Below are positions 1 through 64,000 of a stretch of DNA of 64,000 nucleotides, one piece after another. The stretch spans positions 247,669 through 311,668 of IMG/VR virus record IMGVR_UViG_3300017917_001342, one strand, 5' to 3'. The notes below the pieces were generated by a model that was given only the letters and a program-made list of their open reading frames with translations, was not told the origin of the DNA and ran no database searches. Made by a program: the position numbers and the translations under genes. How positions within the stretch are numbered: position 1 is the stretch's first letter; each line of letters opens with the position of its first letter. Origin of the DNA: a virus.

Positions 1-630
<630 letters not shown>

Positions 631-642
631 GGCTTATAGTTT

Positions 643-3564
643 ATGGTATACCAACTTATAACAGGACCAACTGGCTATACTGGCCCAACAGGTGTACCCG
701 GTACTGCTGCAAACACTGGAGCACAAGGTGATCCTGGTCCAACTGGCCCAACTGGTTTACGAGGTATAACTGGACCTACAGGTCCGTTAGGTGGTCCAAC
801 TGGTCCGCAAGGCGGTCAAGGTGTTAAAGGCGATACTGGACCGACCGGCCCGGCAGGCAATGATGGTGTAACAGGTCCGCAAGGTGAACCGGGCACTGCT
901 GCAAACACTGGACCTCAAGGCGATGCTGGACCAACTGGTCCTACAGGGTTGCGTGGTACTACAGGTCCTACTGGACCGTTAGGTGGTCCAACTGGTCCAC
1001 AAGGTACAAGAGGAGTTACAGGTCCTCAGGGATTAACTGGTGCAACTGGTGCAACTGGTAATATAGGTCCTACAGGGCCGTTAGGTGGTCCTACTGGTCC
1101 GCAAGGATTGCAGGGTGCAACTGGGCCTAGAGGATTTCAAGGATATACTGGGCCTACTGGATTAGGATATACAGGTGCAACTGGCTCAACCGGACCTATA
1201 GGATTAACGGGTCCTATTGGTAACACAGGTCCAACTGGTTATACAGGATTGCAAGGAACTACTGGCCCAACTGGCCCATTGGGCGGTCCTACAGGTCCAA
1301 CTGGTACCATTGGTGATATAGGTCCAACCGGCCCAACCGGTAATGCTGGTTATACAGGCCCTACTGGTAATATTGGCCCTACTGGTGCAGCAAGCACAGT
1401 AACAGGCCCTACTGGATATACAGGCGTTACTGGACCAGCTGGTGCTGATGGTATTACTGGTTCAACTGGCCCAACAGGTGCCGCAAGTACAGTAACAGGC
1501 CCAACTGGATATACAGGTGTTACAGGTCCAGCTGGTGCAGATAGTGTAATTACTGGTCCAACTGGTGCAAATGGAAATAACGGAGCAACAGGTCCTACAG
1601 GTGCAAATGGCACTAACGGAGCAACTGGACCGACTGGCGCAAACGGAATTAACGGATCAACTGGTCCTACAGGTGCAAATGGCACTAATGGAGCAACAGG
1701 CCCAACTGGTGCAAGCGGAGCAGATAGTACAGTAACAGGCCCTACTGGTGCTACAGGTGCAAATGGCACTAATGGAGCAACAGGCCCAACTGGTGCAAAT
1801 GGCACTAATGGAGCAACAGGCCCAACTGGTGCAAGCGGAGCAGATAGTACAGTAACAGGCCCTACTGGTGCTACAGGTGCAAATGGAACTAATGGAGCAA
1901 CGGGACCAACTGGTGCAGCAAGCACAGTAACAGGACCAACAGGCTATACAGGTGTTACAGGTCCAACAGGTACTAACAACCCATTTAACCAATCTCTTAA
2001 TACAAGTGATGCAGTTGAATTTGCAAATTTAATTGTTACAGGCAATGCACTTGTATTAACTAATCTTAATGTAAACGGCAATATTACTCTAAGCGGTAAT
2101 GTTACACAAATATCCGGTAACAGTGGTCAATTTTTTGGTGATGTAAATGGTATAGGTGCACTGTATGCAGGTATATCGGTTGGCTATAGCACTGTTGTAA
2201 ATCCTGTAATACAAAGTTCAGCTAGTATCGCAAATTATGTACAAAACAATTTCCAAAACATTAACAGTAGCAATATTGCATCAGCAGATTTAGTTGTTAC
2301 AGCGGATAATGGTACTGATACTACACATTATATAGATCTAGGTATTGCCAGTAGTGGATGGGATGGTACACAAGAAAACAGTATATCAACCGCGCTTTAT
2401 CCAGACGATGGTTATCTATATGTTCAAGGACATCCGGCATTTCCCGGAGAAGGTGGCAACCTTGTAATTGGTACCAGTATAACTGGAACGTCGTTAAAAA
2501 TCATTGTAGGTGGCTCTAATTCTACAGCAATAGTTGCGCATTTTAATGCTGCAAATACTGTTACTAATAGCACAACTACAGGTGCATTAGTTGTCAATGG
2601 CGGAGTCGGTGTATCTGGTAACATATATTCTAGTGGTAATGTTGTAGCTCAAACTGTTATTGCAGATAACGTAATAGTAAATGGCCAACGTATAATATCT
2701 AGTACCGGACCAACTGGACCGACAGGCGCAGCAAGTACAATTACAGGACCAACAGGTGCTACAGGCGCAAATGGCACTAACGGAGCAACAGGCTTTACTG
2801 GTGCTACAGGTGCAAATGGTATTGATGGAGCAACTGGACCTAACGGTATCAACGGAGCAACTGGTCCTACAGGCGCAAATGGTACTAACGGAGCAACAGG
2901 CCCTACAGGTGCTACAGGTGCAAATGGCACTAACGGAGCAACGGGACCTACTGGTGCTACAGGTGCAAATGGCATTAACGGAGCAACGGGACCCACAGGT
3001 GCTAGCGGCGCAGATAGTACAGTAACAGGCCCTACTGGTGCTACAGGTGCAAATGGTACTAACGGGGCAACAGGCCCTACAGGTGCTAGCGGCGCAGATA
3101 GTACAGTAACAGGTCCTACTGGTGCTACAGGTGCAAATGGAACTAACGGAGCAACTGGCCCTACTGGACCAACTGGTGCAAATGGTACTGACGGAGCAAC
3201 AGGTGCTACTGGTGCAAGTGGCCCAACTGGTACATTACAGCCAAGAGTGACTCAGCTAGCTGATGCTACATCTGTTACATTTAACATTGATACTACAGAT
3301 TTAGCATATCAAATTAATACTCAGGCTGTAGGAACGCTAACTATTAATGCACCAACTGGTACACCTGCGGACGGCCAAAAAATTGTATTTAGACTTAAAT
3401 CTACAAATATACAGACATTTTCATGGAATGGTATATTTGCAGGATCTATAGATTTACCGTTACCTACTGCATCAAGCGGCGGTTCTTTAACAGATTACTT
3501 GGGATTTGAATACAATGCAATCAACACCAAATGGGATATATTAGGTAAAAACTTCGGATTTTAA
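643..3564 (+). CDS. collagen-like triple-helix repeat fibre protein (973 aa) with two collagen-like blocks, a central Asn/Thr-rich beta-type domain and a C-terminal globular domain
   Basis: Long G-X-Y runs ([20 protein letters not shown]). Antisense ORFs inside it are artefacts of the repeat composition. Confidence 0.85.
1555..1970 (+). repeat. intragenic near-perfect tandem DNA repeats (~120-nt unit encoding [40 protein letters not shown]), collagen block 1
   Basis: Identical peptide units are visible twice in the translation, and the nucleotide strings at 1729-1848 and 1849-1968 are almost identical. Confidence 0.75.
2700..3235 (+). repeat. second collagen-like repeat block with 60-nt near-identical tandem units ([29 protein letters not shown])
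   Basis: Repeated DNA at 3001-3060 and 3061-3120. The block is also highly similar to block 1 of the same gene. Confidence 0.7.
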
Positions 3565-3566
3565 TA

Positions 3567-3761
3567 ATGATTAAAATTGATTATGAAAAAACCAATGCAG
3601 ACGGCACTTTAGTTTTTAGAGATGCATTATATTTGCCTGATGATCATACATTTTCTGATGCAGAATTAGAAGCTATGAAACAAGCAAGGTTTGATAATTG
3701 GTATGCAGCAGTTACAGCTATTCCCGACCCAGTGATTGACCCTAACACAGAACAGGTATAA
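3567..3761 (+). CDS. hypothetical 64-aa protein between the two fibre genes (possible fibre assembly or chaperone partner)
   Basis: Tight spacing: starts 3 nt after the upstream stop and ends 3 nt before the next ATG. Confidence 0.5.
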   Translation: MIKIDYEKTNADGTLVFRDALYLPDDHTFSDAELEAMKQARFDNWYAAVTAIPDPVIDPNTEQV

Positions 3762-3763
3762 CA

Positions 3764-6700
3764 ATGGCAGATAGATATTGGGTAGGTGGTACTGGCGATT
3801 GGAGCGGAACTAATACTACAAACTGGTCAACTGCTAGCGGAGGTGCCGGAGGTGCATCTGTTCCGACTATCGCAGATAACGTATTTTTTGATCAAAATAG
3901 TGATCTAGCTGGCGCAGCATTTGTAGTAACTATAACTCAATCAGCATCTAGTTTAAATTTCACTGTTCAAAATTTAGATAGTGCTATGACATTAGCAGGG
4001 TCTAATAACTTAGAAATAGATGGTAACTTATCATTACCTGCTACTAATTTTACTGCTACTTACACTGGAAATTTAACATTTAACAGCAGTTCACCTAGAA
4101 CTGTTAATACTAATGGCGTCACACTAGCCTGTAATATTTTTATAAACATGTCACCTAGCACGTTGACTCTGCAGGCAGCACTTACGACTACCGGATCTGT
4201 TACGTTAAGTGTTGGAACTTTAATTCTAGGCGGGTTTGCGTTAACTTGCGCTAGTTTTCTTTCGTCTAACAGTGCCACTCGTTCTATAACGTTTGGTACT
4301 ACAGGGTCTATCAATTTATCAGGATCCGGTACAGTATGGAATACATCTACTACTACAGGGTTTACCTACACTGGCACAAGTAACGTAAGATTAACCAATA
4401 GCGGTTCTACTACAACTGCTATAACAACTGGTAATTTGAGTTCTTCGCAGGCTTTGAATTTTAATGTTACCGCAGGAACATATAGCTTAACACTAGGATC
4501 TACCGCAGTATTCAATAACTTGAATTTTACTGGATTTAGTGGTTCATTTGATATGGCTGCTATATCTGCTACTGTGTATGGAAATACAACTTTTTCAAAC
4601 ACGATGACTACATCATCTACAACTGGTGTACTAACTCTTAGTCCGAGTAGCGGTGGCAAAACTATTACATCGAATGGCAACAGTTTAGCGTTGGCATTAA
4701 CACTTAGTGGCACTGGAAGTACACTGCAATTAGTAGATAATTTAACAATAACTAAAGCGTTTACGTATTCTGGTAATACTTTAGATTTAAATTCAAATTC
4801 GCTGTCAGTGCAGAGTTTTGCGTCGCCTAGTGGTACTCGTGTTATTGCATTTGGTACAGGATCTATCACTACTACTGGTACTGGTACAGTATGGAACGTA
4901 AGCGGTACAATAGGCTTATCATATACTGGTATTTCAAATATAACAATATCAAATAACACTGCAACTGCTGTTACAATCACAAACACTGCAACCGCAGCTA
5001 GTGCAATGAACTTTAATATTGTTAATGGTACATATGCATTAACACTGACCAGTGGTAACAGCTATAGAAATTTGAACTTTACTGGTTTCAGTGGTACTTG
5101 GTCTCCAGCTGCTACTACACATACAATGTATGGTAATTTAACGATATCTGCTACTACACAAACTATTTCGCCTGCTACAGCAGGCAATGATACAATAACG
5201 TTTGCATCCACATCTGGCACAAATATTATAACAACCAACAATTGGGTTATAAATTGCGGTATAGCAATAAACGGTGCGGGAGGAACGGTGCAGTTTGCAG
5301 ATCTTTTTGGGCAGGGTCCCAGTTACAGTCTTAAACTAACAAACGGTACACTAGATATAAATTCTCAATCTACTAGTGCGGGAATTTTTACTATACTAAG
5401 TGGTACACATGCAATCTCAAATGGCATATTAACCTGTGCAAGTGTTACTCATACCAGTGGTGATCTAAGTATAGGTACAGGATACAATGTGGTATGTAAT
5501 GGCCTATATACATTTACTGCTGGCTCTATTACTATCAACGACGGCGTCAATCTATCCATTAACTCAATGAGTTCTTCTAATACCAATACTAGAAGTATTG
5601 CATTTGGTACTGGTTCAATTACAACTACTGGTACTGGTACAGTATGGAGTGTAACTGGAACAACCGGTTTATCATACACTGGTATTAGTAATATCATAAT
5701 CTCAAACAACACGGCAACATCGATTACTATTACCAATACTACATCCGCTGCAAGTGCTTTGAACTTTTATTTCATCAATGGCACTTACAATCTTCTCTTA
5801 ACAACTGGTAATGTCTATAATGATTTAAACTTTACTGGGTTTGCCGGCGCTGTGTTAATTGGAACTAATACTAATACATTATACGGCAATCTCATAGTTA
5901 GCAACACTGCTAGTGTCAGTGGATCTGCTGCTACTACAAATTTTGCATTTGCTGCAACTGGCGTAACCAGAACTATCACTACCGGCAATCGCACAGTTAA
6001 CTTTGGTGTTAGCTTTAACGGTGTTGGGAGTACATTCCAACTAGCTGACAATTTTATTCAATCTGTCGGCCAATATTTTCAAATAGTAAACGGCACAATT
6101 GATTTTAATAATGTAACTTATAGTTTAGGTACATTGGTTTTTGTAAATGGTACAAAATCTTACATTAACTATGGTGGTACACTAGCACCAGCGGCAATTA
6201 TACATACATCTGGCAATGTAACATTAGATACAGGTGCAGTAATAACAACTGCGGGATCGTATACATTTAGTGCTGGTACTATTACACTGAATAACGGTGT
6301 TAATTTATCTGTTGGATCGTTTATTTCTAGTAACAACAACACTCGTTTAATTGCATTTGGTACCAGTGCTATCATAGTTACTGGCACAGCTACAGTGTGG
6401 AACGTAACCGGTACTACTGGATTAAGTTATAATGGTACCAGTAACATAGTTGTATCTAACACAACAACAACTGGAATTACTATTAGTAACAACACCGGTA
6501 CCGCTGCAAATGCAATGAATTTCAATTTTATCAACGGCACATACGCATTAACATTTCCAAACACTGGAGGTAACTTTAATGATTTAAACTTTACTGGATT
6601 TGCTGGGACAGCTGATTTAGTTACAACAACTCATACAATATATGGTAACCTTATAGTTGGCTCTACTGCTACAATCACCGGCACTGGTGGTACAGGTAAT

Positions 6701-8971
6701 TTTATATTTTCTGCAACTAGCGGAACTAGAACTGTCACTACCAGTAATCGTACAGTTACCTTTGGTGTTAACTTTAACGGTCTTGGTGGCACATTTCAGT
6801 TAGCTGACAATTTTATTCAAGCAGCGGCGCAGTCATTTATAATAACCAACGGTACAGTTGATTTCAATAATGTAACTTATAGTTTAGGTGCATTGACATT
6901 TGTAACAGGTACAAAGTCTTATATTAACTACGGTGGCACACTGGCACCCGCATCAGTTCTACATACATCTGGCAATGTAATATTAGATACAGGTGCATTG
7001 ATAACAACTACGGGATCTTATACATTTACTAGTGGTAATATTATATTAAATAACGGTGTTAATTTATCTGTTGGATCGTTTATTTCTAATAACAATAACA
7101 CTCGTTTAATTGCGTTTGGTACTGGTTCGATTACTGTAAACGGCACCGGTACAATATGGAACGTGGCGGGTACTACTGGATTAAGTTATACTGGTACCAG
7201 TAACATTATTATATCTAACAATACAGCAACCGCAGCTACTATTAGTAACAACACCGGTACCGCTGCAAATGCTATGAATTTCAATTTTATCAATGGCACA
7301 TACACATTAACGCTTCCAGTTACTGGGGTCTTTAATAATTTAAACTTTACTGGGTTTGCCGGTATAGTTGCATTTTCAAATAGATTGCAAACATTATATG
7401 GTAATTTGATAATTGGACCTAATACTTCGTCTACTGGAACTAGCAGTGCTAATGGTGTAACATGGACTGCTACCAGTGGCACTAGAACTATTACTACTAA
7501 TGGAAGAACAATTAACTTTGGTATTACTATAAATGGTGTAGGACAAACTGTACGATTAACTGATGCACTTGTACAAGGTTCATCTCAGTATCTATATCTA
7601 ACCAATGGTACATTAGATCTAGCAGGTTATTCAAACAGCTTTGGTGTGTTAAGTCTTGCAACAGGCAATCGTTCATTTATAAACGGTAATATCAACTGTA
7701 CCACAGTGAATCATGACCGTGGTGACTTAACTGTAAATCCAGCAAATACTGTAATTGCGACCGGTGCATATAATCTTACAATAGGTAATCTTACCATCAA
7801 TAGCGATGCTACATTATCAGTTGGTTCAATGATATTCGCAGTTGGTGCGAAGTCTATTGCATTTAACACAGGTCGTATTAACTTAACAGGCACAGGTACT
7901 GTTTGGAATAGCAGTCTTCTTACTACTTTTAGTTACACAGGTACTAGCAATATTAGATTAACCAATAGCGGTTCTACAGCAACAACTATAACAACTGGTG
8001 CTATGACTGCTGCACAGGCATTGAATTACTATGTAACTGCCGGTACTTATACGCTAACACTAACTAATGGTAATGTTTATAGAGATTTAAATTTTACTGG
8101 GTTTGCCGGTACTGTTGCGTTATCTGCAACTACCCACACAATGTATGGCAATCTTACATTGGGACCTAGTACCAACACCAGTGCTACAGCCGGTACAAAT
8201 AATTTTGCATGGACATCAACTAGCGGTATCAGAACTATCACTACCAACAGTCGTACAGCTAATTTTGGTATAAACATCAACGGCGCAGGTCAAACTGTAC
8301 AATTAGCCGATAACTTTACACAGGGTGCAACACAGGTTACAACATTAACTGCCGGCACATTAGATATCAACGGTAAAACACTAACTGCTGGTGCAACATT
8401 TGCAGCACCGGGTGCAGTTGCAAAAAATATAACATTTAATAGTGGAACACTTATTTGTACTGCATCAACAACTACTGCATTTAATGCCAGTGGTTCAAAC
8501 TTAACTACCACGGCTGGTACCGGTAACGGTGTAATATCGATGTCGGGTGCAACTGCTAAAACATTTGTAGGCGGCGGTGTTAATTATGCAGCAACACTTA
8601 GCCAAGACGGTCTAGGCAATTTGACTATAACTGGTAACAATACATTTGCAAATATACGTAACACAGTACAACCAACTGCGGTATTGTTTACAGCTAATAG
8701 TACCAATACATTTAGTAATTTTTCTCTAAGCGGTACATCTAGCAATTTAGTAACTATTACTAGTCCTACTGCATTTACTCACACATTGAGTAAATCCGGA
8801 AGCGATGTTCAAGTTTCGTATTGTGCAATAAGTTATTCAAATGCCACAGGTGGTGCAACATGGCGGGCACCAGGTAACTTAGGTAACCTCAACAACAATT
8901 TCAATACTGGATGGAATTTTTCGCCCACTTCTACTACGGTAGTTCTCAGCAACATGATAGCATTCTTTTAA
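3764..8971 (+). CDS. 1735-aa repeat-rich adhesin / tail-fibre-like protein; Asn/Thr/Gly-rich beta-helix-type, N-terminus YWVGGTGDWSGTNTTNW resembles autotransporter-passenger-associated beta-strand repeats
   Basis: Single uninterrupted ORF. Six internal ~250-aa repeats, each beginning R/K-SIAFGTGSIT..GTGTVWN and ending NLNFTGF. Confidence 0.85.
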   Translation: MADRYWVGGTGDWSGTNTTNWSTASGGAGGASVPTIADNVFFDQNSDLAGAAFVVTITQSASSLNFTVQNLDSAMTLAGSNNLEIDGNLSLPATNFTATYTGNLTFNSSSPRTVNTNGVTLACNIFINMSPSTLTLQAALTTTGSVTLSVGTLILGGFALTCASFLSSNSATRSITFGTTGSINLSGSGTVWNTSTTTGFTYTGTSNVRLTNSGSTTTAITTGNLSSSQALNFNVTAGTYSLTLGSTAVFNNLNFTGFSGSFDMAAISATVYGNTTFSNTMTTSSTTGVLTLSPSSGGKTITSNGNSLALALTLSGTGSTLQLVDNLTITKAFTYSGNTLDLNSNSLSVQSFASPSGTRVIAFGTGSITTTGTGTVWNVSGTIGLSYTGISNITISNNTATAVTITNTATAASAMNFNIVNGTYALTLTSGNSYRNLNFTGFSGTWSPAATTHTMYGNLTISATTQTISPATAGNDTITFASTSGTNIITTNNWVINCGIAINGAGGTVQFADLFGQGPSYSLKLTNGTLDINSQSTSAGIFTILSGTHAISNGILTCASVTHTSGDLSIGTGYNVVCNGLYTFTAGSITINDGVNLSINSMSSSNTNTRSIAFGTGSITTTGTGTVWSVTGTTGLSYTGISNIIISNNTATSITITNTTSAASALNFYFINGTYNLLLTTGNVYNDLNFTGFAGAVLIGTNTNTLYGNLIVSNTASVSGSAATTNFAFAATGVTRTITTGNRTVNFGVSFNGVGSTFQLADNFIQSVGQYFQIVNGTIDFNNVTYSLGTLVFVNGTKSYINYGGTLAPAAIIHTSGNVTLDTGAVITTAGSYTFSAGTITLNNGVNLSVGSFISSNNNTRLIAFGTSAIIVTGTATVWNVTGTTGLSYNGTSNIVVSNTTTTGITISNNTGTAANAMNFNFINGTYALTFPNTGGNFNDLNFTGFAGTADLVTTTHTIYGNLIVGSTATITGTGGTGNFIFSATSGTRTVTTSNRTVTFGVNFNGLGGTFQLADNFIQAAAQSFIITNGTVDFNNVTYSLGALTFVTGTKSYINYGGTLAPASVLHTSGNVILDTGALITTTGSYTFTSGNIILNNGVNLSVGSFISNNNNTRLIAFGTGSITVNGTGTIWNVAGTTGLSYTGTSNIIISNNTATAATISNNTGTAANAMNFNFINGTYTLTLPVTGVFNNLNFTGFAGIVAFSNRLQTLYGNLIIGPNTSSTGTSSANGVTWTATSGTRTITTNGRTINFGITINGVGQTVRLTDALVQGSSQYLYLTNGTLDLAGYSNSFGVLSLATGNRSFINGNINCTTVNHDRGDLTVNPANTVIATGAYNLTIGNLTINSDATLSVGSMIFAVGAKSIAFNTGRINLTGTGTVWNSSLLTTFSYTGTSNIRLTNSGSTATTITTGAMTAAQALNYYVTAGTYTLTLTNGNVYRDLNFTGFAGTVALSATTHTMYGNLTLGPSTNTSATAGTNNFAWTSTSGIRTITTNSRTANFGININGAGQTVQLADNFTQGATQVTTLTAGTLDINGKTLTAGATFAAPGAVAKNITFNSGTLICTASTTTAFNASGSNLTTTAGTGNGVISMSGATAKTFVGGGVNYAATLSQDGLGNLTITGNNTFANIRNTVQPTAVLFTANSTNTFSNFSLSGTSSNLVTITSPTAFTHTLSKSGSDVQVSYCAISYSNATGGATWRAPGNLGNLNNNFNTGWNFSPTSTTVVLSNMIAFF
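4280..8600 (+). repeat. six tandem ~750-bp intragenic repeats (divergent copies) inside the adhesin gene
   Basis: Repeat starts by eye at about nt 4280, 4840, 5560, 6340, 7090 and 7850 (motif IAFGT..TGTGTVWN). Confidence 0.7.
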
Positions 8972-9041
8972 AATTGATCAATTATTGTTGTGACTATAAC
9001 ATAGTTTAGTTGTAACATGTGTAACAATAAAGGAGTACAAC

Positions 9042-9164
9042 ATGGCAGATCCAAGAACTAAACTTAAACCTAAAAAAGTAAAACTCAAGGAATCAGTTGC
9101 AAATCCGCCGAGAGATCAAAAAGCTGCTGCACAACAAACTCCAGCCAAAACTAATAAAAAGTAA
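9042..9164 (+). CDS. unannotated 40-aa lysine-rich basic peptide (MADPRTKLKPKKVKLKESVANPPRDQKAAAQQTPAKTNKK)
   Basis: AAAGGAG Shine-Dalgarno 7 nt upstream of the ATG. An intrinsic terminator follows directly. Below the 60-aa track cutoff. Confidence 0.5.
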   Translation: MADPRTKLKPKKVKLKESVANPPRDQKAAAQQTPAKTNKK

Positions 9165-9172
9165 ATAAATCA

Positions 9173-9207
9173 ATGCTGGTATAATTAAGTTATGCCAGCA
9201 TTTTTCT
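9173..9207 (+). terminator. rho-independent terminator (ATGCTGG stem, 15-nt loop, CCAGCAT, then TTTTTCT)
   Basis: Perfect 7-bp inverted repeat followed by a T-run. Confidence 0.6.
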
Positions 9208-9270
9208 ATCATTCTGTTGGTATTTTTTGTTTACAATATAGGTAAATAATACCGACTACGGCGAGGAATT

Positions 9271-9483
9271 ATGGTTACTGCTATACCAGCAACAGGCACG
9301 TCTATTAGAATGGGCGGTGTTTATAACGCTTATTATGTACCAGGTGCCACCGGTGCACCCGCTGCTGGTACTATCGTAACTCTCAATGTTAAGTTAGGTA
9401 GTAAAATTGGTATAGCTGCTAATAGCATTACATTGCTCAGTACTAACTTTGGTGGTCGTGTAGGACCAAACAATTACGTGTAA
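9271..9483 (+). CDS. hypothetical 70-aa Gly/Ala-rich protein
   Basis: GAGGAA Shine-Dalgarno 5 nt upstream of the ATG. Confidence 0.55.
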   Translation: MVTAIPATGTSIRMGGVYNAYYVPGATGAPAAGTIVTLNVKLGSKIGIAANSITLLSTNFGGRVGPNNYV

Positions 9484-9539
9484 TTTAATTTGATTTTTGT
9501 CTTAAGTGCGGTAAACTTTATAGCACTATGGAGGCAACA

Positions 9540-10268
9540 ATGGACCTAACTGCTACATCAAAATTACTAGACCTTATGCCCGGCACACGGTCTGAATATG
9601 AATTCAAACATATGATTGTGGAACAACAAAATACATTTCACAGACAACTGAAATATCTTCTTAGCGAAAAAGAAAAGTGTATTTCCTTTATACAGGAAAA
9701 GAAGGCTGCTATCAGTCTTATGAAATATAAAACATCAATGATTGCAGACGATGTCGAACGCAACATAGTTGAAGAAATCAATAACGCTAGAGAAATTAGA
9801 CTTCGTCGAGAAATTTTCGATTTAGAAGGTGATCTTGCACAGATTGACAAATGGTTATTAAATCATTCACAAGAAGAGCTTGAAGAAGCCGCTGGTAGTT
9901 TCGAACACGGTGAACCTGAACATTGGGCAGGTATCATGGGCCGTAAGAGCGCATTAGAAATTCTTGCAGACGATAAAGTCAGTATAGAAACCATGCTGAA
10001 AATGACACTGTTACCATTGCCTGATTATCGCCGTGCTGTACAGATTACCAGTCAGTATGCAGAGTTTATCAAGTCAACTACTGCCAAAGCAGAACAGCAA
10101 CTACTACCGAATGTAGCAAAACCCACTACTGTAAACGAAGGCACAATACCTTCTTCTAAAACAGTTGCACCAGCAGCACCAACAACACCGGCTGCTAAAC
10201 CAGCTATGAAAACCACAGTTGATTCAAACGTAATTGACGACATCTTTAACAGTGTACAAGGGCTTTAA
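9540..10268 (+). CDS. hypothetical protein (~242 aa; track start 9528, likelier start 9540 after TGGAGG), charged helical, Ala/Pro-rich tail
   Basis: ORF plus a strong Shine-Dalgarno before the second ATG. Confidence 0.65.
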   Translation: MDLTATSKLLDLMPGTRSEYEFKHMIVEQQNTFHRQLKYLLSEKEKCISFIQEKKAAISLMKYKTSMIADDVERNIVEEINNAREIRLRREIFDLEGDLAQIDKWLLNHSQEELEEAAGSFEHGEPEHWAGIMGRKSALEILADDKVSIETMLKMTLLPLPDYRRAVQITSQYAEFIKSTTAKAEQQLLPNVAKPTTVNEGTIPSSKTVAPAAPTTPAAKPAMKTTVDSNVIDDIFNSVQGL

Positions 10269-10290
10269 TAGCCCTTTACAATTGCTCAAT

Positions 10291-10326
10291 AAAAAACAGC
10301 GAGTGGAAACACTCGCTGTTTTTTTC
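10291..10326. terminator. bidirectional intrinsic terminator (AAAAAA-CAGCGAGTG-GAAA-CACTCGCTG-TTTTTTT)
   Basis: 9-bp GC-rich stem with a GAAA tetraloop, flanked by an A-tract and a T-tract. Sits between convergent genes. Confidence 0.7.
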
Positions 10327-10343
10327 TACAACCCAATGTGTGA

Positions 10344-11057
10344 TCAGAGATGTGGTTGTAGCTGTGTCGCATCACCTCTAAATGTAAAGTAACCCATATG
10401 GTTTAGAGTAATAGTAAGGTCGGCCCAAATCTTACCGCCCATTGCTCTCCAACGCTTACAGAATGTGTAGTCTTCTGATAGGTACTCTTTACTGTTAGGA
10501 TCAATTTCAGTATCAAACAGTGCATACTTGAATGGATCATATTTTGGATCAAGTCCGATACTGTCCACATAGTGCAGTTCTGGATGCTTAGCAATCATCT
10601 GTTCAAGCACATGTCGTTTGATCATCATAAAGCCGGTACCAAGGTTACTTACTTCAACTAAGTTACCTTCTTTGATTGCGCCTGGTACTTTGTTAACTAC
10701 GTAGTTGATAGGCAATGCTTTTTTAGGATACAAGCCACCTACAACATCTTTGTTTGAAAGTATCAGTTTGAAAATTTCTTCTGGTTCAAAACCAATGTCT
10801 GCGTCAACAAACATCAAGTGTGTACTCTTTGGTTCAAAGTACAGCATTTTTGCAACAAGACTGTTGCGAGCGCGGCAAACTAGACTTTCGTTTACCATAG
10901 TGTCAATTGTAAAGTTCAAGCCAAGGCGTTGCGCAGTTGCCATGTACTTGAGCATACTAATAAAAGTGCCTTCGTTGATCTGACCGCCGTAGCAAGGTAT
11001 ACAGAAATGTACCCGTGCTGCTTGCAAGGTTTTGACCATATCTTGTGTGAGTTCCAT
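10344..11057 (-). CDS. putative glycosyltransferase-like protein (DxD-type motif FVDADIGFEPE), 237 aa
   Basis: GGAGA Shine-Dalgarno. The DAD motif lies in a Rossmann-like context, but the function is inferred only from the motif. Confidence 0.55.
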   Translation of the reverse strand: MELTQDMVKTLQAARVHFCIPCYGGQINEGTFISMLKYMATAQRLGLNFTIDTMVNESLVCRARNSLVAKMLYFEPKSTHLMFVDADIGFEPEEIFKLILSNKDVVGGLYPKKALPINYVVNKVPGAIKEGNLVEVSNLGTGFMMIKRHVLEQMIAKHPELHYVDSIGLDPKYDPFKYALFDTEIDPNSKEYLSEDYTFCKRWRAMGGKIWADLTITLNHMGYFTFRGDATQLQPHL

Positions 11058-11128
11058 AGGTATCTCCGATCTGTCACATGTTTAATTATGTGGCAAATCG
11101 GAGACTTTTTCAAAATAGCAGTAGATAA

Positions 11129-13318
11129 TTATTGTGGTACTTCGTCATCCATACCAGCAGTAAGCATGTTAAACGTATAGGTTGTGTCTACGGCATCAAT
11201 ATAGTCTACCAGTGCTGAAAGTTTTTCTTCGGTCATTGATTTACTGTAATAGCTAATACCGTAGTCAATATGCTTGAGCATGGAATATTTCTTACCGATG
11301 AATTCTGCCAGTATCACACGATCGCTGTTGAATGTGGGTTCTTCAACCTTTACGCTAAAGTATCTGCAAAGATCTGTGATCATTGATGTGTTAGACGATC
11401 GCGAACTGCGAAGATGAATTAGATCGCTGAAGAATTTAATAAAATCGCTGTCTTTGTATTTCAAACGCTGTGATAGCGAATGAAACGAACCACCAGTTAG
11501 ATTGTTGACAACTGAACTACCAATGGTTTTTCCAACTACTGTTTCAATTGCAGTGAGTTCAACGTTCTTAGCAATGCTGTTTAGATATTCTGAGTCTGTC
11601 GACAACCGAACAGCATGCGATTTTAGAAAATGTCCAAGGTGTACCCAATGAGCATTGCCTTTGACATTTTCCAAGTTCTTGCCACGAATACCATAGACTT
11701 TGATATTATTGGGAATCAGCTTCAATGTTTTTGCATGTTCCAAAACACGTTGAACGCCACCAACTGATGACGGGTGTTCACGTGTTACAATCACTTCCCA
11801 CCCGTGCATAGGCAAGTAATAACAAATGTTTGTTTCAGACGCGATCACTTCGCTCGCCGGCGTCCAAGCTTTTTTACCACCGTCGACTTTGCAGTTCATC
11901 AGCCAAACTTCTGGCGGCTTAGTTCGAGTCTTCTTTTCCGGTGCAGCAAGTTCGCTGGTCAGCATATACTTGGGATGACCAAGCAGATTCAAAATAGTGT
12001 TCATGTCATCGTTATGCTTGAACACAACAATGTGATTTTTCAACAGTTTGGCAACATGATATTCTTTGACACGAGTGTGACTACCGCGTTTGGTATCATC
12101 AAACATAATAACAGTGTTTTCGGAACAGTTGATATGCGGTTTAAGTGTTGCGTTTGCTGACTTTTTATCAATTGAAAATACACGGACCCCAAGCGAATCG
12201 TTTGAAATTCGATTAGCTGTTGCCAAATCTGCCAGATTAAGAATAAAGCTTTGGCTTTTGATTACTTCACCGCTGTGAACCGGCTTGTCATAGTCGTTAT
12301 AGATTTTGCTAAACACAGAACCAAGGTCTTTGTCGTTAAACACTGCACCGTAGGCCTTACGTGCTTCCCAACGTGTGGGTTTGGATTCAACTGCATCCCA
12401 CAGTGTGTGTTTGAGATCATTAACAACTGAAATCAAACGATTGACAATGTTTGTGCTAGTGCGAGCATCATAGCCAATGCTTTCACGGCTAGCAGCCACT
12501 TCAAGATCGCCGATGTCAAATTCAATAACCAACGGCAATTCGTTCATAGAATAGATAATGTCGATTTGATCCTGTGCAATAGCAGCCAAATCAATGCTAT
12601 AGACATTGATTGGATATAGCACACCGCCCATCAGTGCCTGGAGAGATTCACCGTTCCAAAACCGCTTGCTCCAGATACGCCATCCTTTACCTGTGTAAGC
12701 AGCCGGTGTCATGAGTACATAGCTGATAGCAGTACCAGTTTGCACAGGCTTTTGATCAAACCATTGCAGAACTTCGACGGCTTTTGCTGCCCAGCGATTG
12801 ATATCGCCGTACTTTACGTTGAATTTAACCGTAACACCGCTGTCGCTGCTAAACCCGCTGCCGACTGTTTCTACTCGCGGTGTATCTGTTGCGTCAAAAT
12901 ACATACGGTATTGAGTTGCAATACCTTTGTGCCGGCTGGTAACAAAAAACTCATTGGTATAGCTGAACGGACTCTTGCTGCCAAGTCCAAGCTGACCTAC
13001 GTAGTCATTGCTAGAAGTTTTGGTGCTGGCGAAATACCGAGTGTAGATAGCATGTACATCTGCGTCGCTCATGCCAGTACCGTAATCAGTGATACTAAAC
13101 CACTGTTCGTCAACAGTTGGCAAATGCATTTCCCAGGGATTTGTGTTTTTAGCTGCAACATGACTGTCGCGAGCATTACAGCTCAGTTCTCGAATCACTG
13201 CGCGAATCTTGTCGCTATACAAGCCGTCGCTAAGAATGCGGAAAGCTTTGCCTGTAGCAGCAATAGTAAATGCATCACCTTTGCCGGCAACGGTTGCAAC
13301 GGTATCATTGATCTTCAT
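11129..13318 (-). CDS. rIIA: rIIA-like protein (729 aa; N-terminal GHKL-type ATPase-like region)
   Basis: N-terminus GKGDAFTIAATGKAFRILSDGLYSDKIRAVIRELSCNARDSH and LGLGSKSPFSY match T4 rIIA ([35 protein letters not shown]..., GFGLGSKSPFSY). The size is the same as T4 rIIA. Confidence 0.85.
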   Translation of the reverse strand: MKINDTVATVAGKGDAFTIAATGKAFRILSDGLYSDKIRAVIRELSCNARDSHVAAKNTNPWEMHLPTVDEQWFSITDYGTGMSDADVHAIYTRYFASTKTSSNDYVGQLGLGSKSPFSYTNEFFVTSRHKGIATQYRMYFDATDTPRVETVGSGFSSDSGVTVKFNVKYGDINRWAAKAVEVLQWFDQKPVQTGTAISYVLMTPAAYTGKGWRIWSKRFWNGESLQALMGGVLYPINVYSIDLAAIAQDQIDIIYSMNELPLVIEFDIGDLEVAASRESIGYDARTSTNIVNRLISVVNDLKHTLWDAVESKPTRWEARKAYGAVFNDKDLGSVFSKIYNDYDKPVHSGEVIKSQSFILNLADLATANRISNDSLGVRVFSIDKKSANATLKPHINCSENTVIMFDDTKRGSHTRVKEYHVAKLLKNHIVVFKHNDDMNTILNLLGHPKYMLTSELAAPEKKTRTKPPEVWLMNCKVDGGKKAWTPASEVIASETNICYYLPMHGWEVIVTREHPSSVGGVQRVLEHAKTLKLIPNNIKVYGIRGKNLENVKGNAHWVHLGHFLKSHAVRLSTDSEYLNSIAKNVELTAIETVVGKTIGSSVVNNLTGGSFHSLSQRLKYKDSDFIKFFSDLIHLRSSRSSNTSMITDLCRYFSVKVEEPTFNSDRVILAEFIGKKYSMLKHIDYGISYYSKSMTEEKLSALVDYIDAVDTTYTFNMLTAGMDDEVPQ

Positions 13319-13335
13319 GGGTATCTCCAGCGATG

Positions 13336-13364
13336 TTATGCCTGTTACATAACATACATTACGT
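13336..13364 (-). promoter_or_regulatory. candidate sigma70-type promoter for rIIA (TTGACA, 17-nt spacer, TATGTA on the minus strand)
   Basis: Perfect -35, 17-nt spacer and a 4/6 -10, about 20 nt upstream of the GGAGA Shine-Dalgarno of rIIA. Confidence 0.35.
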
Positions 13365-13420
13365 TGGTTGTCAACACAAAATCTATATTGTAATCAATTG
13401 ATTTTACTTGAAACTTTAAA

Positions 13421-13990
13421 TTAAAACGGTGGTTTTGTTACTGGTCCGTGCCACACACACTGTTCTTTACTGTTAGCTAAGGTGTTACATTCGGACTGAT
13501 AATAAGTTCTAACATATGCTGCACTACCGCCGGGAAAGTATTGGATAATTCCAATTACATAAAGATACAGCGGCAAGGTGAAAATCGGTGTCCAAAACCA
13601 AAACAAACCTTTTTTCCATCGTGATCCAAACGACATAAATCCAATTGCAGACACAATTGCAATACCAAACATTGCAAACAGTACAAAACCAAAGACTGTA
13701 TCATGTGTTGCAGCACCGTCAAACACCATGTGAATTCCGGTGTCGGTTGAATTAGTTGGTACATAATAATGGCCGGCATTAAACTCTTGTGTATAATTGA
13801 GTTTATAGTGACCAAGTTTCAAATAGATAAGGCCCCAGCCTACCCATAGCCAAATGCCTAGTGCAGCACCTATTGCCTCAGTGATAGTAAGCACTGTTGT
13901 AATAATGACAACAGTAATAATAAATTTCAAAATTGAGTCTAGAGTGCTGTCTTTTTCTTGAGACATGATGCAGTCCTTTTGTTTCGGCAT
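13421..13990 (-). CDS. integral membrane protein (multiple TM helices), 189 aa; start may be a downstream Met
   Basis: Hydrophobic segments IITVVIITTVLTI, LGIWLWVGWGLIYL, VFGFVLFAMFGIAIVSAIGFM, FWFWTPIFTLPLYLYVIGII. Confidence 0.6.
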   Translation of the reverse strand: MPKQKDCIMSQEKDSTLDSILKFIITVVIITTVLTITEAIGAALGIWLWVGWGLIYLKLGHYKLNYTQEFNAGHYYVPTNSTDTGIHMVFDGAATHDTVFGFVLFAMFGIAIVSAIGFMSFGSRWKKGLFWFWTPIFTLPLYLYVIGIIQYFPGGSAAYVRTYYQSECNTLANSKEQCVWHGPVTKPPF

Positions 13991-14027
13991 ACATCACATA
14001 GCACCAAGCTAAGAAGCTGTCAAGGTG

Positions 14028-14315
14028 TTATTGGTATTCTTCCCAACATTGTTGTTGTTGACCTGCGTAGTAGCCCCACTGATCATATACAGCAACCCAT
14101 CTGCAAACAGTGATTATGCGATATGTTCGAACTGGGGGCTCATAGTAACGCGGTGCTGGCTGGTACCGCGGTTGCTGACTCAGTGCATTGCCGATAATGA
14201 TACCACTAACCAGAGGTAGTACCCAATCATTTCGATGATTATGATTGCCGCCGTCTGCCTGTGCAGCAGTTGCAATACTCAATGCAATTAACAGTGATGT
14301 AATAAATCTACGCAT
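14028..14315 (-). CDS. secreted/periplasmic small protein with signal peptide (MRRFITSLLIALSIATAAQA), Gln/Pro/Tyr-rich
   Basis: Canonical n-h-c signal peptide with an AQA cleavage site. Confidence 0.6.
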   Translation of the reverse strand: MRRFITSLLIALSIATAAQADGGNHNHRNDWVLPLVSGIIIGNALSQQPRYQPAPRYYEPPVRTYRIITVCRWVAVYDQWGYYAGQQQQCWEEYQ

Positions 14316-14334
14316 GATAGTTCCTTTATTGTAA

Positions 14335-14712
14335 TTAGTCTTGATTGCGGTTTAGGTGACTTAGCCATACCATTTCAAAAAGCATTCTGTCATCGTTAGT
14401 TAGTTTGACAAAAAATTTACCAAATGATTCATTAGCTTCGCCGTTTTCGGAGTGTCTATATTTCCAATCCGTTGCATTGTCAAGACAACCACCCGCTATC
14501 AACTGATGTGTTTCTTTACAAAATATAAAATTTCTAGTGCAATTATGGCATAACCATGTGTCCATAGCATACTCTTCATCTTGAGACCAATTTTGGTCAA
14601 ATGTGTATTGTATGTCAAATAGACCAATAATCCTGTGATCAGTTGTAACACCGGGATATTCTGTTATGAAAAATGGGAACAGTTTTTCGTTACTCATTGC
14701 ACTTACCCCCAA
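14335..14712 (-). CDS. W-tail small-protein family member (WLCHNC ... NDDRMLFEMVWL)
   Basis: Shares the bipartite motif with its neighbours. First gene of the tandem array. Confidence 0.6.
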   Translation of the reverse strand: MGVSAMSNEKLFPFFITEYPGVTTDHRIIGLFDIQYTFDQNWSQDEEYAMDTWLCHNCTRNFIFCKETHQLIAGGCLDNATDWKYRHSENGEANESFGKFFVKLTNDDRMLFEMVWLSHLNRNQD

Positions 14713-14978
14713 GTTAATTTGAACAGTGCTGCATCATCTTTGTCGTAGATACCTATATAAAATGCAGGATCACCAGAGTTTAGTCTAAACTCGCAATATG
14801 ACGGTTCTTTGATATTTTCATCAAACCATGCTTGTAATGCATCTAGTTCTTTGTTAGTGCAATGCCTAGCATATATGATACAGTTCCACGATGGATCCCT
14901 TGCCTCGGTCCATTGGTTAATAGCCGACATGTAGTGCGGTTTACCATCGTCGTATCTGTATTCCCATTTCATAGTCAA
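14703..14978 (-). CDS. W-tail family member (AWFDENI ... DDAALFKLTWG)
   Basis: C-terminal FKLTWG end. Overlaps its neighbours by ATGA or a few nt. Confidence 0.65.
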   Translation of the reverse strand: MTMKWEYRYDDGKPHYMSAINQWTEARDPSWNCIIYARHCTNKELDALQAWFDENIKEPSYCEFRLNSGDPAFYIGIYDKDDAALFKLTWG

Positions 14979-15388
14979 TCTCGTGTTAGCCTATAGTGCA
15001 TCCATGCGCTGTTGAGTTCGTCTATCAGTGCAATACCATCGTCGTCACATTCTAAAGTACAGCGTTCTAGTTTGAAACTGCTGCCTATTTGTTTAGATAT
15101 AGTTTCCCTAAACTGTATTACATAGCTGGTATAATTTTCTAACGTGTTGTCACTTAGCATTTCAGTCAACCAGTCCGGGTAATAGGTAGTAGACATTTGA
15201 TCACCACGTGATGTGTTCGACTGCCATTTTAATGTTATAGGGTTTTGTATCGCAGCAGATTCAAAAGCCAGTATGGGTATAAAATACTGCAACCACAGTT
15301 GATTAACGTCTGCTGACCATTTGATCCACGGCTTACCTTCGCCGACTGCATGTAATCTAAAAGGACCTACTTGATCAATCACGGACAT
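14975..15388 (-). CDS. W-tail family member, variant tail (DWLTEMLSDN ... AWMHYRLTRD)
   Basis: EYRLTW-type ending. 4-nt overlap with the downstream gene. Confidence 0.6.
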   Translation of the reverse strand: MSVIDQVGPFRLHAVGEGKPWIKWSADVNQLWLQYFIPILAFESAAIQNPITLKWQSNTSRGDQMSTTYYPDWLTEMLSDNTLENYTSYVIQFRETISKQIGSSFKLERCTLECDDDGIALIDELNSAWMHYRLTRD

Positions 15389-15629
15389 TGTTATTCCACA
15401 CTAGTTTGAACATGAACACATCGTTATTGTCGATGAATTCTATGTTGGTTTGATTTTTTAATATACCAGTTTCGCTACCTGGTTCCACTTCTATTAGCGT
15501 AGATCTAAGTGTCCATCGCTGCGGTTCCGGTAACGGTGGATTTGGCATCATAGCATCTAACCACTCGCCTATTTCACCTAGAGGTATAGTGCCGCCTAGT
15601 TTTACAACTTTTATATCTGTCATGCCCAC
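15375..15629 (-). CDS. W-tail family member (EWLDAMMPN ... NDVFMFKLVWN)
   Basis: Motif match. Confidence 0.65.
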   Translation of the reverse strand: MGMTDIKVVKLGGTIPLGEIGEWLDAMMPNPPLPEPQRWTLRSTLIEVEPGSETGILKNQTNIEFIDNNDVFMFKLVWNNNVRD

Positions 15630-16030
15630 CTCATTAAAAATGCCATTGCATCAGCACGACTGCGAAATCTAAATTCGCCATGCAATTCACTAACAACTGT
15701 GAGATTGTGCGGCTTAGTTAAACGATAGGTCTTAACAGTGCAGTTTACCCACACTGTTTTTTTAAAATTAGGTATGTTGTCTTTGATCCATTCATACCTA
15801 TCTCTATAATCGTTAACGTATTTGATACCAACAGTTTCAGTCTTAACTGCATGCCGATTAAAAATTAAACTATACGTGTATCTCAACGGCCTGAATAGCC
15901 GATGTAACGCAGATGGTGCATTAGCCAGTGATGTCACGATAGTCGAAATTTTCATCATACTTTTCCCAGGTGTTGTTTTCGTAGTCCCAGTGTCGGTTAT
16001 CATGAAAGTCGATGACCAATCCATACCCAA
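15620..16030 (-). CDS. W-tail family member (EWIKDNIPN ... ADAMAFLMRWA); true start probably an internal Met (MKIST...)
   Basis: Motif match. The 5' part overlaps the upstream ORF. Confidence 0.55.
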   Translation of the reverse strand: MGMDWSSTFMITDTGTTKTTPGKSMMKISTIVTSLANAPSALHRLFRPLRYTYSLIFNRHAVKTETVGIKYVNDYRDRYEWIKDNIPNFKKTVWVNCTVKTYRLTKPHNLTVVSELHGEFRFRSRADAMAFLMRWA

Positions 16031-16244
16031 GAATATCTAGATGCAGTCTAACACCGGCATGGTCTTGACCTCTAATAGCAGTGTCAAGAGTGATAGCAAA
16101 CAGATCTGTCATTTGACCCCAGCGGCTAAATTGAACCTCTAGGTATTTGTGACCAAACAGATGTTTGTTGTAAACTATGTAATCTTTTTGTGGTTTGGGT
16201 TTTGATTTAAAATAGTTGATTATGGAGAAATGGATGTGAAACAT
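15921..16244 (-). CDS. hypothetical 107-aa protein embedded in the array (no W-tail motif)
   Basis: ORF only. Overlaps its neighbour. Confidence 0.4.
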   Translation of the reverse strand: MFHIHFSIINYFKSKPKPQKDYIVYNKHLFGHKYLEVQFSRWGQMTDLFAITLDTAIRGQDHAGVRLHLDILGYGLVIDFHDNRHWDYENNTWEKYDENFDYRDITG

Positions 16245-16293
16245 GATAGCCGGCCATTATGCTGAATGTTTATTGAGTGTACAGTACGGGTTC

Positions 16294-16614
16294 TTATACG
16301 TCAAGTTTTATAGTAGTTGCGGGCCAATTCATACGAAACCACATTATGTCTTCTTGATTTTCAAACAGTACAAACCAATGGTCGCTAGGTGATGTTCTCA
16401 CTGTGCTCATAAACCATCGCTTTGGCAAATTTTCAAGTGACAGGTCTTTTAGATCTGGTAAGTACCCAAGATTGGTTTCGCACCATTCAAATACATCATC
16501 TACATCACCTTGCGGTATGTTTAACAAGTGCCAACCGTTGTCTAACAATCGGTGCATTATTTTTTGTCGTAGCTGTATCAATGTGCCTATTCCCATTAGT
16601 CTACCTGATACCAT
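16294..16614 (-). CDS. W-tail family member (EWCETNLGY ... EDIMWFRMNW)
   Basis: Motif match. Confidence 0.65.
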   Translation of the reverse strand: MVSGRLMGIGTLIQLRQKIMHRLLDNGWHLLNIPQGDVDDVFEWCETNLGYLPDLKDLSLENLPKRWFMSTVRTSPSDHWFVLFENQEDIMWFRMNWPATTIKLDV

Positions 16615-17018
16615 CCCAGTTCATACAGGTCTGAACGAATTTCGTCTGTGACTGTGCCTAGTTCCACTGTGTTGTTGTCGTTCATATAGAAGTCAAGATA
16701 ACCTCCATATTCTCGCATATCTGCAACAACACCACCGGCATAGCGCCAGCTACAACACCAAGTGTCGTTTTTCAAAATTGTTAACATATCTCTGCGTTGC
16801 CAAGTAGTATTACACAATGCTGCATAGAGATTCTGTGCATAGACATCATTCTTGACTTTTTCGCAAAGCGTATCGCTGGTACGCAGGTCGTACTCGAGAT
16901 TATTCTCTTGCCATTCTGGATCAGTTTCGCGTTTACGAGTTGCTAAATTGATTTCCTTGTATATTTCAGTCAGCACATCGTATCGCTGTTCACTTGTGCG
17001 CAACTTGGTCATTTCCAT
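16596..17018 (-). CDS. hypothetical 140-aa protein in the array (divergent, Cys/Trp-containing)
   Basis: ORF. Overlaps neighbours by about 10-20 nt. Confidence 0.5.
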   Translation of the reverse strand: MEMTKLRTSEQRYDVLTEIYKEINLATRKRETDPEWQENNLEYDLRTSDTLCEKVKNDVYAQNLYAALCNTTWQRRDMLTILKNDTWCCSWRYAGGVVADMREYGGYLDFYMNDNNTVELGTVTDEIRSDLYELGWYQVD

Positions 17019-17257
17019 GTTAACCTATATTCAACCCAGGTAGGTTCATCCATAAATGCAATTATAACATCTACATACGAATAAGTTGTAGCTTCTGCGT
17101 AATGTTCGAATTCAATTTTACACCCACGGTCTTCTAGCCATTCTATTATATCTAGATACGGGCCGTATATTTCCTGCATCTTAGGTATGGTTAGATACTC
17201 GTGCTTATCTCGTGTAATTTTACCTATGTTTACTCGTATCAATGTGTTCATGACCAT
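17009..17257 (-). CDS. W-tail family member (EWLEDRGC ... PTWVEYRLTWK)
   Basis: Motif match. Confidence 0.65.
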   Translation of the reverse strand: MVMNTLIRVNIGKITRDKHEYLTIPKMQEIYGPYLDIIEWLEDRGCKIEFEHYAEATTYSYVDVIIAFMDEPTWVEYRLTWK

Positions 17258-17496
17258 GTTAATGTAAACAGTGCAAAATCTTCACGGTGTTTAAAATAAA
17301 AGTTAGAACCATCTTCCATCCAACGTATGGTTTTTGCCTTAGCAGTCATACTGGAGTAGTATTCTTTTTTACTCGAACCTTCTATACCAAAGTGTTCGTT
17401 GCACCAAGCAAGTACTATACTGTATGGAGTATCTAACCGTTTAAAGCTAGCTACATAAAAAGAAACACCTGCAAAAATTGTTACAGTCTCGGCCAT
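17248..17496 (-). CDS. W-tail family member (AWCNEHFG ... EDFALFTLTWS)
   Basis: Motif match. Confidence 0.65.
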   Translation of the reverse strand: MAETVTIFAGVSFYVASFKRLDTPYSIVLAWCNEHFGIEGSSKKEYYSSMTAKAKTIRWMEDGSNFYFKHREDFALFTLTWS

Positions 17497-17735
17497 CCGG
17501 TTAGATCTTCTGCACTTAGTATTATAAGCATAAGCTCTTCTTGACTAATGTCATTATCTTTACGACGATAGCTGCGATCTTTAACCCACTTTTTGTTATT
17601 GCCTTCAATTGTCAATACATAATCGCATTTTTGCATTAGTTTATGATCGTTATCACCAAATATCACGTACTTTGGTAAGTCGTAGTATTCAGCTACATGA
17701 TCGTTTAAGATACCATAAAACTTTGTCATAGCCAC
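17481..17735 (-). CDS. hypothetical 84-aa protein in the array (track uses a GTG start; ATG at 17727-17729 is likelier)
   Basis: ORF. Its ATG overlaps the upstream stop as ATGA. Confidence 0.5.
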   Translation of the reverse strand: MAMTKFYGILNDHVAEYYDLPKYVIFGDNDHKLMQKCDYVLTIEGNNKKWVKDRSYRRKDNDISQEELMLIILSAEDLTGWPRL

Positions 17736-17887
17736 CTCAATCTAAAAAACGTCCATGCTGCGTCTGTGTAAAACATAATAGTTTCCCAACCATTGTAAGA
17801 CCAATCCGCTGGCTCTAAACTGTTGTCGCACCAAGATATAATTGTATACATAGGTGCTGCACCGTTGTATTGCCATTCAACTGTCAT
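17726..17887 (-). CDS. unannotated 53-aa W-tail family member (MTVEWQYNGAAPMYTIISWCDNSLEPADWSYNGWETIMFYTDAAWTFFRLRWL)
   Basis: Found by translating the gap. Has both motifs (SWCDNS, FFRLRWL). ATGA overlaps at both ends. Confidence 0.6.
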   Translation of the reverse strand: MTVEWQYNGAAPMYTIISWCDNSLEPADWSYNGWETIMFYTDAAWTFFRLRWL

Positions 17888-18270
17888 TGCCAACACATTT
17901 TAAATGCCAGTGCGTCTTCATTATTTGCAAACCAAAAATCTGTATGACTGCATACCCAACTGCCGTTTTTAAGATTGTCGTAACACCAATCGAGTGCCTG
18001 CGAATACAAATCGTCTCGTCTACTTACTTTAACGTGCAAATATCCGAGACTCGTTAGATATTCTGGATGATGGTAAACACGACGATTATATACTCGCAAG
18101 AAATATCTGTAATGGTCTTTGGTAAGTTTAACACGCCCGCGCCAGCCATTTTTTAACCCAAAAATACCAGCTGCTGGCCCAACCATTGGTTGAACACCTA
18201 TAATTTCATGTGCAATGAGTGTTGGTAAAACACGGCGAATTATTGGTAACAGTACAGAGTTCATTCCCAC
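17884..18270 (-). CDS. W-tail family member (DWCYDNLKNG ... EDALAFKMCWQ)
   Basis: Motif match. Confidence 0.65.
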   Translation of the reverse strand: MGMNSVLLPIIRRVLPTLIAHEIIGVQPMVGPAAGIFGLKNGWRGRVKLTKDHYRYFLRVYNRRVYHHPEYLTSLGYLHVKVSRRDDLYSQALDWCYDNLKNGSWVCSHTDFWFANNEDALAFKMCWQ

Positions 18271-18497
18271 CTCAGAATCATATACATGCGATCTTCTTCA
18301 TGCAAGAAGTTAAACTGTAGATCATTGGCATACCATCTACGTGGCGGAATAGTATCGCAGAGACTTGGATCGCCGAACTGTTCAACTGCCCAGAGGTACA
18401 TAGCTTTCCATTTCTCTTTGCGTTTGCTGTACAGGCCCAAATCCGGCCTATACCGATAGTACGTATCGCCGTGCCTCTGAATTTCACCCGTTTGCAT
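18261..18497 (-). CDS. W-tail family member (LWAVEQFGD ... EDRMYMILRWE)
   Basis: Motif match. Confidence 0.65.
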   Translation of the reverse strand: MQTGEIQRHGDTYYRYRPDLGLYSKRKEKWKAMYLWAVEQFGDPSLCDTIPPRRWYANDLQFNFLHEEDRMYMILRWE

Positions 18498-18498
18498 T

Positions 18499-18759
18499 TT
18501 ATAGCCATATCAGTTTAAACAACACTACATCTTCGTCAAGTTCAAGTCGCACAAATCCCATACCAACCCAATAGCGACCGTGGCAGTTGAGTTCACACCA
18601 GTCAAACAGTCTAGCACGAGTCTCTTCTCTCAAAACTTTGCCATTGTCAATGGGATCTCGAATGAAGATCTGTGTACCAAGGGATTGATCAAACAGCAGT
18701 TTCTCCTTTGTAACAGTAGGTTCAACTGTGAGCAATCTTTTACTGTCAGTGTTTGTCAT
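18499..18759 (-). CDS. W-tail family member (DWCELNCHG ... EDVVLFKLIWL)
   Basis: Motif match. Confidence 0.65.
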   Translation of the reverse strand: MTNTDSKRLLTVEPTVTKEKLLFDQSLGTQIFIRDPIDNGKVLREETRARLFDWCELNCHGRYWVGMGFVRLELDEDVVLFKLIWL

Positions 18760-18998
18760 TTAGACCACGTTAATGTAAATGCCAGTCGCTGTTCTTCTGT
18801 AACCCAATCCTCAAATTCGACCCAGAACGTAGTGCGACGACGAGCTCTAAAATTGAAATTGTTAGCAATTACCCAACCATTTCCGGCCATTCTACTTCTA
18901 GCTGTGCCTATGTTGGTGTCTAACCATGCAATTAACTCGTCTTTGTCGCAATCGTTATTAAAGATATATTTGATCATCCCCAACGCATCCTGAACCAC
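18756..18998 (-). CDS. W-tail family member (AWLDTNIG ... EEQRLAFTLTWSK)
   Basis: Motif match. Confidence 0.65.
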   Translation of the reverse strand: MVQDALGMIKYIFNNDCDKDELIAWLDTNIGTARSRMAGNGWVIANNFNFRARRRTTFWVEFEDWVTEEQRLAFTLTWSK

Positions 18999-19198
18999 AG
19001 TGTGTCATCAGCTGATTCAAAGCAGAATTCATTGTGATTTCGCGGCCATGCACTGATTGTACGAACATAGTATTGACCTAACATTTCATTGTCAACCCAA
19101 TCTAAAACAGCAGTTAGCTCTGTTCTTGAACTCAGTGTAATTCTAACTGCGTTCCAATCTGCAATGTTGTCAGGCGGTAGAATTACACGTTTAGCCAT
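18974..19198 (-). CDS. W-tail family member (DWVDNEMLG ... DDTLWFRMRWG)
   Basis: Motif match. Confidence 0.65.
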   Translation of the reverse strand: MAKRVILPPDNIADWNAVRITLSSRTELTAVLDWVDNEMLGQYYVRTISAWPRNHNEFCFESADDTLWFRMRWG

Positions 19199-19201
19199 AG
19201 C

Positions 19202-19573
19202 TTACCAAGTTCTGTGTTGTTCTCGGATTGTTTCAATGCCATCATATTCGTCAATGTACCATTTGACATCATCTGGCACATCTGCAATACGCAGTTCTGC
19301 GTAATTGCCGCCCGCAGCAGCGCCTAGTTCTTCAACAGTTTGAACCAATGCAGGATCATCGCGATCAATATCGTAATAGGAGAAATAACGCTCATCTTCA
19401 TCGGCAATATCGGCACGTTCCCAATGCGCACTGTGGTATTCCCATTCCTCTTTACCATACTGAGTCTGAGGTACCCAGATCAGTTCAATGCCTTTGATTT
19501 CGGCATAGCGTTTGACAGCAGCATCGCTGAGTCCAAAACCGCCAAAGCAGGAGTTTACAACAATTTTAGGCAT
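19202..19573 (-). CDS. hypothetical acidic 123-aa protein
   Basis: ORF with tight spacing. Confidence 0.55.
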   Translation of the reverse strand: MPKIVVNSCFGGFGLSDAAVKRYAEIKGIELIWVPQTQYGKEEWEYHSAHWERADIADEDERYFSYYDIDRDDPALVQTVEELGAAAGGNYAELRIADVPDDVKWYIDEYDGIETIREQHRTW

Positions 19574-19585
19574 AGATACGTCCTT

Positions 19586-19975
19586 TCAAAGTTTTCTAAA
19601 ATCAACACGTTCGCTGTAGTAGCCATTGCTAGTACCATACCAACGCAGATGCACACCACCTTTGATAGTGTGCAGTTTGTAATAGGTCCAAGTGTAGCTT
19701 TCGTCGTATTCGTTGCGAGGACCGTCGTGCTTTATCTGATGTTCAAGATTAGTAACTTCATCTGCAATCAGTATCGGCGAACCAACAAGATCGTCAAAAT
19801 CACCGTTGTAATCTTCAAGCCATACAGATTCGCAGCAGCTTTGATCGTGGTACAACTGATAACGGTCACCGTCAACAGTTTCAAATTCGAGAATTTCTCG
19901 ATCACTAGACAGTTCAACTCGTGACAAAGTTTTACCTACTAATTCGGAAATGTTGTGTTCGTCGTACCAGCCCAT
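19586..19975 (-). CDS. hypothetical protein (~130 aa; track start 20053, likelier start 19975 after AAGGA)
   Basis: An internal ATG with a Shine-Dalgarno removes the overlap with the upstream gene. Confidence 0.5.
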   Translation of the reverse strand: MGWYDEHNISELVGKTLSRVELSSDREILEFETVDGDRYQLYHDQSCCESVWLEDYNGDFDDLVGSPILIADEVTNLEHQIKHDGPRNEYDESYTWTYYKLHTIKGGVHLRWYGTSNGYYSERVDFRKL

Positions 19976-19985
19976 GATTATTCCT

Positions 19986-20195
19986 TTACCAACTGTCGTA
20001 ATCTGTAAAATCTTTCCATACACCAGACCCTTCATCTGTTTCTGCAAATGCAATAACAGTCTGTCCGATGTTTGTCTGTGTGACTTTTATTTCTATAGGA
20101 ATGTTTCGAGGCCCGAGCGTATCAGCCCAGGCCGCCAAACGTCTAATGTCTTCAAGTCGCAATTTAACACTAGTATCTGTCATAGTCAATCCCAC
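19986..20195 (-). CDS. hypothetical 69-aa protein, C-terminal ...DYDSW
   Basis: ORF. Confidence 0.45.
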   Translation of the reverse strand: MGLTMTDTSVKLRLEDIRRLAAWADTLGPRNIPIEIKVTQTNIGQTVIAFAETDEGSGVWKDFTDYDSW

Positions 20196-20917
20196 AGTGC
20201 CATATAATATTTGCCAAACAGTTTGAAGCCATTTTGCATGCGGTTGTAGTGTGCAGTATAACCTTCCTTGTCGAACACATGAGTGTCATTTGGTCCGCGA
20301 TCCATACGGAACAGATCAGCACTGTCTCGTTGATCAGCTGGCAACTCATTGCCATCTTTGTCAACTGGCACACTGACAAAATCAATCTTGCCTTTGTGGA
20401 ATTGATCTTCCCAATCACCTTTTTCAACCTGTTCAAATGCCCAGATCATTTCGTTGAGAACCCAATCCCAACGTTTAAAGTGAAATTCGTCGGGCGCATG
20501 GTAATGCTTTTCTTCTTCAGTGAGCTCGCGTGCCGCAGTGCTGCGAAGATGTTCAGGAACATCATCATCGTAGACATGCGGCGCCCCGTGTTTGTTTTCA
20601 CGCAGTTTGCGCAGCATTGGTGCAACAATGTAAGCAATAGTATCGTATGCACTCCAGATATCGTAGTTGTCGATTCGTACTTTGACTTTGCGATTGCCGT
20701 TGCGTTGAAAACGCTTGTGATACCATTGACATACGGTGGTAATCCAACTGTCGTTGCCGTGACGATCTTCGCTCAGCCAGCGTCCAAAATTGTGAACCCA
20801 GTCAGGTTTGCTTTTAATACCATATTTGTCAACTTCAGGTTTAGCCCAAAAGCAGAGCATTTCTGCAATTTGATAGGGCCCAACCCAACGAGGATATTTT
20901 CCCATGTATACTTTCAT
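20186..20917 (-). CDS. hypothetical 243-aa Trp-rich protein
   Basis: ORF. Confidence 0.55.
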   Translation of the reverse strand: MKVYMGKYPRWVGPYQIAEMLCFWAKPEVDKYGIKSKPDWVHNFGRWLSEDRHGNDSWITTVCQWYHKRFQRNGNRKVKVRIDNYDIWSAYDTIAYIVAPMLRKLRENKHGAPHVYDDDVPEHLRSTAARELTEEEKHYHAPDEFHFKRWDWVLNEMIWAFEQVEKGDWEDQFHKGKIDFVSVPVDKDGNELPADQRDSADLFRMDRGPNDTHVFDKEGYTAHYNRMQNGFKLFGKYYMALWD

Positions 20918-20953
20918 AGTGTTATGCCTTTACTGCATATTGCGTTTGATATT

Positions 20954-21640
20954 TTATGTTGTTCGTGCAACAATTAAATCTCTGTATCTTCCGTCGTCGT
21001 AGATAGCGTTCATCATTTTAAGGCCTGGCCAGTCGTCGGCAAACATTTTAACATCGTATTCGTAAATATTCTTGCCGCGTCCACCACCGGTGCCAGTATT
21101 AATACCAACCCCAGTATTAAACACATCGCTACCACTAATATCGTGACTAAGTTCAAACTTAATGTGTCCGCCCCAGCCTGGATATCCACGAGGACGGCCG
21201 TCCTTAGACTCCCAACTGCTCCAACAGGTAACACCGCCGCGAGGGCAACTGTGACTGTTACTCAGCATATGAGTGTAACTAACATCAATGTAATGGATTT
21301 TGATCCAAAAATCTTCGCGAAACTTTTCACGCCGATGGCGCCAACCTGCGCGGCCCTGTGCAATCATGCGATCAAAAAAGAATTCAGGATGCAGTTCGAT
21401 CCAGTTAACAATAGATTCGAGATCGGGCTGATGAATAAATTCGTCAAACAGTGCATTTTGCCTACGATTACGAATACGCTTAAACGTGCGATCAGCACGA
21501 AGTTTAGCAAGATAATTTACATAGCTGGCTTTGGTACTAAAGATACGCTTAGTCCATGGACATTGATATGCCGTGACGATTTTAACGTCCTTAACAGGAA
21601 CCAATGCGCCGTCGCACTTATATGCTTTGATCTTTCCCAT
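20954..21640 (-). CDS. hypothetical 228-aa protein (Gly-rich segment NTGVGINTGTGGGRG)
   Basis: ORF. Confidence 0.55.
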   Translation of the reverse strand: MGKIKAYKCDGALVPVKDVKIVTAYQCPWTKRIFSTKASYVNYLAKLRADRTFKRIRNRRQNALFDEFIHQPDLESIVNWIELHPEFFFDRMIAQGRAGWRHRREKFREDFWIKIHYIDVSYTHMLSNSHSCPRGGVTCWSSWESKDGRPRGYPGWGGHIKFELSHDISGSDVFNTGVGINTGTGGGRGKNIYEYDVKMFADDWPGLKMMNAIYDDGRYRDLIVARTT

Positions 21641-21647
21641 TAGGTCC

Positions 21648-21860
21648 TCACATCACTGCACTGTCATCAAACGACCGCGGATTTGGTGTTTGCAGATTCT
21701 TCCAGTCTTTGTCATTTGCAAACACCACAACATCGGTGTCTTGCACTTCTTGTGCAGCACGAACATCCCAGTAGCGGTGGATAAAATGCGGACGGCCCCA
21801 CACACGAACAGCGCGGTTGTATGCGTCGTCTTTGAAACCAACAAAGTGAACATGTGCCAT
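21648..21860 (-). CDS. hypothetical 70-aa protein
   Basis: ORF, closely packed with its neighbours. Confidence 0.5.
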   Translation of the reverse strand: MAHVHFVGFKDDAYNRAVRVWGRPHFIHRYWDVRAAQEVQDTDVVVFANDKDWKNLQTPNPRSFDDSAVM

Positions 21861-21897
21861 GTGTGTGCCTCCTGTTAAGATACAGTTACACTATCTA

Positions 21898-22071
21898 TCG
21901 ATGCATGTCAACTGTTTATTCGTTGACTGCAACAAAAATAACTGTTTCTCTGAAATTTAGATAGGTTTCGGCACTGTTAAATGCAGCCCATGCTGACTCT
22001 TCGGTATCGCCCTTGGCAAGCACTGTGCCGATGATTTTACCAGATTTTGTTTTACGTTTGATATACCACAT
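21898..22071 (-). CDS. unannotated 57-aa protein (MWYIKRKTKSGKIIGTVLAKGDTEESAWAAFNSAETYLNFRETVIFVAVNE)
   Basis: Starts directly after the stop of the HNH gene. Below the track cutoff. Confidence 0.45.
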
Positions 22072-22073
22072 TG

Positions 22074-22469
22074 TTATGCTACCTTCAATTCAACGTCATC
22101 AATCATCAATTGCCGAACATAGTATTCAATCGGCTTCGGTGGCACTGCCATGTAGATCCTGGGATCGAACGTCATACCAACAGCGTCATACGCCGAAATC
22201 ACAAATTCAATCAACGCCAACGATGGTGCAGTGTTGCCCTTTTTGCAGTTACAAGGATGGCATGCGGGCATTGCGTTACACACAATCGAATAACCGTGCG
22301 ATTTAGGAAACACATGATCAGCAGTCATCACATTGAACGGCATTTCACATCCACACAAATAACAACGCTTGCCAATTTGGTTGTAGAGTGCTTTGATTAC
22401 CTGACGAGTGCATTGCTTTTTAGGGACACGCATTTTAGTTACCGTTGTGTGGTTGCTGTGTAAATGCAC
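22074..22469 (-). CDS. HNH homing-endonuclease-like protein (CYLCGC ... ADHVFPKSHGYS ... CHPCNCKKGN)
   Basis: The Cys pairs and His of an HNH/zinc-finger core are visible. True start probably MRVPKK. Confidence 0.7.
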   Translation of the reverse strand: MHLHSNHTTVTKMRVPKKQCTRQVIKALYNQIGKRCYLCGCEMPFNVMTADHVFPKSHGYSIVCNAMPACHPCNCKKGNTAPSLALIEFVISAYDAVGMTFDPRIYMAVPPKPIEYYVRQLMIDDVELKVA

Positions 22470-22519
22470 AGATATAACAATCTAATTAGATTGTCAACTG
22501 TTGCAGTTAGATTTTTTGA

Positions 22520-22900
22520 TTATCTAATCTCAGCGTAGTCCCGTGCATCTTCTTCGTCAAACCCTTTTAGCATAAGGAAAAAATATCGCAGGCTCCAATC
22601 GTACCCTTGTTCTACCTCATCGATATAAATGGTATCATCGGTTTTAGCTTCTTCTTTAAGAGCATCGACATTTGCAATCATGTCGTTGATCTCAATCGAC
22701 AATTCTTCGTTTTTATGCATATTTTTGAACACCCATTTCTTAACAGAATTGGTGTCCATTTTGTGAAGCCGCTCGATCACATTAGTCATTTCTATCTCCG
22801 ATTTAGTTGATTGCGTTGTTTGTATAGTTGATATAGCAGGCTCACTATCAACGGTCAACCAAAAACTAGAGATAGTTTCCAGTAAACCCACACTGTTCAC
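22520..22900 (-). CDS. hypothetical acidic 126-aa protein
   Basis: ORF. Confidence 0.5.
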   Translation of the reverse strand: MNSVGLLETISSFWLTVDSEPAISTIQTTQSTKSEIEMTNVIERLHKMDTNSVKKWVFKNMHKNEELSIEINDMIANVDALKEEAKTDDTIYIDEVEQGYDWSLRYFFLMLKGFDEEDARDYAEIR

Positions 22901-23243
22901 AGTAGAATTGTTTGTTGACTTTGTCTTGTTTTATATTTTCACAGCTTAGCTGATCGGGTGCATTACAGGGAATGCGTTTAAACTTTTCTTTGAACGCAAC
23001 AGCATGTGTTTCTTCAGTAAAATGAATAGTTACCCATGCAGGACCTTCACCAAAATCTCCTTTGTCAAATACTATTCGACATGCTGGATCATTAGCTGCT
23101 AGCCATGTGTTTAACTCATCACTTAAAAATGTGTCCCAGTTTTCATTTTTAATGTAATCATTGTAAATGCTGCCTTCGTCAAACCTAACAGTGTATTCTG
23201 CAGGCTTGACTATCACTTCTTTGTGTTTGATATTAAGTTTCAT
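22866..23243 (-). CDS. hypothetical 125-aa protein with C-terminal CxxC (FYCEQCGF)
   Basis: ORF. Confidence 0.5.
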   Translation of the reverse strand: MKLNIKHKEVIVKPAEYTVRFDEGSIYNDYIKNENWDTFLSDELNTWLAANDPACRIVFDKGDFGEGPAWVTIHFTEETHAVAFKEKFKRIPCNAPDQLSCENIKQDKVNKQFYCEQCGFTGNYL

Positions 23244-23601
23244 TGGTCTGTGATTCCGTATGCAAAAGATTCATATATGCGCGAAGACCTTCAAACTTTT
23301 CATTGAACCGTTGTTCTTTAGTTTTTAGATCAATACGTTGTCTTTTTAGTACGTCTTCTTCGTCGCGCATTTTTTGCCGATGCGCAAACCATTCGGTATT
23401 TTTCTCTCGATTCAACTCGTTACAGGTTTGATTTGCACGATTTAGTTTGTCTTTCAATTCGTTGATTCGTGCAACTGCTTCCTTAAGCAAGCTACATTCT
23501 TTCATCTTGCCACGTTCAACAATCCACATACCATCCTCGCCCATATAGGCAGAGACAATGCGTTCTTCAACTGATTTGACTTCTTTAGCCATATTAGACA
23601 T
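23233..23601 (-). CDS. hypothetical coiled-coil 122-aa protein
   Basis: ORF with heptad-rich, charged composition. Confidence 0.5.
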   Translation of the reverse strand: MSNMAKEVKSVEERIVSAYMGEDGMWIVERGKMKECSLLKEAVARINELKDKLNRANQTCNELNREKNTEWFAHRQKMRDEEDVLKRQRIDLKTKEQRFNEKFEGLRAYMNLLHTESQTNET

Positions 23602-23926
23602 CCAATGTAGTTAATATACGTTTATTATGAACTTCAGTTGCTTTGTTTTTCCATTTGGCAAGTTTAGGCAATGCAAGACGAATAAGGTCTTCTTCTGTTA
23701 GTTCGGGTGCATGTACACGGATAATATCAACTGCACAGGCAATTACATCAATTGCTTCGCCAACGATGCCATCCTTACCTGGCTGCTTATAGCTTTTGCC
23801 CTGTTCAATGATCACTTCCATTGCAAGTTCGCCTAGTTCTGTAACTGTATGGTTAAGAACGTCTTGAACTGTGCGATTGTTTTCAATTGCATCTGATGCA
23901 GAGAAGATTTCGCTAATCAGTGTCAT
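23594..23926 (-). CDS. MazG-like nucleotide pyrophosphohydrolase domain protein (TELGELAMEV ... EAIDVIACAVDI)
   Basis: E-x-x-E-L-x-E and E-x-x-D metal-binding pattern of all-alpha NTP pyrophosphatases. Confidence 0.5.
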   Translation of the reverse strand: MTLISEIFSASDAIENNRTVQDVLNHTVTELGELAMEVIIEQGKSYKQPGKDGIVGEAIDVIACAVDIIRVHAPELTEEDLIRLALPKLAKWKNKATEVHNKRILTTLDV

Positions 23927-24090
23927 GATAAAAACACTCCTGTATAACCCCAGCTGACTTCGGTTGATCGTCTAGCAATCTCAACCTGTCGCACTTCTCG
24001 CCAATCATCTTTGTAATCGCCGCCCTCGTAGAAAACTTCATACTCGGGCGGCATTTTTTGTAACTGTTCAATTAAGTCTTTAACATTCAT
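23923..24090 (-). CDS. unannotated 55-aa protein (MNVKDLIEQLQKMPPEYEVFYEGGDYKDDWREVRQVEIARRSTEVSWGYTGVFLS)
   Basis: Bridges the RNA ligase and MazG-like genes with ATGA overlaps at both ends. Confidence 0.5.
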   Translation of the reverse strand: MNVKDLIEQLQKMPPEYEVFYEGGDYKDDWREVRQVEIARRSTEVSWGYTGVFLS

Positions 24091-25157
24091 GCTTGCACTC
24101 CATTAACTTCGTGTTGACGACCTGCACCATACATCCAATGCTTTTGCGTTGCAACGTGATTTGCACGAACAAACTTTGCAACGCTGGTCTTGAAGTCTTT
24201 GTATGCAAATGCATCTGCAACTCGCACTACATAGCCTTCGTGAACATCACGATCAGTTTTTTCGTTGTACAGCGTCTTGATTGCTGCTTCATCCCAGATA
24301 CCATCATAGATAACCGGAACCGTCGGCATATCAAGCAGTGCAAACCATTCTACAGTTTCGTCCCAGCTAAGACATTCGTTGCGATCAGTCCAGATGCTAA
24401 ACCCAAGCAGGTAACCAGGCAAGTTATCATAGCGGATGCTATGCACAGCATAGAGGTTTTCTGCACATACACGCCAACCTTCTGGCAACTCATAGCTGCG
24501 TTGCATCCAAAAGTTCTTTGCCCAATCTCTAGTATAATGGCTACGACCGTCAACACTGCGAGCATGACAGTAGTCGCGATAACCACTGAAATTCTCACCG
24601 TCCATCTTGCGAGTAACAATCACACGGCGCCCCGCAAATACACCAGTGTCTTTCATAACACGGTCATCATCGGTTGCACCGGGGCTCCACGGCAAGTGAT
24701 AGGTACGAGGATACTTAACGTATTCTACAAACAGTGTGTCAAAGTCGGGATGATAACGAAGAATCTTTTGTACAGATTCGTCGTAGAACAACGGACCTTT
24801 GGTACGCTTGCCGTTGTCAAGAATCACATTGCCCCACTTATCGTAAACATGATCGTGGTACATGTCCTCAGGCAGCACGATTTTCTCGATCTTAGCAGCA
24901 ATACGAATGTCTTCGACACTCAGGGTAGTAACTTCTGCATTGCTGTGGCAACCCATTGGAAAACCATTGCTGTTACCATGATCGCACAGTGTTGCACCAT
25001 TGTCAAGATAATAGCCACCATCTGTCCAAAGACGGCGTTCGATAATGTGATGTGCATCAAGCCGAACACCATCGCGTGCTTCGTTACCGCAGATCACACA
25101 GCGATGGCCATCACGCTCAAAAACAGCGTTTCTAAATTGTTCGCGTGTGAGTAGCAT
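24087..25157 (-). CDS. RNA-ligase-like nucleotidyltransferase (motif I KMDGEN, motif IV EGYVVRV) fused to an N-terminal HNH/Zn-ribbon-like domain
   Basis: KxDG lysine-adenylylation motif. N-terminus HRCVICGNE ... DAHHIIER ... CDHGNSNGFPMGCH. Confidence 0.6.
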   Translation of the reverse strand: MLLTREQFRNAVFERDGHRCVICGNEARDGVRLDAHHIIERRLWTDGGYYLDNGATLCDHGNSNGFPMGCHSNAEVTTLSVEDIRIAAKIEKIVLPEDMYHDHVYDKWGNVILDNGKRTKGPLFYDESVQKILRYHPDFDTLFVEYVKYPRTYHLPWSPGATDDDRVMKDTGVFAGRRVIVTRKMDGENFSGYRDYCHARSVDGRSHYTRDWAKNFWMQRSYELPEGWRVCAENLYAVHSIRYDNLPGYLLGFSIWTDRNECLSWDETVEWFALLDMPTVPVIYDGIWDEAAIKTLYNEKTDRDVHEGYVVRVADAFAYKDFKTSVAKFVRANHVATQKHWMYGAGRQHEVNGVQA

Positions 25158-25224
25158 GATAGCACCTTGATATTTGTTTACATGCTTACACTACACAGTT
25201 TAATCTACAGTGTCAAGCACTTTG

Positions 25225-25422
25225 TCAGTCATCGTCTCGATTTGAATTAATTACTGCATTGCGTTGTGCTGCAATGCATTGCTCAAGAGTCACATCAGTG
25301 TAGCCAAGATGTCGCATATTTGAGTATTGAATACCACCTAGCACTCGACTCAATCTATCAAGTGCAGCTTCTGCTTCTGCTTGTTCATAATCAAGCATTT
25401 CGGGTGAACAGTATGTGGTCAT
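25225..25422 (-). CDS. hypothetical 65-aa protein
   Basis: ORF. Confidence 0.4.
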   Translation of the reverse strand: MTTYCSPEMLDYEQAEAEAALDRLSRVLGGIQYSNMRHLGYTDVTLEQCIAAQRNAVINSNRDDD

Positions 25423-26195
25423 TTCTTAAGACCTTCCAACATAGCAATAGTCTCTGTAATAAATGTACGAATCTTATCGTGTTCTTTTTGCCAGCGACGT
25501 TGCAGGAAATCCAGCGTATCGCCGCGATATTCGCATTGCCAGTTTTCAGTAATAGCTGCCCAAAATTCGGATTCGCTTGCAGTTTCTTTTTTGTACTTCT
25601 CAAAGAACTGCTCTTGATCTTTGATACGGCGTTCCAATTTTTTTGGATCAGTTGTTACTGCACGATGGTATTCGTGTGCATCGGGTCCGTCAAAGAAATC
25701 TTCGCACTTGCGATAAAACCAAATGATTTCCTCAATCCAGTCCATTGTAAGCAACGCAGTGTCGATCTGCCAAACAGTACTGTATTCTTTTTGAAAGTTG
25801 GGATATGGGATGAATTTGCTAGAAACATTGAAGCCTAGCCAATACTTTACTTCAGGATGATCAGCTTTTTCTGCTTCGGTAAAAACTTCATCTAAGCTAG
25901 AGCCATGTTTCGGCATAGAAAACTTACAATCGCCTTCTCCAAAATCTTCAGTTTCCGTATAAGCATAATGCAGACGTTCTCCACTAAGATATTTTGCAGG
26001 CGGAGTTTGTACACCTTTACGTCGGTCGCGCAGGCAGTCAACGAACTCGTCTGAATCTCGGATGCCGTTGCCAATCACATTAAAAATGTGATCATACACA
26101 CGAAGTTTTGCAATTTCAATGCCAGCAGACGCATACAAACTGGGATGCATATTAATGTTGAAATTTACAGCTTTGACTGGTGTCATCAGTTTCAT
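25419..26195 (-). CDS. hypothetical 258-aa protein
   Basis: ORF with 4-nt overlap to its neighbour. Confidence 0.55.
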   Translation of the reverse strand: MKLMTPVKAVNFNINMHPSLYASAGIEIAKLRVYDHIFNVIGNGIRDSDEFVDCLRDRRKGVQTPPAKYLSGERLHYAYTETEDFGEGDCKFSMPKHGSSLDEVFTEAEKADHPEVKYWLGFNVSSKFIPYPNFQKEYSTVWQIDTALLTMDWIEEIIWFYRKCEDFFDGPDAHEYHRAVTTDPKKLERRIKDQEQFFEKYKKETASESEFWAAITENWQCEYRGDTLDFLQRRWQKEHDKIRTFITETIAMLEGLKK

Positions 26196-26206
26196 AGTCG
26201 AAATCC

Positions 26207-26440
26207 TTATTCTGTTAGGATTGTGCCAGTTCTGATCTCATACATAGCAAGCTCTGCTAGCTTTGTCAATGCCATTTTTAACTCGGGATAGAGAATATCC
26301 CAATTGTTATGTGTGTTTTCATTTTGTGTAAACCATGCGCGAGCCATAGTCTCTGCATCGTCAAAGGTCTGGTCTGCTAGCACAGATTTCATATCTGCGA
26401 TAGCATCCATAACTAATTCTTTAGTGAGTTCAGTCGCCAT
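26207..26440 (-). CDS. hypothetical 77-aa protein
   Basis: ORF. Confidence 0.45.
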   Translation of the reverse strand: MATELTKELVMDAIADMKSVLADQTFDDAETMARAWFTQNENTHNNWDILYPELKMALTKLAELAMYEIRTGTILTE

Positions 26441-26642
26441 GTGTTAATTTCCACAATGTGATGTAATCATCCCAAGCACGTTGCAGTGCAGGGGTTTTTG
26501 CATGCCTAATTTCTTGATCTGCTGTAACTGCATCAGGATCAAACTTTTTCTTTGCTTCATGCTTTTCTAAAATGTTGTTAATCAAATCAGTATAATCATG
26601 TCGCAATTCCCATGATACTGCTTTATATTCATCTGGTTCCAT
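26430..26642 (-). CDS. hypothetical 70-aa protein
   Basis: ORF. Confidence 0.45.
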   Translation of the reverse strand: MEPDEYKAVSWELRHDYTDLINNILEKHEAKKKFDPDAVTADQEIRHAKTPALQRAWDDYITLWKLTHGD

Positions 26643-26651
26643 TGTTACCTC

Positions 26652-27053
26652 TTAAAACTGTTGTTGGGCACGATTCATTTCAAACCATTCATCGAGTGTA
26701 TAAACCTCTGGCATTCCGATCAATTGCATAACACCGTGCTTGTCAGTGTCGTAATCTTGAAAATACCAGAACTCTACACCATCTACAATTAGACTGCTGT
26801 AATAGTTGTTAGACTCTGTGTATGACAGTAGATCTGCTAACGCCTTGGCAATTTTCTTTTCATTCTGGCTTGCTCGTGCGGCAGCAAGCCGACGCTCCAG
26901 CTCGCGACGTCCATTCTTTGAAACAGCCCAGGCTTCAAATGCATCAATAAAAGCCACAAGGAAATGATCCTTAGACTCGTATTCAACACAGATGTTCTCA
27001 TGCCAAGTACCAGATCCTTCTGATCCGTGGCTATAGCATACTACCAGTTTCAT
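26652..27053 (-). CDS. hypothetical 133-aa protein, MKLVVCYSHG family (paralogue of 28119..28526)
   Basis: Shares MKLVV N-terminus and PEVYTLDEWFEMN C-terminus with 28119..28526. Confidence 0.55.
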   Translation of the reverse strand: MKLVVCYSHGSEGSGTWHENICVEYESKDHFLVAFIDAFEAWAVSKNGRRELERRLAAARASQNEKKIAKALADLLSYTESNNYYSSLIVDGVEFWYFQDYDTDKHGVMQLIGMPEVYTLDEWFEMNRAQQQF

Positions 27054-27054
27054 T

Positions 27055-27348
27055 TTAGAATTCCTTTTCTAGGAATTGCAACATACGCTCTTGTTGTCGT
27101 TTGTCAAGTCGGTCATTGGTTTTACTACGATCTACTGCGCCGACTAGCAGCATTGGTACATATATCAGCACAGATACTGCAATACCAACAATTATAGCAA
27201 CTGTACCCTTGCTTGCTACACCTAGCATAGTTATTAGTGTCAACACTGCTACTGCACGAATACCTGGATGTGGGCCAACATGCTCAAGAGTAGTTAAACC
27301 CCTGAACATGTGTTGGAATAGATTACGTTTTGGTAACGCTATGGTCAT
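27055..27348 (-). CDS. small membrane protein (2 TM)
   Basis: Hydrophobic helices. Confidence 0.5.
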   Translation of the reverse strand: MTIALPKRNLFQHMFRGLTTLEHVGPHPGIRAVAVLTLITMLGVASKGTVAIIVGIAVSVLIYVPMLLVGAVDRSKTNDRLDKRQQERMLQFLEKEF

Positions 27349-27581
27349 TTTTGGACATTACCGTAGACTGCTTGATAGCAGGCAAGCTCTTGTTCAAATG
27401 TAGCACGAAACGGTGTACACAAATCTACTGCCAAGCGCAAGTCGGCCCCGTCGACTCCTTTTGGTGCATCTGATGCGCTGCCTTTGCTGATAGCAACTAC
27501 AAGTGCAAACAATGCAATTACACAAGCAAGCACAGCAAAGCCGCCTACTGTTGCAACATCAGTTTGATTATCGTTAGCCAT
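27345..27581 (-). CDS. small membrane protein (~78 aa; start moved to MANDNQTD after GGAGG)
   Basis: Strong Shine-Dalgarno before the internal ATG. A single TM helix. Confidence 0.5.
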   Translation of the reverse strand: MANDNQTDVATVGGFAVLACVIALFALVVAISKGSASDAPKGVDGADLRLAVDLCTPFRATFEQELACYQAVYGNVQK

Positions 27582-28062
27582 GTGCAGCCTCCAGCGCCAT
27601 TTCCAGTTGCATAGCATGCTTGTAGGCACGCTCTTCTGCCGCAGCTTCCAGCGCAGCAAAATCATTCTTCCATTTAACGTGTTCGTAAAATTCTTCGATC
27701 ACGGCATCATCTTCGGCTTTCTGTGCTTGCAGTGCAGCAAGTACTTTGGCCTGTGCTTTAGCAACAGCTTCTTCAAGCAGTTGACGGGAGTAGATCTCAA
27801 TACGGCTGTTGCCGTCCTTCATCGGAGCACGCCAGTACGCAACCTGCTTGGGCGACAAATAACCTTTGCGCTCAAAAAAGTCTGCCATGTTAGTACCCAT
27901 ACGTGCATGCGCCGGACGGAACCCACGACCGTTTTGATGTTTGGTAGTTTCGCTGACTTTCTCATCAGCAGTTTGACGATTGCGCAGAACAATCAGCGCA
28001 CGCCCAACAGCTTTGTCGTTGGTTGCAAGCAGGCTCTTGATGTTTTCGATCGACAGTTGCAT
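27574..28062 (-). CDS. hypothetical 162-aa basic/Ala-rich helical protein
   Basis: ORF. Confidence 0.5.
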   Translation of the reverse strand: MQLSIENIKSLLATNDKAVGRALIVLRNRQTADEKVSETTKHQNGRGFRPAHARMGTNMADFFERKGYLSPKQVAYWRAPMKDGNSRIEIYSRQLLEEAVAKAQAKVLAALQAQKAEDDAVIEEFYEHVKWKNDFAALEAAAEERAYKHAMQLEMALEAAHG

Positions 28063-28118
28063 GATATGCTCCGTTGCGTTGCTGTTGCATTAGCAAATAA
28101 CAGATTAAAAATAGCTTG

Positions 28119-28526
28119 TCAATGGTGGCCGAGCACCGAAAATGTCTTTTTGCAATTATTTTCGTACCACTCGTCAACAGTATAAACAGTTGGTAATCTA
28201 ATCGGGTTACACTCTGTACCATTATGCGTAATATACAACGGATAACCTACACCATCAACAACTGCACCAGGTTGCCGTGTGCGATGTGCATTGCTAAATT
28301 CTTCATATGCAATACGTGCATTTTCAATTAACCTTGGTTCTTTTGATTCCGACGCTGTTTTGATATTGTCGGTTAGTTGTTTGAACATTGCGTAATGTGC
28401 ATAGTATTCTTCTACGCTTTTAGAAAAATCCAGCAGGAATTCTTCTTTAGATGGATATTCAATGAACGTAATAGTATCTGGTCCACACTGTGCGGATACA
28501 ACTACCAATTTCATAATATGCCTCAT
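28119..28526 (-). CDS. hypothetical 135-aa protein, MKLVVVSAQCG family (paralogue of 26652..27053)
   Basis: Conserved ends, PTVYTVDEWYENN. Confidence 0.55.
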   Translation of the reverse strand: MRHIMKLVVVSAQCGPDTITFIEYPSKEEFLLDFSKSVEEYYAHYAMFKQLTDNIKTASESKEPRLIENARIAYEEFSNAHRTRQPGAVVDGVGYPLYITHNGTECNPIRLPTVYTVDEWYENNCKKTFSVLGHH

Positions 28527-28657
28527 TTAGTAAGGAACATACAGTATCCAATGTGATCTGGTGCAAGCCATTCACACTTTTTGTATTTGAGCCAAATACC
28601 ACCGGTTGCAAGCAACACAAACAGCAGAATGGCACCAACGATTTGATAAGCACGCAT
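28523..28657 (-). CDS. unannotated 44-aa single-pass membrane peptide (MRAYQIVGAILLFVLLATGGIWLKYKKCEWLAPDHIGYCMFLTK)
   Basis: GGAG Shine-Dalgarno 9 nt upstream. ATGA overlap with the downstream gene. Confidence 0.45.
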   Translation of the reverse strand: MRAYQIVGAILLFVLLATGGIWLKYKKCEWLAPDHIGYCMFLTK

Positions 28658-28669
28658 TTCAAGTTCTCC

Positions 28670-28909
28670 TTAGTGTGTTGTGTAGATACTGTGCTGGTAT
28701 TCGGTTGCCCAATATAACACAGTACCATCTGCTAGCGTAATTTTGATGAGAGGCGTACCTGCTACGTAGCTAGTCTTCGGATTGTCGCCTGCTTTAAGAC
28801 CAGTATCGCTCATGTTGTAAACATGATCATAACCTGGCACATTACCCGGTCTATAAAGATCATATGGACCTTTAATGTACAAACCTTTTTCGTCTTGACG
28901 GATTTTCAT
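28670..28909 (-). CDS. hypothetical 79-aa protein
   Basis: ORF. Confidence 0.45.
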   Translation of the reverse strand: MKIRQDEKGLYIKGPYDLYRPGNVPGYDHVYNMSDTGLKAGDNPKTSYVAGTPLIKITLADGTVLYWATEYQHSIYTTH

Positions 28910-29091
28910 TGCTCAGCAACCACTTCAAAGTCAGCCATACTCATGTTGCTTTTGAAATCACGGAACCGACGTTTAAACGACACACCAATTTCTTCAGTGT
29001 GTTGATAAGGATGTGCTTTATGACCGCTGCCGTGACCATTAGTAGTAATGGTATAAAGCAACCCGTTTTTCTTGTAGCGGAACAGTGTCAT
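28906..29091 (-). CDS. hypothetical 61-aa protein
   Basis: ORF with ATGA overlap. Confidence 0.4.
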   Translation of the reverse strand: MTLFRYKKNGLLYTITTNGHGSGHKAHPYQHTEEIGVSFKRRFRDFKSNMSMADFEVVAEQ

Positions 29092-29100
29092 TCTTGCACC

Positions 29101-29409
29101 TCAGAATTCATAAAATTCGATGTTGTTGATCATTGCAACATACTCGCTTTTGGCTTTTTTCAGCGCAGTGCGAGCATATTCAATCATACTGTCGGCTTCG
29201 TTTTTGCGAGCAATCAGCTCATCGCTGGGAATTTCTTTACGCAGAGCAACTTGCACAAGTTCTTCACAGACCTTGGTCAAATCGCGCTTGCCTTCGGCAA
29301 AATCACGAAATGCCTGAGCAATATCAAACTCGAGCTGTTCACGTTTACGAGTGTCGATCATTTTGTGCTCCCACAAAAAAGTGCCTATGCTGTTGTTTAG
29401 CATAGGCAC
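29101..29409 (-). CDS. hypothetical 102-aa charged helical protein
   Basis: ORF. Confidence 0.5.
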   Translation of the reverse strand: MPMLNNSIGTFLWEHKMIDTRKREQLEFDIAQAFRDFAEGKRDLTKVCEELVQVALRKEIPSDELIARKNEADSMIEYARTALKKAKSEYVAMINNIEFYEF

Positions 29410-29441
29410 CGATGTTGGTCAACCAAAATTTGAAGATTTAA

Positions 29442-29789
29442 TTAGTATTCTGCCATTTCGTACTGCACATCGTAGGTATTGACGATATTGTCGAACGCAT
29501 TGGGGTTGTTGAAACGATCTGCATCGAAGAACCAAAAGTCTACGGAATCTTCGTTACGAATAGCATAGGCTTCAATCAAACCTTGCCATACCAGTTCACA
29601 CACAGCATCGTTAGTTGCTTCACTGGTTGCATCGTTGCGGCTGAGAATCTCTAGCCTGCTATATGCATATTCCCAGACTTCAGTGTCTGTAAGGTCGGCT
29701 GCAAGTTCAAGACAGCGATCAAAAATGTCTTGAACCAGTGCGTTACCTTTGTCTGAAAACATGCCCCAGTGGAATTCGGTATCGATCAT
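29442..29789 (-). CDS. hypothetical acidic 115-aa protein
   Basis: GGAGAAG Shine-Dalgarno. Confidence 0.55.
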   Translation of the reverse strand: MIDTEFHWGMFSDKGNALVQDIFDRCLELAADLTDTEVWEYAYSRLEILSRNDATSEATNDAVCELVWQGLIEAYAIRNEDSVDFWFFDADRFNNPNAFDNIVNTYDVQYEMAEY

Positions 29790-29855
29790 TTTACTTCTCC
29801 GAGTTTTGCCCTGTTTAAATTACATAGCACTGCTATGTTTTGTAGTCAATGGTGT

Positions 29856-30035
29856 TTAATCGTCAAATGATGCATCGTCCCAGCCTTGCTGCCATGCATC
29901 ATATTCTGTCGACTCCCCTTGTATATCGCCAGTTCTATATGGATTATCAGGTCTTGCACCGCCGCCCCAACTCCAGGATTGGTATGCTTTATAACCTTCT
30001 CGATAAGCATCTGATTTTGGATTTGTGTAATACAT
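29856..30035 (-). CDS. hypothetical small protein (~59 aa from MYYTNPKSD after GGAG; track start 30092)
   Basis: An internal ATG carries the Shine-Dalgarno. Confidence 0.45.
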   Translation of the reverse strand: MYYTNPKSDAYREGYKAYQSWSWGGGARPDNPYRTGDIQGESTEYDAWQQGWDDASFDD

Positions 30036-30095
30036 TAGCATCTCCAATTTGACGTACATAGTACTAATTATACACGATATAACGTCACTCACAAG

Positions 30096-30126
30096 AACAG
30101 GGCCCGTAGGCCCTGTGCTTTTATTT
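30096..30126 (+). terminator. intrinsic-terminator-like hairpin oriented for the + strand (CAGGGCC-CGTA-GGCCCTG then TGCTTTTATTTT)
   Basis: GC stem plus a T-run, inside a minus-strand gene arm. Confidence 0.45.
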
Positions 30127-30136
30127 TACTGTGTTA

Positions 30137-30706
30137 TTAGGCTTCCAGTGCATCAAAGTCAGGCAGGTCAACACCCAGATCGTTCAGATCCACCAAGTCT
30201 TCGGCATCAACATCGAGCAGTTCAACGTCTGCGACCTGTTCAGCTTGCATACGCTCATGCACAGCTTTGATCAGCTTGCGATTCTTAGCTTTGATTGCAG
30301 CAGCTTCTTCCGGAGTACGCTTGGTACGCTTGGCCTTAGCAGCCATTTCAGCCAGCCGAGCCAGCAGCATTTCTTCGCGGGTAGCACGCTTCAGGAAGTG
30401 ACCTTTTTCGTCACGCTTGGGCATGTCGTCCAGCGTCAGCTTAGGCGCCTTTGCAGCCTTGACCGGCTTTTCATCTTCGCCGTAGGCTTTCAGCACAGCC
30501 TGCGCATCAGCGTCTTGGAAGTCCGCATGTGCCAGCAGCGCAGCAACCGCAGCTTCTTTGGTCATCGGCTCAGCCAGCATCACCAGCCGGATTGCAGTGT
30601 GACCGTTCTTTTCCAGAATCTTTGCACGAGCAAGCTCGTTAGCAAAGCGCACCTTGGTCTTGCCTTCCAGGGTCGACAGTCCGGCAACAGCAAACATCTT
30701 TTCCAT
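30137..30706 (-). CDS. hypothetical 190-aa Ala/Lys-rich protein with acidic C-terminus (start at MEKMFAV after AGGAG; track start 30964)
   Basis: Strong Shine-Dalgarno before the internal ATG. Confidence 0.55.
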   Translation of the reverse strand: MEKMFAVAGLSTLEGKTKVRFANELARAKILEKNGHTAIRLVMLAEPMTKEAAVAALLAHADFQDADAQAVLKAYGEDEKPVKAAKAPKLTLDDMPKRDEKGHFLKRATREEMLLARLAEMAAKAKRTKRTPEEAAAIKAKNRKLIKAVHERMQAEQVADVELLDVDAEDLVDLNDLGVDLPDFDALEA

Positions 30707-30821
30707 TTTGTAGTCTCCTATGTGTGTTACAGTCTTGCTTACGAGCGTTTTGTTTTGCTCTATGCCATATACATAGCAGTACTGAAAACCACTGTCAACA
30801 GTGTTTTGGATCTTTTTTGTC

Positions 30822-30861
30822 TTTTTTTCAAAAAAATAAGCAGTGGTTTCCCACTGCTTAT
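30822..30861 (-). terminator. minus-strand intrinsic terminator (ATAAGCAGTGG-TTTC-CCACTGCTTAT then TTTTTTT on the minus strand)
   Basis: 11-bp stem followed by a T-run in the transcribed direction. Confidence 0.6.
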
Positions 30862-30884
30862 GTCTAACCAATAAATTCAATGCG

Positions 30885-31091
30885 TTACGCAGTTTCTGTG
30901 GGTGCGTCACTGTTATTTGCGGGTACTGTGTCTTTTGTACGCAGTGCCTGCAACGCATTGCCAACTACTACAATACCAATACATGCCCACCAGTAGATTG
31001 AAGTCATGCCGCCTTCGAACACCTGTCCTGCAAGAATGCCGACTAGTGCAGCATTAATTGTACTACCGAGGATGTTTAGGAATTTCTTCAT
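30885..31091 (-). CDS. small membrane protein (2 TM)
   Basis: Hydrophobic profile. Confidence 0.5.
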   Translation of the reverse strand: MKKFLNILGSTINAALVGILAGQVFEGGMTSIYWWACIGIVVVGNALQALRTKDTVPANNSDAPTETA

Positions 31092-31378
31092 TAATGTGTC
31101 CTGTGTTTGTTAAGTTGTTGATAAAGTTCTTCTGGATTTTCTGCCGACAGTTTAAATTCGCCGCGCTGTTCGGCTAGTTTACGTTCCAACCTAACGTATT
31201 CTTGTATGCCTTTTATAGCCTTAAACAGACTAAATGCTGTAAACACAACTAAACAGATCATAACAAACAACATTATATTATTGAATAGTTGTTCAGCTTG
31301 ATGCCGCTGTTGTGCTGCGGTGTGTACATAACTTACAACTTTAGACACAGTGTATGTTAGTACGATTAAAAAATCCAT
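31091..31378 (-). CDS. membrane protein (N-terminal TMs, charged C-terminus), 95 aa
   Basis: Hydrophobic profile. Confidence 0.5.
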   Translation of the reverse strand: MDFLIVLTYTVSKVVSYVHTAAQQRHQAEQLFNNIMLFVMICLVVFTAFSLFKAIKGIQEYVRLERKLAEQRGEFKLSAENPEELYQQLNKHRTH

Positions 31379-31562
31379 AGCAAACCTGTAGTAAATGCGA
31401 GCAGTTGTTATGACATGCTCAGGTCATTGTCTCTGTAGTAAAAACTTGCCACCCCTATTACGGGACAAACGTATGGTCGGCCATAATAAATTAGTCTATG
31501 TCAATAAAATTAAAATATAAAACCTCTAGGACCGTCTCGTGTATTTTGCATTTTAATACCTT

Positions 31563-32420
31563 TTACTTTACGCCAATGAACGGAGTAGCTTCGCCCGGGA
31601 TCATAGTAGTAGGCAGTTTGCCATCCCAGACTTCTAGTGCTTTGTACTGCATCAGTTCAGCAGTAAGAGACTCGGCTAGCAGCTTGTTAGCTTTGGCCTG
31701 TGCCTCAGCAACCTTTAGAATACTGTTAGCCTGACCTTCTGCTTCTGCTACTTTTTTCTTAGCTTCTGCTTCTGCTTGTGCAATTTCATTCTGACGTTGC
31801 TGCGCCTTCTGTGTAGAAGCGTTTTTAGCATTGATGCTTGCAACCACATCGTCAGGTAGACGGATTTCGCTTAGCCAAGAAATAGATTCGATCTTAATAC
31901 CGATTGGTGCAACCTGTGCCGCAACATCTTCTTGTACCGCAGCCAACAGTTGTGCTTTGCCTTCGCCGTAGACACTGTCTACAGTACGAGTACTAGCCTG
32001 TTTGTTCAAGCTGTCGCGAACCATGTTGTAAAGGAACGTGTCGGTAATTTCTTCAACACCGCGACGATACTTTTGGAACACAGTGCTGACCTTAGTCGGA
32101 TCAATGCTGTAAGCAATACCAATGTCGGCGTTTGCAATGTTACCATCGCGAGTTTGGAAACTGATGCTTTCGTCGTTTGGTGAACCACAGCTTCCATCGT
32201 CGCCCGCAGTCCAGCAGTAGTTCTGCACAAACGTAGGGAACAGATACAGTTCTTCGTTCCAACCAATCCAATAGCGACCAACACCTAGTTCTTCACTATC
32301 GATACCCTTTTCGCCACCAAGCAAGTAGACTTTAACACCTACGTGACCCGCTGGCACTGTGCTACATGCTGCTAGAGACCCTAGCAGCATGGTAAGCATA
32401 AAACCCTTACGAAAATTCAT
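31563..32420 (-). CDS. SPFH/band-7 (prohibitin/HflC-like) domain lipoprotein
   Basis: Lipobox LLGSLAAC after an N-terminal signal. SPFH core followed by a coiled-coil tail (QAEAEAKKKVAEAEGQ). Confidence 0.65.
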   Translation of the reverse strand: MNFRKGFMLTMLLGSLAACSTVPAGHVGVKVYLLGGEKGIDSEELGVGRYWIGWNEELYLFPTFVQNYCWTAGDDGSCGSPNDESISFQTRDGNIANADIGIAYSIDPTKVSTVFQKYRRGVEEITDTFLYNMVRDSLNKQASTRTVDSVYGEGKAQLLAAVQEDVAAQVAPIGIKIESISWLSEIRLPDDVVASINAKNASTQKAQQRQNEIAQAEAEAKKKVAEAEGQANSILKVAEAQAKANKLLAESLTAELMQYKALEVWDGKLPTTMIPGEATPFIGVK

Positions 32421-32431
32421 CTGTGTAATCC

Positions 32432-33358
32432 TTATTCAAGTTCGCCAAAGGTATTCTTGATCGCAGGCTTAGCCTTAGCAGTAGCAGTGATCAGCTCTTC
32501 AAGCGCCTTTTGATTGTCGTTGAAGTATTGCTTGTTCACATATACGCCTGCTTGCCATGCAACTGTGTCAACACTAGTAAACCAGCCGCTTTGGAAGTTG
32601 CTTGGATAGCTACCCGACGGAATAGCTTGCCACTTGTACAGCGGCTTACCGTCAATGTTTGCAGCATCGTTGAAGTCCTTGTCGTTTGCACCAACCAGGT
32701 TGATAGCATCGCCAAAGTCAGTATCAGCAGCAAGCACAGTGGCATTTACCACAGCAGCAGGAACCAATGCGCAGGTAGTAGTGTTGCTAGCAACAGAACT
32801 CATTGCAATCGGACCATCTTCGTTGGTAACCTGCACTTCTTCATAGCTCTTGTCTTCGTTGATGAAGTTTTGCCAAATCAACCAAGCGCCGGAACCGTTC
32901 GGACCAAGTGCAACGCTCTTAGTATTGTCACCTGCAATATCGCTCAGATCTTCAACACCGGATTCTTTGCTGCACAGCACATGCAGGAATTCGCGTGGAC
33001 CCTGACCGATAATGCGCAGATTGTCAGCAGCAGCAGGATTCTTACGCTTGAGAACCACAGCACCGTCTGGCTGACCAATAAACGCTTGGCAGGACGATTC
33101 GTTTGCAATGTTTTCAGGTGTAGCCGGAGTCAGCACAGTGCGTTCGATGTTGTCCCAGGTGCCTTTGGTAAGGACAACATGCACATCAATATTCTTGGAA
33201 TCGGTTAGGAAACCTTGAATATATTGACCAGTGAGGTTGTAGGGTTTGCCCTCGCCGCCAGTGCAAATATTAACACGGACACGTTCTGCATGAGCAGTGC
33301 CTGCAAGTGCAGTAGTACCGATCAGTGCAGCAGCAGTAAGAGTAAGGAAGCGTTTCAT
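32432..33358 (-). CDS. secreted protein with signal peptide (MKRFLTLTAAALIGTTALAGTAHA), 308 aa, possible periplasmic binding-protein-like
   Basis: Signal peptide. No recognisable catalytic motif. Confidence 0.55.
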   Translation of the reverse strand: MKRFLTLTAAALIGTTALAGTAHAERVRVNICTGGEGKPYNLTGQYIQGFLTDSKNIDVHVVLTKGTWDNIERTVLTPATPENIANESSCQAFIGQPDGAVVLKRKNPAAADNLRIIGQGPREFLHVLCSKESGVEDLSDIAGDNTKSVALGPNGSGAWLIWQNFINEDKSYEEVQVTNEDGPIAMSSVASNTTTCALVPAAVVNATVLAADTDFGDAINLVGANDKDFNDAANIDGKPLYKWQAIPSGSYPSNFQSGWFTSVDTVAWQAGVYVNKQYFNDNQKALEELITATAKAKPAIKNTFGELE

Positions 33359-33564
33359 TGTGCATTCTCCTTGAAAGAGTTGATTAGTTTGTTGATGTGT
33401 TTGCGATTGAGGTAGTATAGCGTAACTGGAAGTAACAGTACACCGTAGATGACGCCTGCAATAACCAATGCAGTGTCAGGGTATGAAATCAGCCACGGTA
33501 GGATGATTCCAAAACTGACCACTATCAGCAGTAAGTCAGTAACCAATAGTAGATAAGTTTTCAT
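33355..33564 (-). CDS. small membrane protein (2 TM)
   Basis: Hydrophobic profile. Confidence 0.5.
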   Translation of the reverse strand: MKTYLLLVTDLLLIVVSFGIILPWLISYPDTALVIAGVIYGVLLLPVTLYYLNRKHINKLINSFKENAQ

Positions 33565-33635
33565 GCATACTCCAATTTCAGTTTGTTGAGTCGTAATAAT
33601 AGCACCTAACTAAAGTATGTCAAGTGCTATTATGA

Positions 33636-34049
33636 TCAGATACCAAGTTCTTCTGTGGCAATGGTGCCAGCACGCTTCATGTCAACAAGCGAACCAAACT
33701 TTGCACGAAGACCTTTCATCACTTCACCTTTGTTTGCAGGCACAGTGAATGTTTCGCGCAGATATGTGCGAACAGCGTCGTCCGATGCCATCTGTGGCAG
33801 TACAGACATCAGCACAGCCTTTTCCTGTTCAATTACAGCAGTGTCGGCAGCAACTTTGAGATTTTCATCAAGTGTTGCAACAATCTTTTGCAGCACTTTG
33901 ATAGCTTCGTCTTCTGTAGTTGCACGGTTGCCTGCGTTTTTACCAACCTTTTCAATTTCGCTAAGTGCGAAAGTGATCGAAGGTGCAATTGGATTGCGTT
34001 CTTTGCGGAGACGCAACGATTCAGTTTTGAGTTTTTCGATAACAGACAT
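33636..34049 (-). CDS. yqeY: GatB/YqeY-domain protein
   Basis: Overall helical pattern (MSVIEKLK..LRLRK ... LQKIV ... LMSVLPQMASDDAVRTYL) matches the YqeY family. Confidence 0.55.
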   Translation of the reverse strand: MSVIEKLKTESLRLRKERNPIAPSITFALSEIEKVGKNAGNRATTEDEAIKVLQKIVATLDENLKVAADTAVIEQEKAVLMSVLPQMASDDAVRTYLRETFTVPANKGEVMKGLRAKFGSLVDMKRAGTIATEELGI

Positions 34050-34209
34050 CGTCTTCTTCCTTTATATTTCTAGTTGTATTACAGCGAGTACATGTGTACT
34101 CGTCTGCAAATGGTATAGTAAGCGAACCGCCCCATTTAGACACGTACCAATTGTGACCAAACAAGTTACATATCAACTGGTTCAATCGTATCATAACGTG
34201 TCCTCTCAA
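34021..34209 (-). CDS. hypothetical 62-aa Cys-containing protein
   Basis: ORF. Partial overlap with the upstream gene. Confidence 0.35.
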   Translation of the reverse strand: MRGHVMIRLNQLICNLFGHNWYVSKWGGSLTIPFADEYTCTRCNTTRNIKEEDDVCYRKTQN

Positions 34210-34670
34210 GAAATAGTAGTTACATCTTCGGTGGTTACACGTTCGTATTGATAGTCAACACGTTCTTTAACAAATGACATTGCAGCAAGATAGTTTTCAG
34301 TGCGCACAATTTCATCAGTAATGGCTTTATCAGCAGTTGCCCAATAAAACCCGTTATCCTTGTTGGTTTTTAGGATTTCAAAGTATACCTTCGGTACTGC
34401 ATCAACTGTGCTGGCCATAAAATGCTCATTGCCATATTTGGCTTCTAGCACATACAGCATTGGATAGCGGCTGTGCTTGCGCTGTTCTTCGTTGCGCTTG
34501 AGATAAAACATTTCACGTTGGCCAAGTTTGGTCAGTCGTGCAAGGTCTTTTTCCAAGTCGTATTCGTTTTCTTTACGCCACTGTGCATCAGCCTTTTCGG
34601 CATCAGCTAGTTTATCGTAAACATACCCGTCTAGCGATTTGTAGCGTTCAACAGTGACTACTTCGACCAT
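34206..34670 (-). CDS. hypothetical 154-aa protein
   Basis: ORF. Confidence 0.5.
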   Translation of the reverse strand: MVEVVTVERYKSLDGYVYDKLADAEKADAQWRKENEYDLEKDLARLTKLGQREMFYLKRNEEQRKHSRYPMLYVLEAKYGNEHFMASTVDAVPKVYFEILKTNKDNGFYWATADKAITDEIVRTENYLAAMSFVKERVDYQYERVTTEDVTTIS

Positions 34671-34684
34671 GATCTTGACCTATA

Positions 34685-34936
34685 TCAAAGGTTGGTGTTG
34701 GGTTTGGTTTCAGTTGAACGAATCTTACGTTCATTCATGTGTTGGATTTGCAGTGCAAAACTTTCGGGGGTGCTTTCATACTCCCAGGCGTGCTTAGCAG
34801 CAAGTTTAGTAACTTTGCTACCGTCAATTTTGCGACGCTTGATTTCTGCAATTGCCAGCTTGCACCAATCTTCGAGACTGGTATTGTGCCGGGTGTGTAG
34901 TGTACGAAGCTTAGACTCTTGCACGTTCTCTGTCAT
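34685..34936 (-). CDS. hypothetical 83-aa basic protein
   Basis: ORF. Confidence 0.45.
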   Translation of the reverse strand: MTENVQESKLRTLHTRHNTSLEDWCKLAIAEIKRRKIDGSKVTKLAAKHAWEYESTPESFALQIQHMNERKIRSTETKPNTNL

Positions 34937-35003
34937 TTTAACTGCCTATATTCAAGTTGGTTGTTTAACACTGTGTTGACACTAGCATGCTGTATTGAAG
35001 TTG

Positions 35004-35315
35004 TCAAGCAGCTACGGGCCATTTAGATTTAAATTCTTCTAGTTGGAGGTCGGTTGATAGATACAGTATACCACTGTCTACAGCAGAACCTCTGTACTTC
35101 ATACAGTCCCAGGCCCACGGCATCTTTTTACCAGTGTATTCGTAATAGTTTATCCAATGCATAGATTCAATGCCAGAGCCCCATTGTGACCAACACCAGT
35201 CTCTTGCATCAAAAAATTCCAGAATTCCCCAACTGATTTGATGCATCATATAACCGTGTAGTTGATTTCGATTACCAACTGGCTTAACAGTCCAATCCAT
35301 TAATATTTTCCCCAT
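35004..35315 (-). CDS. hypothetical 103-aa Trp-rich protein, probable divergent W-tail family member (RDWCWSQWG ... EEFKSKW)
   Basis: Partial motif. Confidence 0.45.
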   Translation of the reverse strand: MGKILMDWTVKPVGNRNQLHGYMMHQISWGILEFFDARDWCWSQWGSGIESMHWINYYEYTGKKMPWAWDCMKYRGSAVDSGILYLSTDLQLEEFKSKWPVAA

Positions 35316-35617
35316 GTAAATCTAAACAGCATAGCATCTTCTTCTGTGAGAAACCATACATGGCTTTCAACCCAAGCGTAGTTTGAGCCATAGGCATCAT
35401 AGCACCATTGCATGATAGCAGGTGCATCTTTTGCTGCGGCTTTGTCAAGTTTGATTCCGTAATATCCTGCGTCTTTAAATGCAGCAGACGACACTATGCG
35501 TTTAGGATCAAGCTTGGTAAACACTAGACGATATCGATCGCGCGAAGGTACGGCATTGCGACCAACATCACGATGCTTTGAAAACCGAGCAGGTGTTCTA
35601 AGATTCTTATTGATCAT
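35300..35617 (-). CDS. W-tail family member (QWCYDAYGSNY ... EEDAMLFRFTWGKY)
   Basis: Both motifs present. Confidence 0.6.
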   Translation of the reverse strand: MINKNLRTPARFSKHRDVGRNAVPSRDRYRLVFTKLDPKRIVSSAAFKDAGYYGIKLDKAAAKDAPAIMQWCYDAYGSNYAWVESHVWFLTEEDAMLFRFTWGKY

Positions 35618-35626
35618 GTAGAGTCC

Positions 35627-35658
35627 TGTAGATGCTATGCTACACTATAGCATCTACA
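35627..35658 (-). promoter_or_regulatory. 12-bp perfect stem-loop (TGTAGATGCTAT / ATAGCATCTACA, 8-nt loop) 10 nt upstream of the start codon of 35300..35617
   Basis: Perfect inverted repeat abutting the AGGACT Shine-Dalgarno, with no U-tract. Likely an RNA processing or translational control element. Confidence 0.4.
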
Positions 35659-35681
35659 TAAACACAGTCAATACAGTATTA

Positions 35682-36518
35682 TCAGACTTCTAACACTAGT
35701 TTCGGATCAAACGCACCCTGTGGACGTTCTTTTGGATAACCTCTGGGATTGCAAACTACTCTGGTATTGCCAATCATGTAATCGTGACTGTCGTGTACAT
35801 GTCCATGTATCCACAGCTTGAGATGATCATGACTGACCATTAACCAATCTAAGTTGCTGACAAATGCACCATTCATATGCAGTTGATGTGCATACTTTGG
35901 ATGAATACTACGAAAGCTCGGTGCATGATGACCTACAACAACAGTGTTGCGCTTGTCTAGTTCAAGTTGTGTTTTTAGCCATTCAACAGTTTTACGATGT
36001 GTATCAGCAGTTACACTCGGTGGTAGTTTATAATACAAATCACCTACATTGTAGGTAATTGATTTATAATCATTCATCATATCCTTAACAACCATTTCAG
36101 TCATAGGATCATAGTTGTTGAGGCTGCTCCAAACTGTTGCACCAAGAAACACGGTATCGTTGATAACCATCTTGTCTTGTTCTAGAAGATGGATGTTACC
36201 GTGCCGAGCAGCTTCTGTACGAAGTATGTCAGCAGTGCGATCCCAACGTCCGCTGTAGTGTTCATGGTTGCCCATCACATAGAGCACAGTGTCAAACTCT
36301 TGACTTACCTGATGAAAAAAGCTTCGATATCTGATAGCATCGTCTGCATACCAGCCCTTTTGAATATAAGTGTAATCAATACCTGCGCTGGGATTTCTAT
36401 GCATGTGTTCTGCAACACAGATGTCGCCTGCAAGTACCAGTACATCTGCACCTGCATTTTCTACTCGTATGTCTTCTGCAAATTCCAAATGCAGGTCACT
36501 GATCAACTGTATTTTCAT
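35682..36518 (-). CDS. calcineurin-like metallophosphoesterase
   Basis: Motifs DLHLE, GDxxD-like (LAGDIC), GNHE, HHAP and GHVH are visible. Confidence 0.75.
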   Translation of the reverse strand: MKIQLISDLHLEFAEDIRVENAGADVLVLAGDICVAEHMHRNPSAGIDYTYIQKGWYADDAIRYRSFFHQVSQEFDTVLYVMGNHEHYSGRWDRTADILRTEAARHGNIHLLEQDKMVINDTVFLGATVWSSLNNYDPMTEMVVKDMMNDYKSITYNVGDLYYKLPPSVTADTHRKTVEWLKTQLELDKRNTVVVGHHAPSFRSIHPKYAHQLHMNGAFVSNLDWLMVSHDHLKLWIHGHVHDSHDYMIGNTRVVCNPRGYPKERPQGAFDPKLVLEV

Positions 36519-36573
36519 TTTTAACTCACTGTGTTAAGACATTAACTTAGCATCATACTGTGTTGATGTAAAG

Positions 36574-37026
36574 TTATCTAGCAGACTTTTTAGATTCCTC
36601 AGAATCGTGTACACGTTTGCGCAGATCGCTGCTGCTGAATCTATGATCTCGCTTGTTGAAATACAGTTGTATTCCGCGACGTCTGCAAATATCTTTGCCA
36701 GTGAAATCTTTGTCTTTGTATTCCACACCTAATATACGAACGTCTATGCGATACATTTCCAATATATCTTCAAGATCTTTTTCTGTAGCATAGGGTATGA
36801 TCTCGTCAACATACTTTACGCCTTTTAACTGTGTGTATCGTTCAACTATGGTTTGTACAGGTGTGTTTTTGTCTTTGCGATCAGCACTGGGATCCGTTTG
36901 CAATGCACAGATAAGATAGTCACACTGTTCTTTAGCTTCTCTTAGCATTTGAACATGTCCGGCATGCAATAGATCAAACGCAGATGCAGTAAATCCAATC
37001 TTTACAGTTTTTGTTATATCGTTCAT
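36574..37026 (-). CDS. cytidylyltransferase-like nucleotidyltransferase (HxGH motif FDLLHAGH)
   Basis: (T/H)xGH signature of the cytidylyltransferase superfamily (TagD / RfaE domain II-like). Confidence 0.65.
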   Translation of the reverse strand: MNDITKTVKIGFTASAFDLLHAGHVQMLREAKEQCDYLICALQTDPSADRKDKNTPVQTIVERYTQLKGVKYVDEIIPYATEKDLEDILEMYRIDVRILGVEYKDKDFTGKDICRRRGIQLYFNKRDHRFSSSDLRKRVHDSEESKKSAR

Positions 37027-37062
37027 TTTTTATCTTTGTTTATAATTGGTTGCACTTAGTAA

Positions 37063-37095
37063 AATGCTGCTGCACATATCGTGTACAGCAGCATT
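37063..37095 (-). terminator. hairpin/terminator immediately 3' of dnaK (10-bp stem AATGCTGCTG / CAGCAGCATT, then TTTTAC on the minus strand)
   Basis: Strong stem 6 nt after the dnaK stop, with a short U-run. Confidence 0.45.
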
Positions 37096-37100
37096 GATTT

Positions 37101-38954
37101 TTACACTGGATCAGCTTTTACATCGATTGGGCCATCATCGGGCGGCGATGATTGCGACTTGTAAATTATTTCACCCATTTTCATTAGGCTGTCACCTAGT
37201 GATTGCAATGCGGACTGCATTTCTTCAACAGTGTCTTTAGACAATGCTTCGCGTGTAGTAACAAGCTTTTCTTCTATTTCACTTTTCAGTTCTGCAGGAA
37301 GTTTGTCTTCATGTTCCTTGAGTTGCTTTTCAGCCTGATGGATCTGTGCTTCGCCTTGGTTACGAGTTTCAATTACAGCACGCTTCTTTTTGTCAGCTTC
37401 GGCATTTTCCTCAGCTTCTTTAACCATGCGATTAATATCGTCCTCGCTAAGGCCGCCGCTGCTTTGAATTGTAACTTTTTGTTCTTTACCAGTTGCTACA
37501 TCTTTTGCGCTTACATTTACGATACCGTTTGCGTCAATGTCAAATGTAACTTCGATCTGCGGAACGCCTCTAGGTGCTGGTGGGATGCCTTCAAGATTAA
37601 ATGTAGCTAGAAGTTTGTTATCACGAGCAAGTTCGCGTTCACCTTGGCAAACCACAATCTGTACACCCGGCTGATTGTCTTGTGCAGTACTAAAGACCTG
37701 ACTCTTCTTAGTAGGAATAGTAGTGTTGCGTTCAATCAGTTTGGTAAACACGCCACCGAGTGTTTCAATGCCCAGGCTAAGAGGTGTAACGTCTAGCAGT
37801 AGAACGTCTTTAACGTCGCCTTGTAGAACGCCACCTTGAATAGCAGCACCCATAGCAACTACTTCATCTGGGTTAACACCCTGACTTGGGTCACGCTTGA
37901 ACAGTTCTTTGACTGTTTGCTGTACCTTAGGCATACGTGTTTGACCACCGACAAGAATTACTTCTGTAATATCTTCTGGCTTTAGCTTAGCATCAGCAAG
38001 TGCTTTACGGCAAGGTTCTTTAGTGCGTTCAACTAGTTTTTCAACTAGACTTTCTAGTTTAGCACGAGTGAGTTTTACAGTAAGGTGCTTAGGACCTTCT
38101 GCCCCTGCGGTAATATATGGCAAGTTGATTTCAGTCTGCGAACTGCTACTAAGTTCAATTTTGGCTTTTTCAGCAGCTTCTTTGAGACGCTGTAGAGCCA
38201 TGCCATCTTTGCGAAGGTCAACACCCTGTTCTTTTTTGAATTCGTCTGCAAGATAATCAACGATCTGCAAGTCGAAATCTTCACCGCCTAGCTGTGTATC
38301 GCCGTTGGTACTGAGAACTTCAAATACACCGTCGCCTAGTTCTAGAATACTGATATCAAATGTACCACCACCGAGGTCATAGACTGCAATCTTGCCACTG
38401 CCCTTTTTGTCAAGACCGTATGCTAGTGCAGCAGCAGTCGGTTCGTTGATAATACGTAGTACTTCTAGTCCGGCAATTTTACCTGCGTCTTTAGTAGCCT
38501 GACGCTGTGCATCGTTAAAGTATGCAGGTACAGTAATAACAGCCTGTGTTACTGCGGTACCGAGATAGCGTTCAGCAGTTTCTTTCATCTTGACAAGAAT
38601 CTTTGCAGATACTTCTGCAGGACTCATTGCTTTGCCGTCAACTGAAACATATGCGTCGCCATTTGGTGCAGCTACAATTTCGTAAGGCAATAGTTTGCTG
38701 TCTTTTTGAACAGATGAATCTGTAAAACTACGACCAATTAGTCGCTTTACAGCATGTAGTGTATTTTTTGGGTTTGTAACGCTTTGACGTTTTGCAGCAG
38801 CACCGACTAGCTGTTCACCGTCTTTTGCAAATGCAACAATACTAGGTGTGGTGCGAGCACCTTCTGAATTTTCAATTACTTTGGCAGTTCCGCCATCCAT
38901 GATACTTACACAACTGTTTGTTGTACCAAGGTCAATACCAATTACTTTGCTCAT
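37101..38954 (-). CDS. dnaK: Hsp70 chaperone DnaK (617 aa)
   Basis: N-terminus [24 protein letters not shown], and a full-length substrate-binding and lid region. GAGGAG Shine-Dalgarno. Confidence 0.95.
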
Positions 38955-39034
38955 TTTATCTCCTCATAAAGCAAGATATGCAACATCTGCCTAAGGCCAG
39001 ACACTGCATGTCTAATATATATATTTTTTCTTAA

Positions 39035-39565
39035 TTAGTCAAGAGTTTGCTCAAGATATTGTGCCAGTTGAAATATATTAAGCTTATCTTCATTTACTTC
39101 TACCCAACCGACAACACTTATGCCTGCTTCTTTAACTGTATCTCTGCTACCACTTACTAGATGATGCCACCAGTGCAAAGGCTTATTGTGTTTCAACAAT
39201 TTATATGCGCAGGTATCTGGCAATAGTCCGGGGGTGTCTATCACGTCTAGCGTAACTTTCATACAGTTACTTACACGCTGTTGACGATTGATATAGTCTG
39301 TGCATTTTGCAGTTTTAACATCAAGCAGTTTACAGGCGATTTTACAACTTTTGACTTCATAGCCTTTCCAAGCTTTTACTAAACAGCAGCGCCCGCACCC
39401 ATCGCAGAGTTCGTCCCACTGCTGCGTTGTCATTGATTCAAGTGGAATAGTTTCCCACCATTTATCAACTGTAGCTGCTAAGGTCGACTGGTCGCATTCT
39501 AACGATCGGTGTTGGTTCTGCTGGTGGTTCGCCTCTGTTGATGCCGTGTACATGTTCCATACCAT
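39035..39565 (-). CDS. ycgN: YcgN/UPF0260-family Fe-S-like small protein (CDGCGRCC motif)
   Basis: WDELCDGCGRCCL and downstream Cys residues match YcgN. The first ~90 nt overlap the PPIase gene out of frame, so the start is uncertain. Confidence 0.6.
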   Translation of the reverse strand: MVWNMYTASTEANHQQNQHRSLECDQSTLAATVDKWWETIPLESMTTQQWDELCDGCGRCCLVKAWKGYEVKSCKIACKLLDVKTAKCTDYINRQQRVSNCMKVTLDVIDTPGLLPDTCAYKLLKHNKPLHWWHHLVSGSRDTVKEAGISVVGWVEVNEDKLNIFQLAQYLEQTLD

Positions 39566-39914
39566 ATATGACTTTGCCCCACACAGTATATTGTCTATCT
39601 AAGAAACGTGCATCACCAAAACAGATAAAAAATTGATCGCTAGCACTGTTTGGATCAGGAGTTCTTGCCATACTGCAAATACCTTCTGTGTGTGGTACAT
39701 CATTAAATTCTGCTACAAGTTGCGGCAATGTTTTTTGTGTCCAACCGCCCTGTGCCATAAAGCCTTCTATAACACGATGAAACACTGTACCATCATAAAG
39801 TCCTTGTTCAGCTTGTGACAAAATCTGTGCAACGTGGTTTGGTGCTTTATCTGGATAGCATTCTATCAAAACTACACCGGCTGGCAAATGCATTTTTAAA
39901 ACTGGATTACTCAA
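39465..39914 (-). CDS. cyclophilin-type peptidyl-prolyl cis-trans isomerase (TTG start)
   Basis: FHRVIEGFMAQGG and WGKVIYGME signatures of cyclophilin. Confidence 0.8.
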   Translation of the reverse strand: MSNPVLKMHLPAGVVLIECYPDKAPNHVAQILSQAEQGLYDGTVFHRVIEGFMAQGGWTQKTLPQLVAEFNDVPHTEGICSMARTPDPNSASDQFFICFGDARFLDRQYTVWGKVIYGMEHVHGINRGEPPAEPTPIVRMRPVDLSSYS

Positions 39915-39974
39915 CGTAATAGATCCTTATAATATAATAATAAGATTATAACTCAAAAGTTTAACATTGCAAAA

Positions 39975-40880
39975 ATGGTAAATAACTCCATGTGTATAAT
40001 AGCTGCAAAATATTTCGATGGTGTCGGCTGGGTCGGTGTAAAAAACCGAGATAGAAATTATATACCGGAGATCAGCTTTAAACGTCAAAAGAAAAATGGC
40101 GTTGAAATCATGTTATTTTGGGATGACATTACACAATATTGCGAAGGTATGAACTCCGGTGGTGTTTGCATATTATCTGCAAGCCTTATGGTGTTAGATG
40201 ACGAAAAAGAAATAACCAAACGTTCTAAAACACCTAGCAAAGATGGCATTAAGATTAAAAAAGCACTGCAATATCCCAATGTCAAAGCCGTTGCAATGAG
40301 TTTAATCAAAAGCAAGCTGACCGGTAACACCATCATTTTTGACAAAGACACCTGTTATCTGTTAGAAGGTGCGTGGCGCAGAGGCGGATATAGCGATAGA
40401 GATTATCGTTATAAAATACACGAAATACCTCGTGACAAGTTTGTTGCTAGAACCAATCACGGTGTATGGATAAAAGATGCAGGGTATCAACGCAATCCAG
40501 AGAATGATGCCGAAACACTCAGTCGTGTAAGCAGCGAAAGTCGCAAGGCAATCGGAGATCATGTTACTAAACGTGCTAATACTCCGGAAGAATTGATAGA
40601 CGGTTTAGCAGGCACATGGACCAATAATCCGCAGTTAAACGGTTTGCGAACTGCTAAAGGCAAAAAGCAAATGCGTACTACAAGTCAAATCATGCTTATA
40701 CCTAGTGAAGATACAATGTTTGTCAGACCAGTTCAAAGTCATATGACTTTTAACTTCTGGGATCTAAATAAACCTGACAATGATCTATGGGTAGAAATAC
40801 TAAGTAACAGAGTATTACATCAGCATAAAAAGGAAGGTGGCGAACCACCGTTCCCTAAAATGAATCATTCTACAAAATAA
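39975..40880 (+). CDS. hypothetical 301-aa protein; Met-Cys near the N-terminus (MVNNSMCIIAAKY) suggests a possible Ntn-hydrolase fold
   Basis: ORF. The function is only a weak guess from the N-terminal Cys. Confidence 0.5.
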   Translation: MVNNSMCIIAAKYFDGVGWVGVKNRDRNYIPEISFKRQKKNGVEIMLFWDDITQYCEGMNSGGVCILSASLMVLDDEKEITKRSKTPSKDGIKIKKALQYPNVKAVAMSLIKSKLTGNTIIFDKDTCYLLEGAWRRGGYSDRDYRYKIHEIPRDKFVARTNHGVWIKDAGYQRNPENDAETLSRVSSESRKAIGDHVTKRANTPEELIDGLAGTWTNNPQLNGLRTAKGKKQMRTTSQIMLIPSEDTMFVRPVQSHMTFNFWDLNKPDNDLWVEILSNRVLHQHKKEGGEPPFPKMNHSTK

Positions 40881-41579
40881 ATGATATCAAATAAAAAAGT
40901 TCTACTATTTGGTGATAGCTTTGCAGATAAAAATTCAGTCGGCGAATATGTGGGCTGGCCTGGTTTGCTAGAAAGCTATTATAAAGTTACAAATTTTGCA
41001 GTTTCTGGATCTAGTCCGGATCATCAATTAAAATTGATGTTGGATTTTATAGAAAACACTGACAGTCACAGCTTCAAAGACACTGTGGTAATATTTTTAA
41101 TATCCAGTCCAAATAGATTTGTTTTCAACTTTTATAAGAATCCGTCTGATCATCATTTATCAATTCATCTAGCTTATTACGAATCTGCAGACCTGTCATA
41201 TCACGATGAATTGTCGCCGTATTTAAAATACAAAAAATTTGTAGAAGATTTTTACAAATATTATGCACTTAATGACGAATTTCAACTTACTCATGTGTTG
41301 AAAATATTAGGTATGCTGAATTTGTATTCAACTCTGTTTGATAAAGTATTAGTTTGGCCTATATTTGAAAATTTGCCGTACAAATTACCAACGATGTCTG
41401 ACAAAATGACATTTGTCAGTACACCGTTATTCAATATAGAGGGTAACCCTTACTGTAATGATGATAAACGACCAAACCATTTAATTAAAGAAAACCATCA
41501 TATTATGGTATCGCAATTAATAGAATGGATAGAAACTAATCGATCAATTGATCTTGATCAGTTCAAATGGACCAAATAA
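40881..41579 (+). CDS. SGNH/GDSL-family hydrolase
   Basis: N-terminal VLLFGDSFAD (GDS-x-x-D block I). Stop and start abut (TAAATG). Confidence 0.65.
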   Translation: MISNKKVLLFGDSFADKNSVGEYVGWPGLLESYYKVTNFAVSGSSPDHQLKLMLDFIENTDSHSFKDTVVIFLISSPNRFVFNFYKNPSDHHLSIHLAYYESADLSYHDELSPYLKYKKFVEDFYKYYALNDEFQLTHVLKILGMLNLYSTLFDKVLVWPIFENLPYKLPTMSDKMTFVSTPLFNIEGNPYCNDDKRPNHLIKENHHIMVSQLIEWIETNRSIDLDQFKWTK

Positions 41580-41597
41580 AGTCTTAAAACTTTGGAT

Positions 41598-41909
41598 TTA
41601 TTCTACAGGTGTAATATCTGCCTGCAACGGAAATCCACTTTGTCTAGCAATTGTAACGGTTTCGTCACGTTTCTGAGATGCAACTTCGTGACTGTAAGTA
41701 CCTGCAATACCTTTGTCATTGTTATGAATGTGCATCATAATATCCTGCGCTTCTTCAAAGGTCTTATGAAAAATTTGCATAAGAACAAGCACAACAAATT
41801 CCATACTGGTTTGATCATCATTGTATAACCAAACATTCCACATTCTAGGTGGGGTAAGTGTAACTTTATCTACTACAGTGACAACAGTGCCTGTTTTAGT
41901 ATTAGCCAA
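41598..41909 (-). CDS. clpS: ATP-dependent Clp protease adaptor ClpS
   Basis: YNDDQTSMEFVVLVLMQIFHKTFEEAQDIMMHIH core conserved in ClpS. Confidence 0.85.
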   Translation of the reverse strand: MANTKTGTVVTVVDKVTLTPPRMWNVWLYNDDQTSMEFVVLVLMQIFHKTFEEAQDIMMHIHNNDKGIAGTYSHEVASQKRDETVTIARQSGFPLQADITPVE

Positions 41910-41974
41910 AATAATCTCCTAAGTTCTTTGTAAGTATGCGGTTGACCGCTAGTGCAGTCAACCGCATGTTAAAT

Positions 41975-42451
41975 TTAGTTGTTGTCTGTACTTACTTTGA
42001 CATCGACGATATTACCGTTTGTAATAGGAATACTACGACCCTTAGCTGGTTCGGGTATTTCTCGCAGTAATTCAATTACCAGTAGACCGTCTTCAAGTTT
42101 AGCAGATACGACTTTAATATGTTCTGCTAGTGTGAATTGTCGCTCAAAATCGCGTGCTGCAATACCACGATGCAGCCAATTGCGTTCTGGTTGGTCTGTG
42201 TTTTTACTGCCTTTGACGCTTAGTATGCGATCATTTGTAATATCGATACTGAGTTCGTCTAACTTAAACCCGGCCACTGCTAGCTCAAGACGATATGTGT
42301 CACCGTCACAGTCTAGGTTGTAAGGTGGGTAACCGTTTGCTTGTGTAACATTGATGTTGTTGATACGTGTAAGCATAGGCTCAAAACCTATAGCAAAACG
42401 ATTTAGATCTCTAAAAAGATCATCGATCATGAGAGATGGTAATTGACGCAT
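41975..42451 (-). CDS. Hsp20/alpha-crystallin family small heat-shock protein (IbpA/B-like)
   Basis: Alpha-crystallin domain (YRLELAVAGFKLDELSIDI ... LLVIEL). AGGAGG Shine-Dalgarno. Confidence 0.85.
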   Translation of the reverse strand: MRQLPSLMIDDLFRDLNRFAIGFEPMLTRINNINVTQANGYPPYNLDCDGDTYRLELAVAGFKLDELSIDITNDRILSVKGSKNTDQPERNWLHRGIAARDFERQFTLAEHIKVVSAKLEDGLLVIELLREIPEPAKGRSIPITNGNIVDVKVSTDNN

Positions 42452-42544
42452 TTATACCTCCTAATATAGCGAAGCACTACCTTAAGTGGGCCTCGAAAGC
42501 GCCCACACTATATATTTAATAACGTGTGAGCGCAAAGTCAAGAG

Positions 42545-43798
42545 TTAGTTGGCAGCTTCTGCGGTTTTATTGTATATTTTCAATGGGTCGCTGCGTTCGT
42601 TAACAACATCTTCTGTAACGACAATCCTACGAATACCTTCGCCGGCCATAGACGGTAGTTCAAATTGCGAACGTAGTAGAATCTTTTCTAAAATACTACG
42701 CAGCCCTCTTGCACCAGTTTTACGTTCCATAGACTGCTTTGCAATTGCACGGAGCGCATCAGTTTGAAATTCAAGGTCAATTCCTTCAATTTTAAACATT
42801 TTTTGGTACTGTTTAACAATTGCGTTCTTTGGTTCGGTGAGAATGTTAACTAGATCGTCTTCTTTGAGATCACAGAATGGTACCATAACTGGAATACGAC
42901 CAATAAGTTCTGGGATAAGTCCGAACTTAATAAGATCTTCCTGCCTAGTTTGTGAGATCAATTCAAACGTATCTTTGTCACTGAGTGACTCACCCGGCAA
43001 CGATGCACCAAAGCCAATGCCAGCACCCTTGTCTAGTCGCTTGCTGATGATATCAGTTAGCCCAACAAATGCACCACCTAGGATGAACAAGATATTCTTT
43101 GTGTTGATTAGAATATATTCACCATGTGGATTTTTACGACCGCCGGTTGGTGGTACTTTGACTTCGCAGCCTTCGATCATTTTAAGCAGTGCTTGCTGAA
43201 CACCTTCACCGCTTACATCGCGTGTAATACTAGTGTTTTCGCTTTTACGGCCTTTTTTGTCAATTTCGTCAATGTACACAATACCACGTTCTGTACGCTC
43301 AACGTCTTGATCAGCAGCTTGATATAGTCGTGCAATAGCTTCTTCAACATCAAGTCCAACATATCCGCTTTCTGTAAGACTGGTAGCATCAATGATAACC
43401 ATTGGAACATCAAGCAGTTTTGCAGCTTGTTGAATGATGTAGGTTTTACCAACACCAGTTGGTCCGATGAACATTAGGTTGGTTTTATCAATCTCAACAT
43501 CGTCAATCACTGGATTGTTGATGCGCTTCATGTGAGAATAGATTGCAACACTCAGCATCATCTTAGCTTGGTGCTGGCCAACCATTCGTTCGTCGAGATA
43601 CGCCATAATTTTATCGGGTGTAAGTACACCAAAATCTTTTGGCTGTTTGACGAATTCTTCTTTAAGAACCCCGTAACATAGTTCTACACATTCGTTACAA
43701 ATGTATACATCGTTACCACTGATCAGCTTATTGACCTCTGTTTGATTCTTACCGCAGAAACTGCAAGAATATGTAGGACGTGAACTATCCCTGGCCAT
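42545..43798 (-). CDS. clpX: ATP-dependent Clp protease ATP-binding subunit ClpX
   Basis: N-terminal C4 zinc finger (CSFCGK ... CNEC), Walker A GPTGVGKT and sensor motifs. Length 417 aa. Confidence 0.95.
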
Positions 43799-43801
43799 AG
43801 A

Positions 43802-45553
43802 TTAATCCTCTGTTTTATTGTTTGCGTGATTTTGTAATCTCTGCTGATGCAGAGTTTTGAGTCTGTTTAAAAATTCAACGGTAGTTTGTGTATCTGTCAC
43901 TATTTGTTCTACTACAGGCAATCTGTCTATCAATTGCCATTCTAATTTGTCGTCTTTTGATACTACTTGGTTGTCGACCTGATTGTCAACAGTGGGAATG
44001 TCATCTTCAACTACAGGTGTGCGAACAATAGGTTCTTCAAAAGACATTTCATATTGTGTAGTATTTTGTTCGGCAACTATAGTTAAATCATTTGATACAC
44101 CATCGAACGATATAGTATGGTTTGATGGTGTTGCTGCTGGTTCAACCACTCTAGTTGTCTCAGTTACAGCAGTAGAACTTAAAACTGTGTTTAGTTTAGA
44201 TATTTCTGTTTGAAGAGTGTTTATAGCCGGTACTAGTTGTTCAATTCCTTGAATTACAACGGGCTCTGTTGTTTTTTCAGGTTGAACACTGTGTTCTTCT
44301 TTGGGTTCAATAAACGGTTGTTCAGCAGTGACTGATTGGATAGGCGGTGCATTTTTATTTTTGCGTAACCCATATTCTGCAAGACCTTGGTTTGCAGCTA
44401 TCAACATTAATATTGCCAAAGGATCAAACACTACAATTATAACAAGTATAACACCGCGAACTGCTTTTTCTAAAAGATTAGTGTCCGGATTATTACCGTA
44501 CATCATTTCAGCGATGTATTTTAGTGGCCCGACTTCTACTTCAAGTTTTCTATATTCAGCTTCTAAACCGAATTTCTGTTCAGTTAGTGTAGCAATTTCT
44601 TTTTCAGCAGCAGCAATTGCAGATTTTTGTTTTTCTATGTCGGCTGCAACTTGACTGTTGTCGGTTGTACCTAACTGTTGCCTTAATCGGTTAATTAATT
44701 CATTTGAGTTGGCAATTTCTTTTTCTGCAATACTACGCAAACGTTGAATCTCTGCACGAGCAGCATCAATTGTAGGCGACGTAATTTTAGCACTTTCTGC
44801 TGCAATTGACTCAGTTAATCGTTGTTTTTCTGCTAGCTGTGCAGTTTTATATGCTTCAATTGCACGTTCTGTTGCAGGACCCAGATTGCCATCTGCCTTG
44901 ACACCTACTAATGCCTGTACTGCTTTGACATTACCTGCTGTGATATTTTCTTCTATGCTTTTGAGATTTTGATCAATTGCAGCAACTTGATCTTTATATA
45001 AATTTGCAGTAGTGCCTAGTCGTTCTTCTTCTTTTGCGATAATAGTGTTTTGTTCATCTATTGCAGGTTGAATGCGACTATATGCACTGTCAATGCGAGT
45101 TTGTTCTCTATCAATTTGTGCTTGTATTTCAGAGTCTTGGTTTACTCCGGCGGTTTCTAATTTTGCAATTTCTTTTTCTGCTTCAGATACAACAGTTTCT
45201 TGACGTTTAATCTGTGTATCTATTTGTTCAAGTCGTGCCACACCTTCTGTTGCTTTAGCTGTTTGGTCGATATGTGCTTTGGACAGATATCCAAAAATAC
45301 CCATACTGGTAATGCACATGAGAATTACCACAGCCGCGCTGAGATATGCTTTCAATGCAAATGGTGTTTTATTCCAGTTATTGTATAACCAACTTGCAAC
45401 AATAACTTTGCTGGCTTCCAATATACCAGCCATGATGATAATAGGTATGAAAGCACCTGCGAAAATGCTTGCCATACCTATTACACTGTAATAACCTGCT
45501 ACAGCACTAAGCCCAATTGCTGCTACAAACATAAGCACGGTTGACAACATCAA
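43802..45553 (-). CDS. membrane-anchored long coiled-coil protein (583 aa; N-terminal TMs, ~250-aa coiled coil, internal TM, Thr/Val-rich C-terminus)
   Basis: Hydrophobic and heptad patterns. Lies 3 nt upstream of clpX. Confidence 0.6.
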   Translation of the reverse strand: MMLSTVLMFVAAIGLSAVAGYYSVIGMASIFAGAFIPIIIMAGILEASKVIVASWLYNNWNKTPFALKAYLSAAVVILMCITSMGIFGYLSKAHIDQTAKATEGVARLEQIDTQIKRQETVVSEAEKEIAKLETAGVNQDSEIQAQIDREQTRIDSAYSRIQPAIDEQNTIIAKEEERLGTTANLYKDQVAAIDQNLKSIEENITAGNVKAVQALVGVKADGNLGPATERAIEAYKTAQLAEKQRLTESIAAESAKITSPTIDAARAEIQRLRSIAEKEIANSNELINRLRQQLGTTDNSQVAADIEKQKSAIAAAEKEIATLTEQKFGLEAEYRKLEVEVGPLKYIAEMMYGNNPDTNLLEKAVRGVILVIIVVFDPLAILMLIAANQGLAEYGLRKNKNAPPIQSVTAEQPFIEPKEEHSVQPEKTTEPVVIQGIEQLVPAINTLQTEISKLNTVLSSTAVTETTRVVEPAATPSNHTISFDGVSNDLTIVAEQNTTQYEMSFEEPIVRTPVVEDDIPTVDNQVDNQVVSKDDKLEWQLIDRLPVVEQIVTDTQTTVEFLNRLKTLHQQRLQNHANNKTED

Positions 45554-45609
45554 ATATCCCTCACGACAATTAACTATTGTACCGAATAACTGCTATTTGT
45601 CAACGACTA

Positions 45610-46767
45610 TTAGGCGTTAGCTATTTGAGTAACTGCTATATTTCCTTCAACTGTTTGTATGTTTGCAACTGTATCAATAGCAGCCGCAGTAACCTGTTGC
45701 ACCACTGTTTGTACTGGTGTATATGCAACATTACTGCCGCCTATTACCACATTGCTGTTCCAAATGTTTCTGTTGGTAATCCAAGTGCTAGTTAATGCTC
45801 TAGCGATTAAACGCTTGAGCGCCGCAGGACCTACTAACTCTGTGTTTACGGTTTCCGGCTCCCCTGCAACTGTGCGAGTAACTAGCTGATCAATGTGTTC
45901 GATACCAACAGTCCATGCTACTGTGGTTGGCGGTGCATTACCAGATACTGTTGATCCGGTAAGTGCAATCGCACCGTAGACTGTGGCTGTTAAATTGCTT
46001 TCAATATAACTTGCAACACCTGTCCAACGCATATTACCACGTTCAATGTCCTTTGCCTGTGCAAAGGTCATGTTTGGTATATAAACTGTGCTTGCTGCAA
46101 ATCCAATATCGGATGCTGCACTGCCAGTGTCTGCGCCAAAATAGATAGGTGACAAGCTTTGACTATTAAGCTGAATCTTGTTTGTATATGGTGTTGCATA
46201 TACACCAGTCTGTTCACTTACTGCATTTATGGTATTGCATACGCCTGCTAGTGTTAATGCACCAGTGACAAAAGTAATTGTCACACCGTTGATAACAATA
46301 GTTTCAGCGTTGGACGGGCTACTAAATGATCCACCATAGATTGGACTTTGGTATGTAAATGCACCAACTGGTAAACCTATTGTAGTTAAAGGTGTACCCG
46401 AGACGTTTGCAAGTACAATTGGCAATGTGCTTTGTGGCCATGCACTTTGTAATGTAATGTAGTTTGTTGCAGTTATAGATGCCATTACATTTGTATACTG
46501 GCTCATTAAATTAAAACGGTCTACAATGTCACTTACAGTGTCGCCAGAGTCAAATGGTCCTATAATATAACCGTTGCAACTCAATGTATCACCTGTTGTC
46601 ATTGTAGGCGATGCGTTGTAACTGGATACCGCAACCATTGTGTGATATTGGTTACTGGTGTACGGTGATATACCACCAGCAGTAGTATCTGAACCTGTAT
46701 AATTTGTTGGACTATTAAGAGTCCATGTTACCCTGTAGTAAGTCGGTGTTGGTTTAAAAGTGGCCAT
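45610..46767 (-). CDS. hypothetical Thr/Ser/Gly-rich probable virion structural protein (385 aa)
   Basis: Composition typical of phage fibre or decoration proteins. No motif. Confidence 0.5.
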   Translation of the reverse strand: MATFKPTPTYYRVTWTLNSPTNYTGSDTTAGGISPYTSNQYHTMVAVSSYNASPTMTTGDTLSCNGYIIGPFDSGDTVSDIVDRFNLMSQYTNVMASITATNYITLQSAWPQSTLPIVLANVSGTPLTTIGLPVGAFTYQSPIYGGSFSSPSNAETIVINGVTITFVTGALTLAGVCNTINAVSEQTGVYATPYTNKIQLNSQSLSPIYFGADTGSAASDIGFAASTVYIPNMTFAQAKDIERGNMRWTGVASYIESNLTATVYGAIALTGSTVSGNAPPTTVAWTVGIEHIDQLVTRTVAGEPETVNTELVGPAALKRLIARALTSTWITNRNIWNSNVVIGGSNVAYTPVQTVVQQVTAAAIDTVANIQTVEGNIAVTQIANA

Positions 46768-46845
46768 CTAATGATTCTCCGGGCTATGCTTGGAATATTT
46801 AGTCAAAATGACTGTACAGATACCAAATCAATAAATATCGAGTAG

Positions 46846-46874
46846 TTGCATATTTGCACTACATAGATTATAAT
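46846..46874 (+). promoter_or_regulatory. strong sigma70-type promoter (TTGCAT, 17-nt spacer, TATAAT) for the queD-like gene
   Basis: Perfect -10, 5/6 -35 and exact 17-nt spacing, about 85 nt upstream of the ATG. Confidence 0.55.
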
Positions 46875-46959
46875 TTCTTTATAAGGCAAAGTGGTCTAAG
46901 ACGCTCATCCCACTCTAAATACTCTGCGTGTCGTCAAACTTACTTATGAAAGGCAAGAG

Positions 46960-47475
46960 ATGACAAAATACGAACCAGTACATTACAAGTACACCAGCAC
47001 CAAAGAATACCACGACGCATTTCCCTGTGCTTATCGACAGTGGCGTGCAGACAGTCATTGTAATCTAATTCATGGTTACAGTTTTAACATGAAATTTTAC
47101 TTCGGTACCAATGATCTTGATGCTCGTAATTGGGCTGCTGATTATGGTGGACTAAAAGAACTAAAACGTTTCTTAGAAGATCAATTTGACCACACTCTGC
47201 TGGTTGCACAAGACGATCCAGAATTTGAATTCTACAAAGAAATGGAACGTCGTAAGCTGGCAAAACTCACTGTATTACCAAAACTAGGTTGTGAAGGTCT
47301 AGCAGACACACTTTACAAATATGTAAACGGTGTTTACATTCCAGACATGTGGGGTCCAGGCGAAGCTGCAAGACTGTGGTGTTACAGAGTCGAAGTTCGA
47401 GAAACACAAAGCAATATGGCTTTCCGCGAAGGTCATAGAGAATGGGAAGAAGATCTTTTTGCAGATTACAAGTAA
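46960..47475 (+). CDS. queD: 6-pyruvoyl-tetrahydropterin synthase / QueD-family protein
   Basis: C-x5-HGH zinc motif (SHCNLIHGYSF) and a size typical of PTPS/QueD. Confidence 0.7.
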   Translation: MTKYEPVHYKYTSTKEYHDAFPCAYRQWRADSHCNLIHGYSFNMKFYFGTNDLDARNWAADYGGLKELKRFLEDQFDHTLLVAQDDPEFEFYKEMERRKLAKLTVLPKLGCEGLADTLYKYVNGVYIPDMWGPGEAARLWCYRVEVRETQSNMAFREGHREWEEDLFADYK

Positions 47476-47507
47476 AATAAAAGCCCCGCTTAGCGGGGCT
47501 TTTTTAT
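47473..47507. terminator. bidirectional intrinsic terminator (AAAATAAAA-GCCCCGC-TTA-GCGGGGC-TTTTTTAT)
   Basis: GC stem flanked by an A-tract and a T-tract. Sits between convergent genes. Confidence 0.7.
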
Positions 47508-48154
47508 GACAACAACATGCTTTTTTGATGCCCTACTCTTATAGTAGGATCAACATATATAGTTTCACCTATGTCTGCTGCACTCCAACAGAATCCCACA
47601 TCTTCTGCCGTAAACTCTGAAAACACACCGTCTTCTACCCACCGTGGCCTAAACCATGGGTATTCCATACGTTCCATTACGCCTTTGGCAACTGCAACAA
47701 ATCCAAAGCCAACATAGTTTGCAGTGAACAGATTGGTTCTAGAATCGAGCTCACTGCGCTGCATAAAATCAAACTTGCCGTTTTTCAGTAGATTATTGTA
47801 ATCAAGACGTTCGACTATGGGAAACTCATTGACATTTTGTGTTGGGTAACAGCCACTAACAATGGGTTTGTTGTGCGATAACAGTTTTAGTACGTCTTCA
47901 CCTTTCCATACAATATCACTGTCAATCCATACTTGGTAATCGTAGTCAATATTGCCACCAAATGGTTTTTGTTTTCTACCGTCTACATTGTTACCACCTA
48001 GTACGCGATTTCTTGCATAGTACACAACTGGATCATAAGCAACACTAAATGCCCATTCTATATTGTTTGCACCGCAAGTGGTAATAGTGTCTGTCCATGA
48101 CCGCATCCAAAGATCACTAAATTCTCTGCCGGGTACACAAAATATTACTCTCAT
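47504..48154 (-). CDS. hypothetical 216-aa protein
   Basis: ORF. Confidence 0.5.
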   Translation of the reverse strand: MRVIFCVPGREFSDLWMRSWTDTITTCGANNIEWAFSVAYDPVVYYARNRVLGGNNVDGRKQKPFGGNIDYDYQVWIDSDIVWKGEDVLKLLSHNKPIVSGCYPTQNVNEFPIVERLDYNNLLKNGKFDFMQRSELDSRTNLFTANYVGFGFVAVAKGVMERMEYPWFRPRWVEDGVFSEFTAEDVGFCWSAADIGETIYVDPTIRVGHQKSMLLS

Positions 48155-48200
48155 GTGATTTGCCTTTGTTTTTATTAAACTATAAAGACAATTGGCACGT

Positions 48201-49493
48201 TTACCAAATAGTTTCGCCGTTTCTTTTTACAACAGCAGTGTAGGTTCCGTCAGTATTCCTAGACACATATAAGCGTTGTTTGATAAAACCGATTACATCG
48301 CCAACACTGTATTGATTTGATCTGTCTTGTACGTCTTTTAGACTTTGTTTGTACACTTCTTCTATATTGTGTATGTCTAAAACACTGCCATCTTCTTCAT
48401 TGGCTTCTTTAGCATATTCTCTAACTTCGTCCGGAGTTAGATCTATAGCATCTTCTATTGTGTCAAATATACCACGTGCTTCGTCGTTGTAAGATAGATA
48501 ACTGGGTGCATCATCTGTTATTTCATCGTCGTCGTTGACATAGCCTTCGCTACGCAACCACTCGTAATAGTAGTCGTCATTGGTTTCCCAATCGCTTAGC
48601 ATTTCGTATACATAATCCATCAACAGTTCTTTTATTTTTTTAGTCAATGGTACTAGTATTTCGTCGGGAGCAAATTCCAACATGCGATCGAAGTATTCTG
48701 GGTGTCGTTCTTTAAAAAAGTCAAACAGTTCAGGAAAACGTGTTCTAAGCAGCCAGGTCAATCCCACTGCATCGTCGTCTTCATTCATAAACTGTTCACT
48801 TGGAAAGTGTAGTTGATACTTTTCACCATCATGTTCAGGGTTCTTAGGTATCAATATGTACAGCGGTCCTTGACGGTTATAACGTTCAAAGTAATTGGTA
48901 CCATGAGTAGCAGCAGTACACCAGCGAGTACCTCGGCCATATCTACATGCTGCTGGTTCATCTAGTGGATGTACAATTGCAACTTCTGAGCTATCGTAGA
49001 TTTTTTCTGCTCGACCCTTGTCGGCATCATCTTCAACGTCTTCGTATTCGTCCATTCTATCTAGAAATTCGTCAAATGTCTTGTAGCGATTAATGTCATT
49101 GAATGGTGCAGCTATACGCTTTTTGCGATTGAGTTTGTCAAACTTGGCAAGATATGTTGCAACAGTACTGACCATATCTTCTATCTGCGTGATTCTTGTA
49201 TTTTGTGGTGATGCAAATAGTCTAGCCATCCACTGAGTATACTTTTTATTTGGCGACGGATCAGCAGCTTCAAACTGTTCCATAGCTCGTTCTGCAAAAT
49301 CATTGAGGCTGTCAGGATCTGATGCTGCATCGTGATATAATGGGCTATTTTTAAGTTTATCGGCTAATTGGTTCAAAGGTGTCGAATATAAACCAACTGC
49401 ATCACGTAGTGCAGCTAATCCTAAATTTGGACCTATCGCAGCAATAGCACGAGCGCGATCATATTCTAGTAATAGTAAAGTTTGTATTTTCAT
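48201..49493 (-). CDS. hypothetical 430-aa protein (motif YGRGTRWCTAATHGTNYF), translationally coupled to the upstream ART-like gene
   Basis: ATGA overlap at 49490-49493. Confidence 0.55.
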   Translation of the reverse strand: MKIQTLLLLEYDRARAIAAIGPNLGLAALRDAVGLYSTPLNQLADKLKNSPLYHDAASDPDSLNDFAERAMEQFEAADPSPNKKYTQWMARLFASPQNTRITQIEDMVSTVATYLAKFDKLNRKKRIAAPFNDINRYKTFDEFLDRMDEYEDVEDDADKGRAEKIYDSSEVAIVHPLDEPAACRYGRGTRWCTAATHGTNYFERYNRQGPLYILIPKNPEHDGEKYQLHFPSEQFMNEDDDAVGLTWLLRTRFPELFDFFKERHPEYFDRMLEFAPDEILVPLTKKIKELLMDYVYEMLSDWETNDDYYYEWLRSEGYVNDDDEITDDAPSYLSYNDEARGIFDTIEDAIDLTPDEVREYAKEANEEDGSVLDIHNIEEVYKQSLKDVQDRSNQYSVGDVIGFIKQRLYVSRNTDGTYTAVVKRNGETIW

Positions 49494-50650
49494 CGTTCGA
49501 GCTCATCTGCTACTATTAGGTTGCCTTTTCTGACAAATTTTCTCAAACCATCTGCTTGTATAAGTTCGTGAGTGCGTTCGTCAGTTGGATAGACTTTACA
49601 TACTTCTAATTCATTTTCCCAGGTGTACTCTGGATTGGGATCGCCTGCTTGCCAATCGTCAAATCCCTGTTTACCATCGGCTAACGCAGTCTCAGGAGTC
49701 TGGCCGGTACCCCAAGCATAATCTTCACTGGGATTGCCAAAGAAATACCACTCGGCTTTGGTTTGTGGTATTGGGCCAGCTTTTTCTTTTGGACGATTCA
49801 TAGTAGTTTGATCGTAATAGACTTTACCGTTTGATCTATTTTCGATTCGTATAATACGAGTTTTACCTTTGAATCCTATGTTGCGTGTAACTCTAACTGT
49901 GTCAGATTCAATAGGTTTAACTGTGGCAAGTACATTGTACATTGCGGTTTCGAACGCAGGGGTATGTCTAATGTCATTTAATATGCGAAAACTTACATAA
50001 TTTCTAAATTTACTAGACGATTGCTTCTTATTGACAATATGTCGTAAAAATACAGTTGCGAGTACTCTTATTTCAAGTAGCGCATTGCGATTCAATTTGA
50101 TTTTTGTAGGTCTGGCATTGTATTGGCGCAGGTTTATTTTAGTTGGATTTAAAAATGCCTGTTCAACATGCGTTAATGCGTTTTGAAAATTTTGTTTGTT
50201 TGAATAGTATGCCGAAGCGTCTTCTACAGATTCAATTGCTGCGGGTGTTGAATCTAATATAGACTCAGTTAATATTGCCATAATATCATCTTCGTCTATA
50301 GTACCTGAACTTATCACATACTGTAGAGTTATTAAAACAGGATCACCGCCATGTGCAGTAGATGCGTTGTCTGCACCTTCTTCTGCTTTGTCTAAGTCAG
50401 AAGTTAGATACACACCGCCTTTAAATGTATCATATCCACCAGTATCTACATTAGTCTCTCTACTGTATGTGGATTTTGGTGGATTAGCTAATAATCCGTG
50501 CTTTAGTATACTAGGTACTAGTGCGCTGCTAGTACCATGATACATGGTTTGAACACGTTGTATTTTTCGTTCGGTGAGGATGTCGTTGATTTGCATCCAA
50601 TATTTATAAGCAAGATAGCTTGAATAACAGTTGTTCTTCTTGACTGGCAA
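49490..50650 (-). CDS. protein with N-terminal H-G-T ADP-ribosyltransferase / Tpt1(KptA)-like motif (MYHGTSSALVPSILKHGL ... GGVYLTSD)
   Basis: YHGT(S/A)..L..I...GL then V-Y/H-L-S/T resembles the NAD-binding core of KptA/Tpt1 and H-Y-E-class ARTs. Confidence 0.45.
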   Translation of the reverse strand: MPVKKNNCYSSYLAYKYWMQINDILTERKIQRVQTMYHGTSSALVPSILKHGLLANPPKSTYSRETNVDTGGYDTFKGGVYLTSDLDKAEEGADNASTAHGGDPVLITLQYVISSGTIDEDDIMAILTESILDSTPAAIESVEDASAYYSNKQNFQNALTHVEQAFLNPTKINLRQYNARPTKIKLNRNALLEIRVLATVFLRHIVNKKQSSSKFRNYVSFRILNDIRHTPAFETAMYNVLATVKPIESDTVRVTRNIGFKGKTRIIRIENRSNGKVYYDQTTMNRPKEKAGPIPQTKAEWYFFGNPSEDYAWGTGQTPETALADGKQGFDDWQAGDPNPEYTWENELEVCKVYPTDERTHELIQADGLRKFVRKGNLIVADELER

Positions 50651-50855
50651 ACCCTATGTATGCATGATTTGCATCAAACCACCACGCCCAGGGTCCTTGG
50701 CAGTTTACATCACACCATTCTATTAATTCATGTTCTATAGTTGGTATTCTGTTGTCGAAGAGCGATGTATGTTTGTAAACATACGGTACATCATTAGGCG
50801 GGAGATTATCCCGCCTAAATTTGCTTTCAACTGACTTACGCAGGGAAGAAGTCAT
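50604..50855 (-). CDS. W-tail family member, degenerate tail (EWCDVNCQGPW ... EEQLLFKLSCL)
   Basis: Motif 1 intact. The terminal W is replaced by C. Confidence 0.55.
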   Translation of the reverse strand: MTSSLRKSVESKFRRDNLPPNDVPYVYKHTSLFDNRIPTIEHELIEWCDVNCQGPWAWWFDANHAYIGFASQEEQLLFKLSCL

Positions 50856-51441
50856 AGATCATTACTTCTTCACGAGGCAATGATGTTTTAGGATATGGTG
50901 TACCTTGTGGAATACCAATTGCAATCAGCATACCAACAACGTGATTTTCTGGCATGTTAATTGCTGCGCCAACTGCATCAGCATCAAACCCAATCATTGG
51001 GCTACATGCAAATCCAAGATCTGTTGCTGCTAGCATGATAGCAGATGCTGCCATACCTACGCTACGCATAGCTTCGTCACGCTGTACTTCTGGACGATCC
51101 TTATAAAATCCCACGGTCATATCTGACATGTATTTTGCAGTTTCTTCGCCGTTTGCAACCCAATAACGAGCCGGGTCGTTTTTCCATGCATTGAGATCTG
51201 CACACACTGCGATCAACACACTGTTAACACCGACCTGTGCTTGATCCCAAGCACTGCGCTTGATCTTTTCTTTAATGCCACGATCACGAATTGCAACAAA
51301 ACGCCAATTTTGAATATTGAAACTGGTCGGCATGCTGCGAGCAGCGTCAATAATGTAATTTAGATCTTCATCTGACATCTGATGACTGGGGTCAAAATCG
51401 CGCTGTGTTCTACGAGCCGTTACTACGTCTTTAAATTCCAT
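50836..51441 (-). CDS. nitroreductase-family (NAD(P)H-flavin oxidoreductase) protein
   Basis: N-terminal RRTQRDF and a fold-typical pattern (Q-N-W-R-F, glycine-rich end). Confidence 0.7.
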   Translation of the reverse strand: MEFKDVVTARRTQRDFDPSHQMSDEDLNYIIDAARSMPTSFNIQNWRFVAIRDRGIKEKIKRSAWDQAQVGVNSVLIAVCADLNAWKNDPARYWVANGEETAKYMSDMTVGFYKDRPEVQRDEAMRSVGMAASAIMLAATDLGFACSPMIGFDADAVGAAINMPENHVVGMLIAIGIPQGTPYPKTSLPREEVMIYDFFPA

Positions 51442-51518
51442 TTGTTATCTCCTTAGGATATTATTATTTTATAGTCAATAGTGTGCGATTACAATGTGTA
51501 GATCTGCATAGTGTATGT

Positions 51519-51553
51519 GTAAAAGAATAAGGGCAAGCGTAAAGCTTGCCCTT
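51519..51553 (-). terminator. minus-strand intrinsic terminator (AAGGGCAAGC-GTAAA-GCTTGCCCTT then TTATTCTTTT)
   Basis: 10-bp stem plus a T-rich tail downstream of 51575..52087. Confidence 0.55.
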
Positions 51554-51574
51554 TGAGTCACTGTGCAGTGTTGA

Positions 51575-52087
51575 TTAGACCCACTCTTGGCCCATTGCAC
51601 GCATCTTAACGATGCTGTCGAGTGCGTAGGTGCGGATAACAACCTTGTTGTCAAGCCCGCCTTGACCGTTGTCGTCACGCTTTTCCGGAAGCCCTTCGAT
51701 CAGTTCGGGTGCAATCGGATAGCCATCTTGCAGGTATTGCACTTCGCCTGCATTCATGAAGATCACTTCCAAATAGTGCGCACCCTTGTGTTCAACAAAG
51801 GGCGTACCGGCAATACGCTGTCCCCAGGCACGCTCACCGAGTTGGAACGATTCGGGATCTTTGCCTTCAGCAGCAAGACGACGCTTAACCATTGCATCAT
51901 ATGCGCTGCCATTGGTGTTAGTGAAGCACATTACCGTAGAACCAGTAACTTCTTTGGTAATGCGACCTTGCTGCGGATTCTTTTTGCCGCCCTTGAGCAC
52001 AACTTCGGTAACAGTGTCAATACCAACAAACGTACCACCTGCCAGCGTTTCGAACACTTTCTGTGCAGTTTCCAGTTTCATTTGCAT
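51575..52087 (-). CDS. hypothetical 170-aa protein
   Basis: ORF followed by a terminator. Confidence 0.55.
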   Translation of the reverse strand: MQMKLETAQKVFETLAGGTFVGIDTVTEVVLKGGKKNPQQGRITKEVTGSTVMCFTNTNGSAYDAMVKRRLAAEGKDPESFQLGERAWGQRIAGTPFVEHKGAHYLEVIFMNAGEVQYLQDGYPIAPELIEGLPEKRDDNGQGGLDNKVVIRTYALDSIVKMRAMGQEWV

Positions 52088-52163
52088 AACCCTTTGTGTG
52101 TTTGCCTATGCGTTCACACTATAGATATTTGTTAACCATGTCAACTGGATATTTTGAAAAATC

Positions 52164-52550
52164 TCAATTTTTTAATGCAGCAAGTCTAGCAGCACGAGCA
52201 GCAGCTTGTTCGGCTTTGCACTTTTCTACATGTGCAAGCCCTGCATCAAGTGCAGTCTGCATTGCTTTGATACCTTTTTCATCAAGTATCACATCTGACA
52301 CAAAAGTATAGTGTCCTGTAAACAGTATCTTAGCAGCAGTCTTAATGCGCCAAGGCCAGCGTTTAAAGAAGTTACCCCAACGTTCAAATGCACCGAACCG
52401 CAGTTCAACATTTAGAGAAATTTCAGTAAATTCTTTTTCTGCTTCAAAAAACATACTGACGTCGTGATCACAATCGCCGCAATCGCATGCAACTCGCCAA
52501 TGGCTAGAACCATCGCAGTAGTCGTTGAGTTTCATTAGCTTTTCTTGCAT
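52164..52550 (-). CDS. hypothetical 128-aa Cys-rich protein (CDCGDCDHD)
   Basis: ORF. Confidence 0.5.
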   Translation of the reverse strand: MQEKLMKLNDYCDGSSHWRVACDCGDCDHDVSMFFEAEKEFTEISLNVELRFGAFERWGNFFKRWPWRIKTAAKILFTGHYTFVSDVILDEKGIKAMQTALDAGLAHVEKCKAEQAAARAARLAALKN

Positions 52551-52567
52551 TGTGTTTCCTTGTTGTT

Positions 52568-52644
52568 TGGTAGGGGATGCAGGACTCGAACCAGCAACCT
52601 ACGGATTATGAGTCCGGCGCTCTAACCAATTGAGCTAATCCCCC
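52568..52644 (-). tRNA. tRNA with CAU anticodon (Met/Ile2-type; overall closest to elongator tRNA-Ile2(LAU) architecture), CCA encoded
   Basis: Cloverleaf folded by hand: 7-bp acceptor (G1-U72 wobble), D-arm AGCTCAATTGGTTAGAGC, anticodon loop CUCAUAA, T-arm GCTGG-TTCGAGT-CCTGC (one U-U mismatch), discriminator A plus CCA. Confidence 0.8.
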
Positions 52645-52654
52645 ATTGTAGCTA

Positions 52655-53275
52655 TTATATAGCTTCGTTGTGCTTTTCTTGCAAGCGTTTTTTAATTGTC
52701 TTGTGAATACCAGGGTTTACCTTAAGCACATGCGGCATAAGTTCTTTACGAATATAGTTACGAGTAAAATCCAAATTGGCATTGCTAGTGTCTTCAAGCC
52801 ACGGCACATTATGCGATTCGCACCAAGCAACTAGATCAGCTTTGCGAGTAGTGAGAAATGGACGCACTACATTACCGCGATGCAGTTCTGGCAGCTTTGG
52901 TTGTCCGTTGATGCTGCCCCATAGCCAAGTTTCAACCGCATCGTCGAGATGATGTGCAACTACCACTGTTTCAGACAGCTTTTCAAAAAATGCATAGCGT
53001 TCTTCACGCCAGTATTCTTCAATGCTTTCGCTTTTATGACGCGGTCTTGACACAGACCCTATTACAATTGGAATGTCATGTGTAGTGCAATAATTTTCAA
53101 CAAACTGCAACGACTCAGTACTGTTATCAGCAGCATGGTCAAAATATGCAACCACAACCTGATGATTCCTACGAAGGAAGTCTAGTGCAGCCATTGAGTC
53201 GGCACCGCCTGAACAGGCAATGTAAAGGTGTCTCGGGAGTTTGTTCATAAGCTTGATCATGTGTAATATATACAC
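52655..53275 (-). CDS. tilS: tRNA(Ile)-lysidine synthetase TilS, N-terminal catalytic PP-loop domain only (206 aa)
   Basis: PP-loop SGGADS (IACSGGADSMAALDFL), HHLDD(A/Q)xET and RPFL..R..L..W......W.EDxSN blocks align with E. coli TilS. C-terminal tRNA-binding domains are absent. Confidence 0.8.
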   Translation of the reverse strand: MYILHMIKLMNKLPRHLYIACSGGADSMAALDFLRRNHQVVVAYFDHAADNSTESLQFVENYCTTHDIPIVIGSVSRPRHKSESIEEYWREERYAFFEKLSETVVVAHHLDDAVETWLWGSINGQPKLPELHRGNVVRPFLTTRKADLVAWCESHNVPWLEDTSNANLDFTRNYIRKELMPHVLKVNPGIHKTIKKRLQEKHNEAI

Positions 53276-53299
53276 GTTGCGATCAACAACTTCAACCGT

Positions 53300-54022
53300 T
53301 TATTTGGCTCTCCATGGGAAGTTACCACCATAGCGTTCGTACTGTATGCGGTTACCATTGTTGAAAAACTCTTGGTTAACACTGTTGGGATTGCCATCTA
53401 GTCTATAATTTAGTGTGTACTGTCCAGTGGTTCCCCATTGCGGAAAGTGTTGAGATATTGCAGCAAGAAAACGTCTGTCACCGCCCCAGCCCCAGTGCCA
53501 TGCAGAACCTATCTGTGTAATAACTTCACGCTTAATGCAGAAACTGCTGGTGTCAACTAGGTGATGATTTGCACCAAGATATATAGGCCAACGACCTAGA
53601 CTTTCACAGTCGTCTAGACAAAGGTAGTTACCATCCTTGTCTACAATTTTACGTAGGCTGTGCCCCCATTGCCAGCCATTGGCTTCTATGGCAGCAATCT
53701 GTGTAGCTACGTGATCAATATCAAACCAATTGTCTTGATCCAAATACAGTATGTAATCTGTATTCACCAAGTGGCTAACTGCTGCATAGATGCGATGACC
53801 ATAAAAACCATTTGCACCAGTGTTGTCGGGCAATTGCAATATTTTTACATAGTTGCGGTACTGTTCAATGACTGTGTTTACTGCGTCAGTAAACTGCGGC
53901 CCATCTATTACTACCCAGACTTCTGTATTTGGATGTGTTTGCAACAAAGCAGAATCAACTGCTTTGGCTAAAACTTCGTTACCAGTGGCGGCTATGACTA
54001 TGGTTGCTGTACTCATACTCAA
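53300..54022 (-). CDS. family-2-like glycosyltransferase (GT-A fold, DxD = LDQDN)
   Basis: N-terminal Rossmann IVIAATGNE, DGPQ, DxD. Confidence 0.6.
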   Translation of the reverse strand: MSMSTATIVIAATGNEVLAKAVDSALLQTHPNTEVWVVIDGPQFTDAVNTVIEQYRNYVKILQLPDNTGANGFYGHRIYAAVSHLVNTDYILYLDQDNWFDIDHVATQIAAIEANGWQWGHSLRKIVDKDGNYLCLDDCESLGRWPIYLGANHHLVDTSSFCIKREVITQIGSAWHWGWGGDRRFLAAISQHFPQWGTTGQYTLNYRLDGNPNSVNQEFFNNGNRIQYERYGGNFPWRAK

Positions 54023-54038
54023 GTGTGCGATCTAACAG

Positions 54039-54590
54039 TTAACCTTGCAACCATAGAGGGAACAATGCATCTTTGTTGTCAGTGCTGATAAAGTATCCGT
54101 TAAAGTCGCTGGTGTTAGGTACGATACGTACATTGGTATCTTTCAGATACTTTTTTATTTCGCGTAACGGTATACCTTGTGCATAGCACACATGTAGTCT
54201 CGGTGGAAGCTGTCTAACCCATTCTATTGCAGAGTCTATCATTGCATCTGTTCCAATAACGCAAACTTCATTTTCAACATAGGTGCAATCAATTAAATCA
54301 TCTGGTAGGTTCATAACCTGATGCACATAGCTGTTATGTAGGAAATCTTCAAACTTGCGTTTTTTTGAAATGTGTATAGCACCCTGTGCTGTGCAATAAT
54401 CTACAATTTGTGAGTGTTCCCAGTCACTTATAGCAGCAACACTCATACCTTTTATACCTGGTATATTCCACCATTTTTTAAAACTGTCATCGTGTGTTAA
54501 TTTCAATTCCCAGGCGGCTAATGAGAACGGAACTTTGTCCATGCTATTAACCATTCTTCTGAACATTCTGTAACGGTGATGTGTGGTCAC
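54039..54590 (-). CDS. hypothetical 183-aa protein
   Basis: ORF. Confidence 0.5.
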   Translation of the reverse strand: MTTHHRYRMFRRMVNSMDKVPFSLAAWELKLTHDDSFKKWWNIPGIKGMSVAAISDWEHSQIVDYCTAQGAIHISKKRKFEDFLHNSYVHQVMNLPDDLIDCTYVENEVCVIGTDAMIDSAIEWVRQLPPRLHVCYAQGIPLREIKKYLKDTNVRIVPNTSDFNGYFISTDNKDALFPLWLQG

Positions 54591-54643
54591 GGTAGTTGCT
54601 GTACCTTATTGTATTATTTAAGATATTTACTATCATTTGGCAT

Positions 54644-54898
54644 TTATCCCCAGACAAGTCGGTATTCTGTCCACAACTCGTCATCTAGCCATACAAATAT
54701 AGTAGTCGCAATCCACGGTTCGCTATTTCTTTTATAACGAACATGTTCAGTTCCTATGGTAATACCTCGATCTTGTAGCCAAAGATTCTGTTCAACAAGG
54801 TTAACATTCTGTAAAAGATCATCGTAATGACGGCGAGTATGATAACTGCGCCATTCCATATATTGTGGTTCTTCTAAGTGAAGCAATACTCGTTTCAT
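54644..54898 (-). CDS. W-tail family member (LWLQDRGI ... DELWTEYRLVWG)
   Basis: Motif match (EYRLTW subtype, like 17009..17257). Confidence 0.6.
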   Translation of the reverse strand: MKRVLLHLEEPQYMEWRSYHTRRHYDDLLQNVNLVEQNLWLQDRGITIGTEHVRYKRNSEPWIATTIFVWLDDELWTEYRLVWG

Positions 54899-54908
54899 AC
54901 GTAATTAC

Positions 54909-55130
54909 TTACGCACGAAGTCGTTCTTCCAATGTAAAATGTTCTACATCAAGAACATCCAACAACCAGTTAGTCATTACATCATCTATATAGTGTTGTG
55001 ATTTACCTAAAATATCACGACGTGCAACTGCAATATCGTTTTTGTAGAATGTAATCGAGTATCCGCCCTCGATATCACTGCAAACCGAATATTTGTTATC
55101 ATCTGGTATAAGGGAATAGATCTGATGCAT
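54909..55130 (-). CDS. hypothetical 73-aa protein
   Basis: ORF. Confidence 0.45.
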   Translation of the reverse strand: MHQIYSLIPDDNKYSVCSDIEGGYSITFYKNDIAVARRDILGKSQHYIDDVMTNWLLDVLDVEHFTLEERLRA

Positions 55131-55579
55131 TAGCCGGCTTTTTTAAGTTTCTCTTGAAACATTTTAAGTCTTTTTGCAGCAATGTCATTGTTTAACAGCA
55201 TATCAACTGTCCACGACAACGGTCTTGGCATTTCACTGAGATCTGCCCATTTATATTCAACATGTTCCCAACTAAGCTTGGGTTCAAATTCCTTATTGAT
55301 ACCTATTGCAAAATTAGTGTGTATGAACTTGGGTTCTTCTGTAGTGTTTGTAGACAGTTTAACAATAGGTGCTTCTGATAGACTGCGACCTATTTCTTCA
55401 GTTAGTTCTCTGTACAGTCCTTCTAGGACTGTTTCTCCACGTTCTACATGACCACCGGGTAAACACCAATGCAGTGGATCATTTACTAGATCACTGCGCA
55501 AAATAAAGAGGACACGTTCTGTCTCTCTGGCCCATATCAGTGCAGATGCTGCCTGTTTGATTAGTTCATCATATCTCAT
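55130..55579 (-). CDS. NUDIX hydrolase
   Basis: Nudix box GGHVERGETVLEGLYRELTEEIG. Confidence 0.8.
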   Translation of the reverse strand: MRYDELIKQAASALIWARETERVLFILRSDLVNDPLHWCLPGGHVERGETVLEGLYRELTEEIGRSLSEAPIVKLSTNTTEEPKFIHTNFAIGINKEFEPKLSWEHVEYKWADLSEMPRPLSWTVDMLLNNDIAAKRLKMFQEKLKKAG

Positions 55580-55587
55580 ATACTAAT

Positions 55588-56142
55588 TTATCCAAAATTC
55601 TCAATTGCCAACACTGTGTCATGATGTTGTAATATTTCGTAATGATTAGCTTGAACTCTAACAAATTCGCCGCAACTCCAACCAGTTTGTATTTTAACTG
55701 GTAATACACCATCGTTGTCTTCGTAGATAAATGGGTTAAAACCGGTGCCAGCAACAATATGCCGGACCGGTTTAGTGTAGGTTGCACGTTTCATATCTTT
55801 TATAACATGACTGTCTTTTGCGATCTGTCCTATTAGCCTACTGCGACTGAAATACAACTGTATGAGATTCAGTTCAAGTCCTGCTAATGGCGATGCTAGT
55901 GTGATAATGCGATTGACCAGTGGATGATCGTGTAAATGCAGTGCAACTATACCACCTAGACTGTGTCCTATAACTGTGCAGGGTTCGGTGATACTATCGT
56001 TTGCACGCTGTATTATATCTCGCATTCCGTCAGCAGCGTGATCATAGGATAACATAGTCCAGTTAGCAGTTATCTGTGAACGCAAATAGTTAAAACTAAC
56101 CGGACTGCTCCATGCGCCGTGTATTGCAAATATATTAGTCAA
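55588..56142 (-). CDS. alpha/beta-hydrolase (lipase/esterase-like, GHSLGG nucleophile elbow)
   Basis: G-H-S-L-G-G pentapeptide and a downstream His/Asp context. Confidence 0.65.
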   Translation of the reverse strand: MTNIFAIHGAWSSPVSFNYLRSQITANWTMLSYDHAADGMRDIIQRANDSITEPCTVIGHSLGGIVALHLHDHPLVNRIITLASPLAGLELNLIQLYFSRSRLIGQIAKDSHVIKDMKRATYTKPVRHIVAGTGFNPFIYEDNDGVLPVKIQTGWSCGEFVRVQANHYEILQHHDTVLAIENFG

Positions 56143-56359
56143 TGCGTAAACTCTCTAATAAGAGTATTATTTACGCTGCTATTGCATGGTTAACCCCAAG
56201 TTAGTTTAAACAGAACAGCGTCATCGAGATTTTTGAAATACCAATAATGGCCATAGCATTTGTACTTGCCAATGTTTTCGTTTAACCATGGCACAGGTAT
56301 ACCTTTCCATGTAGGTACAAAAACCATATGCCATGATTTATCAAGATGACGTTTATTCA

Positions 56360-56545
56360 TCAATCCAGCGATGGACCAGTGTCGTGATCAAGCTCGTAGA
56401 ACCGAGCATCATCAAGAGTTTTCAGCCAACGACCGGTTTCAAACGGATGAGTGATAACATAGATGCTGAGTACAAAAATGTACAAGCCAAGCACAGAAAG
56501 AACAACGTCGCGAATAGTTTTAGTAACGTACATGTGATGCCCCAA
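56360..56545 (-). CDS. small membrane protein (61 aa)
   Basis: Two hydrophobic segments. Confidence 0.4.
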   Translation of the reverse strand: MGHHMYVTKTIRDVVLSVLGLYIFVLSIYVITHPFETGRWLKTLDDARFYELDHDTGPSLD

Positions 56546-56605
56546 ATATCAAAGTAGAACAGATTGTCTACCAAAACAATTTAACACAACTTATAGCGTT
56601 GTCAA

Positions 56606-56902
56606 TCAATAGTCGCCATCTTGTAGTACAATTGCACTAGGTGTAGTTGTATCAATCAGTTTCATAGTGCCTCTGTATGCAAGTCCACGTTTTTGCAATT
56701 CTTCTGTTAATAATTCAATGGCTTGCGTTTCCGATTCTGCAACTACTACCGCGCTTACACCAACTGGCCATAATCCTTCGAAATCAGTATTGTAGTAGAC
56801 TTTTAGTTGTTTTGAAATTGTTGCATTGGCAGTGTCTAACTGCATTTGCAATGTTTCTAATTTAGCCTGTGCGTATGTTGCTTCGTATAGCCAGTCTGAC
56901 AT
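56606..56902 (-). CDS. hypothetical 98-aa protein
   Basis: ORF. Confidence 0.5.
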   Translation of the reverse strand: MSDWLYEATYAQAKLETLQMQLDTANATISKQLKVYYNTDFEGLWPVGVSAVVVAESETQAIELLTEELQKRGLAYRGTMKLIDTTTPSAIVLQDGDY

Positions 56903-56996
56903 GTTGACACTCCATGGATAATTTTCATTATATGGTAATATATCTCAAAGAATAAAATTCTTGAGAATAAATACTGTTACAGCGAGGTGCATCACT

Positions 56997-57638
56997 ATGG
57001 AAATGGATTATAGAGATATAATGAAAGCAGTGTTGAGAAGCCAACATTGCCAGCGCAATTTTGATTTGTCTAAGACAATACCAGACGAAGATTTGGATCT
57101 GATGATAAATGCAGCAACAAATTGCCCCAGTAAACAAAACATTTCATTTTATGATTTGTATGTAATTAGAGACCAAGATCTCATTGCTAAGATACACAAG
57201 CTGTCTACTGGTGTTACTGCACACAATACCATAACTGGCGAGCGCGACACACCAACTACAAACAGTCAAACACTGGCAAACGTTTTGTTCTTGTATATAC
57301 ATAAAGATCTCGACGAAGTTACTCCCAGTGCATTTGAAAAATGGAGTCGTGCAGACGAAGCAGAACTCAAAGTATTCGAACGCGATGTTAACACTGCAAT
57401 AGGTATATCTGCCGGATATGTTAACTTTGCTGCAAGCCTGCTCGGATATGCAACTGGTTGTTGCCAGTGTTTCCAAAAAGAAGAAATTAGAAAACTTCTA
57501 GGTCTTAAGAAGGGTCCAGACTTGCTTATGGGTATTGGATATTCAGACGAAACAAGAAATCGTAGAGTACATGCTACACAGCCTGAGTTGATGTTCCCAA
57601 CTAGAGCTAAAGAAGATATTGCTGTACATTATATGTAA
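56997..57638 (+). CDS. nitroreductase-family protein (start at MEMDYRD after GAGGTG; track start 56961)
   Basis: R-x-x-Q-R-N-F, APSKQN and GY...ETRNRR blocks of the nitroreductase fold. Shine-Dalgarno before the second ATG. Confidence 0.65.
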   Translation: MEMDYRDIMKAVLRSQHCQRNFDLSKTIPDEDLDLMINAATNCPSKQNISFYDLYVIRDQDLIAKIHKLSTGVTAHNTITGERDTPTTNSQTLANVLFLYIHKDLDEVTPSAFEKWSRADEAELKVFERDVNTAIGISAGYVNFAASLLGYATGCCQCFQKEEIRKLLGLKKGPDLLMGIGYSDETRNRRVHATQPELMFPTRAKEDIAVHYM

Positions 57639-57668
57639 AAAAAGCCGCGCTTAGCGCGGCTTTTTTAT
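57636..57668. terminator. bidirectional intrinsic terminator (AAAAAA-GCCGCGC-TTA-GCGCGGC-TTTTTTATTT)
   Basis: GC stem with A and T flanks, between convergent genes. Confidence 0.7.
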
Positions 57669-57676
57669 TTCAACTG

Positions 57677-58369
57677 TTACTTGCGTTGTCCGAGCAGCTT
57701 GAGCAAGTACAACATTAGGTTTACAAAGTCTAGGTATAGACTCAATGCACCCATGATACCAGCTTTTGCACGTTCTTCGCCACTGGTAAGGTAATAGACT
57801 TCTTTGACTTTCTGTGTGTCATATGCAGTCAACCCCACAAAGATCAACACACCGATTACACTGATCGCAAAGTCAAATGCAGCACTTTGCATAAAAAGGT
57901 TGACAATGCTTGCTACGATCAATCCGATTAGACCCATTAGCAGGAACCCACCAAGACTGGTTAGATCCTTTTTAGTAGTATAACCGTAGATACTCATAGA
58001 AAGAAACATCACAGCAGTAATACCAAATACTTGGAATACAGATCCCAGTTGGTACATAAGGAACACTGTGCTAAGGCTAACGCCCATAACAGCAGCGTAT
58101 GCATAGAACATTGTTTGTAGTGCAGATGCACTAAACTTTTCAAATCCAAAGCTCATCACCAGCACCATTGCCAACGGTGCAAAGACAAACAGGAATGCCT
58201 GCGGTCCGCCTAGGAACAGTGCGGTAAGTTCCGGCACAGTTGCAACTAGATACGCAACAACACCGCTGACTACAAGACCAATGCCCATGTTGTTGTAAAC
58301 ACTGAGCATATGTTCACGCAACCCGTTATCAATTACAGCAGTTGCAGTATGACCATTTAGTTTTTCCAT
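57677..58369 (-). CDS. yccA: BAX-inhibitor-1 / YccA-family membrane protein (putative FtsH modulator)
   Basis: Seven predicted TM helices with the family-typical N-terminal cytoplasmic segment. A candidate sigma70 promoter (TTGTAA, 17-nt spacer, TATATT) lies upstream at about 58400-58435. Confidence 0.7.
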   Translation of the reverse strand: MEKLNGHTATAVIDNGLREHMLSVYNNMGIGLVVSGVVAYLVATVPELTALFLGGPQAFLFVFAPLAMVLVMSFGFEKFSASALQTMFYAYAAVMGVSLSTVFLMYQLGSVFQVFGITAVMFLSMSIYGYTTKKDLTSLGGFLLMGLIGLIVASIVNLFMQSAAFDFAISVIGVLIFVGLTAYDTQKVKEVYYLTSGEERAKAGIMGALSLYLDFVNLMLYLLKLLGQRK

Positions 58370-58440
58370 TAACAGTACCCTTTCTTAAGGTTATATGAAA
58401 AACAGTTATAATATAGTACAGTGTTTGATTATTTACAAGA

Positions 58441-58737
58441 TCATCTATTATTTTTTAGATGTTGTTCGTACCATTCTTCTAGTCTAGGTACAATACTATG
58501 ACTATCCATAGTTAATTTAAACAAAAATGCGTCGTCTGCAGATTGAAAACAGATTGTAACAGGCTGATTTGCTACAACACGGCCTTCTTGGTTTTTTACA
58601 AAACTCAGTTTGAATTTCGCAGTACCGTCGCGGTTAGTACCGTATTCGGCTTTAATCCACTCTATTAAACGACCACCATGGCCAGTCCATATTTCAGTTG
58701 GTATACTAACATGGTAAGGTGTGGGGAGATACGTCAC
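58441..58737 (-). CDS. W-tail family-like protein (IEWIKAEYGTN ... DDAFLFKLTMD + 17-aa extension)
   Basis: Motif 1 and an FKLT core are present, with a C-terminal extension in place of the W end. Confidence 0.5.
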   Translation of the reverse strand: MTYLPTPYHVSIPTEIWTGHGGRLIEWIKAEYGTNRDGTAKFKLSFVKNQEGRVVANQPVTICFQSADDAFLFKLTMDSHSIVPRLEEWYEQHLKNNR

Positions 58738-59903
58738 AGTACCACCCCACTCAGCAGTTCTTCTTTGGTAGCAACATAGCCGCTATCTGCCCAGGCATTT
58801 TTCAGCCGGTTCAGCATTGCACCCAGGTCTTTACCCGGCTTCATACCCATAGCAATCAGATCCTTACCTGTAACAGGAAACGGATCAAATTCCCAATGAA
58901 CCAGAGCATTCTGACTCCATGCATCGCGCTCTTCGATTGCAGCCAGTTCAGCAACCCATTTGCGTGGTGCACCATCAACAGCAATCAGACGACGCAGGTC
59001 ATCGTTACGCTTGTAATGCTTGCACAGCCACAGTGCATGATCACGTTCTTCGCTGCTCCATTTCAGGTCAACGGCAATACGTGCAACGTCATCGTAGTCC
59101 CAAAATTGCCATGCTGCCATAACAACCTCGGGATCTTGCGAAAATTGCAAAATTGCTTTTGCAAAAGCTGGCATGTGATCAGCAAACACTGCAACATTGG
59201 TCGAAATGTAGCTGCCCATACCAATTTCGTGCATTGCAGCAAACAGCGCAGAACCACGAGGATGAACAACGATCTTTTTCAGTTCGCTCCAAACACGCTC
59301 TCTGCTGATCTGATTCAGACCTTTGTAGTTGTCCAGGATAGCCTGCCAAGCAGCGGGATCAATGCGGCCCGGCTTGCCGAACCGTGCTTGAAAACGGAAC
59401 CAGCGCAGGATACGCAGGTAGTCTTCTTTAACACGAGTATCAGCATCACCAACAAAGCGAACCAGTTGGTCCTGCAGATCCTGTTGACCATTGAACGGAT
59501 CAATCAGCACACCATCGAACGTCATTGCCATAGCATTGAACGTAAAGTCCCTACGGCTCAGGTCTTCGATCCAATCGCGAGTGTAAGCAACTTTTGCATG
59601 ACGACCATCGTGATCGGTTTCAGTACGCAAGCTGGTGATTTCATAACCAACATGGTCAATTACCACAGTGATAGTACCGTGTTGCAGACCAGTTTCTACA
59701 TACCGGTAACCAAATGCACGGTAGATTTCCAGTTGTTCTGTGGGATCAGCATCAGTGCAGAAGTCCATATCCTTGGGTTCAACACCTGCAACAATGTCAC
59801 GAACTGCACCACCAACTAGACGGATATCAAACCCACGGCTTTGAAATGCAGCACGCAGCGTTTTCAGTTCTTCTGTGAAGTATTTGTCGAACACAGTTGA
59901 CAC
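58734..59903 (-). CDS. cca: tRNA nucleotidyltransferase (CCA-adding enzyme), class II
   Basis: Head-domain motif LVGGAVRD ... KDMDF, then RDFTFNAMA. Confidence 0.8.
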   Translation of the reverse strand: MSTVFDKYFTEELKTLRAAFQSRGFDIRLVGGAVRDIVAGVEPKDMDFCTDADPTEQLEIYRAFGYRYVETGLQHGTITVVIDHVGYEITSLRTETDHDGRHAKVAYTRDWIEDLSRRDFTFNAMAMTFDGVLIDPFNGQQDLQDQLVRFVGDADTRVKEDYLRILRWFRFQARFGKPGRIDPAAWQAILDNYKGLNQISRERVWSELKKIVVHPRGSALFAAMHEIGMGSYISTNVAVFADHMPAFAKAILQFSQDPEVVMAAWQFWDYDDVARIAVDLKWSSEERDHALWLCKHYKRNDDLRRLIAVDGAPRKWVAELAAIEERDAWSQNALVHWEFDPFPVTGKDLIAMGMKPGKDLGAMLNRLKNAWADSGYVATKEELLSGVVL

Positions 59904-59958
59904 CCTTTTTTGTATGTAGCCATAATAGCATAATACACTAGGGTGTCAACCGTTTAGA

Positions 59959-60219
59959 TCAAAGTTTATTGACCGCAGTGACGTTCGCAACTCTGAAACT
60001 GCGCCATTCGTTTTTGTCAGTACACCATGCTACCATAACAGCTTCGTTGAGTTCTCTGACTCGCTTTTGACTGATAGCATCTGATTTAGTAGGTGCAGGA
60101 ATCAGTGTTTCTTTAAGTGTACAGGACATGGTTCTAACCTCACCACTGACTTTGGTAAACGTTATTTCGCAAACACCCTCTTTGAGTGCGGCATGTAGTT
60201 CTTCTCTGGTAATAGTCAT
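59959..60219 (-). CDS. hypothetical 86-aa protein
   Basis: ORF. Confidence 0.5.
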   Translation of the reverse strand: MTITREELHAALKEGVCEITFTKVSGEVRTMSCTLKETLIPAPTKSDAISQKRVRELNEAVMVAWCTDKNEWRSFRVANVTAVNKL

Positions 60220-60228
60220 CTGTGCCTC

Positions 60229-61593
60229 TTATCTATCAACTTTAGCTAGCTTTTTAAGTGCTAGAACTTCTTTGCGGTAAATGTCTTTTTGTTTCTTTGG
60301 ATCTGCTAACAGTGTTTGATGCTCTGCAATTCTAGCACTGAGATCTGCAATCTTAGCAACGATTTCGCTGTATGCATCTTTAGCCCAGCGATAACTTGGT
60401 AGGCTTGCAATGCGATCTGTTTGATCTTCGTCTATATCAATGCCTTTACACAGGGTTTGTACTTTTGCGACAACATCGGATTTGTCTGCGGCTTTGGGTA
60501 AGAACTCAGGTAGCTTACCATCTATACAGGCTTTGAGTGCTAGGTTCCAATTCAATTGATAGGTCAAATCTGCAATGATTTTTTCAAAGCGTACTTTGTA
60601 CCAACCTAGACGCCACTGCACAAATTCTGTAATCAACTGGTCAGCAGTTTCAAACTGACGAACACTGTTGCCGTTCCAGTCTAGCACAACCAGTCGTTCT
60701 GTTACACGACTACGCAGTTTAAAGAAATCAATTGCAGTTTCTTCAGTCCAATCTGCAATTGTACCGCGCTTGAAACGCACTTCAATTTTGATAGTTTTTG
60801 TGCTGCGGTCGATATAGGTCTGAATCTTATCATCGTCTTCAAGACCATTGAGACGTTCTTTGAATTTCTCAAGGCTAAGGTTAGGCGGAAGTTCTTCGAT
60901 CCAAACAGTGCTACCATCTATTCTTGCACGACCTGTAAACTCCCAGGCATTGCCTGCAATGTTTCGCACGTTGCAATCAAGATAGTCATACTTGGGTGCC
61001 AGTGTTTTAATAGGCTTACCATCAATTGCTGCAACAGTGGCTTCGATTAGATCTTCAAGACTGCGAGGAAGAATGTCGGTACTCCATCCGACTGCAATAC
61101 CACTGATACCATTTAGCAAAACCATTGGTATTAAAGGCAAGTAATTCTTTGGCTCCATTACACTGCCGTCATAGTTTTCTTTCAATGGCACAATGTCGTA
61201 ATCTGTAAACACCAACGCATCTGTATTGGCATTGCGCTTCAAATACGTATAACGAGGTGCACCCCAGTCAGTTGGTCCAATTTTAGTACCAAACGCACCG
61301 ATACCTTGCAGCAACGGCACGTTGTTGCAGTAGGGTGCAGCCATTAGACTCAGTGTTTCTGCCGCACTGGCATCACCGTGCAGGTATACGTTTTGACTGA
61401 TCATTTCGCCTGCAAGCGAAATAGTCTTGATCTTATCGCTTTTAGGTTTGATTACAAACAGTGCTTTGCGCTGTGCATCTTTAAGTCCGTCGCACACACT
61501 GGGAATACCGCGTGTTTGACACACATAGATACTGTAGTCACGACTGGTACTTTTGATGTAATCAGTTGTAGTAGTGTTCTGTGTATCAAGCAT
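60229..61593 (-). CDS. gp52: type II DNA topoisomerase medium subunit (T4 gp52-like, GyrA-type breakage-reunion domain)
   Basis: Active-site region GAPRYTY and PLIPMVLLNGISGIAVGWST match gp52/GyrA. 8-nt overlap with the large-subunit gene. Confidence 0.85.
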   Translation of the reverse strand: MLDTQNTTTTDYIKSTSRDYSIYVCQTRGIPSVCDGLKDAQRKALFVIKPKSDKIKTISLAGEMISQNVYLHGDASAAETLSLMAAPYCNNVPLLQGIGAFGTKIGPTDWGAPRYTYLKRNANTDALVFTDYDIVPLKENYDGSVMEPKNYLPLIPMVLLNGISGIAVGWSTDILPRSLEDLIEATVAAIDGKPIKTLAPKYDYLDCNVRNIAGNAWEFTGRARIDGSTVWIEELPPNLSLEKFKERLNGLEDDDKIQTYIDRSTKTIKIEVRFKRGTIADWTEETAIDFFKLRSRVTERLVVLDWNGNSVRQFETADQLITEFVQWRLGWYKVRFEKIIADLTYQLNWNLALKACIDGKLPEFLPKAADKSDVVAKVQTLCKGIDIDEDQTDRIASLPSYRWAKDAYSEIVAKIADLSARIAEHQTLLADPKKQKDIYRKEVLALKKLAKVDR

Positions 61594-63463
61594 CTAATGC
61601 AATCCATTCTTTACGTGCATCTGCACCTTTGGGGTCGAATATCAATTTAAGTGCTTCACTTAGATTACCATCATCTATCAGCGGAACCAATTTAGGTTTA
61701 ACCAAACTGTGACGCCAATCTGCTTCTTCTAGACTACCAAGACCTTTTGCACGAGTTGGCTTTGGACAGTTTTTCCAATCTTTAGGATCGTATGTGTGAT
61801 AGTCGTCTGCATACCAATAGTGCCGTGTTTTGCCTTTTTCTTGAATGATAAAAGGTGTTTGGAATGCATAGAAGAATGGTTCAAGTTTTGAATCAAACAG
61901 TTCTGGCCAATGTAGATAAAAGAAGTTAACCAGCAATGCTGTGATGTTTGCACCGTCAGGGTCTTGGTCAGCAGCTAGATAAACTCTGCCATAGCGTAGA
62001 TCTGCACGATTAGCCTTTTGACCTAGCGCACAACCAATACTGGTCATTATGTCAGTTAGAATCTGATTGTCTAGCAGTGTCTTAGGTGCTTCACCGCGCA
62101 CATTGAGTATTTTACCACGCAGTGGCAACGCACCGTGTATCTCCGGATCACGTACAGCACTGACCATGGTCTTAGCACTGTCCCCTTCTGTGATAAGCAG
62201 TATGCACTTTGTACGATCTTTACCATTGGCATCTAGTAGTTTAGGTACCTTGGTACGCATCATCTTGCGAGTAGCTTTGGCTAGCTCTGCATCGTCTTTT
62301 TTCTGTGTACGAGCAGCACACCTTGCATAGATTTCATCAATCCATTCTTTATTGGTTTTGATAATGCTTTTGAAGGTGTTTTCATCTTCTAGCGTTTTAC
62401 GAATATACACATCTACATCGTCATTGATCAGTCGAGTTTTGCTCTGACTGTCAAAGTTAGGTGCATGCATTACAGTTACGTTGTATATCAGTAAACCGTC
62501 AGCTACGTCACTGCGGTTAGGTGTTAGCCCGCGGCGTTTGCTTTCGCGCTCTAGTCCTTTGATAAGACCGCTGTAAAACAATCGTTTGAATGTGTCAATG
62601 TGCTGTCCGCCGTTGAATGCAGGAATGTCATTAACAGTAGTATGCAGATATTCACCATCGTCTGCAAAATTTGGTACCAAGTAGTAGCTGCTGTTGAAGT
62701 TTTTGTCCTTAACAACAATTTCAATCACACGCTTGTTATCAAAGAATGTTTTTGCAACAGTTGGTTTGACTACTATGCGACTGTCGTTGAAATAAAACTT
62801 GATCTTAGGATGGTTAGCAGCAATCTCGGTTATACGAGCCTTGACAAATGCCAATGGCAAATTGATCTTCTTGAACACAGTTTTGCTGAGTTTAAAAGTC
62901 ACAGTAGTACCGCTTTTCGCAGCACTTTTTGTAATCTTAGGTTCGCGAATATCAAGTTCGTCAATTGCAGCATTGCCTTCGTTAAACGTCTGTTGGAAAC
63001 GCTGTCCGTCTCTAACAATGTCTAACATGAAGTATTCGCTACAACTTACCACTGTGCTGGCACCGATACCGTTGGTGCCGCGCACTTCTTCTCTTACACC
63101 AAAGTTACGTCCAGCTCTTGCCTGTGTAAGAGCGATCGTTGCTTTGTGCATACGTTCGTTTTCATCCCAGTCAATTGGAATACCGCGACCATCATCGGAC
63201 ACTGTGAATTCCATAGTTTTGGGATCATACTTTACATCAACGCGACTGCCATGCCCATGACCAATGACTTCGTCAAGTGCGTTGTCGAGTATTTCGCGGA
63301 ATGCGCAATACACAGCAGGGGTCCATGTCATTTCAACTGGCTTGAGTTCTTTGCCATCCCAATTGACAATGGTCTGCGTATGCGGACTGCGACTACCCAA
63401 GTACATTTCTGTACGTAGTCTATGATGTTGATAATCTGTGAGTTTTTGAATATTTTCTGTCAT
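61586..63463 (-). CDS. gp39: type II DNA topoisomerase large subunit (fused T4 gp39+gp60-type; GHKL ATPase + TOPRIM)
   Basis: ILDNALDE ATPase motif, TOPRIM ILLITEGDSA, PLRGK. 625 aa, uninterrupted. Confidence 0.9.
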   Translation of the reverse strand: MTENIQKLTDYQHHRLRTEMYLGSRSPHTQTIVNWDGKELKPVEMTWTPAVYCAFREILDNALDEVIGHGHGSRVDVKYDPKTMEFTVSDDGRGIPIDWDENERMHKATIALTQARAGRNFGVREEVRGTNGIGASTVVSCSEYFMLDIVRDGQRFQQTFNEGNAAIDELDIREPKITKSAAKSGTTVTFKLSKTVFKKINLPLAFVKARITEIAANHPKIKFYFNDSRIVVKPTVAKTFFDNKRVIEIVVKDKNFNSSYYLVPNFADDGEYLHTTVNDIPAFNGGQHIDTFKRLFYSGLIKGLERESKRRGLTPNRSDVADGLLIYNVTVMHAPNFDSQSKTRLINDDVDVYIRKTLEDENTFKSIIKTNKEWIDEIYARCAARTQKKDDAELAKATRKMMRTKVPKLLDANGKDRTKCILLITEGDSAKTMVSAVRDPEIHGALPLRGKILNVRGEAPKTLLDNQILTDIMTSIGCALGQKANRADLRYGRVYLAADQDPDGANITALLVNFFYLHWPELFDSKLEPFFYAFQTPFIIQEKGKTRHYWYADDYHTYDPKDWKNCPKPTRAKGLGSLEEADWRHSLVKPKLVPLIDDGNLSEALKLIFDPKGADARKEWIALDA

Positions 63464-64000
63464 CGTGTGTTAGTTATACAAGAAACGACTGCGTTGAACA
63501 AGAGTTTTTATTTTCATATGCTTAAAACAATGAAATCGGAATGTATTTTTACATCCCGACTCACTGTATTCGTTTATAATATAATAATTTAGAGTCTGAC
63601 AAATTCAACGCCTTCGGCGTGGCTTGGCAGTAATATAATAATTTATCTTGACGGGTACTTTATATTTACTAGTCTTGATAGGTATGTAGTTAATATGTTA
63701 TCATCATTGGTGTAGTAAAACGGCAGTTTGATTCTGTTTCCAAGTCCAAACTGCCAAAAACTCATTTACGCTGCGAGAGCGTAAGAAGGTGCAACGTTAT
63801 CGTTTGCAACTGTTGATTTTCTTGCGTTAACCGAGCTTGCGCCGGGCAACTCCACTCACATAGTCCGCCTGTCGATCCTATTTCGAGCCCATCAAGAATA
63901 CACACCGTGATCTAAGGCCGGAATTCCCGCCCCTTGACGTATCGAAGTCGCTGTCCAGTTTCCCGAACTATTTCGATACATGTGTACTCTTGGTGGACCC
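63464..64000. other. 537-bp ORF-free, hairpin-rich region: duplicated TAATATAATAATTTA boxes (63586, 63636), UUCG-tetraloop hairpin (ACGCC-TTCG-GGCGT, ~63617-63630), and several longer stems at 63720-63990
   Basis: No ORF over 60 aa in any frame. Inverted repeats GGCAGTTTG/CAAACTGCC, ACGCT/AGCGT and GTATCGAA/TTCGATAC. Confidence 0.5.

What the first reader, a model, noticed from the sequence alone, without database searches (positions are those of the whole stretch)
24087..25157. HNH/Zn-ribbon::RNA-ligase fusion inside a coupled chain with a MazG-like NTPase; possible RNA-repair or anti-anticodon-nuclease set
The 356-aa protein joins an N-terminal Cys/His HNH-like module (HRCVICGNE...DAHHIIER...CDHGNSNGFPMGCH) to a nucleotidyltransferase with ligase motif I KMDGEN and motif IV EGYVVR (Rnl2-like). 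It is translationally coupled to a 55-aa ORF and a MazG-like pyrophosphohydrolase, with an HNH homing-endonuclease gene 1.6 kb away. Elsewhere the window encodes a CCA-adding enzyme, a calcineurin-like phosphoesterase and a Tpt1-like H-G-T protein. Together these could constitute a tRNA-repair toolkit, analogous in logic to T4 Pnkp+Rnl1 but built from different parts. The HNH-ligase fusion itself is an unusual architecture.
Basis: partly seen in the sequence, partly recalled or inferred. Interest (0 to 1): 0.62.

Follow-up and report, generated by a model that had tools for sequence, protein, structure and literature searches.

The report
HNH nuclease–RNA ligase fusion, known family
This jumbo-phage gene really does join an HNH nuclease to an RNA ligase, but the fusion is a widespread family already noted in the literature, never tested biochemically, and the proposed multi-gene "tRNA repair toolkit" around it is not conserved.

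Summary
The 356-aa ORF (24087..25157, minus strand) exists as described. Residues 1-75 form a McrA/IscB-like HNH nuclease fold, residues 76-145 are a conserved linker with no structural match, and residues 146-356 are a minimal ATP-dependent RNA-ligase nucleotidyltransferase domain (PF09414). The ATGA overlaps with the 55-aa ORF and the MazG-like gene are real.

The architecture is not unusual. It is phrog_24030, RefSeq calls it "RNA ligase" in several jumbo phages, and Iyer et al. 2021 (citing Burroughs & Aravind 2016) already describe the fusion. It also occurs in bacterial chromosomes and a haloarchaeal virus.

Both active sites are essentially invariant in about 245 homologues. The HNH-linker module occurs only with this ligase. 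Where the gene is split, the two halves stay adjacent. Some homologues carry an intein inside ligase motif I.

No neighbour is conserved: the MazG-like gene follows the ligase in 2 of 155 loci. The window has no PNK, RtcB, 2H or Tpt1, and the "Tpt1-like" protein has only a sub-threshold PARP-like hit.

Best reading: a self-contained enzyme that seals 3'-OH/5'-PO4 RNA breaks, with a dedicated and probably active HNH partner of unknown substrate. It is a new member of a known, uncharacterised kind.

The parts
24087..25157 (-). HNH-linker-RNA ligase fusion gene, 356 aa
   Evidence: ORF. phrog_24030 'RNA ligase' covers aa2-344 at E=2e-134. AF2 pLDDT 91, pTM 0.86. Best homologues are 87% identical metagenomic proteins.
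24933..25157 (-). HNH (beta-beta-alpha-metal) nuclease module, aa1-75. Zn ligands C20, C23, C58, C70. Catalytic and metal residues D34, H36, H37, N53, H71 (H36-H37 at 25047-25052).
24723..24932 (-). Conserved linker, aa76-145. Invariant E75, D106-K107-W108-G109, R118, G121, D126, S128.
24087..24722 (-). Minimal ATP-dependent RNA-ligase nucleotidyltransferase domain, aa146-356. Motif I K184-MDGEN (24591-24608), motif III E233-N234, motif IV E307-GYVVR (24222-24239), motif V K328-x-V-R331. No C-terminal accessory domain.
   Evidence: PF09414 95.5 bits. phrog_34045 covers aa146-347. Foldseek hits to Rnl3 8uce/2vug, Rnl5 5cot/6vt*, T4 Rnl2 2hvq/1s68. Motif residues 93-99% conserved. Inteins are inserted inside motif I in homologues.
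23923..24090 (-). 55-aa ORF, translationally coupled (ATGA) to the ligase. Function unknown.
   Evidence: Junction sequence. Weak hit to phrog_5861, E=8.5e-6. Not found in any of 155 related loci.
23594..23926 (-). MazG-like NTP pyrophosphohydrolase, 110 aa, ATGA-coupled to the 55-aa ORF. A local neighbour only.
   Evidence: phrog_1247 E=3e-19, no Pfam hit. Found downstream of the ligase only in L070 and L113.
22074..22469 (-). Free-standing HNH_5 endonuclease gene, 1.6 kb downstream. No evidence of a link to the ligase.
   Evidence: PF14279 E=4e-8. A distant homologue occurs in 1 of 155 loci, 7 kb from that ligase.
58734..59903 (-). CCA-adding enzyme / poly(A) polymerase family gene, 34 kb from the ligase
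   Evidence: PF01743 E=2e-30 and PF12627.
35682..36518 (-). Calcineurin-like metallophosphoesterase, next to an NMNAT-like gene (36574..37026), 10.5 kb from the ligase
   Evidence: PF00149 E=3e-7. phrog_1649 E=2e-54. PF01467 E=8e-15.
49490..50650 (-). Not Tpt1; at most a PARP-like ADP-ribosyltransferase fold.
   Evidence: Only a sub-threshold PF00644 hit, 19.5 bits against a cut-off of 26.7. PHROG families of unknown function. HGT motif located.

Best explanation
The gene encodes a member of the HNH-RNA ligase family, a self-contained two-activity enzyme.

C-terminal domain (inferred from conserved motifs and fold, by analogy to T4 Rnl2 and NgrRnl): it should run the standard three-step ATP-dependent ligase reaction. 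Lys184 is adenylylated, AMP is transferred to a 5'-phosphate, and a 3'-OH attacks to form the phosphodiester. It therefore seals breaks with 3'-OH/5'-PO4 ends. Metal-dependent host nucleases leave exactly that end chemistry, so no kinase or phosphatase partner is required.

N-terminal module: the HNH-plus-linker is a dedicated partner of this ligase and takes the place of the accessory domains of other RNA ligases (the Rnl2 C-domain, the Rnl5 N-domain). Its catalytic residues are invariant, so it is most likely an active Mg/Mn-dependent nuclease. Its products (5'-PO4/3'-OH) are what the ligase consumes. I therefore favour a cooperative role, in which it binds the broken nucleic acid and/or trims it to ligatable ends, over an unrelated role.

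Biological role (inferred): repair of phage or host RNA, with tRNA the prime candidate, that is cut during phage-host or phage-phage conflict.

The MazG-like gene, the 55-aa ORF, the CCA-adding enzyme and the Metallophos gene are not a conserved system with it.
For: Domain identity.

Both active sites under strong purifying selection: HNH residues C20, C23, D34, H36, H37, N53, C58, H71 and ligase residues K184, D186, G187, E233, E307, G308, K328 are each kept in 240-248 of 251 sequences, down to 38% identity.

Dedicated partnership:
- A search with the N-module alone finds only PF01844 and PF09414 as co-domains.
- In the exhaustive search, 9 of the 10 long hits scanned carry PF09414, with or without an intein, and no other catalytic domain; the tenth (P0249) shows only a BACON hit.
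- In three lineages where the gene is split, the N-module gene is followed directly by the ligase-only gene. L153 is a clean split at residues 140/143.
- pTM 0.86 for the two-domain model suggests a fixed mutual orientation.

Self-sufficiency: no conserved neighbour in 126 non-redundant loci, and no PNK, RtcB, 2H or Tpt1 in the window.

RNA-repair theme: occasional neighbours are cREC, HAD_SAK_2, HAD_PNKP, AAA_33, Thg1, RtcB, DUF2828/TROVE and a CCA-adding enzyme.

Literature: the fusion is assigned to RNA repair in jumbo phages (PMC7824862). A tRNA nick made by a metal-dependent nuclease has 5'-P/3'-OH ends and is resealed by T4 Rnl1 and Rnl2 without healing (PMC12445682).

Inteins inside motif I mark it as a functional core site.
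Against: - No member of the family has been assayed, and none has a solved structure. Ligase activity, RNA versus DNA preference and HNH activity are all inferred.
- The nearest structural relatives of the HNH module are DNA nucleases (McrA, TagI, IscB, Cap5). That fits the published alternative, in which the HNH attacks DNA independently.
- Trimming broken ends would lose nucleotides and would not restore a tRNA anticodon loop.
- Ligase-only relatives at 45-50% identity exist in XacN1, Atu_ph07 and Phosso with no recognisable N-module beside them. The ligase domain can therefore work without the HNH.
- Two of the three split loci lack the KYPRTYHLPWS segment and may be decaying genes.
- I could not inspect model coordinates or PAE, so the geometry between the two active sites is unknown.
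Confidence: 0.55

Rival explanations
1. Two independent activities on one chain (the published suggestion). The HNH domain is a DNase used against host or superinfecting-phage DNA, while the ligase separately repairs cleaved RNA. The fusion only ensures co-expression.
Against: The N-module is never found with another catalytic partner, and never alone except directly upstream of the ligase half. The architecture is fixed from phages to bacteria to a haloarchaeal virus. The linker is as conserved as the catalytic domains, and the model is rigid. Many copies sit in ordinary bacterial chromosomal contexts, where an unregulated DNase weapon would be harmful.
Confidence: 0.22
2. The HNH module is a catalytically silent zinc-stabilised nucleic-acid-binding domain. 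It serves only as the substrate clamp of a minimal ligase, like the Rnl2 C-domain or the Rnl5 N-domain.
For: It sits N-terminal to the nucleotidyltransferase domain, as in Rnl5, and the ligase has no other accessory domain. The stand-alone nucleotidyltransferase domains of known RNA ligases need an extra domain for full nick sealing (established for T4 Rnl2; my own knowledge).
Against: The general-base and metal-ligand residues (D34, H36, H37, N53, H71) are invariant across about 245 sequences. Degenerate HNH domains normally lose these.
Confidence: 0.13
3. The fusion is one component of a multi-gene tRNA-repair or anti-anticodon-nuclease toolkit with the MazG-like NTPase, CCA-adding enzyme, calcineurin-like phosphoesterase and a Tpt1-like protein, analogous to T4 Pnkp+Rnl1.
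For: Genuine translational coupling to the MazG-like gene. A CCA-adding enzyme and a Metallophos gene are present in the window. RNA-repair genes are loosely enriched near homologues. A MazG-like gene recurs downstream in L070 and L113, and a NUDIX gene lies directly upstream in L003.
Against: The MazG-like gene is found in 2 of 155 loci and the other chain genes in none. The other 'members' lie 10.5-34 kb away. There is no Tpt1, no polynucleotide kinase and no 2',3'-phosphoesterase of the known healing types in the window. No neighbour family recurs in more than 7 of 126 loci.
Confidence: 0.07
4. A selfish mobile cassette. The HNH is a homing endonuclease that spreads the ligase gene, which would explain the variable genomic positions.
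For: The genomic context differs in almost every lineage. Free-standing HNH homing genes are common in this phage.
Against: Homing endonucleases fused in frame to their cargo with an invariant rigid linker are not the norm. The fusion is stably present in bacterial chromosomes. Some copies are themselves invaded by inteins that carry their own LAGLIDADG homing nuclease.
Confidence: 0.03

Closest known systems
HNH-Rnl2-family fusions noted by Burroughs & Aravind 2016 (NAR 44:8525) and Iyer et al. 2021 (PMC7824862); phrog_24030; RefSeq 'RNA ligase' of Caulobacter phages CcrBL9/CcrSC, Acinetobacter phage ME3 and Halogranum virus HGTV-1
   Same: Same full-length architecture. 47-57% identity to the bacteriophage proteins and 31% to HGTV-1. 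Full-length match to the PHROG profile.
   Different: Nothing architectural. This copy is simply a new sequence (best public match 87%) in an undescribed T4-like jumbo phage.
Rnl5 ligases (Naegleria gruberi NgrRnl, Deinococcus radiodurans DraRnl)
   Same: Accessory domain N-terminal and nucleotidyltransferase domain C-terminal, with no C-terminal domain. Same Pfam family. Best (marginal) PDB sequence-profile hit, around motif I. Structural match to the nucleotidyltransferase domain.
   Different: The N-domain is an HNH nuclease plus a novel linker, not the OB-like N-domain of Rnl5. Identity is 13-18%.
T4 RNA ligase 2 (Rnl2)
   Same: PF09414 nucleotidyltransferase domain with motifs I, III, IV and V. 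Phage origin. Expected 3'-OH/5'-PO4 sealing chemistry.
   Different: Rnl2 has its nucleotidyltransferase domain at the N-terminus and a helical C-terminal domain needed for nick recognition. Here the protein ends 28 residues after motif V, and the extra module is N-terminal.
T4 Pnkp + Rnl1 tRNA restriction-repair pathway
   Same: Phage-encoded RNA break repair as a counter to host nucleases is the likely biological theme.
   Different: There is no kinase or phosphatase healing enzyme in the window. The ligase belongs to a different family. The partner module is a nuclease rather than an end-healing kinase/phosphatase.
McrA / TagI / IscB / Cap5 HNH nucleases
   Same: The fold of residues 1-~80, the zinc-binding cysteines and the H-N-H catalytic residues.
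   Different: Those are DNA endonucleases with DNA-targeting or sensor domains. Here the HNH is joined only to an RNA ligase.

Membership tests
Covalent nucleotidyltransferase (ligase/capping enzyme) superfamily | Motif I KxDG with the adenylylated lysine | tested here: met
   K184-M-D-G-E-N. K184 is kept in 241 of 251 sequences and G187 in 245 of 251.
Covalent nucleotidyltransferase (ligase/capping enzyme) superfamily | Motifs III, IV and V in order, and the nucleotidyltransferase fold | tested here: met
   E233-N234, E307-G-Y-V-V-R312, K328-x-V-R331 are conserved. Foldseek probability 1.00 to Rnl3, Rnl5 and Rnl2.
Covalent nucleotidyltransferase (ligase/capping enzyme) superfamily | Formation of a covalent enzyme-AMP intermediate | not testable with these tools
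   Needs an in vitro adenylylation assay.
Pfam PF09414 RNA_ligase | Score above the gathering threshold over the full profile | tested here: met
   95.5 bits against 27, profile positions 2-171 of 171.
Rnl2 sensu stricto (T4 Rnl2 type) | N-terminal nucleotidyltransferase domain followed by the Rnl2-specific C-terminal domain | tested here: not met
   The nucleotidyltransferase domain is C-terminal (aa146-356). Only 28 residues follow motif V.
Rnl5 (DraRnl/NgrRnl type) | C-terminal nucleotidyltransferase domain with an N-terminal accessory domain | tested here: met
   Domain order from Pfam and the model.
Rnl5 (DraRnl/NgrRnl type) | The N-terminal domain is the Rnl5 OB-like fold | tested here: not met
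HNH / beta-beta-alpha-metal nucleases (PF01844) | His-Asn-His catalytic residues on a beta-beta-alpha core with a Cys4/Cys3His zinc site | tested here: met
HNH / beta-beta-alpha-metal nucleases (PF01844) | Metal-dependent nuclease activity | not testable with these tools
   Needs a biochemical assay.
phrog_24030 (phage HNH-RNA ligase) | Full-length profile match | tested here: met
   E=2.2e-134, aa2-344 against profile positions 3-333 of 342.
T4-type heal-and-seal RNA repair system (Pnkp + ligase) | A 5'-kinase and a 3'-phosphatase or cyclic phosphodiesterase encoded with the ligase | tested here: not met
   No AAA_33/PNK, HAD_PNKP, 2H or RtcB in any of about 80 window ORFs scanned. The rest of the genome lies outside the window.
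Tpt1/KptA 2'-phosphotransferase (claimed neighbour) | Match to PF01885 | tested here: not met
   No hit in any ORF. The HGT protein 49490..50650 has only a sub-threshold PARP hit.
MazG NTP pyrophosphohydrolase (neighbour 23594..23926) | Profile match to the MazG family | tested here: inconclusive
   phrog_1247 'MazG-like pyrophosphatase' E=3e-19, but no Pfam or NCBIfam hit.

The most novel reading that the evidence does not exclude
The HNH-linker module is the end-processing half of a new kind of one-polypeptide 'cut/trim-and-seal' enzyme. The nuclease converts non-ligatable or damaged termini into 5'-PO4/3'-OH ends, for example by clipping a terminal nucleotide that carries a 2',3'-cyclic phosphate, or by opening a cyclic phosphodiester. 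It hands them directly to the adjacent ligase site. That would be a nuclease-based alternative to kinase/phosphatase healing, and in effect a sixth architectural class of ATP-dependent RNA ligase, used by jumbo phages, bacteria and archaeal viruses.
Probability: 0.2. Interest if true: 0.65.

Novelty: new member of a known kind. Interest (0 to 1): 0.3.

Why it matters
The family is widespread: jumbo phages, bacteria from many phyla and a haloarchaeal virus. It is strongly conserved, and no member has been studied biochemically or structurally. Nobody has explained why an RNA ligase is always welded to an apparently active nuclease. Showing that the two sites cooperate would add a new healing logic to RNA repair, and could yield a useful cut-and-join enzyme. 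As a genome-scan finding, though, this gene is an ordinary member of a catalogued family, and the surrounding 'toolkit' is not a system.

Tried and rejected
- DNA-level search of phage records found nothing. Sequence searches of the PDB, with the single protein and with the family profile, gave nothing significant.
- The window's exact protein is not on record in the assembly collection.
- The sigma-70 promoter and terminator scan of 21.5-26.5 kb was at chance level: 12 found against 12.2 expected.
- I looked for a conserved operon partner three ways: BLASTP clustering of 3029 ORFs from 149 loci, bulk Pfam scans of 147 viral and 146 cellular neighbours, and tblastn of each local neighbour against all loci. 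There is none.
- I checked whether the genes upstream of the ligase-only versions in Phosso and XacN1 are hidden N-modules. Their translations show no CxxC or HNH motifs.
- I checked whether the window's 1735-aa ORF is homologous to the equal-length gene beside the SCTP-2 ligase. There is no similarity, so the equal length is a coincidence.
- I considered the 353-aa antisense ORF (24093..25154, + strand) as a possible second gene. I rejected this because it is the codon-aligned antisense frame of a gene that avoids TTA/CTA/TCA codons.
- Burroughs & Aravind 2016 could not be read: it is not held.

Full report
OBSERVATION

- Pfam places an RNA_ligase domain (PF09414) at aa178-330 with E=5e-27, and an HNH domain (PF01844) at aa20-61 just above its gathering score.
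- PHROGs gives a full-length match to phrog_24030 'RNA ligase' (aa2-344, E=2e-134), plus a dozen HNH families for the N-terminus.
- The gene overlaps are as described. The ligase stop and the start of the 55-aa ORF share ATGA, the 55-aa ORF and the MazG-like gene share ATGA, and the next gene overlaps by 8 nt.
- The MazG-like assignment rests on phrog_1247 (E=3e-19) only. Pfam and NCBIfam give nothing.
- The HNH_5 endonuclease gene 1.6 kb away, the CCA-adding enzyme (58734..59903) and the Metallophos gene (35682..36518) are real.
- The 'Tpt1-like H-G-T protein' is not. The only candidate (49490..50650) has a sub-threshold PARP hit, and no ORF matches Tpt1.

GENOMIC SETTING

The window comes from a T4-like jumbo phage. 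It encodes Hsp70, ClpX, ClpS, HSP20, an HSP90-like ATPase, cyclophilin, topoisomerase II subunits, a Gp23-like fragment and one tRNA-Met. The topoisomerase large subunit is 54-56% identical to those of Sinorhizobium phage Phosso and Agrobacterium phage Atu_ph07. No phage record is similar at the DNA level.

ANATOMY

An AlphaFold2 model built on 43 homologues is confident (pLDDT 91, pTM 0.86).
- The C-terminal half matches the nucleotidyltransferase domains of Rnl3 (8uce, 2vug), Rnl5 (NgrRnl 5cot/6vt*) and T4 Rnl2 (2hvq, 1s68) about equally well, at 13-18% identity.
- No solved structure belongs to this clade by sequence.
- The protein ends 28 residues after motif V, so the Rnl2 C-domain is absent.
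- Only about 65-90 residues align, so the conserved linker (about aa76-145) has no known structural counterpart.

IS IT UNUSUAL?

No.
- The protein has 5710 homologues at E<=0.001. All of the 120 best listed are full-length proteins of about 340-390 aa, up to 87% identical.
- Full-length copies at 47-57% identity occur in Salicola phage SCTP-2, the Caulobacter CcrBL9/CcrSC group, Ralstonia RsoM2USA and Acinetobacter ME3. Halogranum virus HGTV-1 has one at 31%. RefSeq annotates several as 'RNA ligase'.
- The fusion is also in 61 cellular genome loci, including complete chromosomes of Leptospira and Imbroritus, isolates of Devosia, Variovorax, Achromobacter and Paucibacter, and a Thermoplasmatota MAG. 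It is in 189 IMG/VR contigs.
- Iyer et al. [quoted passage not shown] They suggest the HNH attacks DNA while the ligase repairs RNA (PMC7824862).
- I found no experimental study of the family.

WHAT THE COMPARATIVE DATA ADD

1. Both catalytic centres are under strong selection. Across 251 sequences, the HNH residues (C20, C23, D34, H36, H37, N53, C58, H71) and the ligase residues (K184, D186, G187, E233, E307, G308, K328) are each kept in 240-248. Six of the 251 were antisense mis-calls. The linker is as conserved as the catalytic domains.
2. The N-module is exclusive to this ligase. Searches with residues 1-145 recover only proteins that carry PF01844 and/or PF09414. The exhaustive search finds 305 cluster representatives at E<=1e-10. 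Nine of the ten long ones scanned carry PF09414, with or without an intein, and no other catalytic domain; the tenth (P0249) shows only a BACON hit.
3. In three lineages the gene is split, and the N-module gene is followed directly by the ligase-only gene. L153 is a clean split at residues 140/143. The other two lack the KYPRTYHLPWS segment and may be decaying.
4. There is no conserved neighbour.
   - The best BLASTP cluster occurs in 7 of 126 non-redundant loci.
   - Among 147 viral neighbours, the top Pfam families occur three times each: AAA_33, NUDIX and DNA ligase. Single or double occurrences include HAD_SAK_2, HAD_PNKP, Thg1, cREC and NADAR.
   - The 146 cellular neighbours are mostly housekeeping, with a few AAA_33, HD, RtcB and Metallophos.
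   - The MazG-like gene recurs downstream only in L070 and L113. The 55-aa ORF and the other chain genes recur nowhere.
5. Ligase-only relatives at 45-50% identity exist in XacN1, Atu_ph07 and Phosso, with no N-module beside them.

MECHANISM

Shown by sequence and fold: an intact ligase nucleotidyltransferase domain and an intact HNH active site, rigidly linked.

Inferred:
- ATP-dependent sealing of 3'-OH/5'-PO4 breaks through a Lys184-AMP intermediate.
- A role in RNA repair during conflict. This ligase chemistry needs no healing enzymes when the break comes from a metal-dependent nuclease. A tRNA nick made by the Toprim nuclease OLD carries 5'-P/3'-OH ends and is resealed by T4 Rnl1 and Rnl2 directly (PMC12445682). 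That fits the absence of PNK, phosphatase, 2H and RtcB in the window.

The role of the HNH is the open point. Exclusivity, adjacency after fission, the conserved linker and the high pTM all favour a dedicated, cooperative partner that binds the substrate and/or generates 5'-P/3'-OH ends. The DNase-like structural neighbours, and the existence of ligase-only relatives, keep the published 'independent DNase' model alive. A silent binding domain is unlikely because the catalytic residues are invariant.

COMPARISON AND MEMBERSHIP

The protein is a member of PF09414 and phrog_24030.
- It is not an Rnl2 in the strict sense: no C-domain, and the nucleotidyltransferase domain is C-terminal.
- It shares domain order with Rnl5 but not the Rnl5 N-domain.
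- It is not part of a T4-like Pnkp+ligase system within this window.

VERDICT

It is wrong on rarity, on Tpt1, and on a multi-gene toolkit. This is a new member of a known but biochemically unexplored family. Interest is modest (0.3). The interesting residue is the unexplained, obligate pairing of a nuclease with a ligase.

Noticed in passing
Homologues P0246, P0256, P0257, P0338 (about 700-740 aa) and P0274 (530 aa); corresponds to window residue 188/189, nt ~24591-24596: Several family members carry an intein inserted exactly inside ligase motif I (KMDGE|C...HN|C-T-S). Four have a LAGLIDADG homing endonuclease and one is a mini-intein. This is classic active-site placement, and inteins have apparently not been noted for this ligase family.
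   Followed up: yes
window 24093..25154 (+), antisense to the ligase gene; also 20186-20917, 20954-21640, 22074-22469, 27574-28062, 30137-30964, 32432-33358, 58734-59903: A 353-aa ORF runs antisense across the whole ligase gene, because the gene has 1 TTA/CTA/TCA codon in 356 against about 12 expected from the window mean of 3.5%. About eight genes share this trait, together with higher GC (0.44-0.50) and GC3 (0.41-0.53) than the rest (GC3 0.18-0.43). This looks like a distinct compositional class, possibly more recently acquired genes.
   Followed up: partly
window 58734..59903 (-): The CCA-adding enzyme gene uses CTG for 28 of its 31 leucine codons, unlike most genes in the window. That suggests horizontal acquisition from a CTG-biased (for example gammaproteobacterial) source.
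   Followed up: partly
L060 8001-9682, L061 8001-9559, L033 5757-7271: In Lewinellaceae/Saprospirales MAGs the full fusion gene is followed directly by a second, ligase-only paralogue (query aa148-341). In L033 two extra copies of the first ~43 codons lie upstream of the gene.
   Followed up: partly
L002 8408-10670 (JGI contig, ligase 82% identical to the window's): The CCA-adding enzyme appears split into a PolyA_pol head gene (178 aa) and a PolyA_pol_RNAbd+HD gene (253 aa), separated by a 282-aa gene on the opposite strand. A cREC_REC (cyclic-phosphate processing) gene sits directly upstream of the ligase there.
   Followed up: no
window 35682..37026 (-): The Metallophos phosphoesterase is adjacent to an NMNAT-like cytidylyltransferase-family gene. 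NAD-metabolism genes (NMNAT/ADPR pyrophosphatase, NADAR, NUDIX) also recur loosely near the ligase in other phages, for example SCTP-2 gene 103.
   Followed up: no
window 37101-38954, 41975-42451, 42545-43798, 11129-13318 and others: An unusually rich chaperone and proteostasis set for a phage: Hsp70/DnaK, HSP20, ClpX, ClpS, an HSP90-like ATPase and cyclophilin.
   Followed up: no
window, exact ORFs not located (among the 45 ORFs of alignment A5): PP-loop ATPase (PF01171), PTPS/QueD-like (PF01242) and two nitroreductase-family proteins are present. Together they hint at a 7-deazaguanine or tRNA/DNA base-modification pathway.
   Followed up: no
window 643..3564 (+) and 3764..8971 (+): A 973-aa protein with eight collagen triple-helix repeat stretches, followed by a 1735-aa protein with no family match. 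Both have very low GC3 (0.18-0.24) and lie on the opposite strand to most genes. They are probably fibre or structural proteins.
   Followed up: no
window 52568..52644 (-): A single tRNA-Met (CAT) gene, the only tRNA in 64 kb.
   Followed up: no
L149 2763-8335 (Logan contig, 65.8 kb): A dense cluster around a split HNH/ligase pair: a 334-aa HNH protein, Gad2, His_Phos_1, YqeY and a second, different PF09414 ligase (363 aa, PHA02142-like).
   Followed up: no

Follow-up and report, generated by a model that had tools for sequence, protein, structure and literature searches.

T4-type phage genomes contain hyperplastic regions (nrdC.x, tk.x, 55.x), where short, tightly packed and often overlapping ORFs are placed between genes of auxiliary enzymes. 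Early promoters of sigma-70 type precede these ORFs, which are not the same from one relative to another, mostly lack an assigned function and belong to many unrelated families. Shuffling of gene modules in T4-type genomes is reportedly mediated by PeSL promoter/stem-loop cassettes, which Arbiol, Comeau and Krisch are said to have described in 2010. In jumbo phages, lineage-specific expansions of small domains are known, for instance in Bacillus phage G, which encodes a zinc ribbon in approximately 35 copies (Iyer et al. 2021, PMC7824862).

Here we examine a 64-kb window (the whole stretch of DNA analysed), part of a 518-kb contig of an uncultured phage, which carries at least 19 genes of a single homologous family, denoted W-tail. 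Like the T4 hyperplastic ORFs, these genes are short, packed, often overlapping, located among auxiliary enzymes and not present in every relative, with sigma-70-type sites recognised by consensus; unlike them, they all belong to one family. With the jumbo-phage expansions they share the high number of paralogs per very large genome, the prevalence of adjacent runs over a few scattered copies, and a function inferred as binding or regulation. The survey of Iyer et al. (PMC7824862) makes no mention of the W-tail family, which differs from the zinc ribbon expansion in its predicted beta-alpha-beta-beta-alpha fold with an all-Trp/Phe core and no metal ligands. Since W-tail subtypes are conserved across distant phages, the family does not represent a single-lineage burst, unlike those expansions.

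The W-tail family within and outside the window

W-tail proteins mostly comprise 55-130 amino acids, with a variable N-terminal part of 10-80 residues followed at the C-terminus by a conserved core of approximately 50 residues (consensus WCxxNxG ... (R)W ... FxF-xx-E(E)DA-xx-FKLRW). Motif 1, W-C/L-x-x-N, contains the invariant Trp of helix alpha1; in motif 2, the FxF strand leads into a C-terminal E/D-D-A-x-x-F-x-L-x-W. No sequence in alignments A1 and A3 deviates at the first Trp, and conservation is at least 90% at F, D, F and the last W. Fourteen genes form an array (Table 1), in which eight junctions have the form ...NNATGA, producing 4-nt overlaps of stop and start.

Table 1. W-tail genes and promoter-like sites in the window (all on the minus strand)
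Feature	Coordinates	Strand	Description	Basis
Parent array	14335-19198	minus	14 W-tail genes, 3 non-member ORFs interspersed	
Array genes (a)	14335-14712, 14703-14978, 14975-15388, 15375-15629, 15620-16030	minus		
Array genes (b)	16294-16614, 17009-17257, 17248-17496, 17726-17896, 17884-18270	minus		
Array genes (c)	18261-18497, 18499-18759, 18756-18998, 18974-19198	minus		
W-tail singleton	35300..35617	minus	105 aa, tail FRFTWGKY	array-only HMM E=1.1e-5
W-tail singleton	50604..50855	minus	83 aa, tail FKLSCL	array-only HMM E=1.3e-4
W-tail singleton, divergent subfamily	54644..54898	minus	84 aa, tail YRLVWG	paralogy with 17009-17257
W-tail singleton	56190..56360	minus	56 aa from ATG (TTG start at 56363), tail FKLTWG	array-only HMM E=3.3e-5
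W-tail singleton	58441..58737	minus	98 aa, core end FKLTMD plus 22-aa extension	array-only HMM E=4.9e-6
Doubtful member	35004..35300	minus	Trp-rich, 98 aa from ATG, ending FKSKWPVAA	motif resemblance and synteny
Sigma-70-like site	35644..35671	minus	TTGACT-16-TATAGT with TG, spacer upstream of 35300-35617	consensus match only
Sigma-70-like site	56578..56605	minus	TTGACA-16-TAAATT with TG, spacer before 56360-56545 and 56190-56360	consensus match only
Sigma-70-like site	59922..59949	minus	TTGACA-16-TATTAT with TG (11/12 matches), upstream of CCA gene	consensus match only

The window was searched (1020 ORFs of at least 30 amino acids) with a profile HMM derived from the core region of the array genes alone, 14 in number; the first non-member match appeared at E=0.1. 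Five dispersed members, all on the minus strand, were confirmed, and the best BLASTP match of each within the window is an array gene, as expected from the original prediction that array and dispersed ORFs are paralogous. The closest paralogs are 17884-18270 for 35300-35617 (31% identity over 81 residues, E=4.5e-8), 18499-18759 for 50604-50855 (E=5.6e-5), 14703-14978 for 56190 (E=2.6e-4) and 18974-19198 for 58441-58737 (E=0.002). The member at 54644-54898 was missed by the array-only HMM (E=3.8 among the 1020 window ORFs), and its membership was established indirectly, via array gene 17009-17257: the two proteins share 39% identity over 44 residues (BLASTP E=1e-8; E=2.6e-7 when all dispersed ORFs were compared within the window), and the profile of this pair can be aligned in register to the rest of the family, hhalign giving the same value (P=2e-4) whether the other window members or 50 external ones serve as reference. 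Identity between paralogs does not exceed 39% at the amino acid level. Evidently, the five dispersed ORFs are genuine functional members of a big, undescribed family of small phage proteins.

Four of these ORFs (35300, 50604, 54644 and 58441) had been predicted as dispersed copies; 56190-56363 had been overlooked and represents the sixth dispersed ORF and fifth confirmed member. Significant alignment, on which the prediction was staked, was thus found for five ORFs, the unlisted one included, and was missing for 35004-35315, proposed as a divergent copy. This ORF probably starts at the ATG at 35300 (TAATG overlap), as called in relative L001; the predicted form used an ATG further upstream. 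It aligned with the family at E=0.27 over 19 columns (hhalign), appeared in no match list of the family HMM, had no paralog at E<0.05 in the window (BLASTP), and a search of 5.8 billion proteins yielded a single homolog, a 94%-identical copy. A true member occupies the corresponding slot after the 35300 ortholog in relative L005; what links the 35004 ORF itself to the family is position and likeness of motifs.

Outside the window, the family comprises 1088 representatives at 50% identity (E<=1e-3), about 1,000 clusters; among the best 150 of the 1088, nearly all have 43-180 residues with the match ending at the C-terminus. No Pfam-A, PHROGs v4 or NCBIfam model matched window members above threshold, 50 external members had no Pfam, PHROGs or NCBIfam family in common, and no PHROG matched any member of either set. 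A weak match to DUF6275 was obtained for 14703 only (E=0.0048, below cutoff). Judged by these sequence searches, the family is large, undescribed and absent from curated family sets.

The cultured Sinorhizobium phage Phosso (PV764938.1) has five members after its CCA enzyme (XYS97656-XYS97660) and four between topoisomerase subunits (XYS97670-XYS97673), all annotated as hypothetical, with family HMM E-values as low as 3e-10. The relationship of Phosso to the window phage is distant (CCA enzyme 36.5% identical); the two have in common the family, the array habit and the position directly after a CCA-type nucleotidyltransferase. The Phosso tails end in WL, YS, IL, NT, WDD, FMVG and VP. Seven of eight IMG/VR loci, gathered by one tail pattern, contain 3-7 members, the eighth (L020) one. 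Further arrays were found in L025 (at least 10 members), a Sphingobium MAG contig (4) and L005 (7 by motif, four with HMM support). The usual arrangement of the family is a tightly packed, translationally coupled array. Subtypes are kept across phages of 41-57% GC, namely the Gp23N fusion, PNPPLPEPQRW, RFNSGDP and the subtype of 58441, a relative of which lies inside the array in L025.

Genomic context and selection of the dispersed genes

Each dispersed copy was originally placed at the 3' side of an enzyme gene, which proved right for two of four. The 35300-35617 gene sits downstream of a metallophosphoesterase (35682-36518) with a 64-nt spacer between, and the GTG start of 58441-58737 overlaps the stop of the CCA enzyme 58734-59903 (GTGA). 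The gene at 50604-50855, assigned to an ART-like neighbour, actually follows a nitroreductase (50836-51441), with a 20-nt overlap of its stop, and ends 7 nt upstream of the ATG of a weakly PARP-like gene. Similarly, 54644-54898 does not follow a glycosyltransferase: a 73-aa ORF and a NUDIX gene are upstream, and the family-2 glycosyltransferase (53300-54022) is two genes downstream. The 56190-56360 gene is coupled to a 61-aa membrane-like ORF (56360-56545).

Three singletons are located just downstream of spacer sites with sigma-70 consensus, one of them through the CCA gene coupled to 58441-58737, so that early transcription by the host RNA polymerase is probable for them; the total of sigma-70-like sites is no higher than in shuffled sequence. 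The site at 35644-35671 overlaps an 11-bp perfect hairpin, whose stem is kept and loop varies among relatives L001-L003, which also carry identical or near-identical copies of 35300-35617. In L005, a diverged 35300 ortholog (P0064) is found close to a Metallophos gene.

Comparison with relatives, proposed originally as a presence/absence test, showed four of the five singletons at the same positions at 71-82% DNA identity: 58441 and 56190 in L004 (82%), 50604 and 54644 in L006-L008 (71-77%). Synonymous divergence of these orthologs ranges from 0.67 to saturation. Selection was estimated for the same four genes, the L005 ortholog of 35300 being too diverged. The 58441 ortholog, P0055 in L004, is 79% identical (dN/dS 0.20; pN/pS 0.27 by proportions), the 56190 ortholog in L004 (6372-6557) 54% (dN/dS 0.13) and the 54644 ortholog 73% (pN 0.16 versus pS 0.89, pN/pS 0.18, dS saturated); for 50604, with its ortholog at the same position in L006 and L007, dN/dS is 0.23. 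All four genes are under purifying selection, with pN/pS of 0.13-0.27. The 50604 site is the variable one: in L009-L011, whose nitroreductase is 63-73% identical, other genes are found there, so some gain or loss by recombination has occurred.

The unusual tails were described correctly, with the last Trp replaced by C in 50604 and by M in 58441, where FKLTMD is followed by an extension. Their interpretation as decay is not supported by the dN/dS values of these two genes, nor by their orthologs: P0055 has the same tail and extension, and the 50604 ortholog in L006 ends in FRLSV, so that loss of the Trp is common to both. Replacements of the last Trp (by Y, F, I, V or N) are frequent in Phosso and IMG/VR arrays as well, so that it is a variable position of the family and its loss not a sign of erosion. 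As far as orthologous sequences can tell, both tails are inherited, lineage-specific variants.

Origin of the dispersed copies

The original proposal was of a short W-tail cassette, perhaps with a mini-promoter or conserved junction, of which transposition or recombination had recently placed copies at new sites, the odd tails being in decay. Paralogy with the array, the presence of other genes at the 50604 site in more distant relatives, and the promoter-like element and hairpin belonging to 35300 all speak for such movement. So does a 36-nt match of 81% between the 14703 and 56190 tails; however, this was the one non-adjacent similarity found when all 20 copies with 60-nt flanks were compared (blastn, word size 7), and it lies in the coding tail motif. 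Within 30 nt on either side of the 20 copies no position exceeded 0.54 bit of information, and a repeat search of the window revealed none linking the copies. Most copies have no spacer, their starts overlapping the stop of the upstream gene, which leaves no room for a shared mini-promoter that could travel along. The closest known mechanism would be PeSL. The 35300 spacer indeed pairs an early-type promoter-like site with an 11-bp hairpin, but flanks of the other copies in the window contain no repeated promoter or hairpin sequence, so the family was not dispersed on PeSL-type cassettes there. Low identity of paralogs, conserved synteny despite the synonymous divergence, and purifying selection with odd tails common to orthologs are likewise difficult to reconcile with recent copying. 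We consider this reading very improbable and largely refuted; ancient duplication behind the dispersed copies is supported instead.

It is extremely improbable that the dispersed ORFs are chance look-alikes or non-coding. Their motifs are short, and 35004-35315 fails every statistical test. The five other ORFs, however, stand clearly apart from noise in independent profile or pairwise tests, have intact reading frames, conserved orthologs with pN well below pS, and confident structure predictions. For them a chance origin is refuted, 35004-35315 being the only exception.

Predicted fold and possible function

AlphaFold predicts a generic three-stranded, ferredoxin-like domain (beta1-alpha1-beta2-beta3-alpha2). 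The core model of 14703 (pLDDT 86) has the order helix-strand-strand-helix, and the full-length model of 50604 (core pLDDT 85-91) contains E25-28, H38-51, E58-61, E66-69 and H72-82. Sequence comparison with solved structures (PDB) gave no significant match. The combination of four-stranded fold, RNP1/RNP2 and profile match that marks RRM members was not found either.

The W-tail domain could also be a minimal RRM- or ferredoxin-like nucleic-acid binder, its proteins acting on RNA or tRNA, or as regulators or chaperones alongside neighbouring enzymes of RNA metabolism such as the CCA-adding enzyme. We regard this as rather unlikely. Compared with the beta-alpha-beta-beta-alpha-beta superfold of ACT, RRM and HMA domains, the W-tail domain lacks the fourth strand, is 2-18% identical in sequence and has no RNP, metal-binding or ligand-binding motifs.

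The best explanation as a whole, to which we give about an even chance, combines old functional paralogs at fixed sites with an inferred role as early binding proteins of variable surface. The family grew by ancient duplication, the array being its usual arrangement, and the singletons are old paralogs that took up their places among auxiliary enzyme genes before the split from relatives of 71-82% DNA identity. Conserved residues are confined to hydrophobic or aromatic core positions and one acidic helix cap, no catalytic-looking constellation is present among the conserved positions of the family, and the N-terminus and alpha1-beta2 loop are hypervariable in length; the domain thus appears to be a stable scaffold with variable surfaces. 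Its members may be early-expressed, non-enzymatic proteins, each paralog binding a different host or phage macromolecule, in the manner of accessory proteins of host takeover or anti-defence. That subtypes persist in phages of very different kinds favours distinct fixed partners over a fast arms race. Against this reading, such conservation and the pN/pS values are expected more of housekeeping accessory functions than of classic anti-defence genes.

Capsid association is still less probable than nucleic-acid binding. W-tail proteins would then be packaged or assembly-related, with N-terminal peptides as targeting signals, and might be co-injected with the DNA. Array gene 17884-18270 and the external clusters P0092 and P0043 carry an N-terminal stretch of 30-60 residues that matches the conserved N-terminal segment of Gp23, the T4-type major capsid protein (E=2.4e-10, 6.7e-13 and 1.9e-4, respectively), fused to the W-tail domain, and this fusion recurs in phages that differ widely in GC content; the paralog closest to 17884-18270 is 35300-35617. 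Only this single subtype has the capsid-like segment, however, 35300 itself is without it, and the genes lie among auxiliary or early-looking genes and not in a structural module.

A broader proposal, that W-tail is a widespread, unrecognised scaffold for a repertoire of small effectors, with a capsid-displaying subtype, in huge phages (at least those of Alphaproteobacteria), is rather unlikely. If it is true, paralogs would differ in the N-terminal peptide or loop that they offer, each to its own specific target in host or phage, and one conserved subtype would display the N-terminal segment of the major capsid protein, either as a mimic of it or as a capsid-targeting signal.

Membership of the dispersed genes

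The 14-gene array is characterized, in a motif scan and in ORF listings, by a Trp motif W-C/L-x-x-N on the N-terminal side and a C-terminal FxF..E/D-D-A..F.L.W. When an HMM based exclusively on the core regions of the 14 array genes was compared with the 1020 window ORFs of at least 30 aa, four ORFs (58441, 35300, 56190 and 50604) ranked directly after the array genes, noise starting from E=0.1. One of them, 56190-56363, is absent from the original prediction, which listed dispersed copies with both motifs at 35300, 50604, 54644 and 58441 and a probable divergent one at 35004-35315. ORF 54644 shares 39% identity over 44 aa (E=1e-8) with array gene 17009-17257, and a profile of this pair aligns across the whole core in two comparisons (each with P near 2e-4), one against the other window members and one against 50 external members; on these grounds we assign it to a divergent subfamily. 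The four listed copies are thus supported by profile or BLASTP comparison, whereas 35004-35315 fails every test: hhalign against the family gave E=0.27, there is no HMM match and no paralog at E<0.05, and its sole homolog in a collection of 5.8 billion proteins is 94% identical. All that speaks for it is the equivalent slot of a distant related locus (L005), which is occupied by a true W-tail member.

W-tail genes and other features of the window (dispersed W-tail genes: E value with the array-only HMM)
Position	Strand	Feature	Match	dN/dS
643-3564	+	973-aa protein, eight collagen triple-helix repeat stretches	Pfam Collagen, E=8e-65	
14335-19198	-	array of 14 W-tail genes		
17884-18270	-	array gene, ~40-aa N-terminal segment fused to W-tail domain	Pfam Gp23 positions 5-42, E=2.4e-10	
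24087-25157	-	356-aa ORF, N-terminal HNH endonuclease motif (E=1.9e-4) and RNA ligase	Pfam RNA_ligase, E=5e-27	
35004-35315		doubtful ORF		
35300-35617	-	dispersed W-tail gene	E=1.1e-5	
35618-35681	-	64-nt spacer		
47476-47513		terminator-like hairpin		
49490-50650	-	PARP/ART-like gene	Pfam PARP, E=7.6e-4 (below cutoff)	
50604-50855	-	dispersed W-tail gene	E=1.3e-4	0.23
54644-54898	-	dispersed W-tail gene	none	pN 0.16 vs pS 0.89
56190-56363	-	dispersed W-tail gene	E=3.3e-5	0.13
56360-56545	-	61-aa ORF		
57637-57674		terminator-like hairpin		
58441-58737	-	dispersed W-tail gene	E=4.9e-6	0.20

It was further proposed that each copy sits 3´ of a particular enzyme gene. On the transcribed strand this is true of 35300, separated from the preceding metallophosphoesterase by a 64-nt spacer, and of 58441, which overlaps the preceding CCA enzyme by GTGA, but not of the other two. 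ORF 50604 overlaps the preceding nitroreductase by 20 nt and the PARP-like gene comes after it; 54644 is preceded by a 73-aa ORF and a NUDIX gene, the glycosyltransferase lying two genes further downstream. Since two related loci (L006 and L007) keep the 50604 ortholog at the nitroreductase without a PARP-like gene, the association with the latter is incidental.

In these two loci the W-tail ortholog directly precedes the ortholog of 48201-49493, and the PARP/ART-like gene represents an indel among close relatives; its start is likely the ATG near 50596 rather than the TTG at 50650. The 61-aa ORF contains a membrane-like hydrophobic segment, shares a TGATG overlap that couples it with the W-tail gene 56190-56360, and has an ortholog at the same position in L004, a diverged relative. 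Its end, ...RWLKTLDDARFYELDHD, resembles a W-tail tail, not significantly. At eight junctions of the array W-x-stop reads ...NNATGA, the next ATG overlapping the TGA stop by 4 nt. True starts are therefore often later than longest-ORF starts, and later starts at 18756-18977, 17726-17887 and 17009-17251 agree with the gene calls P0040, P0020 and P0016.

Stability of the dispersed sites

Dispersal and degenerate tails had been read as duplication, transposition or recombination, and decay of a short cassette. Alignment of the copies with 30 nt on each side revealed no shared junction or mini-promoter (at most 0.54 bit at any position), and a repeat search found no repeats linking W-tail copies. 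The one DNA similarity among non-adjacent copies, 36 nt at 81%, falls where 14703 and 56190 encode their tails; identity between paralogs is 22-39%. Because most copies start inside the upstream gene or a few bases from it, as at the eight array junctions, there is no space for a shared promoter.

Comparison with related phages for presence or absence at each site showed sites that are stable across L004-L008 and not moving. The order in L004 (82% DNA identity) is CCA enzyme, 58441 ortholog, Bax1-I, nitroreductase, 98-aa ORF, 57-aa ORF and 56190 ortholog. The 54644 ortholog is in place in L006-L008 (71-77% identity) and that of 50604 in L006 and L007, and in the much more distant L005 the 35300 ortholog lies two genes past a metallophosphoesterase, with further members on its flanks. 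Some turnover does occur at the 50604 site, other genes following the nitroreductase in loci L009-L011.

Selection on 58441, 50604, 56190 and 54644 is purifying (see table; adjacent enzymes gave 0.07-0.12 in the same comparison). The FKLTMD tail and extension of 58441 are kept in L004, the 50604 ortholog ends in FRLSV, and elsewhere in the family Y, F, I, V or N frequently takes the place of the last Trp. Duplication stands, while transposition is contradicted by synteny and by the lack of common flanks and repeats, and decay by purifying selection and by tails common to orthologs. Scattered paralogs among enzyme genes are nothing unusual in a very large phage.

Judged by consensus matches, the three best sigma-70-like sites with extended -10 in intergenic DNA are located immediately upstream of 35300, of the gene pair 56360/56190 and of the pair formed by the CCA gene and 58441, suggesting that the singletons with these sites may be transcribed early by host polymerase. 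The T4 late-promoter motif TATAAATA, for which 4.5 occurrences would be expected, was seen once and is uninformative. In the 64-nt spacer the site (TTGACT-16-TATAGT with TG) overlaps a perfect 11-bp hairpin, GTAGATGCTAT/ATAGCATCTAC, which in the near-identical loci L001-L003 shows single-base differences in the loop or the loop-proximal stem end. Behind the metallophosphoesterase of L005 there is likewise a TTGACA-type site.

Family size, arrays and phage Phosso

A full HMMER search with an 18-member core alignment against 1.84 billion cluster representatives gave 1088 proteins at E<=1e-3, which puts the family at about a thousand metagenomic clusters at 50% identity. The top four matches (P0028-P0030 and P0087, 594-1143 aa) were rejected as tandem-repeat proteins summing many weak stretches; the rest of the best 150 of the 1088 are nearly all 43-180 aa long and match at the very C-terminus, some carrying tandem double domains. 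Neither the window members nor 50 diverse members as a family matched Pfam-A, PHROGs or NCBIfam, and DUF6275 was dismissed as a single sub-threshold match not common to 50 other members. No sequence-related solved structure was found, and a BFVD search gave nothing at E<=1e-3. Names in source records, including those reached by a word-indexed protein search with alignment A3 of family members and by cluster look-up, are absent or "hypothetical protein", and no description turned up in a tail-motif text search or in jumbo-phage papers. The W-tail family is undescribed and common.

Arrays, typically of 3-14 genes, are the usual arrangement. Loci were retrieved by means of a degenerate nucleotide pattern encoding EDA..LFKLRW; seven of the eight IMG/VR loci obtained with this single tail pattern hold 3-7 members and L020 holds one, while L025 has at least ten. 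Subtypes (PNPPLPEPQRW loop, RFNSGDP, the 58441 type, fusion to the Gp23 N-terminal segment) recur over phages of 41-57% GC, and the paralogs must therefore be old and individually conserved. The only GTDB genomes matching the pattern are two Alphaproteobacteria: a Sphingobium MAG (L023, contig JBPPMC010000261.1) with four members in a row, and Microvirga tunisiensis (L024, NZ_VOSK01000565.1), where the contig is 2.7 kb at 343x coverage. Both are possibly phage contigs inside genome assemblies.

A near-identity search of 35000-59000 against INPHARED revealed no cultured phage close in DNA. With tblastn, one of three members gave a weak INPHARED match, to Sinorhizobium phage Phosso (E=0.03), the other two none; the Phosso match was borne out by an HMM scan of the locus. 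In this cultured phage (469 kb) five members immediately follow a CCA-type nucleotidyltransferase and four lie between topoisomerase subunits, all annotated hypothetical. W-tail runs are present both at 10308-13346 and at 19407-20452 (L012, PV764938.1), and the local gene order (topoisomerase subunits and CCA enzyme, QueD and ClpX nearby) is common to Phosso and the window phage. At its C-terminus the Phosso CCA enzyme is extended by about 96 aa, whose end (FLAFFKSKDSAMIAKL) is W-tail-like without significance and was not accepted, and no members occur near the CCA gene of Atu_ph07 and CcrColossus. A compact domain of ~50 aa, present in a tractable cultured phage, is worth defining: this would clear many ORFans from the annotation of huge phages and supply concrete genes for host-takeover or anti-defence tests.

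Predicted fold, possible role and gene setting

AlphaFold2 predicts helix-strand-strand-helix for the 51-aa core (pLDDT 86) and, for full-length 50604 with a 67-sequence alignment, a low-confidence N-terminus followed by beta1-alpha1-beta2-beta3-alpha2 (pLDDT 85-91). Conservation falls on aromatic or aliphatic residues of the core and on an acidic helix N-cap, with no polar constellation suggesting catalysis; N-terminus and alpha1-beta2 loop range in length between 0 and some 40 residues, and members are mostly acidic. Because conservation is restricted to the core, loops vary, members are acidic and the genes lie in arrays or among auxiliary genes, we favour binding proteins, in which the domain would be a stable scaffold presenting variable surfaces. 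They would act as early accessory proteins, each with a particular host or phage partner. Binding of RNA or tRNA, to which the FxF-EEDA element, reminiscent of an RRM, and the conserved location behind the CCA enzyme could point, seems unlikely to us, and association with the capsid, indicated by the Gp23-N fusions, somewhat less likely still. Domain fusions as a whole (tandem W-tail duplications, Gp23-N fusions, one sub-threshold DUF7726 match) gave no functional clue.

The capsid-segment fusion is a conserved, specific and testable oddity. Pfam Gp23 is the T4-type major capsid protein, and the fusion recurs in P0092 (L025 2129-2524, E=6.7e-13) and P0043 (L028 199-585, E=1.9e-4), in clusters below 50% identity; in L025 a W-tail array again ends with this gene.

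The window is part of a 518,643-bp JGI metagenome contig. Almost all genes from 14 to 60 kb are on the minus strand, and the region of the original prediction (35004-58737) holds a patchwork of auxiliary genes, most of them Pfam-supported: metallophosphoesterase, nitroreductase, a weakly PARP-like protein, family-2 glycosyltransferase, NUDIX hydrolase, alpha/beta hydrolase, Bax1-I homolog and CCA-type nucleotidyltransferase. Read from translations only, without profile search, are cytidylyltransferase-like, DnaK, cyclophilin, ClpS, Hsp20, ClpX, QueD-like and TilS-like genes; there is one tRNA-Met gene. The two terminator-like hairpins, GC-rich and between convergent genes, are 87% identical over 38 nt (AAAAGCCCCGCTTAGCGGGGCTTTT type). 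The HNH and RNA ligase architecture of the 356-aa ORF has been reported for jumbo phages (PMC7824862). The collagen-repeat protein is followed by a 1735-aa ORF without Pfam match, and both are probably fibre or decoration proteins.

Follow-up and report, generated by a model that had tools for sequence, protein, structure and literature searches.

Related systems in bacteria and large phages

The well-described E. coli systems for this class of proteins are ClpXP, ClpAPS, and DnaK-DnaJ-GrpE with IbpA/B, and in bacteria clpP-clpX, clpS-clpA and dnaK-dnaJ occur as adjacent gene pairs. Such genes have also been described in jumbo phages (PMC7824862, PMC6102473, PMC11242549). Three of these, Agrobacterium phage Atu_ph07 and Sinorhizobium phages Phosso and AP-J-162, are Polybotosvirus-like and have alphaproteobacterial hosts. 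Atu_ph07 carries ClpX, IF-3, several further genes, Hsp20 and ClpS on one strand beside a T4-type topoisomerase II, and ClpB and DnaJ have been reported from this phage as well (PMC6102473); in AP-J-162, clpX lies next to IF-3 and a topoisomerase (PMC11242549). In the cultured Salicola phage SCTP-2, genes 197-192 encode topoisomerase II, gp52, a homologue of the membrane protein described below (MEM), ClpX, a bS21-family small protein and ClpS, all on one strand. Full-length Hsp70 genes, some accompanied by Hsp20, are also known from Lak megaphages, the huge phages of Al-Shayeb et al. and moraphages (PMC12619734).

We analyzed a 64-kb stretch of viral DNA (hereafter, the window) in which ClpX, ClpS, DnaK and an IbpA-type Hsp20 keep the defining motifs of the E. 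coli paradigms, whereas each gene stands without its usual pair partner nearby. The region is probably one local form of a host-takeover array that has been inherited vertically in a large, mostly uncultivated lineage of T4-related jumbo phages and megaphages and that consists of canonical, partner-dependent components.

Gene content of the array

The window derives from a phage, as had been assumed, since it contains a T4-type topoisomerase II and one open reading frame (ORF) matching the Pfam Gp23 capsid family, and has relatives in IMG/VR. A search for metagenomic homologues identified a 518,643-bp contig carrying a protein identical to MEM, so that the window represents approximately 12% (about an eighth) of a megaphage genome. 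The features are listed in Table 1.

Table 1. Genes, RNA structures and candidate signals of the array and its surroundings
Feature	Coordinates	Strand	Remarks
SPFH/Band 7 protein	31563..32420	-	Related by theme; outside the array
Terminator-like hairpin, perfect 14-bp stem	37063..37095	-	Directly after dnaK stop codon
Full-length DnaK/Hsp70, alphaproteobacterial type	37101..38954	-	Pfam HSP70, E 2.6e-271
Terminator-like hairpin with T tail	38978..39009	-	Between ycgN and dnaK
YcgN-family cysteine-cluster protein	39035..39565	-	NCBIfam YcgN models; start uncertain
Cyclophilin-type peptidyl-prolyl isomerase	39465..39914	-	Pfam Pro_isomerase, E 2.1e-34; TTG start
Cys-Ntn-hydrolase-fold protein	39990..40880	+	N-terminus Met-Cys; divergent beside ClpS in 15 loci
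Inserted gene, weakly GDSL/SGNH-hydrolase-like	40881..41579	+	Limited to the window and locus L002
ClpS N-degron adaptor	41598..41909	-	Pfam ClpS, E 1.1e-27, 96 bits (cut-off 23); TTG start
IbpA-like small heat-shock protein Hsp20	41975..42451	-	Pfam HSP20, E 4.8e-17; C-terminal I-P-I motif
Structured clpX-hsp20 intergenic region	42452..42544	-	dG -34.8, z -3.49
ClpX unfoldase	42545..43798	-	Zn finger, Walker A/B, GYVG pore loop, IGF ClpP-docking loop
MEM, 583-aa membrane protein	43802..45553	-	ORF; weak PG_binding_3 match
Candidate sigma70-like promoter, TTGACA-16-TACAAT	45576..45603	-	Upstream of MEM gene; consensus match only (11/12)
BI-1/YccA-family membrane protein	57677..58369	-	Pfam Bax1-I, E 1.1e-59; related by theme, outside the array

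A sequence-only reading had described six co-oriented genes, from dnaK to clpX. Their family assignments were upheld in profile searches, with the YcgN and IbpA models scoring below their cut-offs, and the Pfam match bears out its BI-1/YccA call. The six genes do share one strand; they are not contiguous, however, because two plus-strand genes, with ORFs at 39975-40880 and 40881-41579, lie between cyclophilin and ClpS and bring the block to eight. The YcgN-like protein was recognized by NCBIfam models (best E 2.2e-41) and had no match in the Pfam search; the longest ORF and the cyclophilin gene share 100 nt, and homology starts near 39469.

DnaK passes two NCBIfam equivalog models (NF001413, 1019 bits against a cut-off of 648; TIGR02350, 967.7 bits against 822.55). 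Its catalytic residues, J-domain-contact residues and interdomain linker are all intact (K70, E171, D194, T199, D201, R167, N170, T173 and the VLLLD linker). The nearest cellular relatives are all Alphaproteobacteria, with 69-73% identity, which matches the hosts of the Polybotosvirus-like phages and differs from the moraphage DnaK, which comes from Flavobacteriales. For Hsp20, the IbpA-like model gave an E-value of 1.4e-35, under its equivalog cut-off.

ClpX and ClpS as probably separate, canonical components

ClpX shows the domain order Zn finger, AAA_2 and D2-small in the Pfam profile search, passes the NCBIfam ClpX equivalogs (550.8 bits vs 359; 519.5 vs 370.75) and is 54.6% identical to E. 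coli ClpX, with RKN where RKH is expected. We compared it with the other copies in a set of 84 ClpX-anchored phage loci, SCTP-2 included. None of the 84 copies has lost the ClpP-docking loop (IGF in 70, MGF in 12, VGF and IGY in one each), and the Walker A core (GxxGxGKT), Walker B, GYVG, Arg-finger and sensor II motifs are approximately 98-100% conserved.

ClpS of the window keeps N34, D35, T38, H66, E79 and K84 and has an N-terminal extension of 22 residues, which is also the median among the 71 ClpS copies in the set. N34, D35, T38, H66 and K84 are invariant in these copies, and E79 occurs in 70 of them. Thus both the N-degron pocket and the residues contacting the ClpA N-domain (E79 and K84) are retained, in agreement with the earlier assignment to the ClpA-type adaptors.

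The same reading had called a ClpX-ClpS pairing unusual. In fact, the two genes share a conserved array in 71 of the 84 loci, among them SCTP-2, and also in Atu_ph07. This co-occurrence could be taken to mean that the two proteins work together directly, as a new adaptor-unfoldase pair, and that N-degron substrates are handed to ClpX. We regard this as very improbable: the ClpA contacts are retained in ClpS, the N-domain of ClpX is an ordinary Zn finger without a Clp_N domain, up to five unrelated genes separate the two, and the ClpS-bearing cultured jumbo phages among the matches listed mostly have a ClpA of their own. Given that ClpX keeps its ClpP-docking loop and ClpS its ClpA contacts, the two look like canonical, partner-dependent proteins.

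Conservation of the array and the membrane protein upstream of clpX

The canonical order in the 84 loci is membrane protein, ClpX, IF-3, bS21, Hsp20 and ClpS, where IF-3 and bS21 were assigned through Pfam. MEM is present in 78 loci, Hsp20 in 73, ClpS in 71, bS21 in 67, IF-3 in 49 and DnaK in eight. With a core that is syntenic across 84 independent loci in phages, these genes have not come together by chance. Neither IF-3 nor bS21 had a match in the window: its sublineage has lost both and has taken up three downstream genes, for YcgN, a cyclophilin and an alphaproteobacterial-type DnaK, which sets it apart from Atu_ph07, Phosso and AP-J-162. Atu_ph07 further differs in having no MEM homologue upstream of ClpX. 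The ClpX of SCTP-2 is only 35% identical to that of the window, and its array has neither Hsp20 nor DnaK. Gene order that is kept in phages of conservative genome architecture is no proof of functional coupling.

MEM has more than 7,600 homologues in metagenomes. Hydropathy and an AF2 model predict three N-terminal transmembrane helices, a long helical hairpin that holds the peptidoglycan-binding-like motif, a fourth transmembrane helix and a C-terminal cytoplasmic tail that is disordered with a confident helix at its end. A gap of 3 nt separates its ORF from the clpX ATG, as had been noted; of the 78 loci in which MEM precedes ClpX, 39 have the two within 60 nt of each other. It is known that ClpX remodels MuA without ClpP. 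Together with the predicted tail and with the topoisomerase II genes that adjoin clpX in SCTP-2 and Atu_ph07, this would fit a ClpX that unfolds or remodels proteins at the membrane independently of ClpP, either tethered by MEM or acting on it, for example in envelope or lysis control or in DNA replication close to the topoisomerase genes. However, we consider such a role improbable. The universally kept docking loop points to ClpP, the MEM tail is poorly conserved, and an extra gene of approximately 140 aa (fam9) splits MEM from ClpX in 24 loci. In addition, Pelagibacter phage Mosig has MEM beside a glucosaminidase with no adjacent ClpX, and the Atu_ph07 array has no MEM, so that the suggestion of a dedicated ClpX partner did not hold.

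Partner genes and the proposed role of the array

ClpP, DnaJ, GrpE, ClpA and Lon were not found in the 64 kb by tblastn with the E. coli proteins, by phmmer --max on all six-frame ORFs combined with an HPD-motif scan, or by Pfam searches of the other 71 ORFs, in line with the earlier statement that ClpP, DnaJ and GrpE are absent from the window. Approximately 4 kb more beyond its right end likewise held no partner gene. Among 82 metagenomic relatives, only one (L076) encodes ClpP within 10 kb of ClpX, and in another (L023) ClpP lies just beyond this flank. In the DnaK-anchored set, all five contigs of the window's clade are free of DnaJ and GrpE up to 10 kb from DnaK. Among the matches listed, IMG/VR alignment scans for ClpP and DnaJ added no other contig that also belongs to the ClpX set.

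These results raise the question of whether the whole genome is without ClpP, ClpA, DnaJ and GrpE, so that the phage's own contribution would be limited to the components for specificity and motor function (ClpX, ClpS and DnaK), which would hijack host ClpP, ClpA and co-chaperones and re-target host proteolysis and folding. The conserved IGF loop and ClpA-contact residues indicate that partners are needed, host DnaJ could serve a DnaK this similar to the alphaproteobacterial proteins and with its J-domain contacts kept, and dnaJ directly follows dnaK in the cellular relatives and not in the phage. Host ClpAP has also been suggested by Iyer et al. as the partner of phage ClpS (PMC7824862). Nevertheless, the partners cannot be called missing, because only approximately 12% of the genome has been seen, and the phrase "without ClpA or ClpP" in the sequence-only reading goes further than the window allows. 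ClpP is encoded 22-350 kb from clpX in SCTP-2 (gene 122, 80 kb from the array), Atu_ph07 and Phosso, and the latter two have their own ClpA; neither is among the DnaK matches listed. DnaJ, too, occurs in most of the listed megaphage records with DnaK (Lak phages, LR745206, LR756501, LR756502 and LR756503), often beside dnaK, unlike the window: the two genes are adjacent in some Lak phages, approximately 10-12 kb apart in LR756502 and LR745206, and approximately 155 kb apart in LR756501 and LR756503. We therefore think it rather unlikely that the genome encodes none of these partners.

For the preferred reading, a vertically inherited array of partner-dependent components, we infer the partners, timing and purpose as follows. 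ClpX would use its IGF loop to dock on a ring of ClpP, and ClpS would recognize N-degron substrates and attach to the N-domain of a ClpA-type unfoldase. DnaK would depend on a J-protein and a nucleotide-exchange factor, and Hsp20 would hold unfolding proteins for it. The partners may be supplied by the host, probably an alphaproteobacterium, or by genes elsewhere in the genome of approximately 518 kb, as in the cultured relatives; it is plausible that the phage components would plug into host partners. The likely purpose would be phage control of translation output, protein folding and turnover through a long, protein-heavy infection. Overall, the gene identities, coordinates and in-window absences of the earlier interpretation stand, while an unusual pairing, the lack of ClpA and ClpP and a dedicated membrane partner are not supported.

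Promoter and RNA-structure elements

The sequence-only reading had proposed checking for sigma32-type promoter use; no sigma32-like promoter was found before dnaK, hsp20 or clpX. The candidate sigma70-like promoter is possibly the start of the array transcript; the total of sigma70-like sites was not above the shuffled expectation. The clpX-hsp20 intergenic region had no match in Rfam, and the second hairpin within it partly covers the hsp20 Shine-Dalgarno sequence. The strong hairpin reported after dnaK was recovered, with a dG of -22.7 kcal/mol and a z-score of -4.95 against shuffles.

Gene content of the DnaK-ClpX region

The gene identities proposed for this region by a sequence-only reading held up in profile searches. 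DnaK and ClpX scored above the NCBIfam equivalog cut-offs, and ClpS, Hsp20 and the cyclophilin-type PPIase scored above the Pfam gathering scores. In DnaK, Pfam HSP70 spans residues 4-598, and NBD, linker, SBD and lid were all present in the profile search. ClpS fell under the cut-off in every NCBIfam ClpS equivalog model, and the cyclophilin fell short of the NCBIfam PpiA and PpiB equivalog cut-offs. Hsp20 has a C-terminal I-x-I motif (...RSIPITNG...); its assignment as an IbpA equivalog was ruled out (122 bits versus a cut-off of 212). For the YcgN-like protein, the match was strong but its score lay under the curated cut-off, and a Pfam search of the ORF gave no match. This protein contains a CxxCxxCC motif. 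Its longest ORF runs 100 nt into the 3' end of the cyclophilin gene (39465-39565), and the homology begins ~12 codons upstream of an internal ATG at 39433, with no evident start codon there. To our knowledge, no chaperone role is established for the YcgN (UPF0260 cysteine-cluster) family. The BI-1 protein was recovered with Pfam Bax1-I, and ORF calls reproduced the 3-nt gap between the end of the membrane-protein gene and clpX.

Features of the window, with strand and principal evidence
Feature	Position	Strand	Evidence
Collagen-repeat protein, 973 aa	643-3564	+	Eight collagen triple-helix repeat stretches, E 7.8e-65
1,735-aa protein	3764-8971	+	No family match
729-aa ATPase-like protein	11129-13318	-	GHKL-type ATPase domain HATPase_c_3 (sole match), E 1.9e-6
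SPFH/Band 7 protein	31563-32420	-	Pfam E 9.8e-29
Hairpin after dnaK	37063-37095	-	Perfect 14-bp stem, z -4.95
DnaK	37101-38954	-	NF001413 1019 bits (cut-off 648); TIGR02350 967.7 bits (cut-off 822.55)
Hairpin upstream of dnaK	38978-39009	-	Terminator-like, T tail
YcgN-like protein (ORF)	39035-39565	-	Best NCBIfam E 2.2e-41, 141 bits (cut-off 167)
Cyclophilin-type PPIase	39465-39914	-	Pfam Pro_isomerase 119.5 bits (cut-off 21.7)
Ntn-fold protein, ~296-301 aa	about 39975/39990-40880	+	AF2 model, pLDDT 85.9, pTM 0.88
Second plus-strand gene	40881-41579	+	
ClpS	41598-41909	-	Pfam ClpS 96 bits (cut-off 23)
Hsp20	41975-42451	-	Pfam alpha-crystallin domain 62.4 bits (cut-off 20.8)
hsp20 leader	42452-42544	-	Two stable hairpins, dG -34.8, z -3.49
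ClpX	42545-43798	-	NF003745 550.8 bits (cut-off 359); TIGR00382 519.5 bits (cut-off 370.75)
Membrane protein, 583 aa	43802-45553	-	
Ser/Thr-rich protein, 385 aa	45610-46767	-	Weak flagellin IN-motif match
BI-1/YccA protein	57677-58369	-	Pfam Bax1-I 202.1 bits (cut-off 34.1)

The region had been described as six co-oriented genes. All six do lie on the minus strand, but the region comprises eight genes, since two plus-strand genes interrupt the series between cyclophilin and ClpS. For the product of the first of these, searches of Pfam, PHROG and NCBIfam gave no match, and neither did a PDB sequence search with the 301-aa form. Its AF2 model is confident, and the fold matches Cys-Ntn hydrolases, namely acyl-CoA:isopenicillin N acyltransferase, bile-salt hydrolases, penicillin V acylase and C69 dipeptidase. 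The protein starts with Met-Cys, the Cys being invariant. The protein has 505 metagenomic homologues and is a divergent neighbour of ClpS in 15 loci. We also considered a protease that makes N-degrons and rejected it: the fold is of the C45, bile-salt-hydrolase and C69 amidohydrolase/acyltransferase types and provides no basis for specificity.

A conserved array around ClpX

A ClpX-anchored scan of IMG/VR yielded 80 contigs with ClpX identities of 48-85%. Together with the window, two Logan contigs and the cultured Salicola jumbo phage SCTP-2, these made up 84 loci, the ORFs of which were clustered. The canonical gene order is membrane protein, (~140-aa gene), ClpX, IF-3, bS21, (~80-aa gene), Hsp20 and ClpS, where the bracketed genes are sometimes present. 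The membrane protein occurs in 78 of the 84 loci, Hsp20 in 73, ClpS in 71 (SCTP-2 included), bS21 in 67, IF-3 in 49 and DnaK in 8. The array is thus conserved over 84 divergent phage loci, and the pairing of ClpX with ClpS, which the sequence-only reading had called unusual, turns out to be a regular part of it.

In most relatives (L004-L082), the IF-3 and bS21 genes, identified from Pfam, are located between ClpX and Hsp20 (e.g., L049:11253-11795 and L004:5991-6260). Both were also looked for in the window and neither was matched; the closest relatives, L001-L003, are likewise without them. IF-3 and bS21 have been lost in the window and in these three loci. DnaK is confined to one sub-clade, often with cyclophilin and sometimes with YcgN. 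SCTP-2 shares the array in the form topoisomerase II, gp52, membrane protein, ClpX, a bS21-family gene and ClpS. The cultured Agrobacterium jumbo phage Atu_ph07 has a further version, which spans the circular origin and consists of ClpX, IF-3, several genes, Hsp20, thymidine kinase and ClpS; unlike the window's array, it contains no membrane protein. In the phage collection, megablast turned up nothing close to the window, the one match being short (72.6%) and inside dnaK.

Motif conservation in ClpX, ClpS and DnaK

The window ClpX has an N-terminal C4 zinc-binding domain, Walker A/B, a GYVG pore-1 loop, an Arg finger and sensor II. Among the 84 phage ClpX proteins, the zinc-finger cysteines, Walker A core, Walker B, GYVG, Arg finger and sensor II are ~98-100% conserved. 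The ClpP-docking tripeptide is IGF in the window and in 70 of the 84 copies overall, the others being MGF (12), VGF (1) and IGY (1). In ClpS, residues N34, D35, T38 and H66 (E. coli numbering), which make up the N-degron pocket, are the same in the window as in E. coli and are invariant in all 71 phage copies, while E79 and K84, the contacts to the ClpA N-domain in E. coli, are kept in 70 and 71 of the 71 copies, respectively. The N-terminal extension of the window ClpS is 22 residues long, equal to the median of the 71 copies. DnaK shares with E. coli the catalytic residues K70, E171, D194, T199 and D201, the J-domain contacts R167, N170 and T173, and the VLLLD linker; D481 is replaced by N. 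Its closest cellular relatives are all from Alphaproteobacteria (69-73% identity; E. coli DnaK, 65.6%), and in the genomes of those relatives dnaJ directly follows dnaK.

The retention of these motifs points to ordinary, partner-dependent modes of action for the three proteins. ClpX would work with ClpP (a predicted interaction), ClpS would serve a ClpA-type unfoldase, and DnaK would rely on a J-protein and an exchange factor. Since ClpX and ClpS are strongly constrained in their docking and contact motifs, we suggest that ClpP and ClpA partners, and not a new ClpX-ClpS pair, are the ones to pursue.

Search for the partner genes

The window had been reported to contain no ClpP, DnaJ or GrpE. 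This was borne out: ClpP, DnaJ, GrpE, ClpA and Lon were not found in the 64 kb by tblastn, by phmmer --max against six-frame ORFs or by Pfam searches of the remaining 71 ORFs. With neither a J-protein nor GrpE found, the window does not encode a complete DnaK-DnaJ-GrpE set. A weak DnaJ match at 14028-14315 proved on inspection to lack an HPD motif and was rejected as a J-domain.

The related claim of a ClpX-ClpS pairing without ClpA or ClpP stands for these 64 kb, but it does not extend readily to the phage. The membrane protein is 100% identical to a protein on one JGI contig, 518,643 bp long, so that the window represents ~12% of a megaphage genome, and ClpP is encoded far from clpX in SCTP-2 (~80 kb), Atu_ph07 (about 22-27 kb) and the cultured Sinorhizobium jumbo phage Phosso (~350 kb). 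ClpA is also encoded by Atu_ph07 and Phosso, and a ClpA of their own is seen in most of the cultured jumbo phages that gave a ClpS match. ClpB and DnaJ have been reported for Atu_ph07 (PMC6102473). Among the DnaK-encoding megaphages, the Lak phages, LR745206 and LR756501-LR756503 carry DnaJ as well, at most 155 kb from dnaK. The precedent of these relatives argues against a lack of partners over the whole genome of this phage. If the whole genome nevertheless proved to be without co-chaperones and ClpP, this phage would be a clear-cut example from nature of a virus that contributes just the substrate-selecting components to the host's proteostasis machines.

Nearer to the array, identical Logan contigs of 8-15 kb added ~4 kb past the right end of the window, and the partner genes were not found there. 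Two results speak for a lack of partners: DnaJ and GrpE were not found within 10 kb of DnaK in the five clade contigs of the DnaK-anchored set, and among the relatives only L076 has ClpP within 10 kb of ClpX (in L023 it lies just past that flank). IMG/VR scans with a phage ClpP and with a ClpP alignment showed ClpX and ClpP together only in these two loci among the matches listed, and a scan with a DnaJ alignment added no contig shared with the ClpX set among its listed matches. L076 and L023 are marine; in both, the array has gained three small hydrophobic proteins between Hsp20 and ClpS, and a true ClpP, 62% identical to that of E. coli, follows ClpS by ~2 kb (in L076, 14622-16298 and 18736-19341).

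The membrane protein upstream of clpX

The membrane protein begins with three N-terminal TM helices bearing a highly conserved motif, followed by a long, variable helical hairpin that in the window copy includes a peptidoglycan-binding-like motif. A conserved segment and a fourth TM helix come next; the tail shows disorder and little conservation, with one confident helix at its end. The AF2 model is mostly coiled coil (pTM 0.36), and a PDB sequence search gave no match. The family has >7,600 metagenomic members, a few of which are named peptidoglycan-binding or lysozyme-like by JGI. The idea that this protein is a dedicated ClpX partner was not supported: in Pelagibacter phage Mosig a homologue lies beside a glucosaminidase with ClpX absent within 7 kb, and the Atu_ph07 array does without it. 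It is probably an envelope protein encoded in the same transcription unit, and a role in tethering ClpX is a less likely alternative. In 24 loci, the Ser/Thr-rich protein precedes it.

Transcription and RNA structure

The strong hairpin noted after dnaK was confirmed, and a second terminator-like hairpin was found just upstream of the gene. With hairpins on both sides, dnaK may form a transcription unit of its own, separate from the ClpX-ClpS array. The upstream regions of dnaK, hsp20 and clpX were scanned for a sigma32-type promoter, and no sigma32-like site was found. A near-consensus sigma70-like candidate precedes the membrane-protein gene, in a scan whose overall site count was not above chance. 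The second hairpin of the hsp20 leader partly pairs with the Shine-Dalgarno sequence; judged from this folding, the leader could be an RNA thermometer. An Rfam search of 36500-47000 gave no match, ROSE-type thermometers included.

Relation to known jumbo phage genes

Iyer et al. listed ClpS, ClpX, ClpA, ClpP, Hsp20 and DnaJ for jumbo phages and proposed that phage ClpS feeds host ClpAP (PMC7824862). For Atu_ph07, Attai et al. reported seven Clp-family genes and pointed out that clpX adjoins topoisomerase (PMC6102473); in AP-J-162, clpX adjoins both IF-3 and topoisomerase (PMC11242549). ClpX and ClpP are packaged by phage G (PMC12484599), and moraphages encode DnaK, DnaJ and Hsp20 (PMC12619734). 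ClpX, ClpS, Hsp20, DnaK, IF-3 and bS21 are each already known from jumbo phages, and the locus opens no new category. In the open-access literature, we found the genes listed singly and no paper that treats the array in full as one conserved unit. The new point is a modest one: a widely conserved array which in the window has lost IF-3 and bS21 and gained DnaK, cyclophilin and YcgN. In this one sublineage, translation genes were replaced by an alphaproteobacterial DnaK that has no DnaJ next to it; in cellular dnaK operons, dnaJ is retained. Taken as a whole, the observation of the sequence-only reading was confirmed, and its interpretation was supported in part.

A far-reaching speculation, which we regard as unlikely, would make the array a single takeover operon that couples translation-initiation control to protein triage and is the hallmark of a vast lineage of jumbo/megaphages from water and soil, most of them uncultivated. 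The membrane protein would then localise ClpX at the inner membrane, and the window, having swapped IF-3/bS21 for DnaK/cyclophilin/YcgN, would run on host co-chaperones.

Phage identity and other genes of the window

Judged by its gene content, the window is DNA of a T4-related jumbo phage, because it encodes both subunits of a T4-type topoisomerase II, a CCA-adding enzyme, an RNA ligase, a collagen-repeat fibre protein and tRNA-Met, together with a single ORF matching the Pfam Gp23 capsid family. A PDB sequence search with the 729-aa ATPase-like protein gave no match, and with its HATPase_c_3 match alone it is not recognisable as an Hsp90. The SPFH/Band 7 (HflK/C, QmcA) and BI-1 (YccA) families are tied to the membrane protease FtsH in E. 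coli. FtsH itself did not turn up in the window, and by analogy we infer that its BI-1 protein could be an FtsH modulator, as previously proposed. The collagen-repeat protein and the 1,735-aa product encoded after it are probably fibre or structural proteins.
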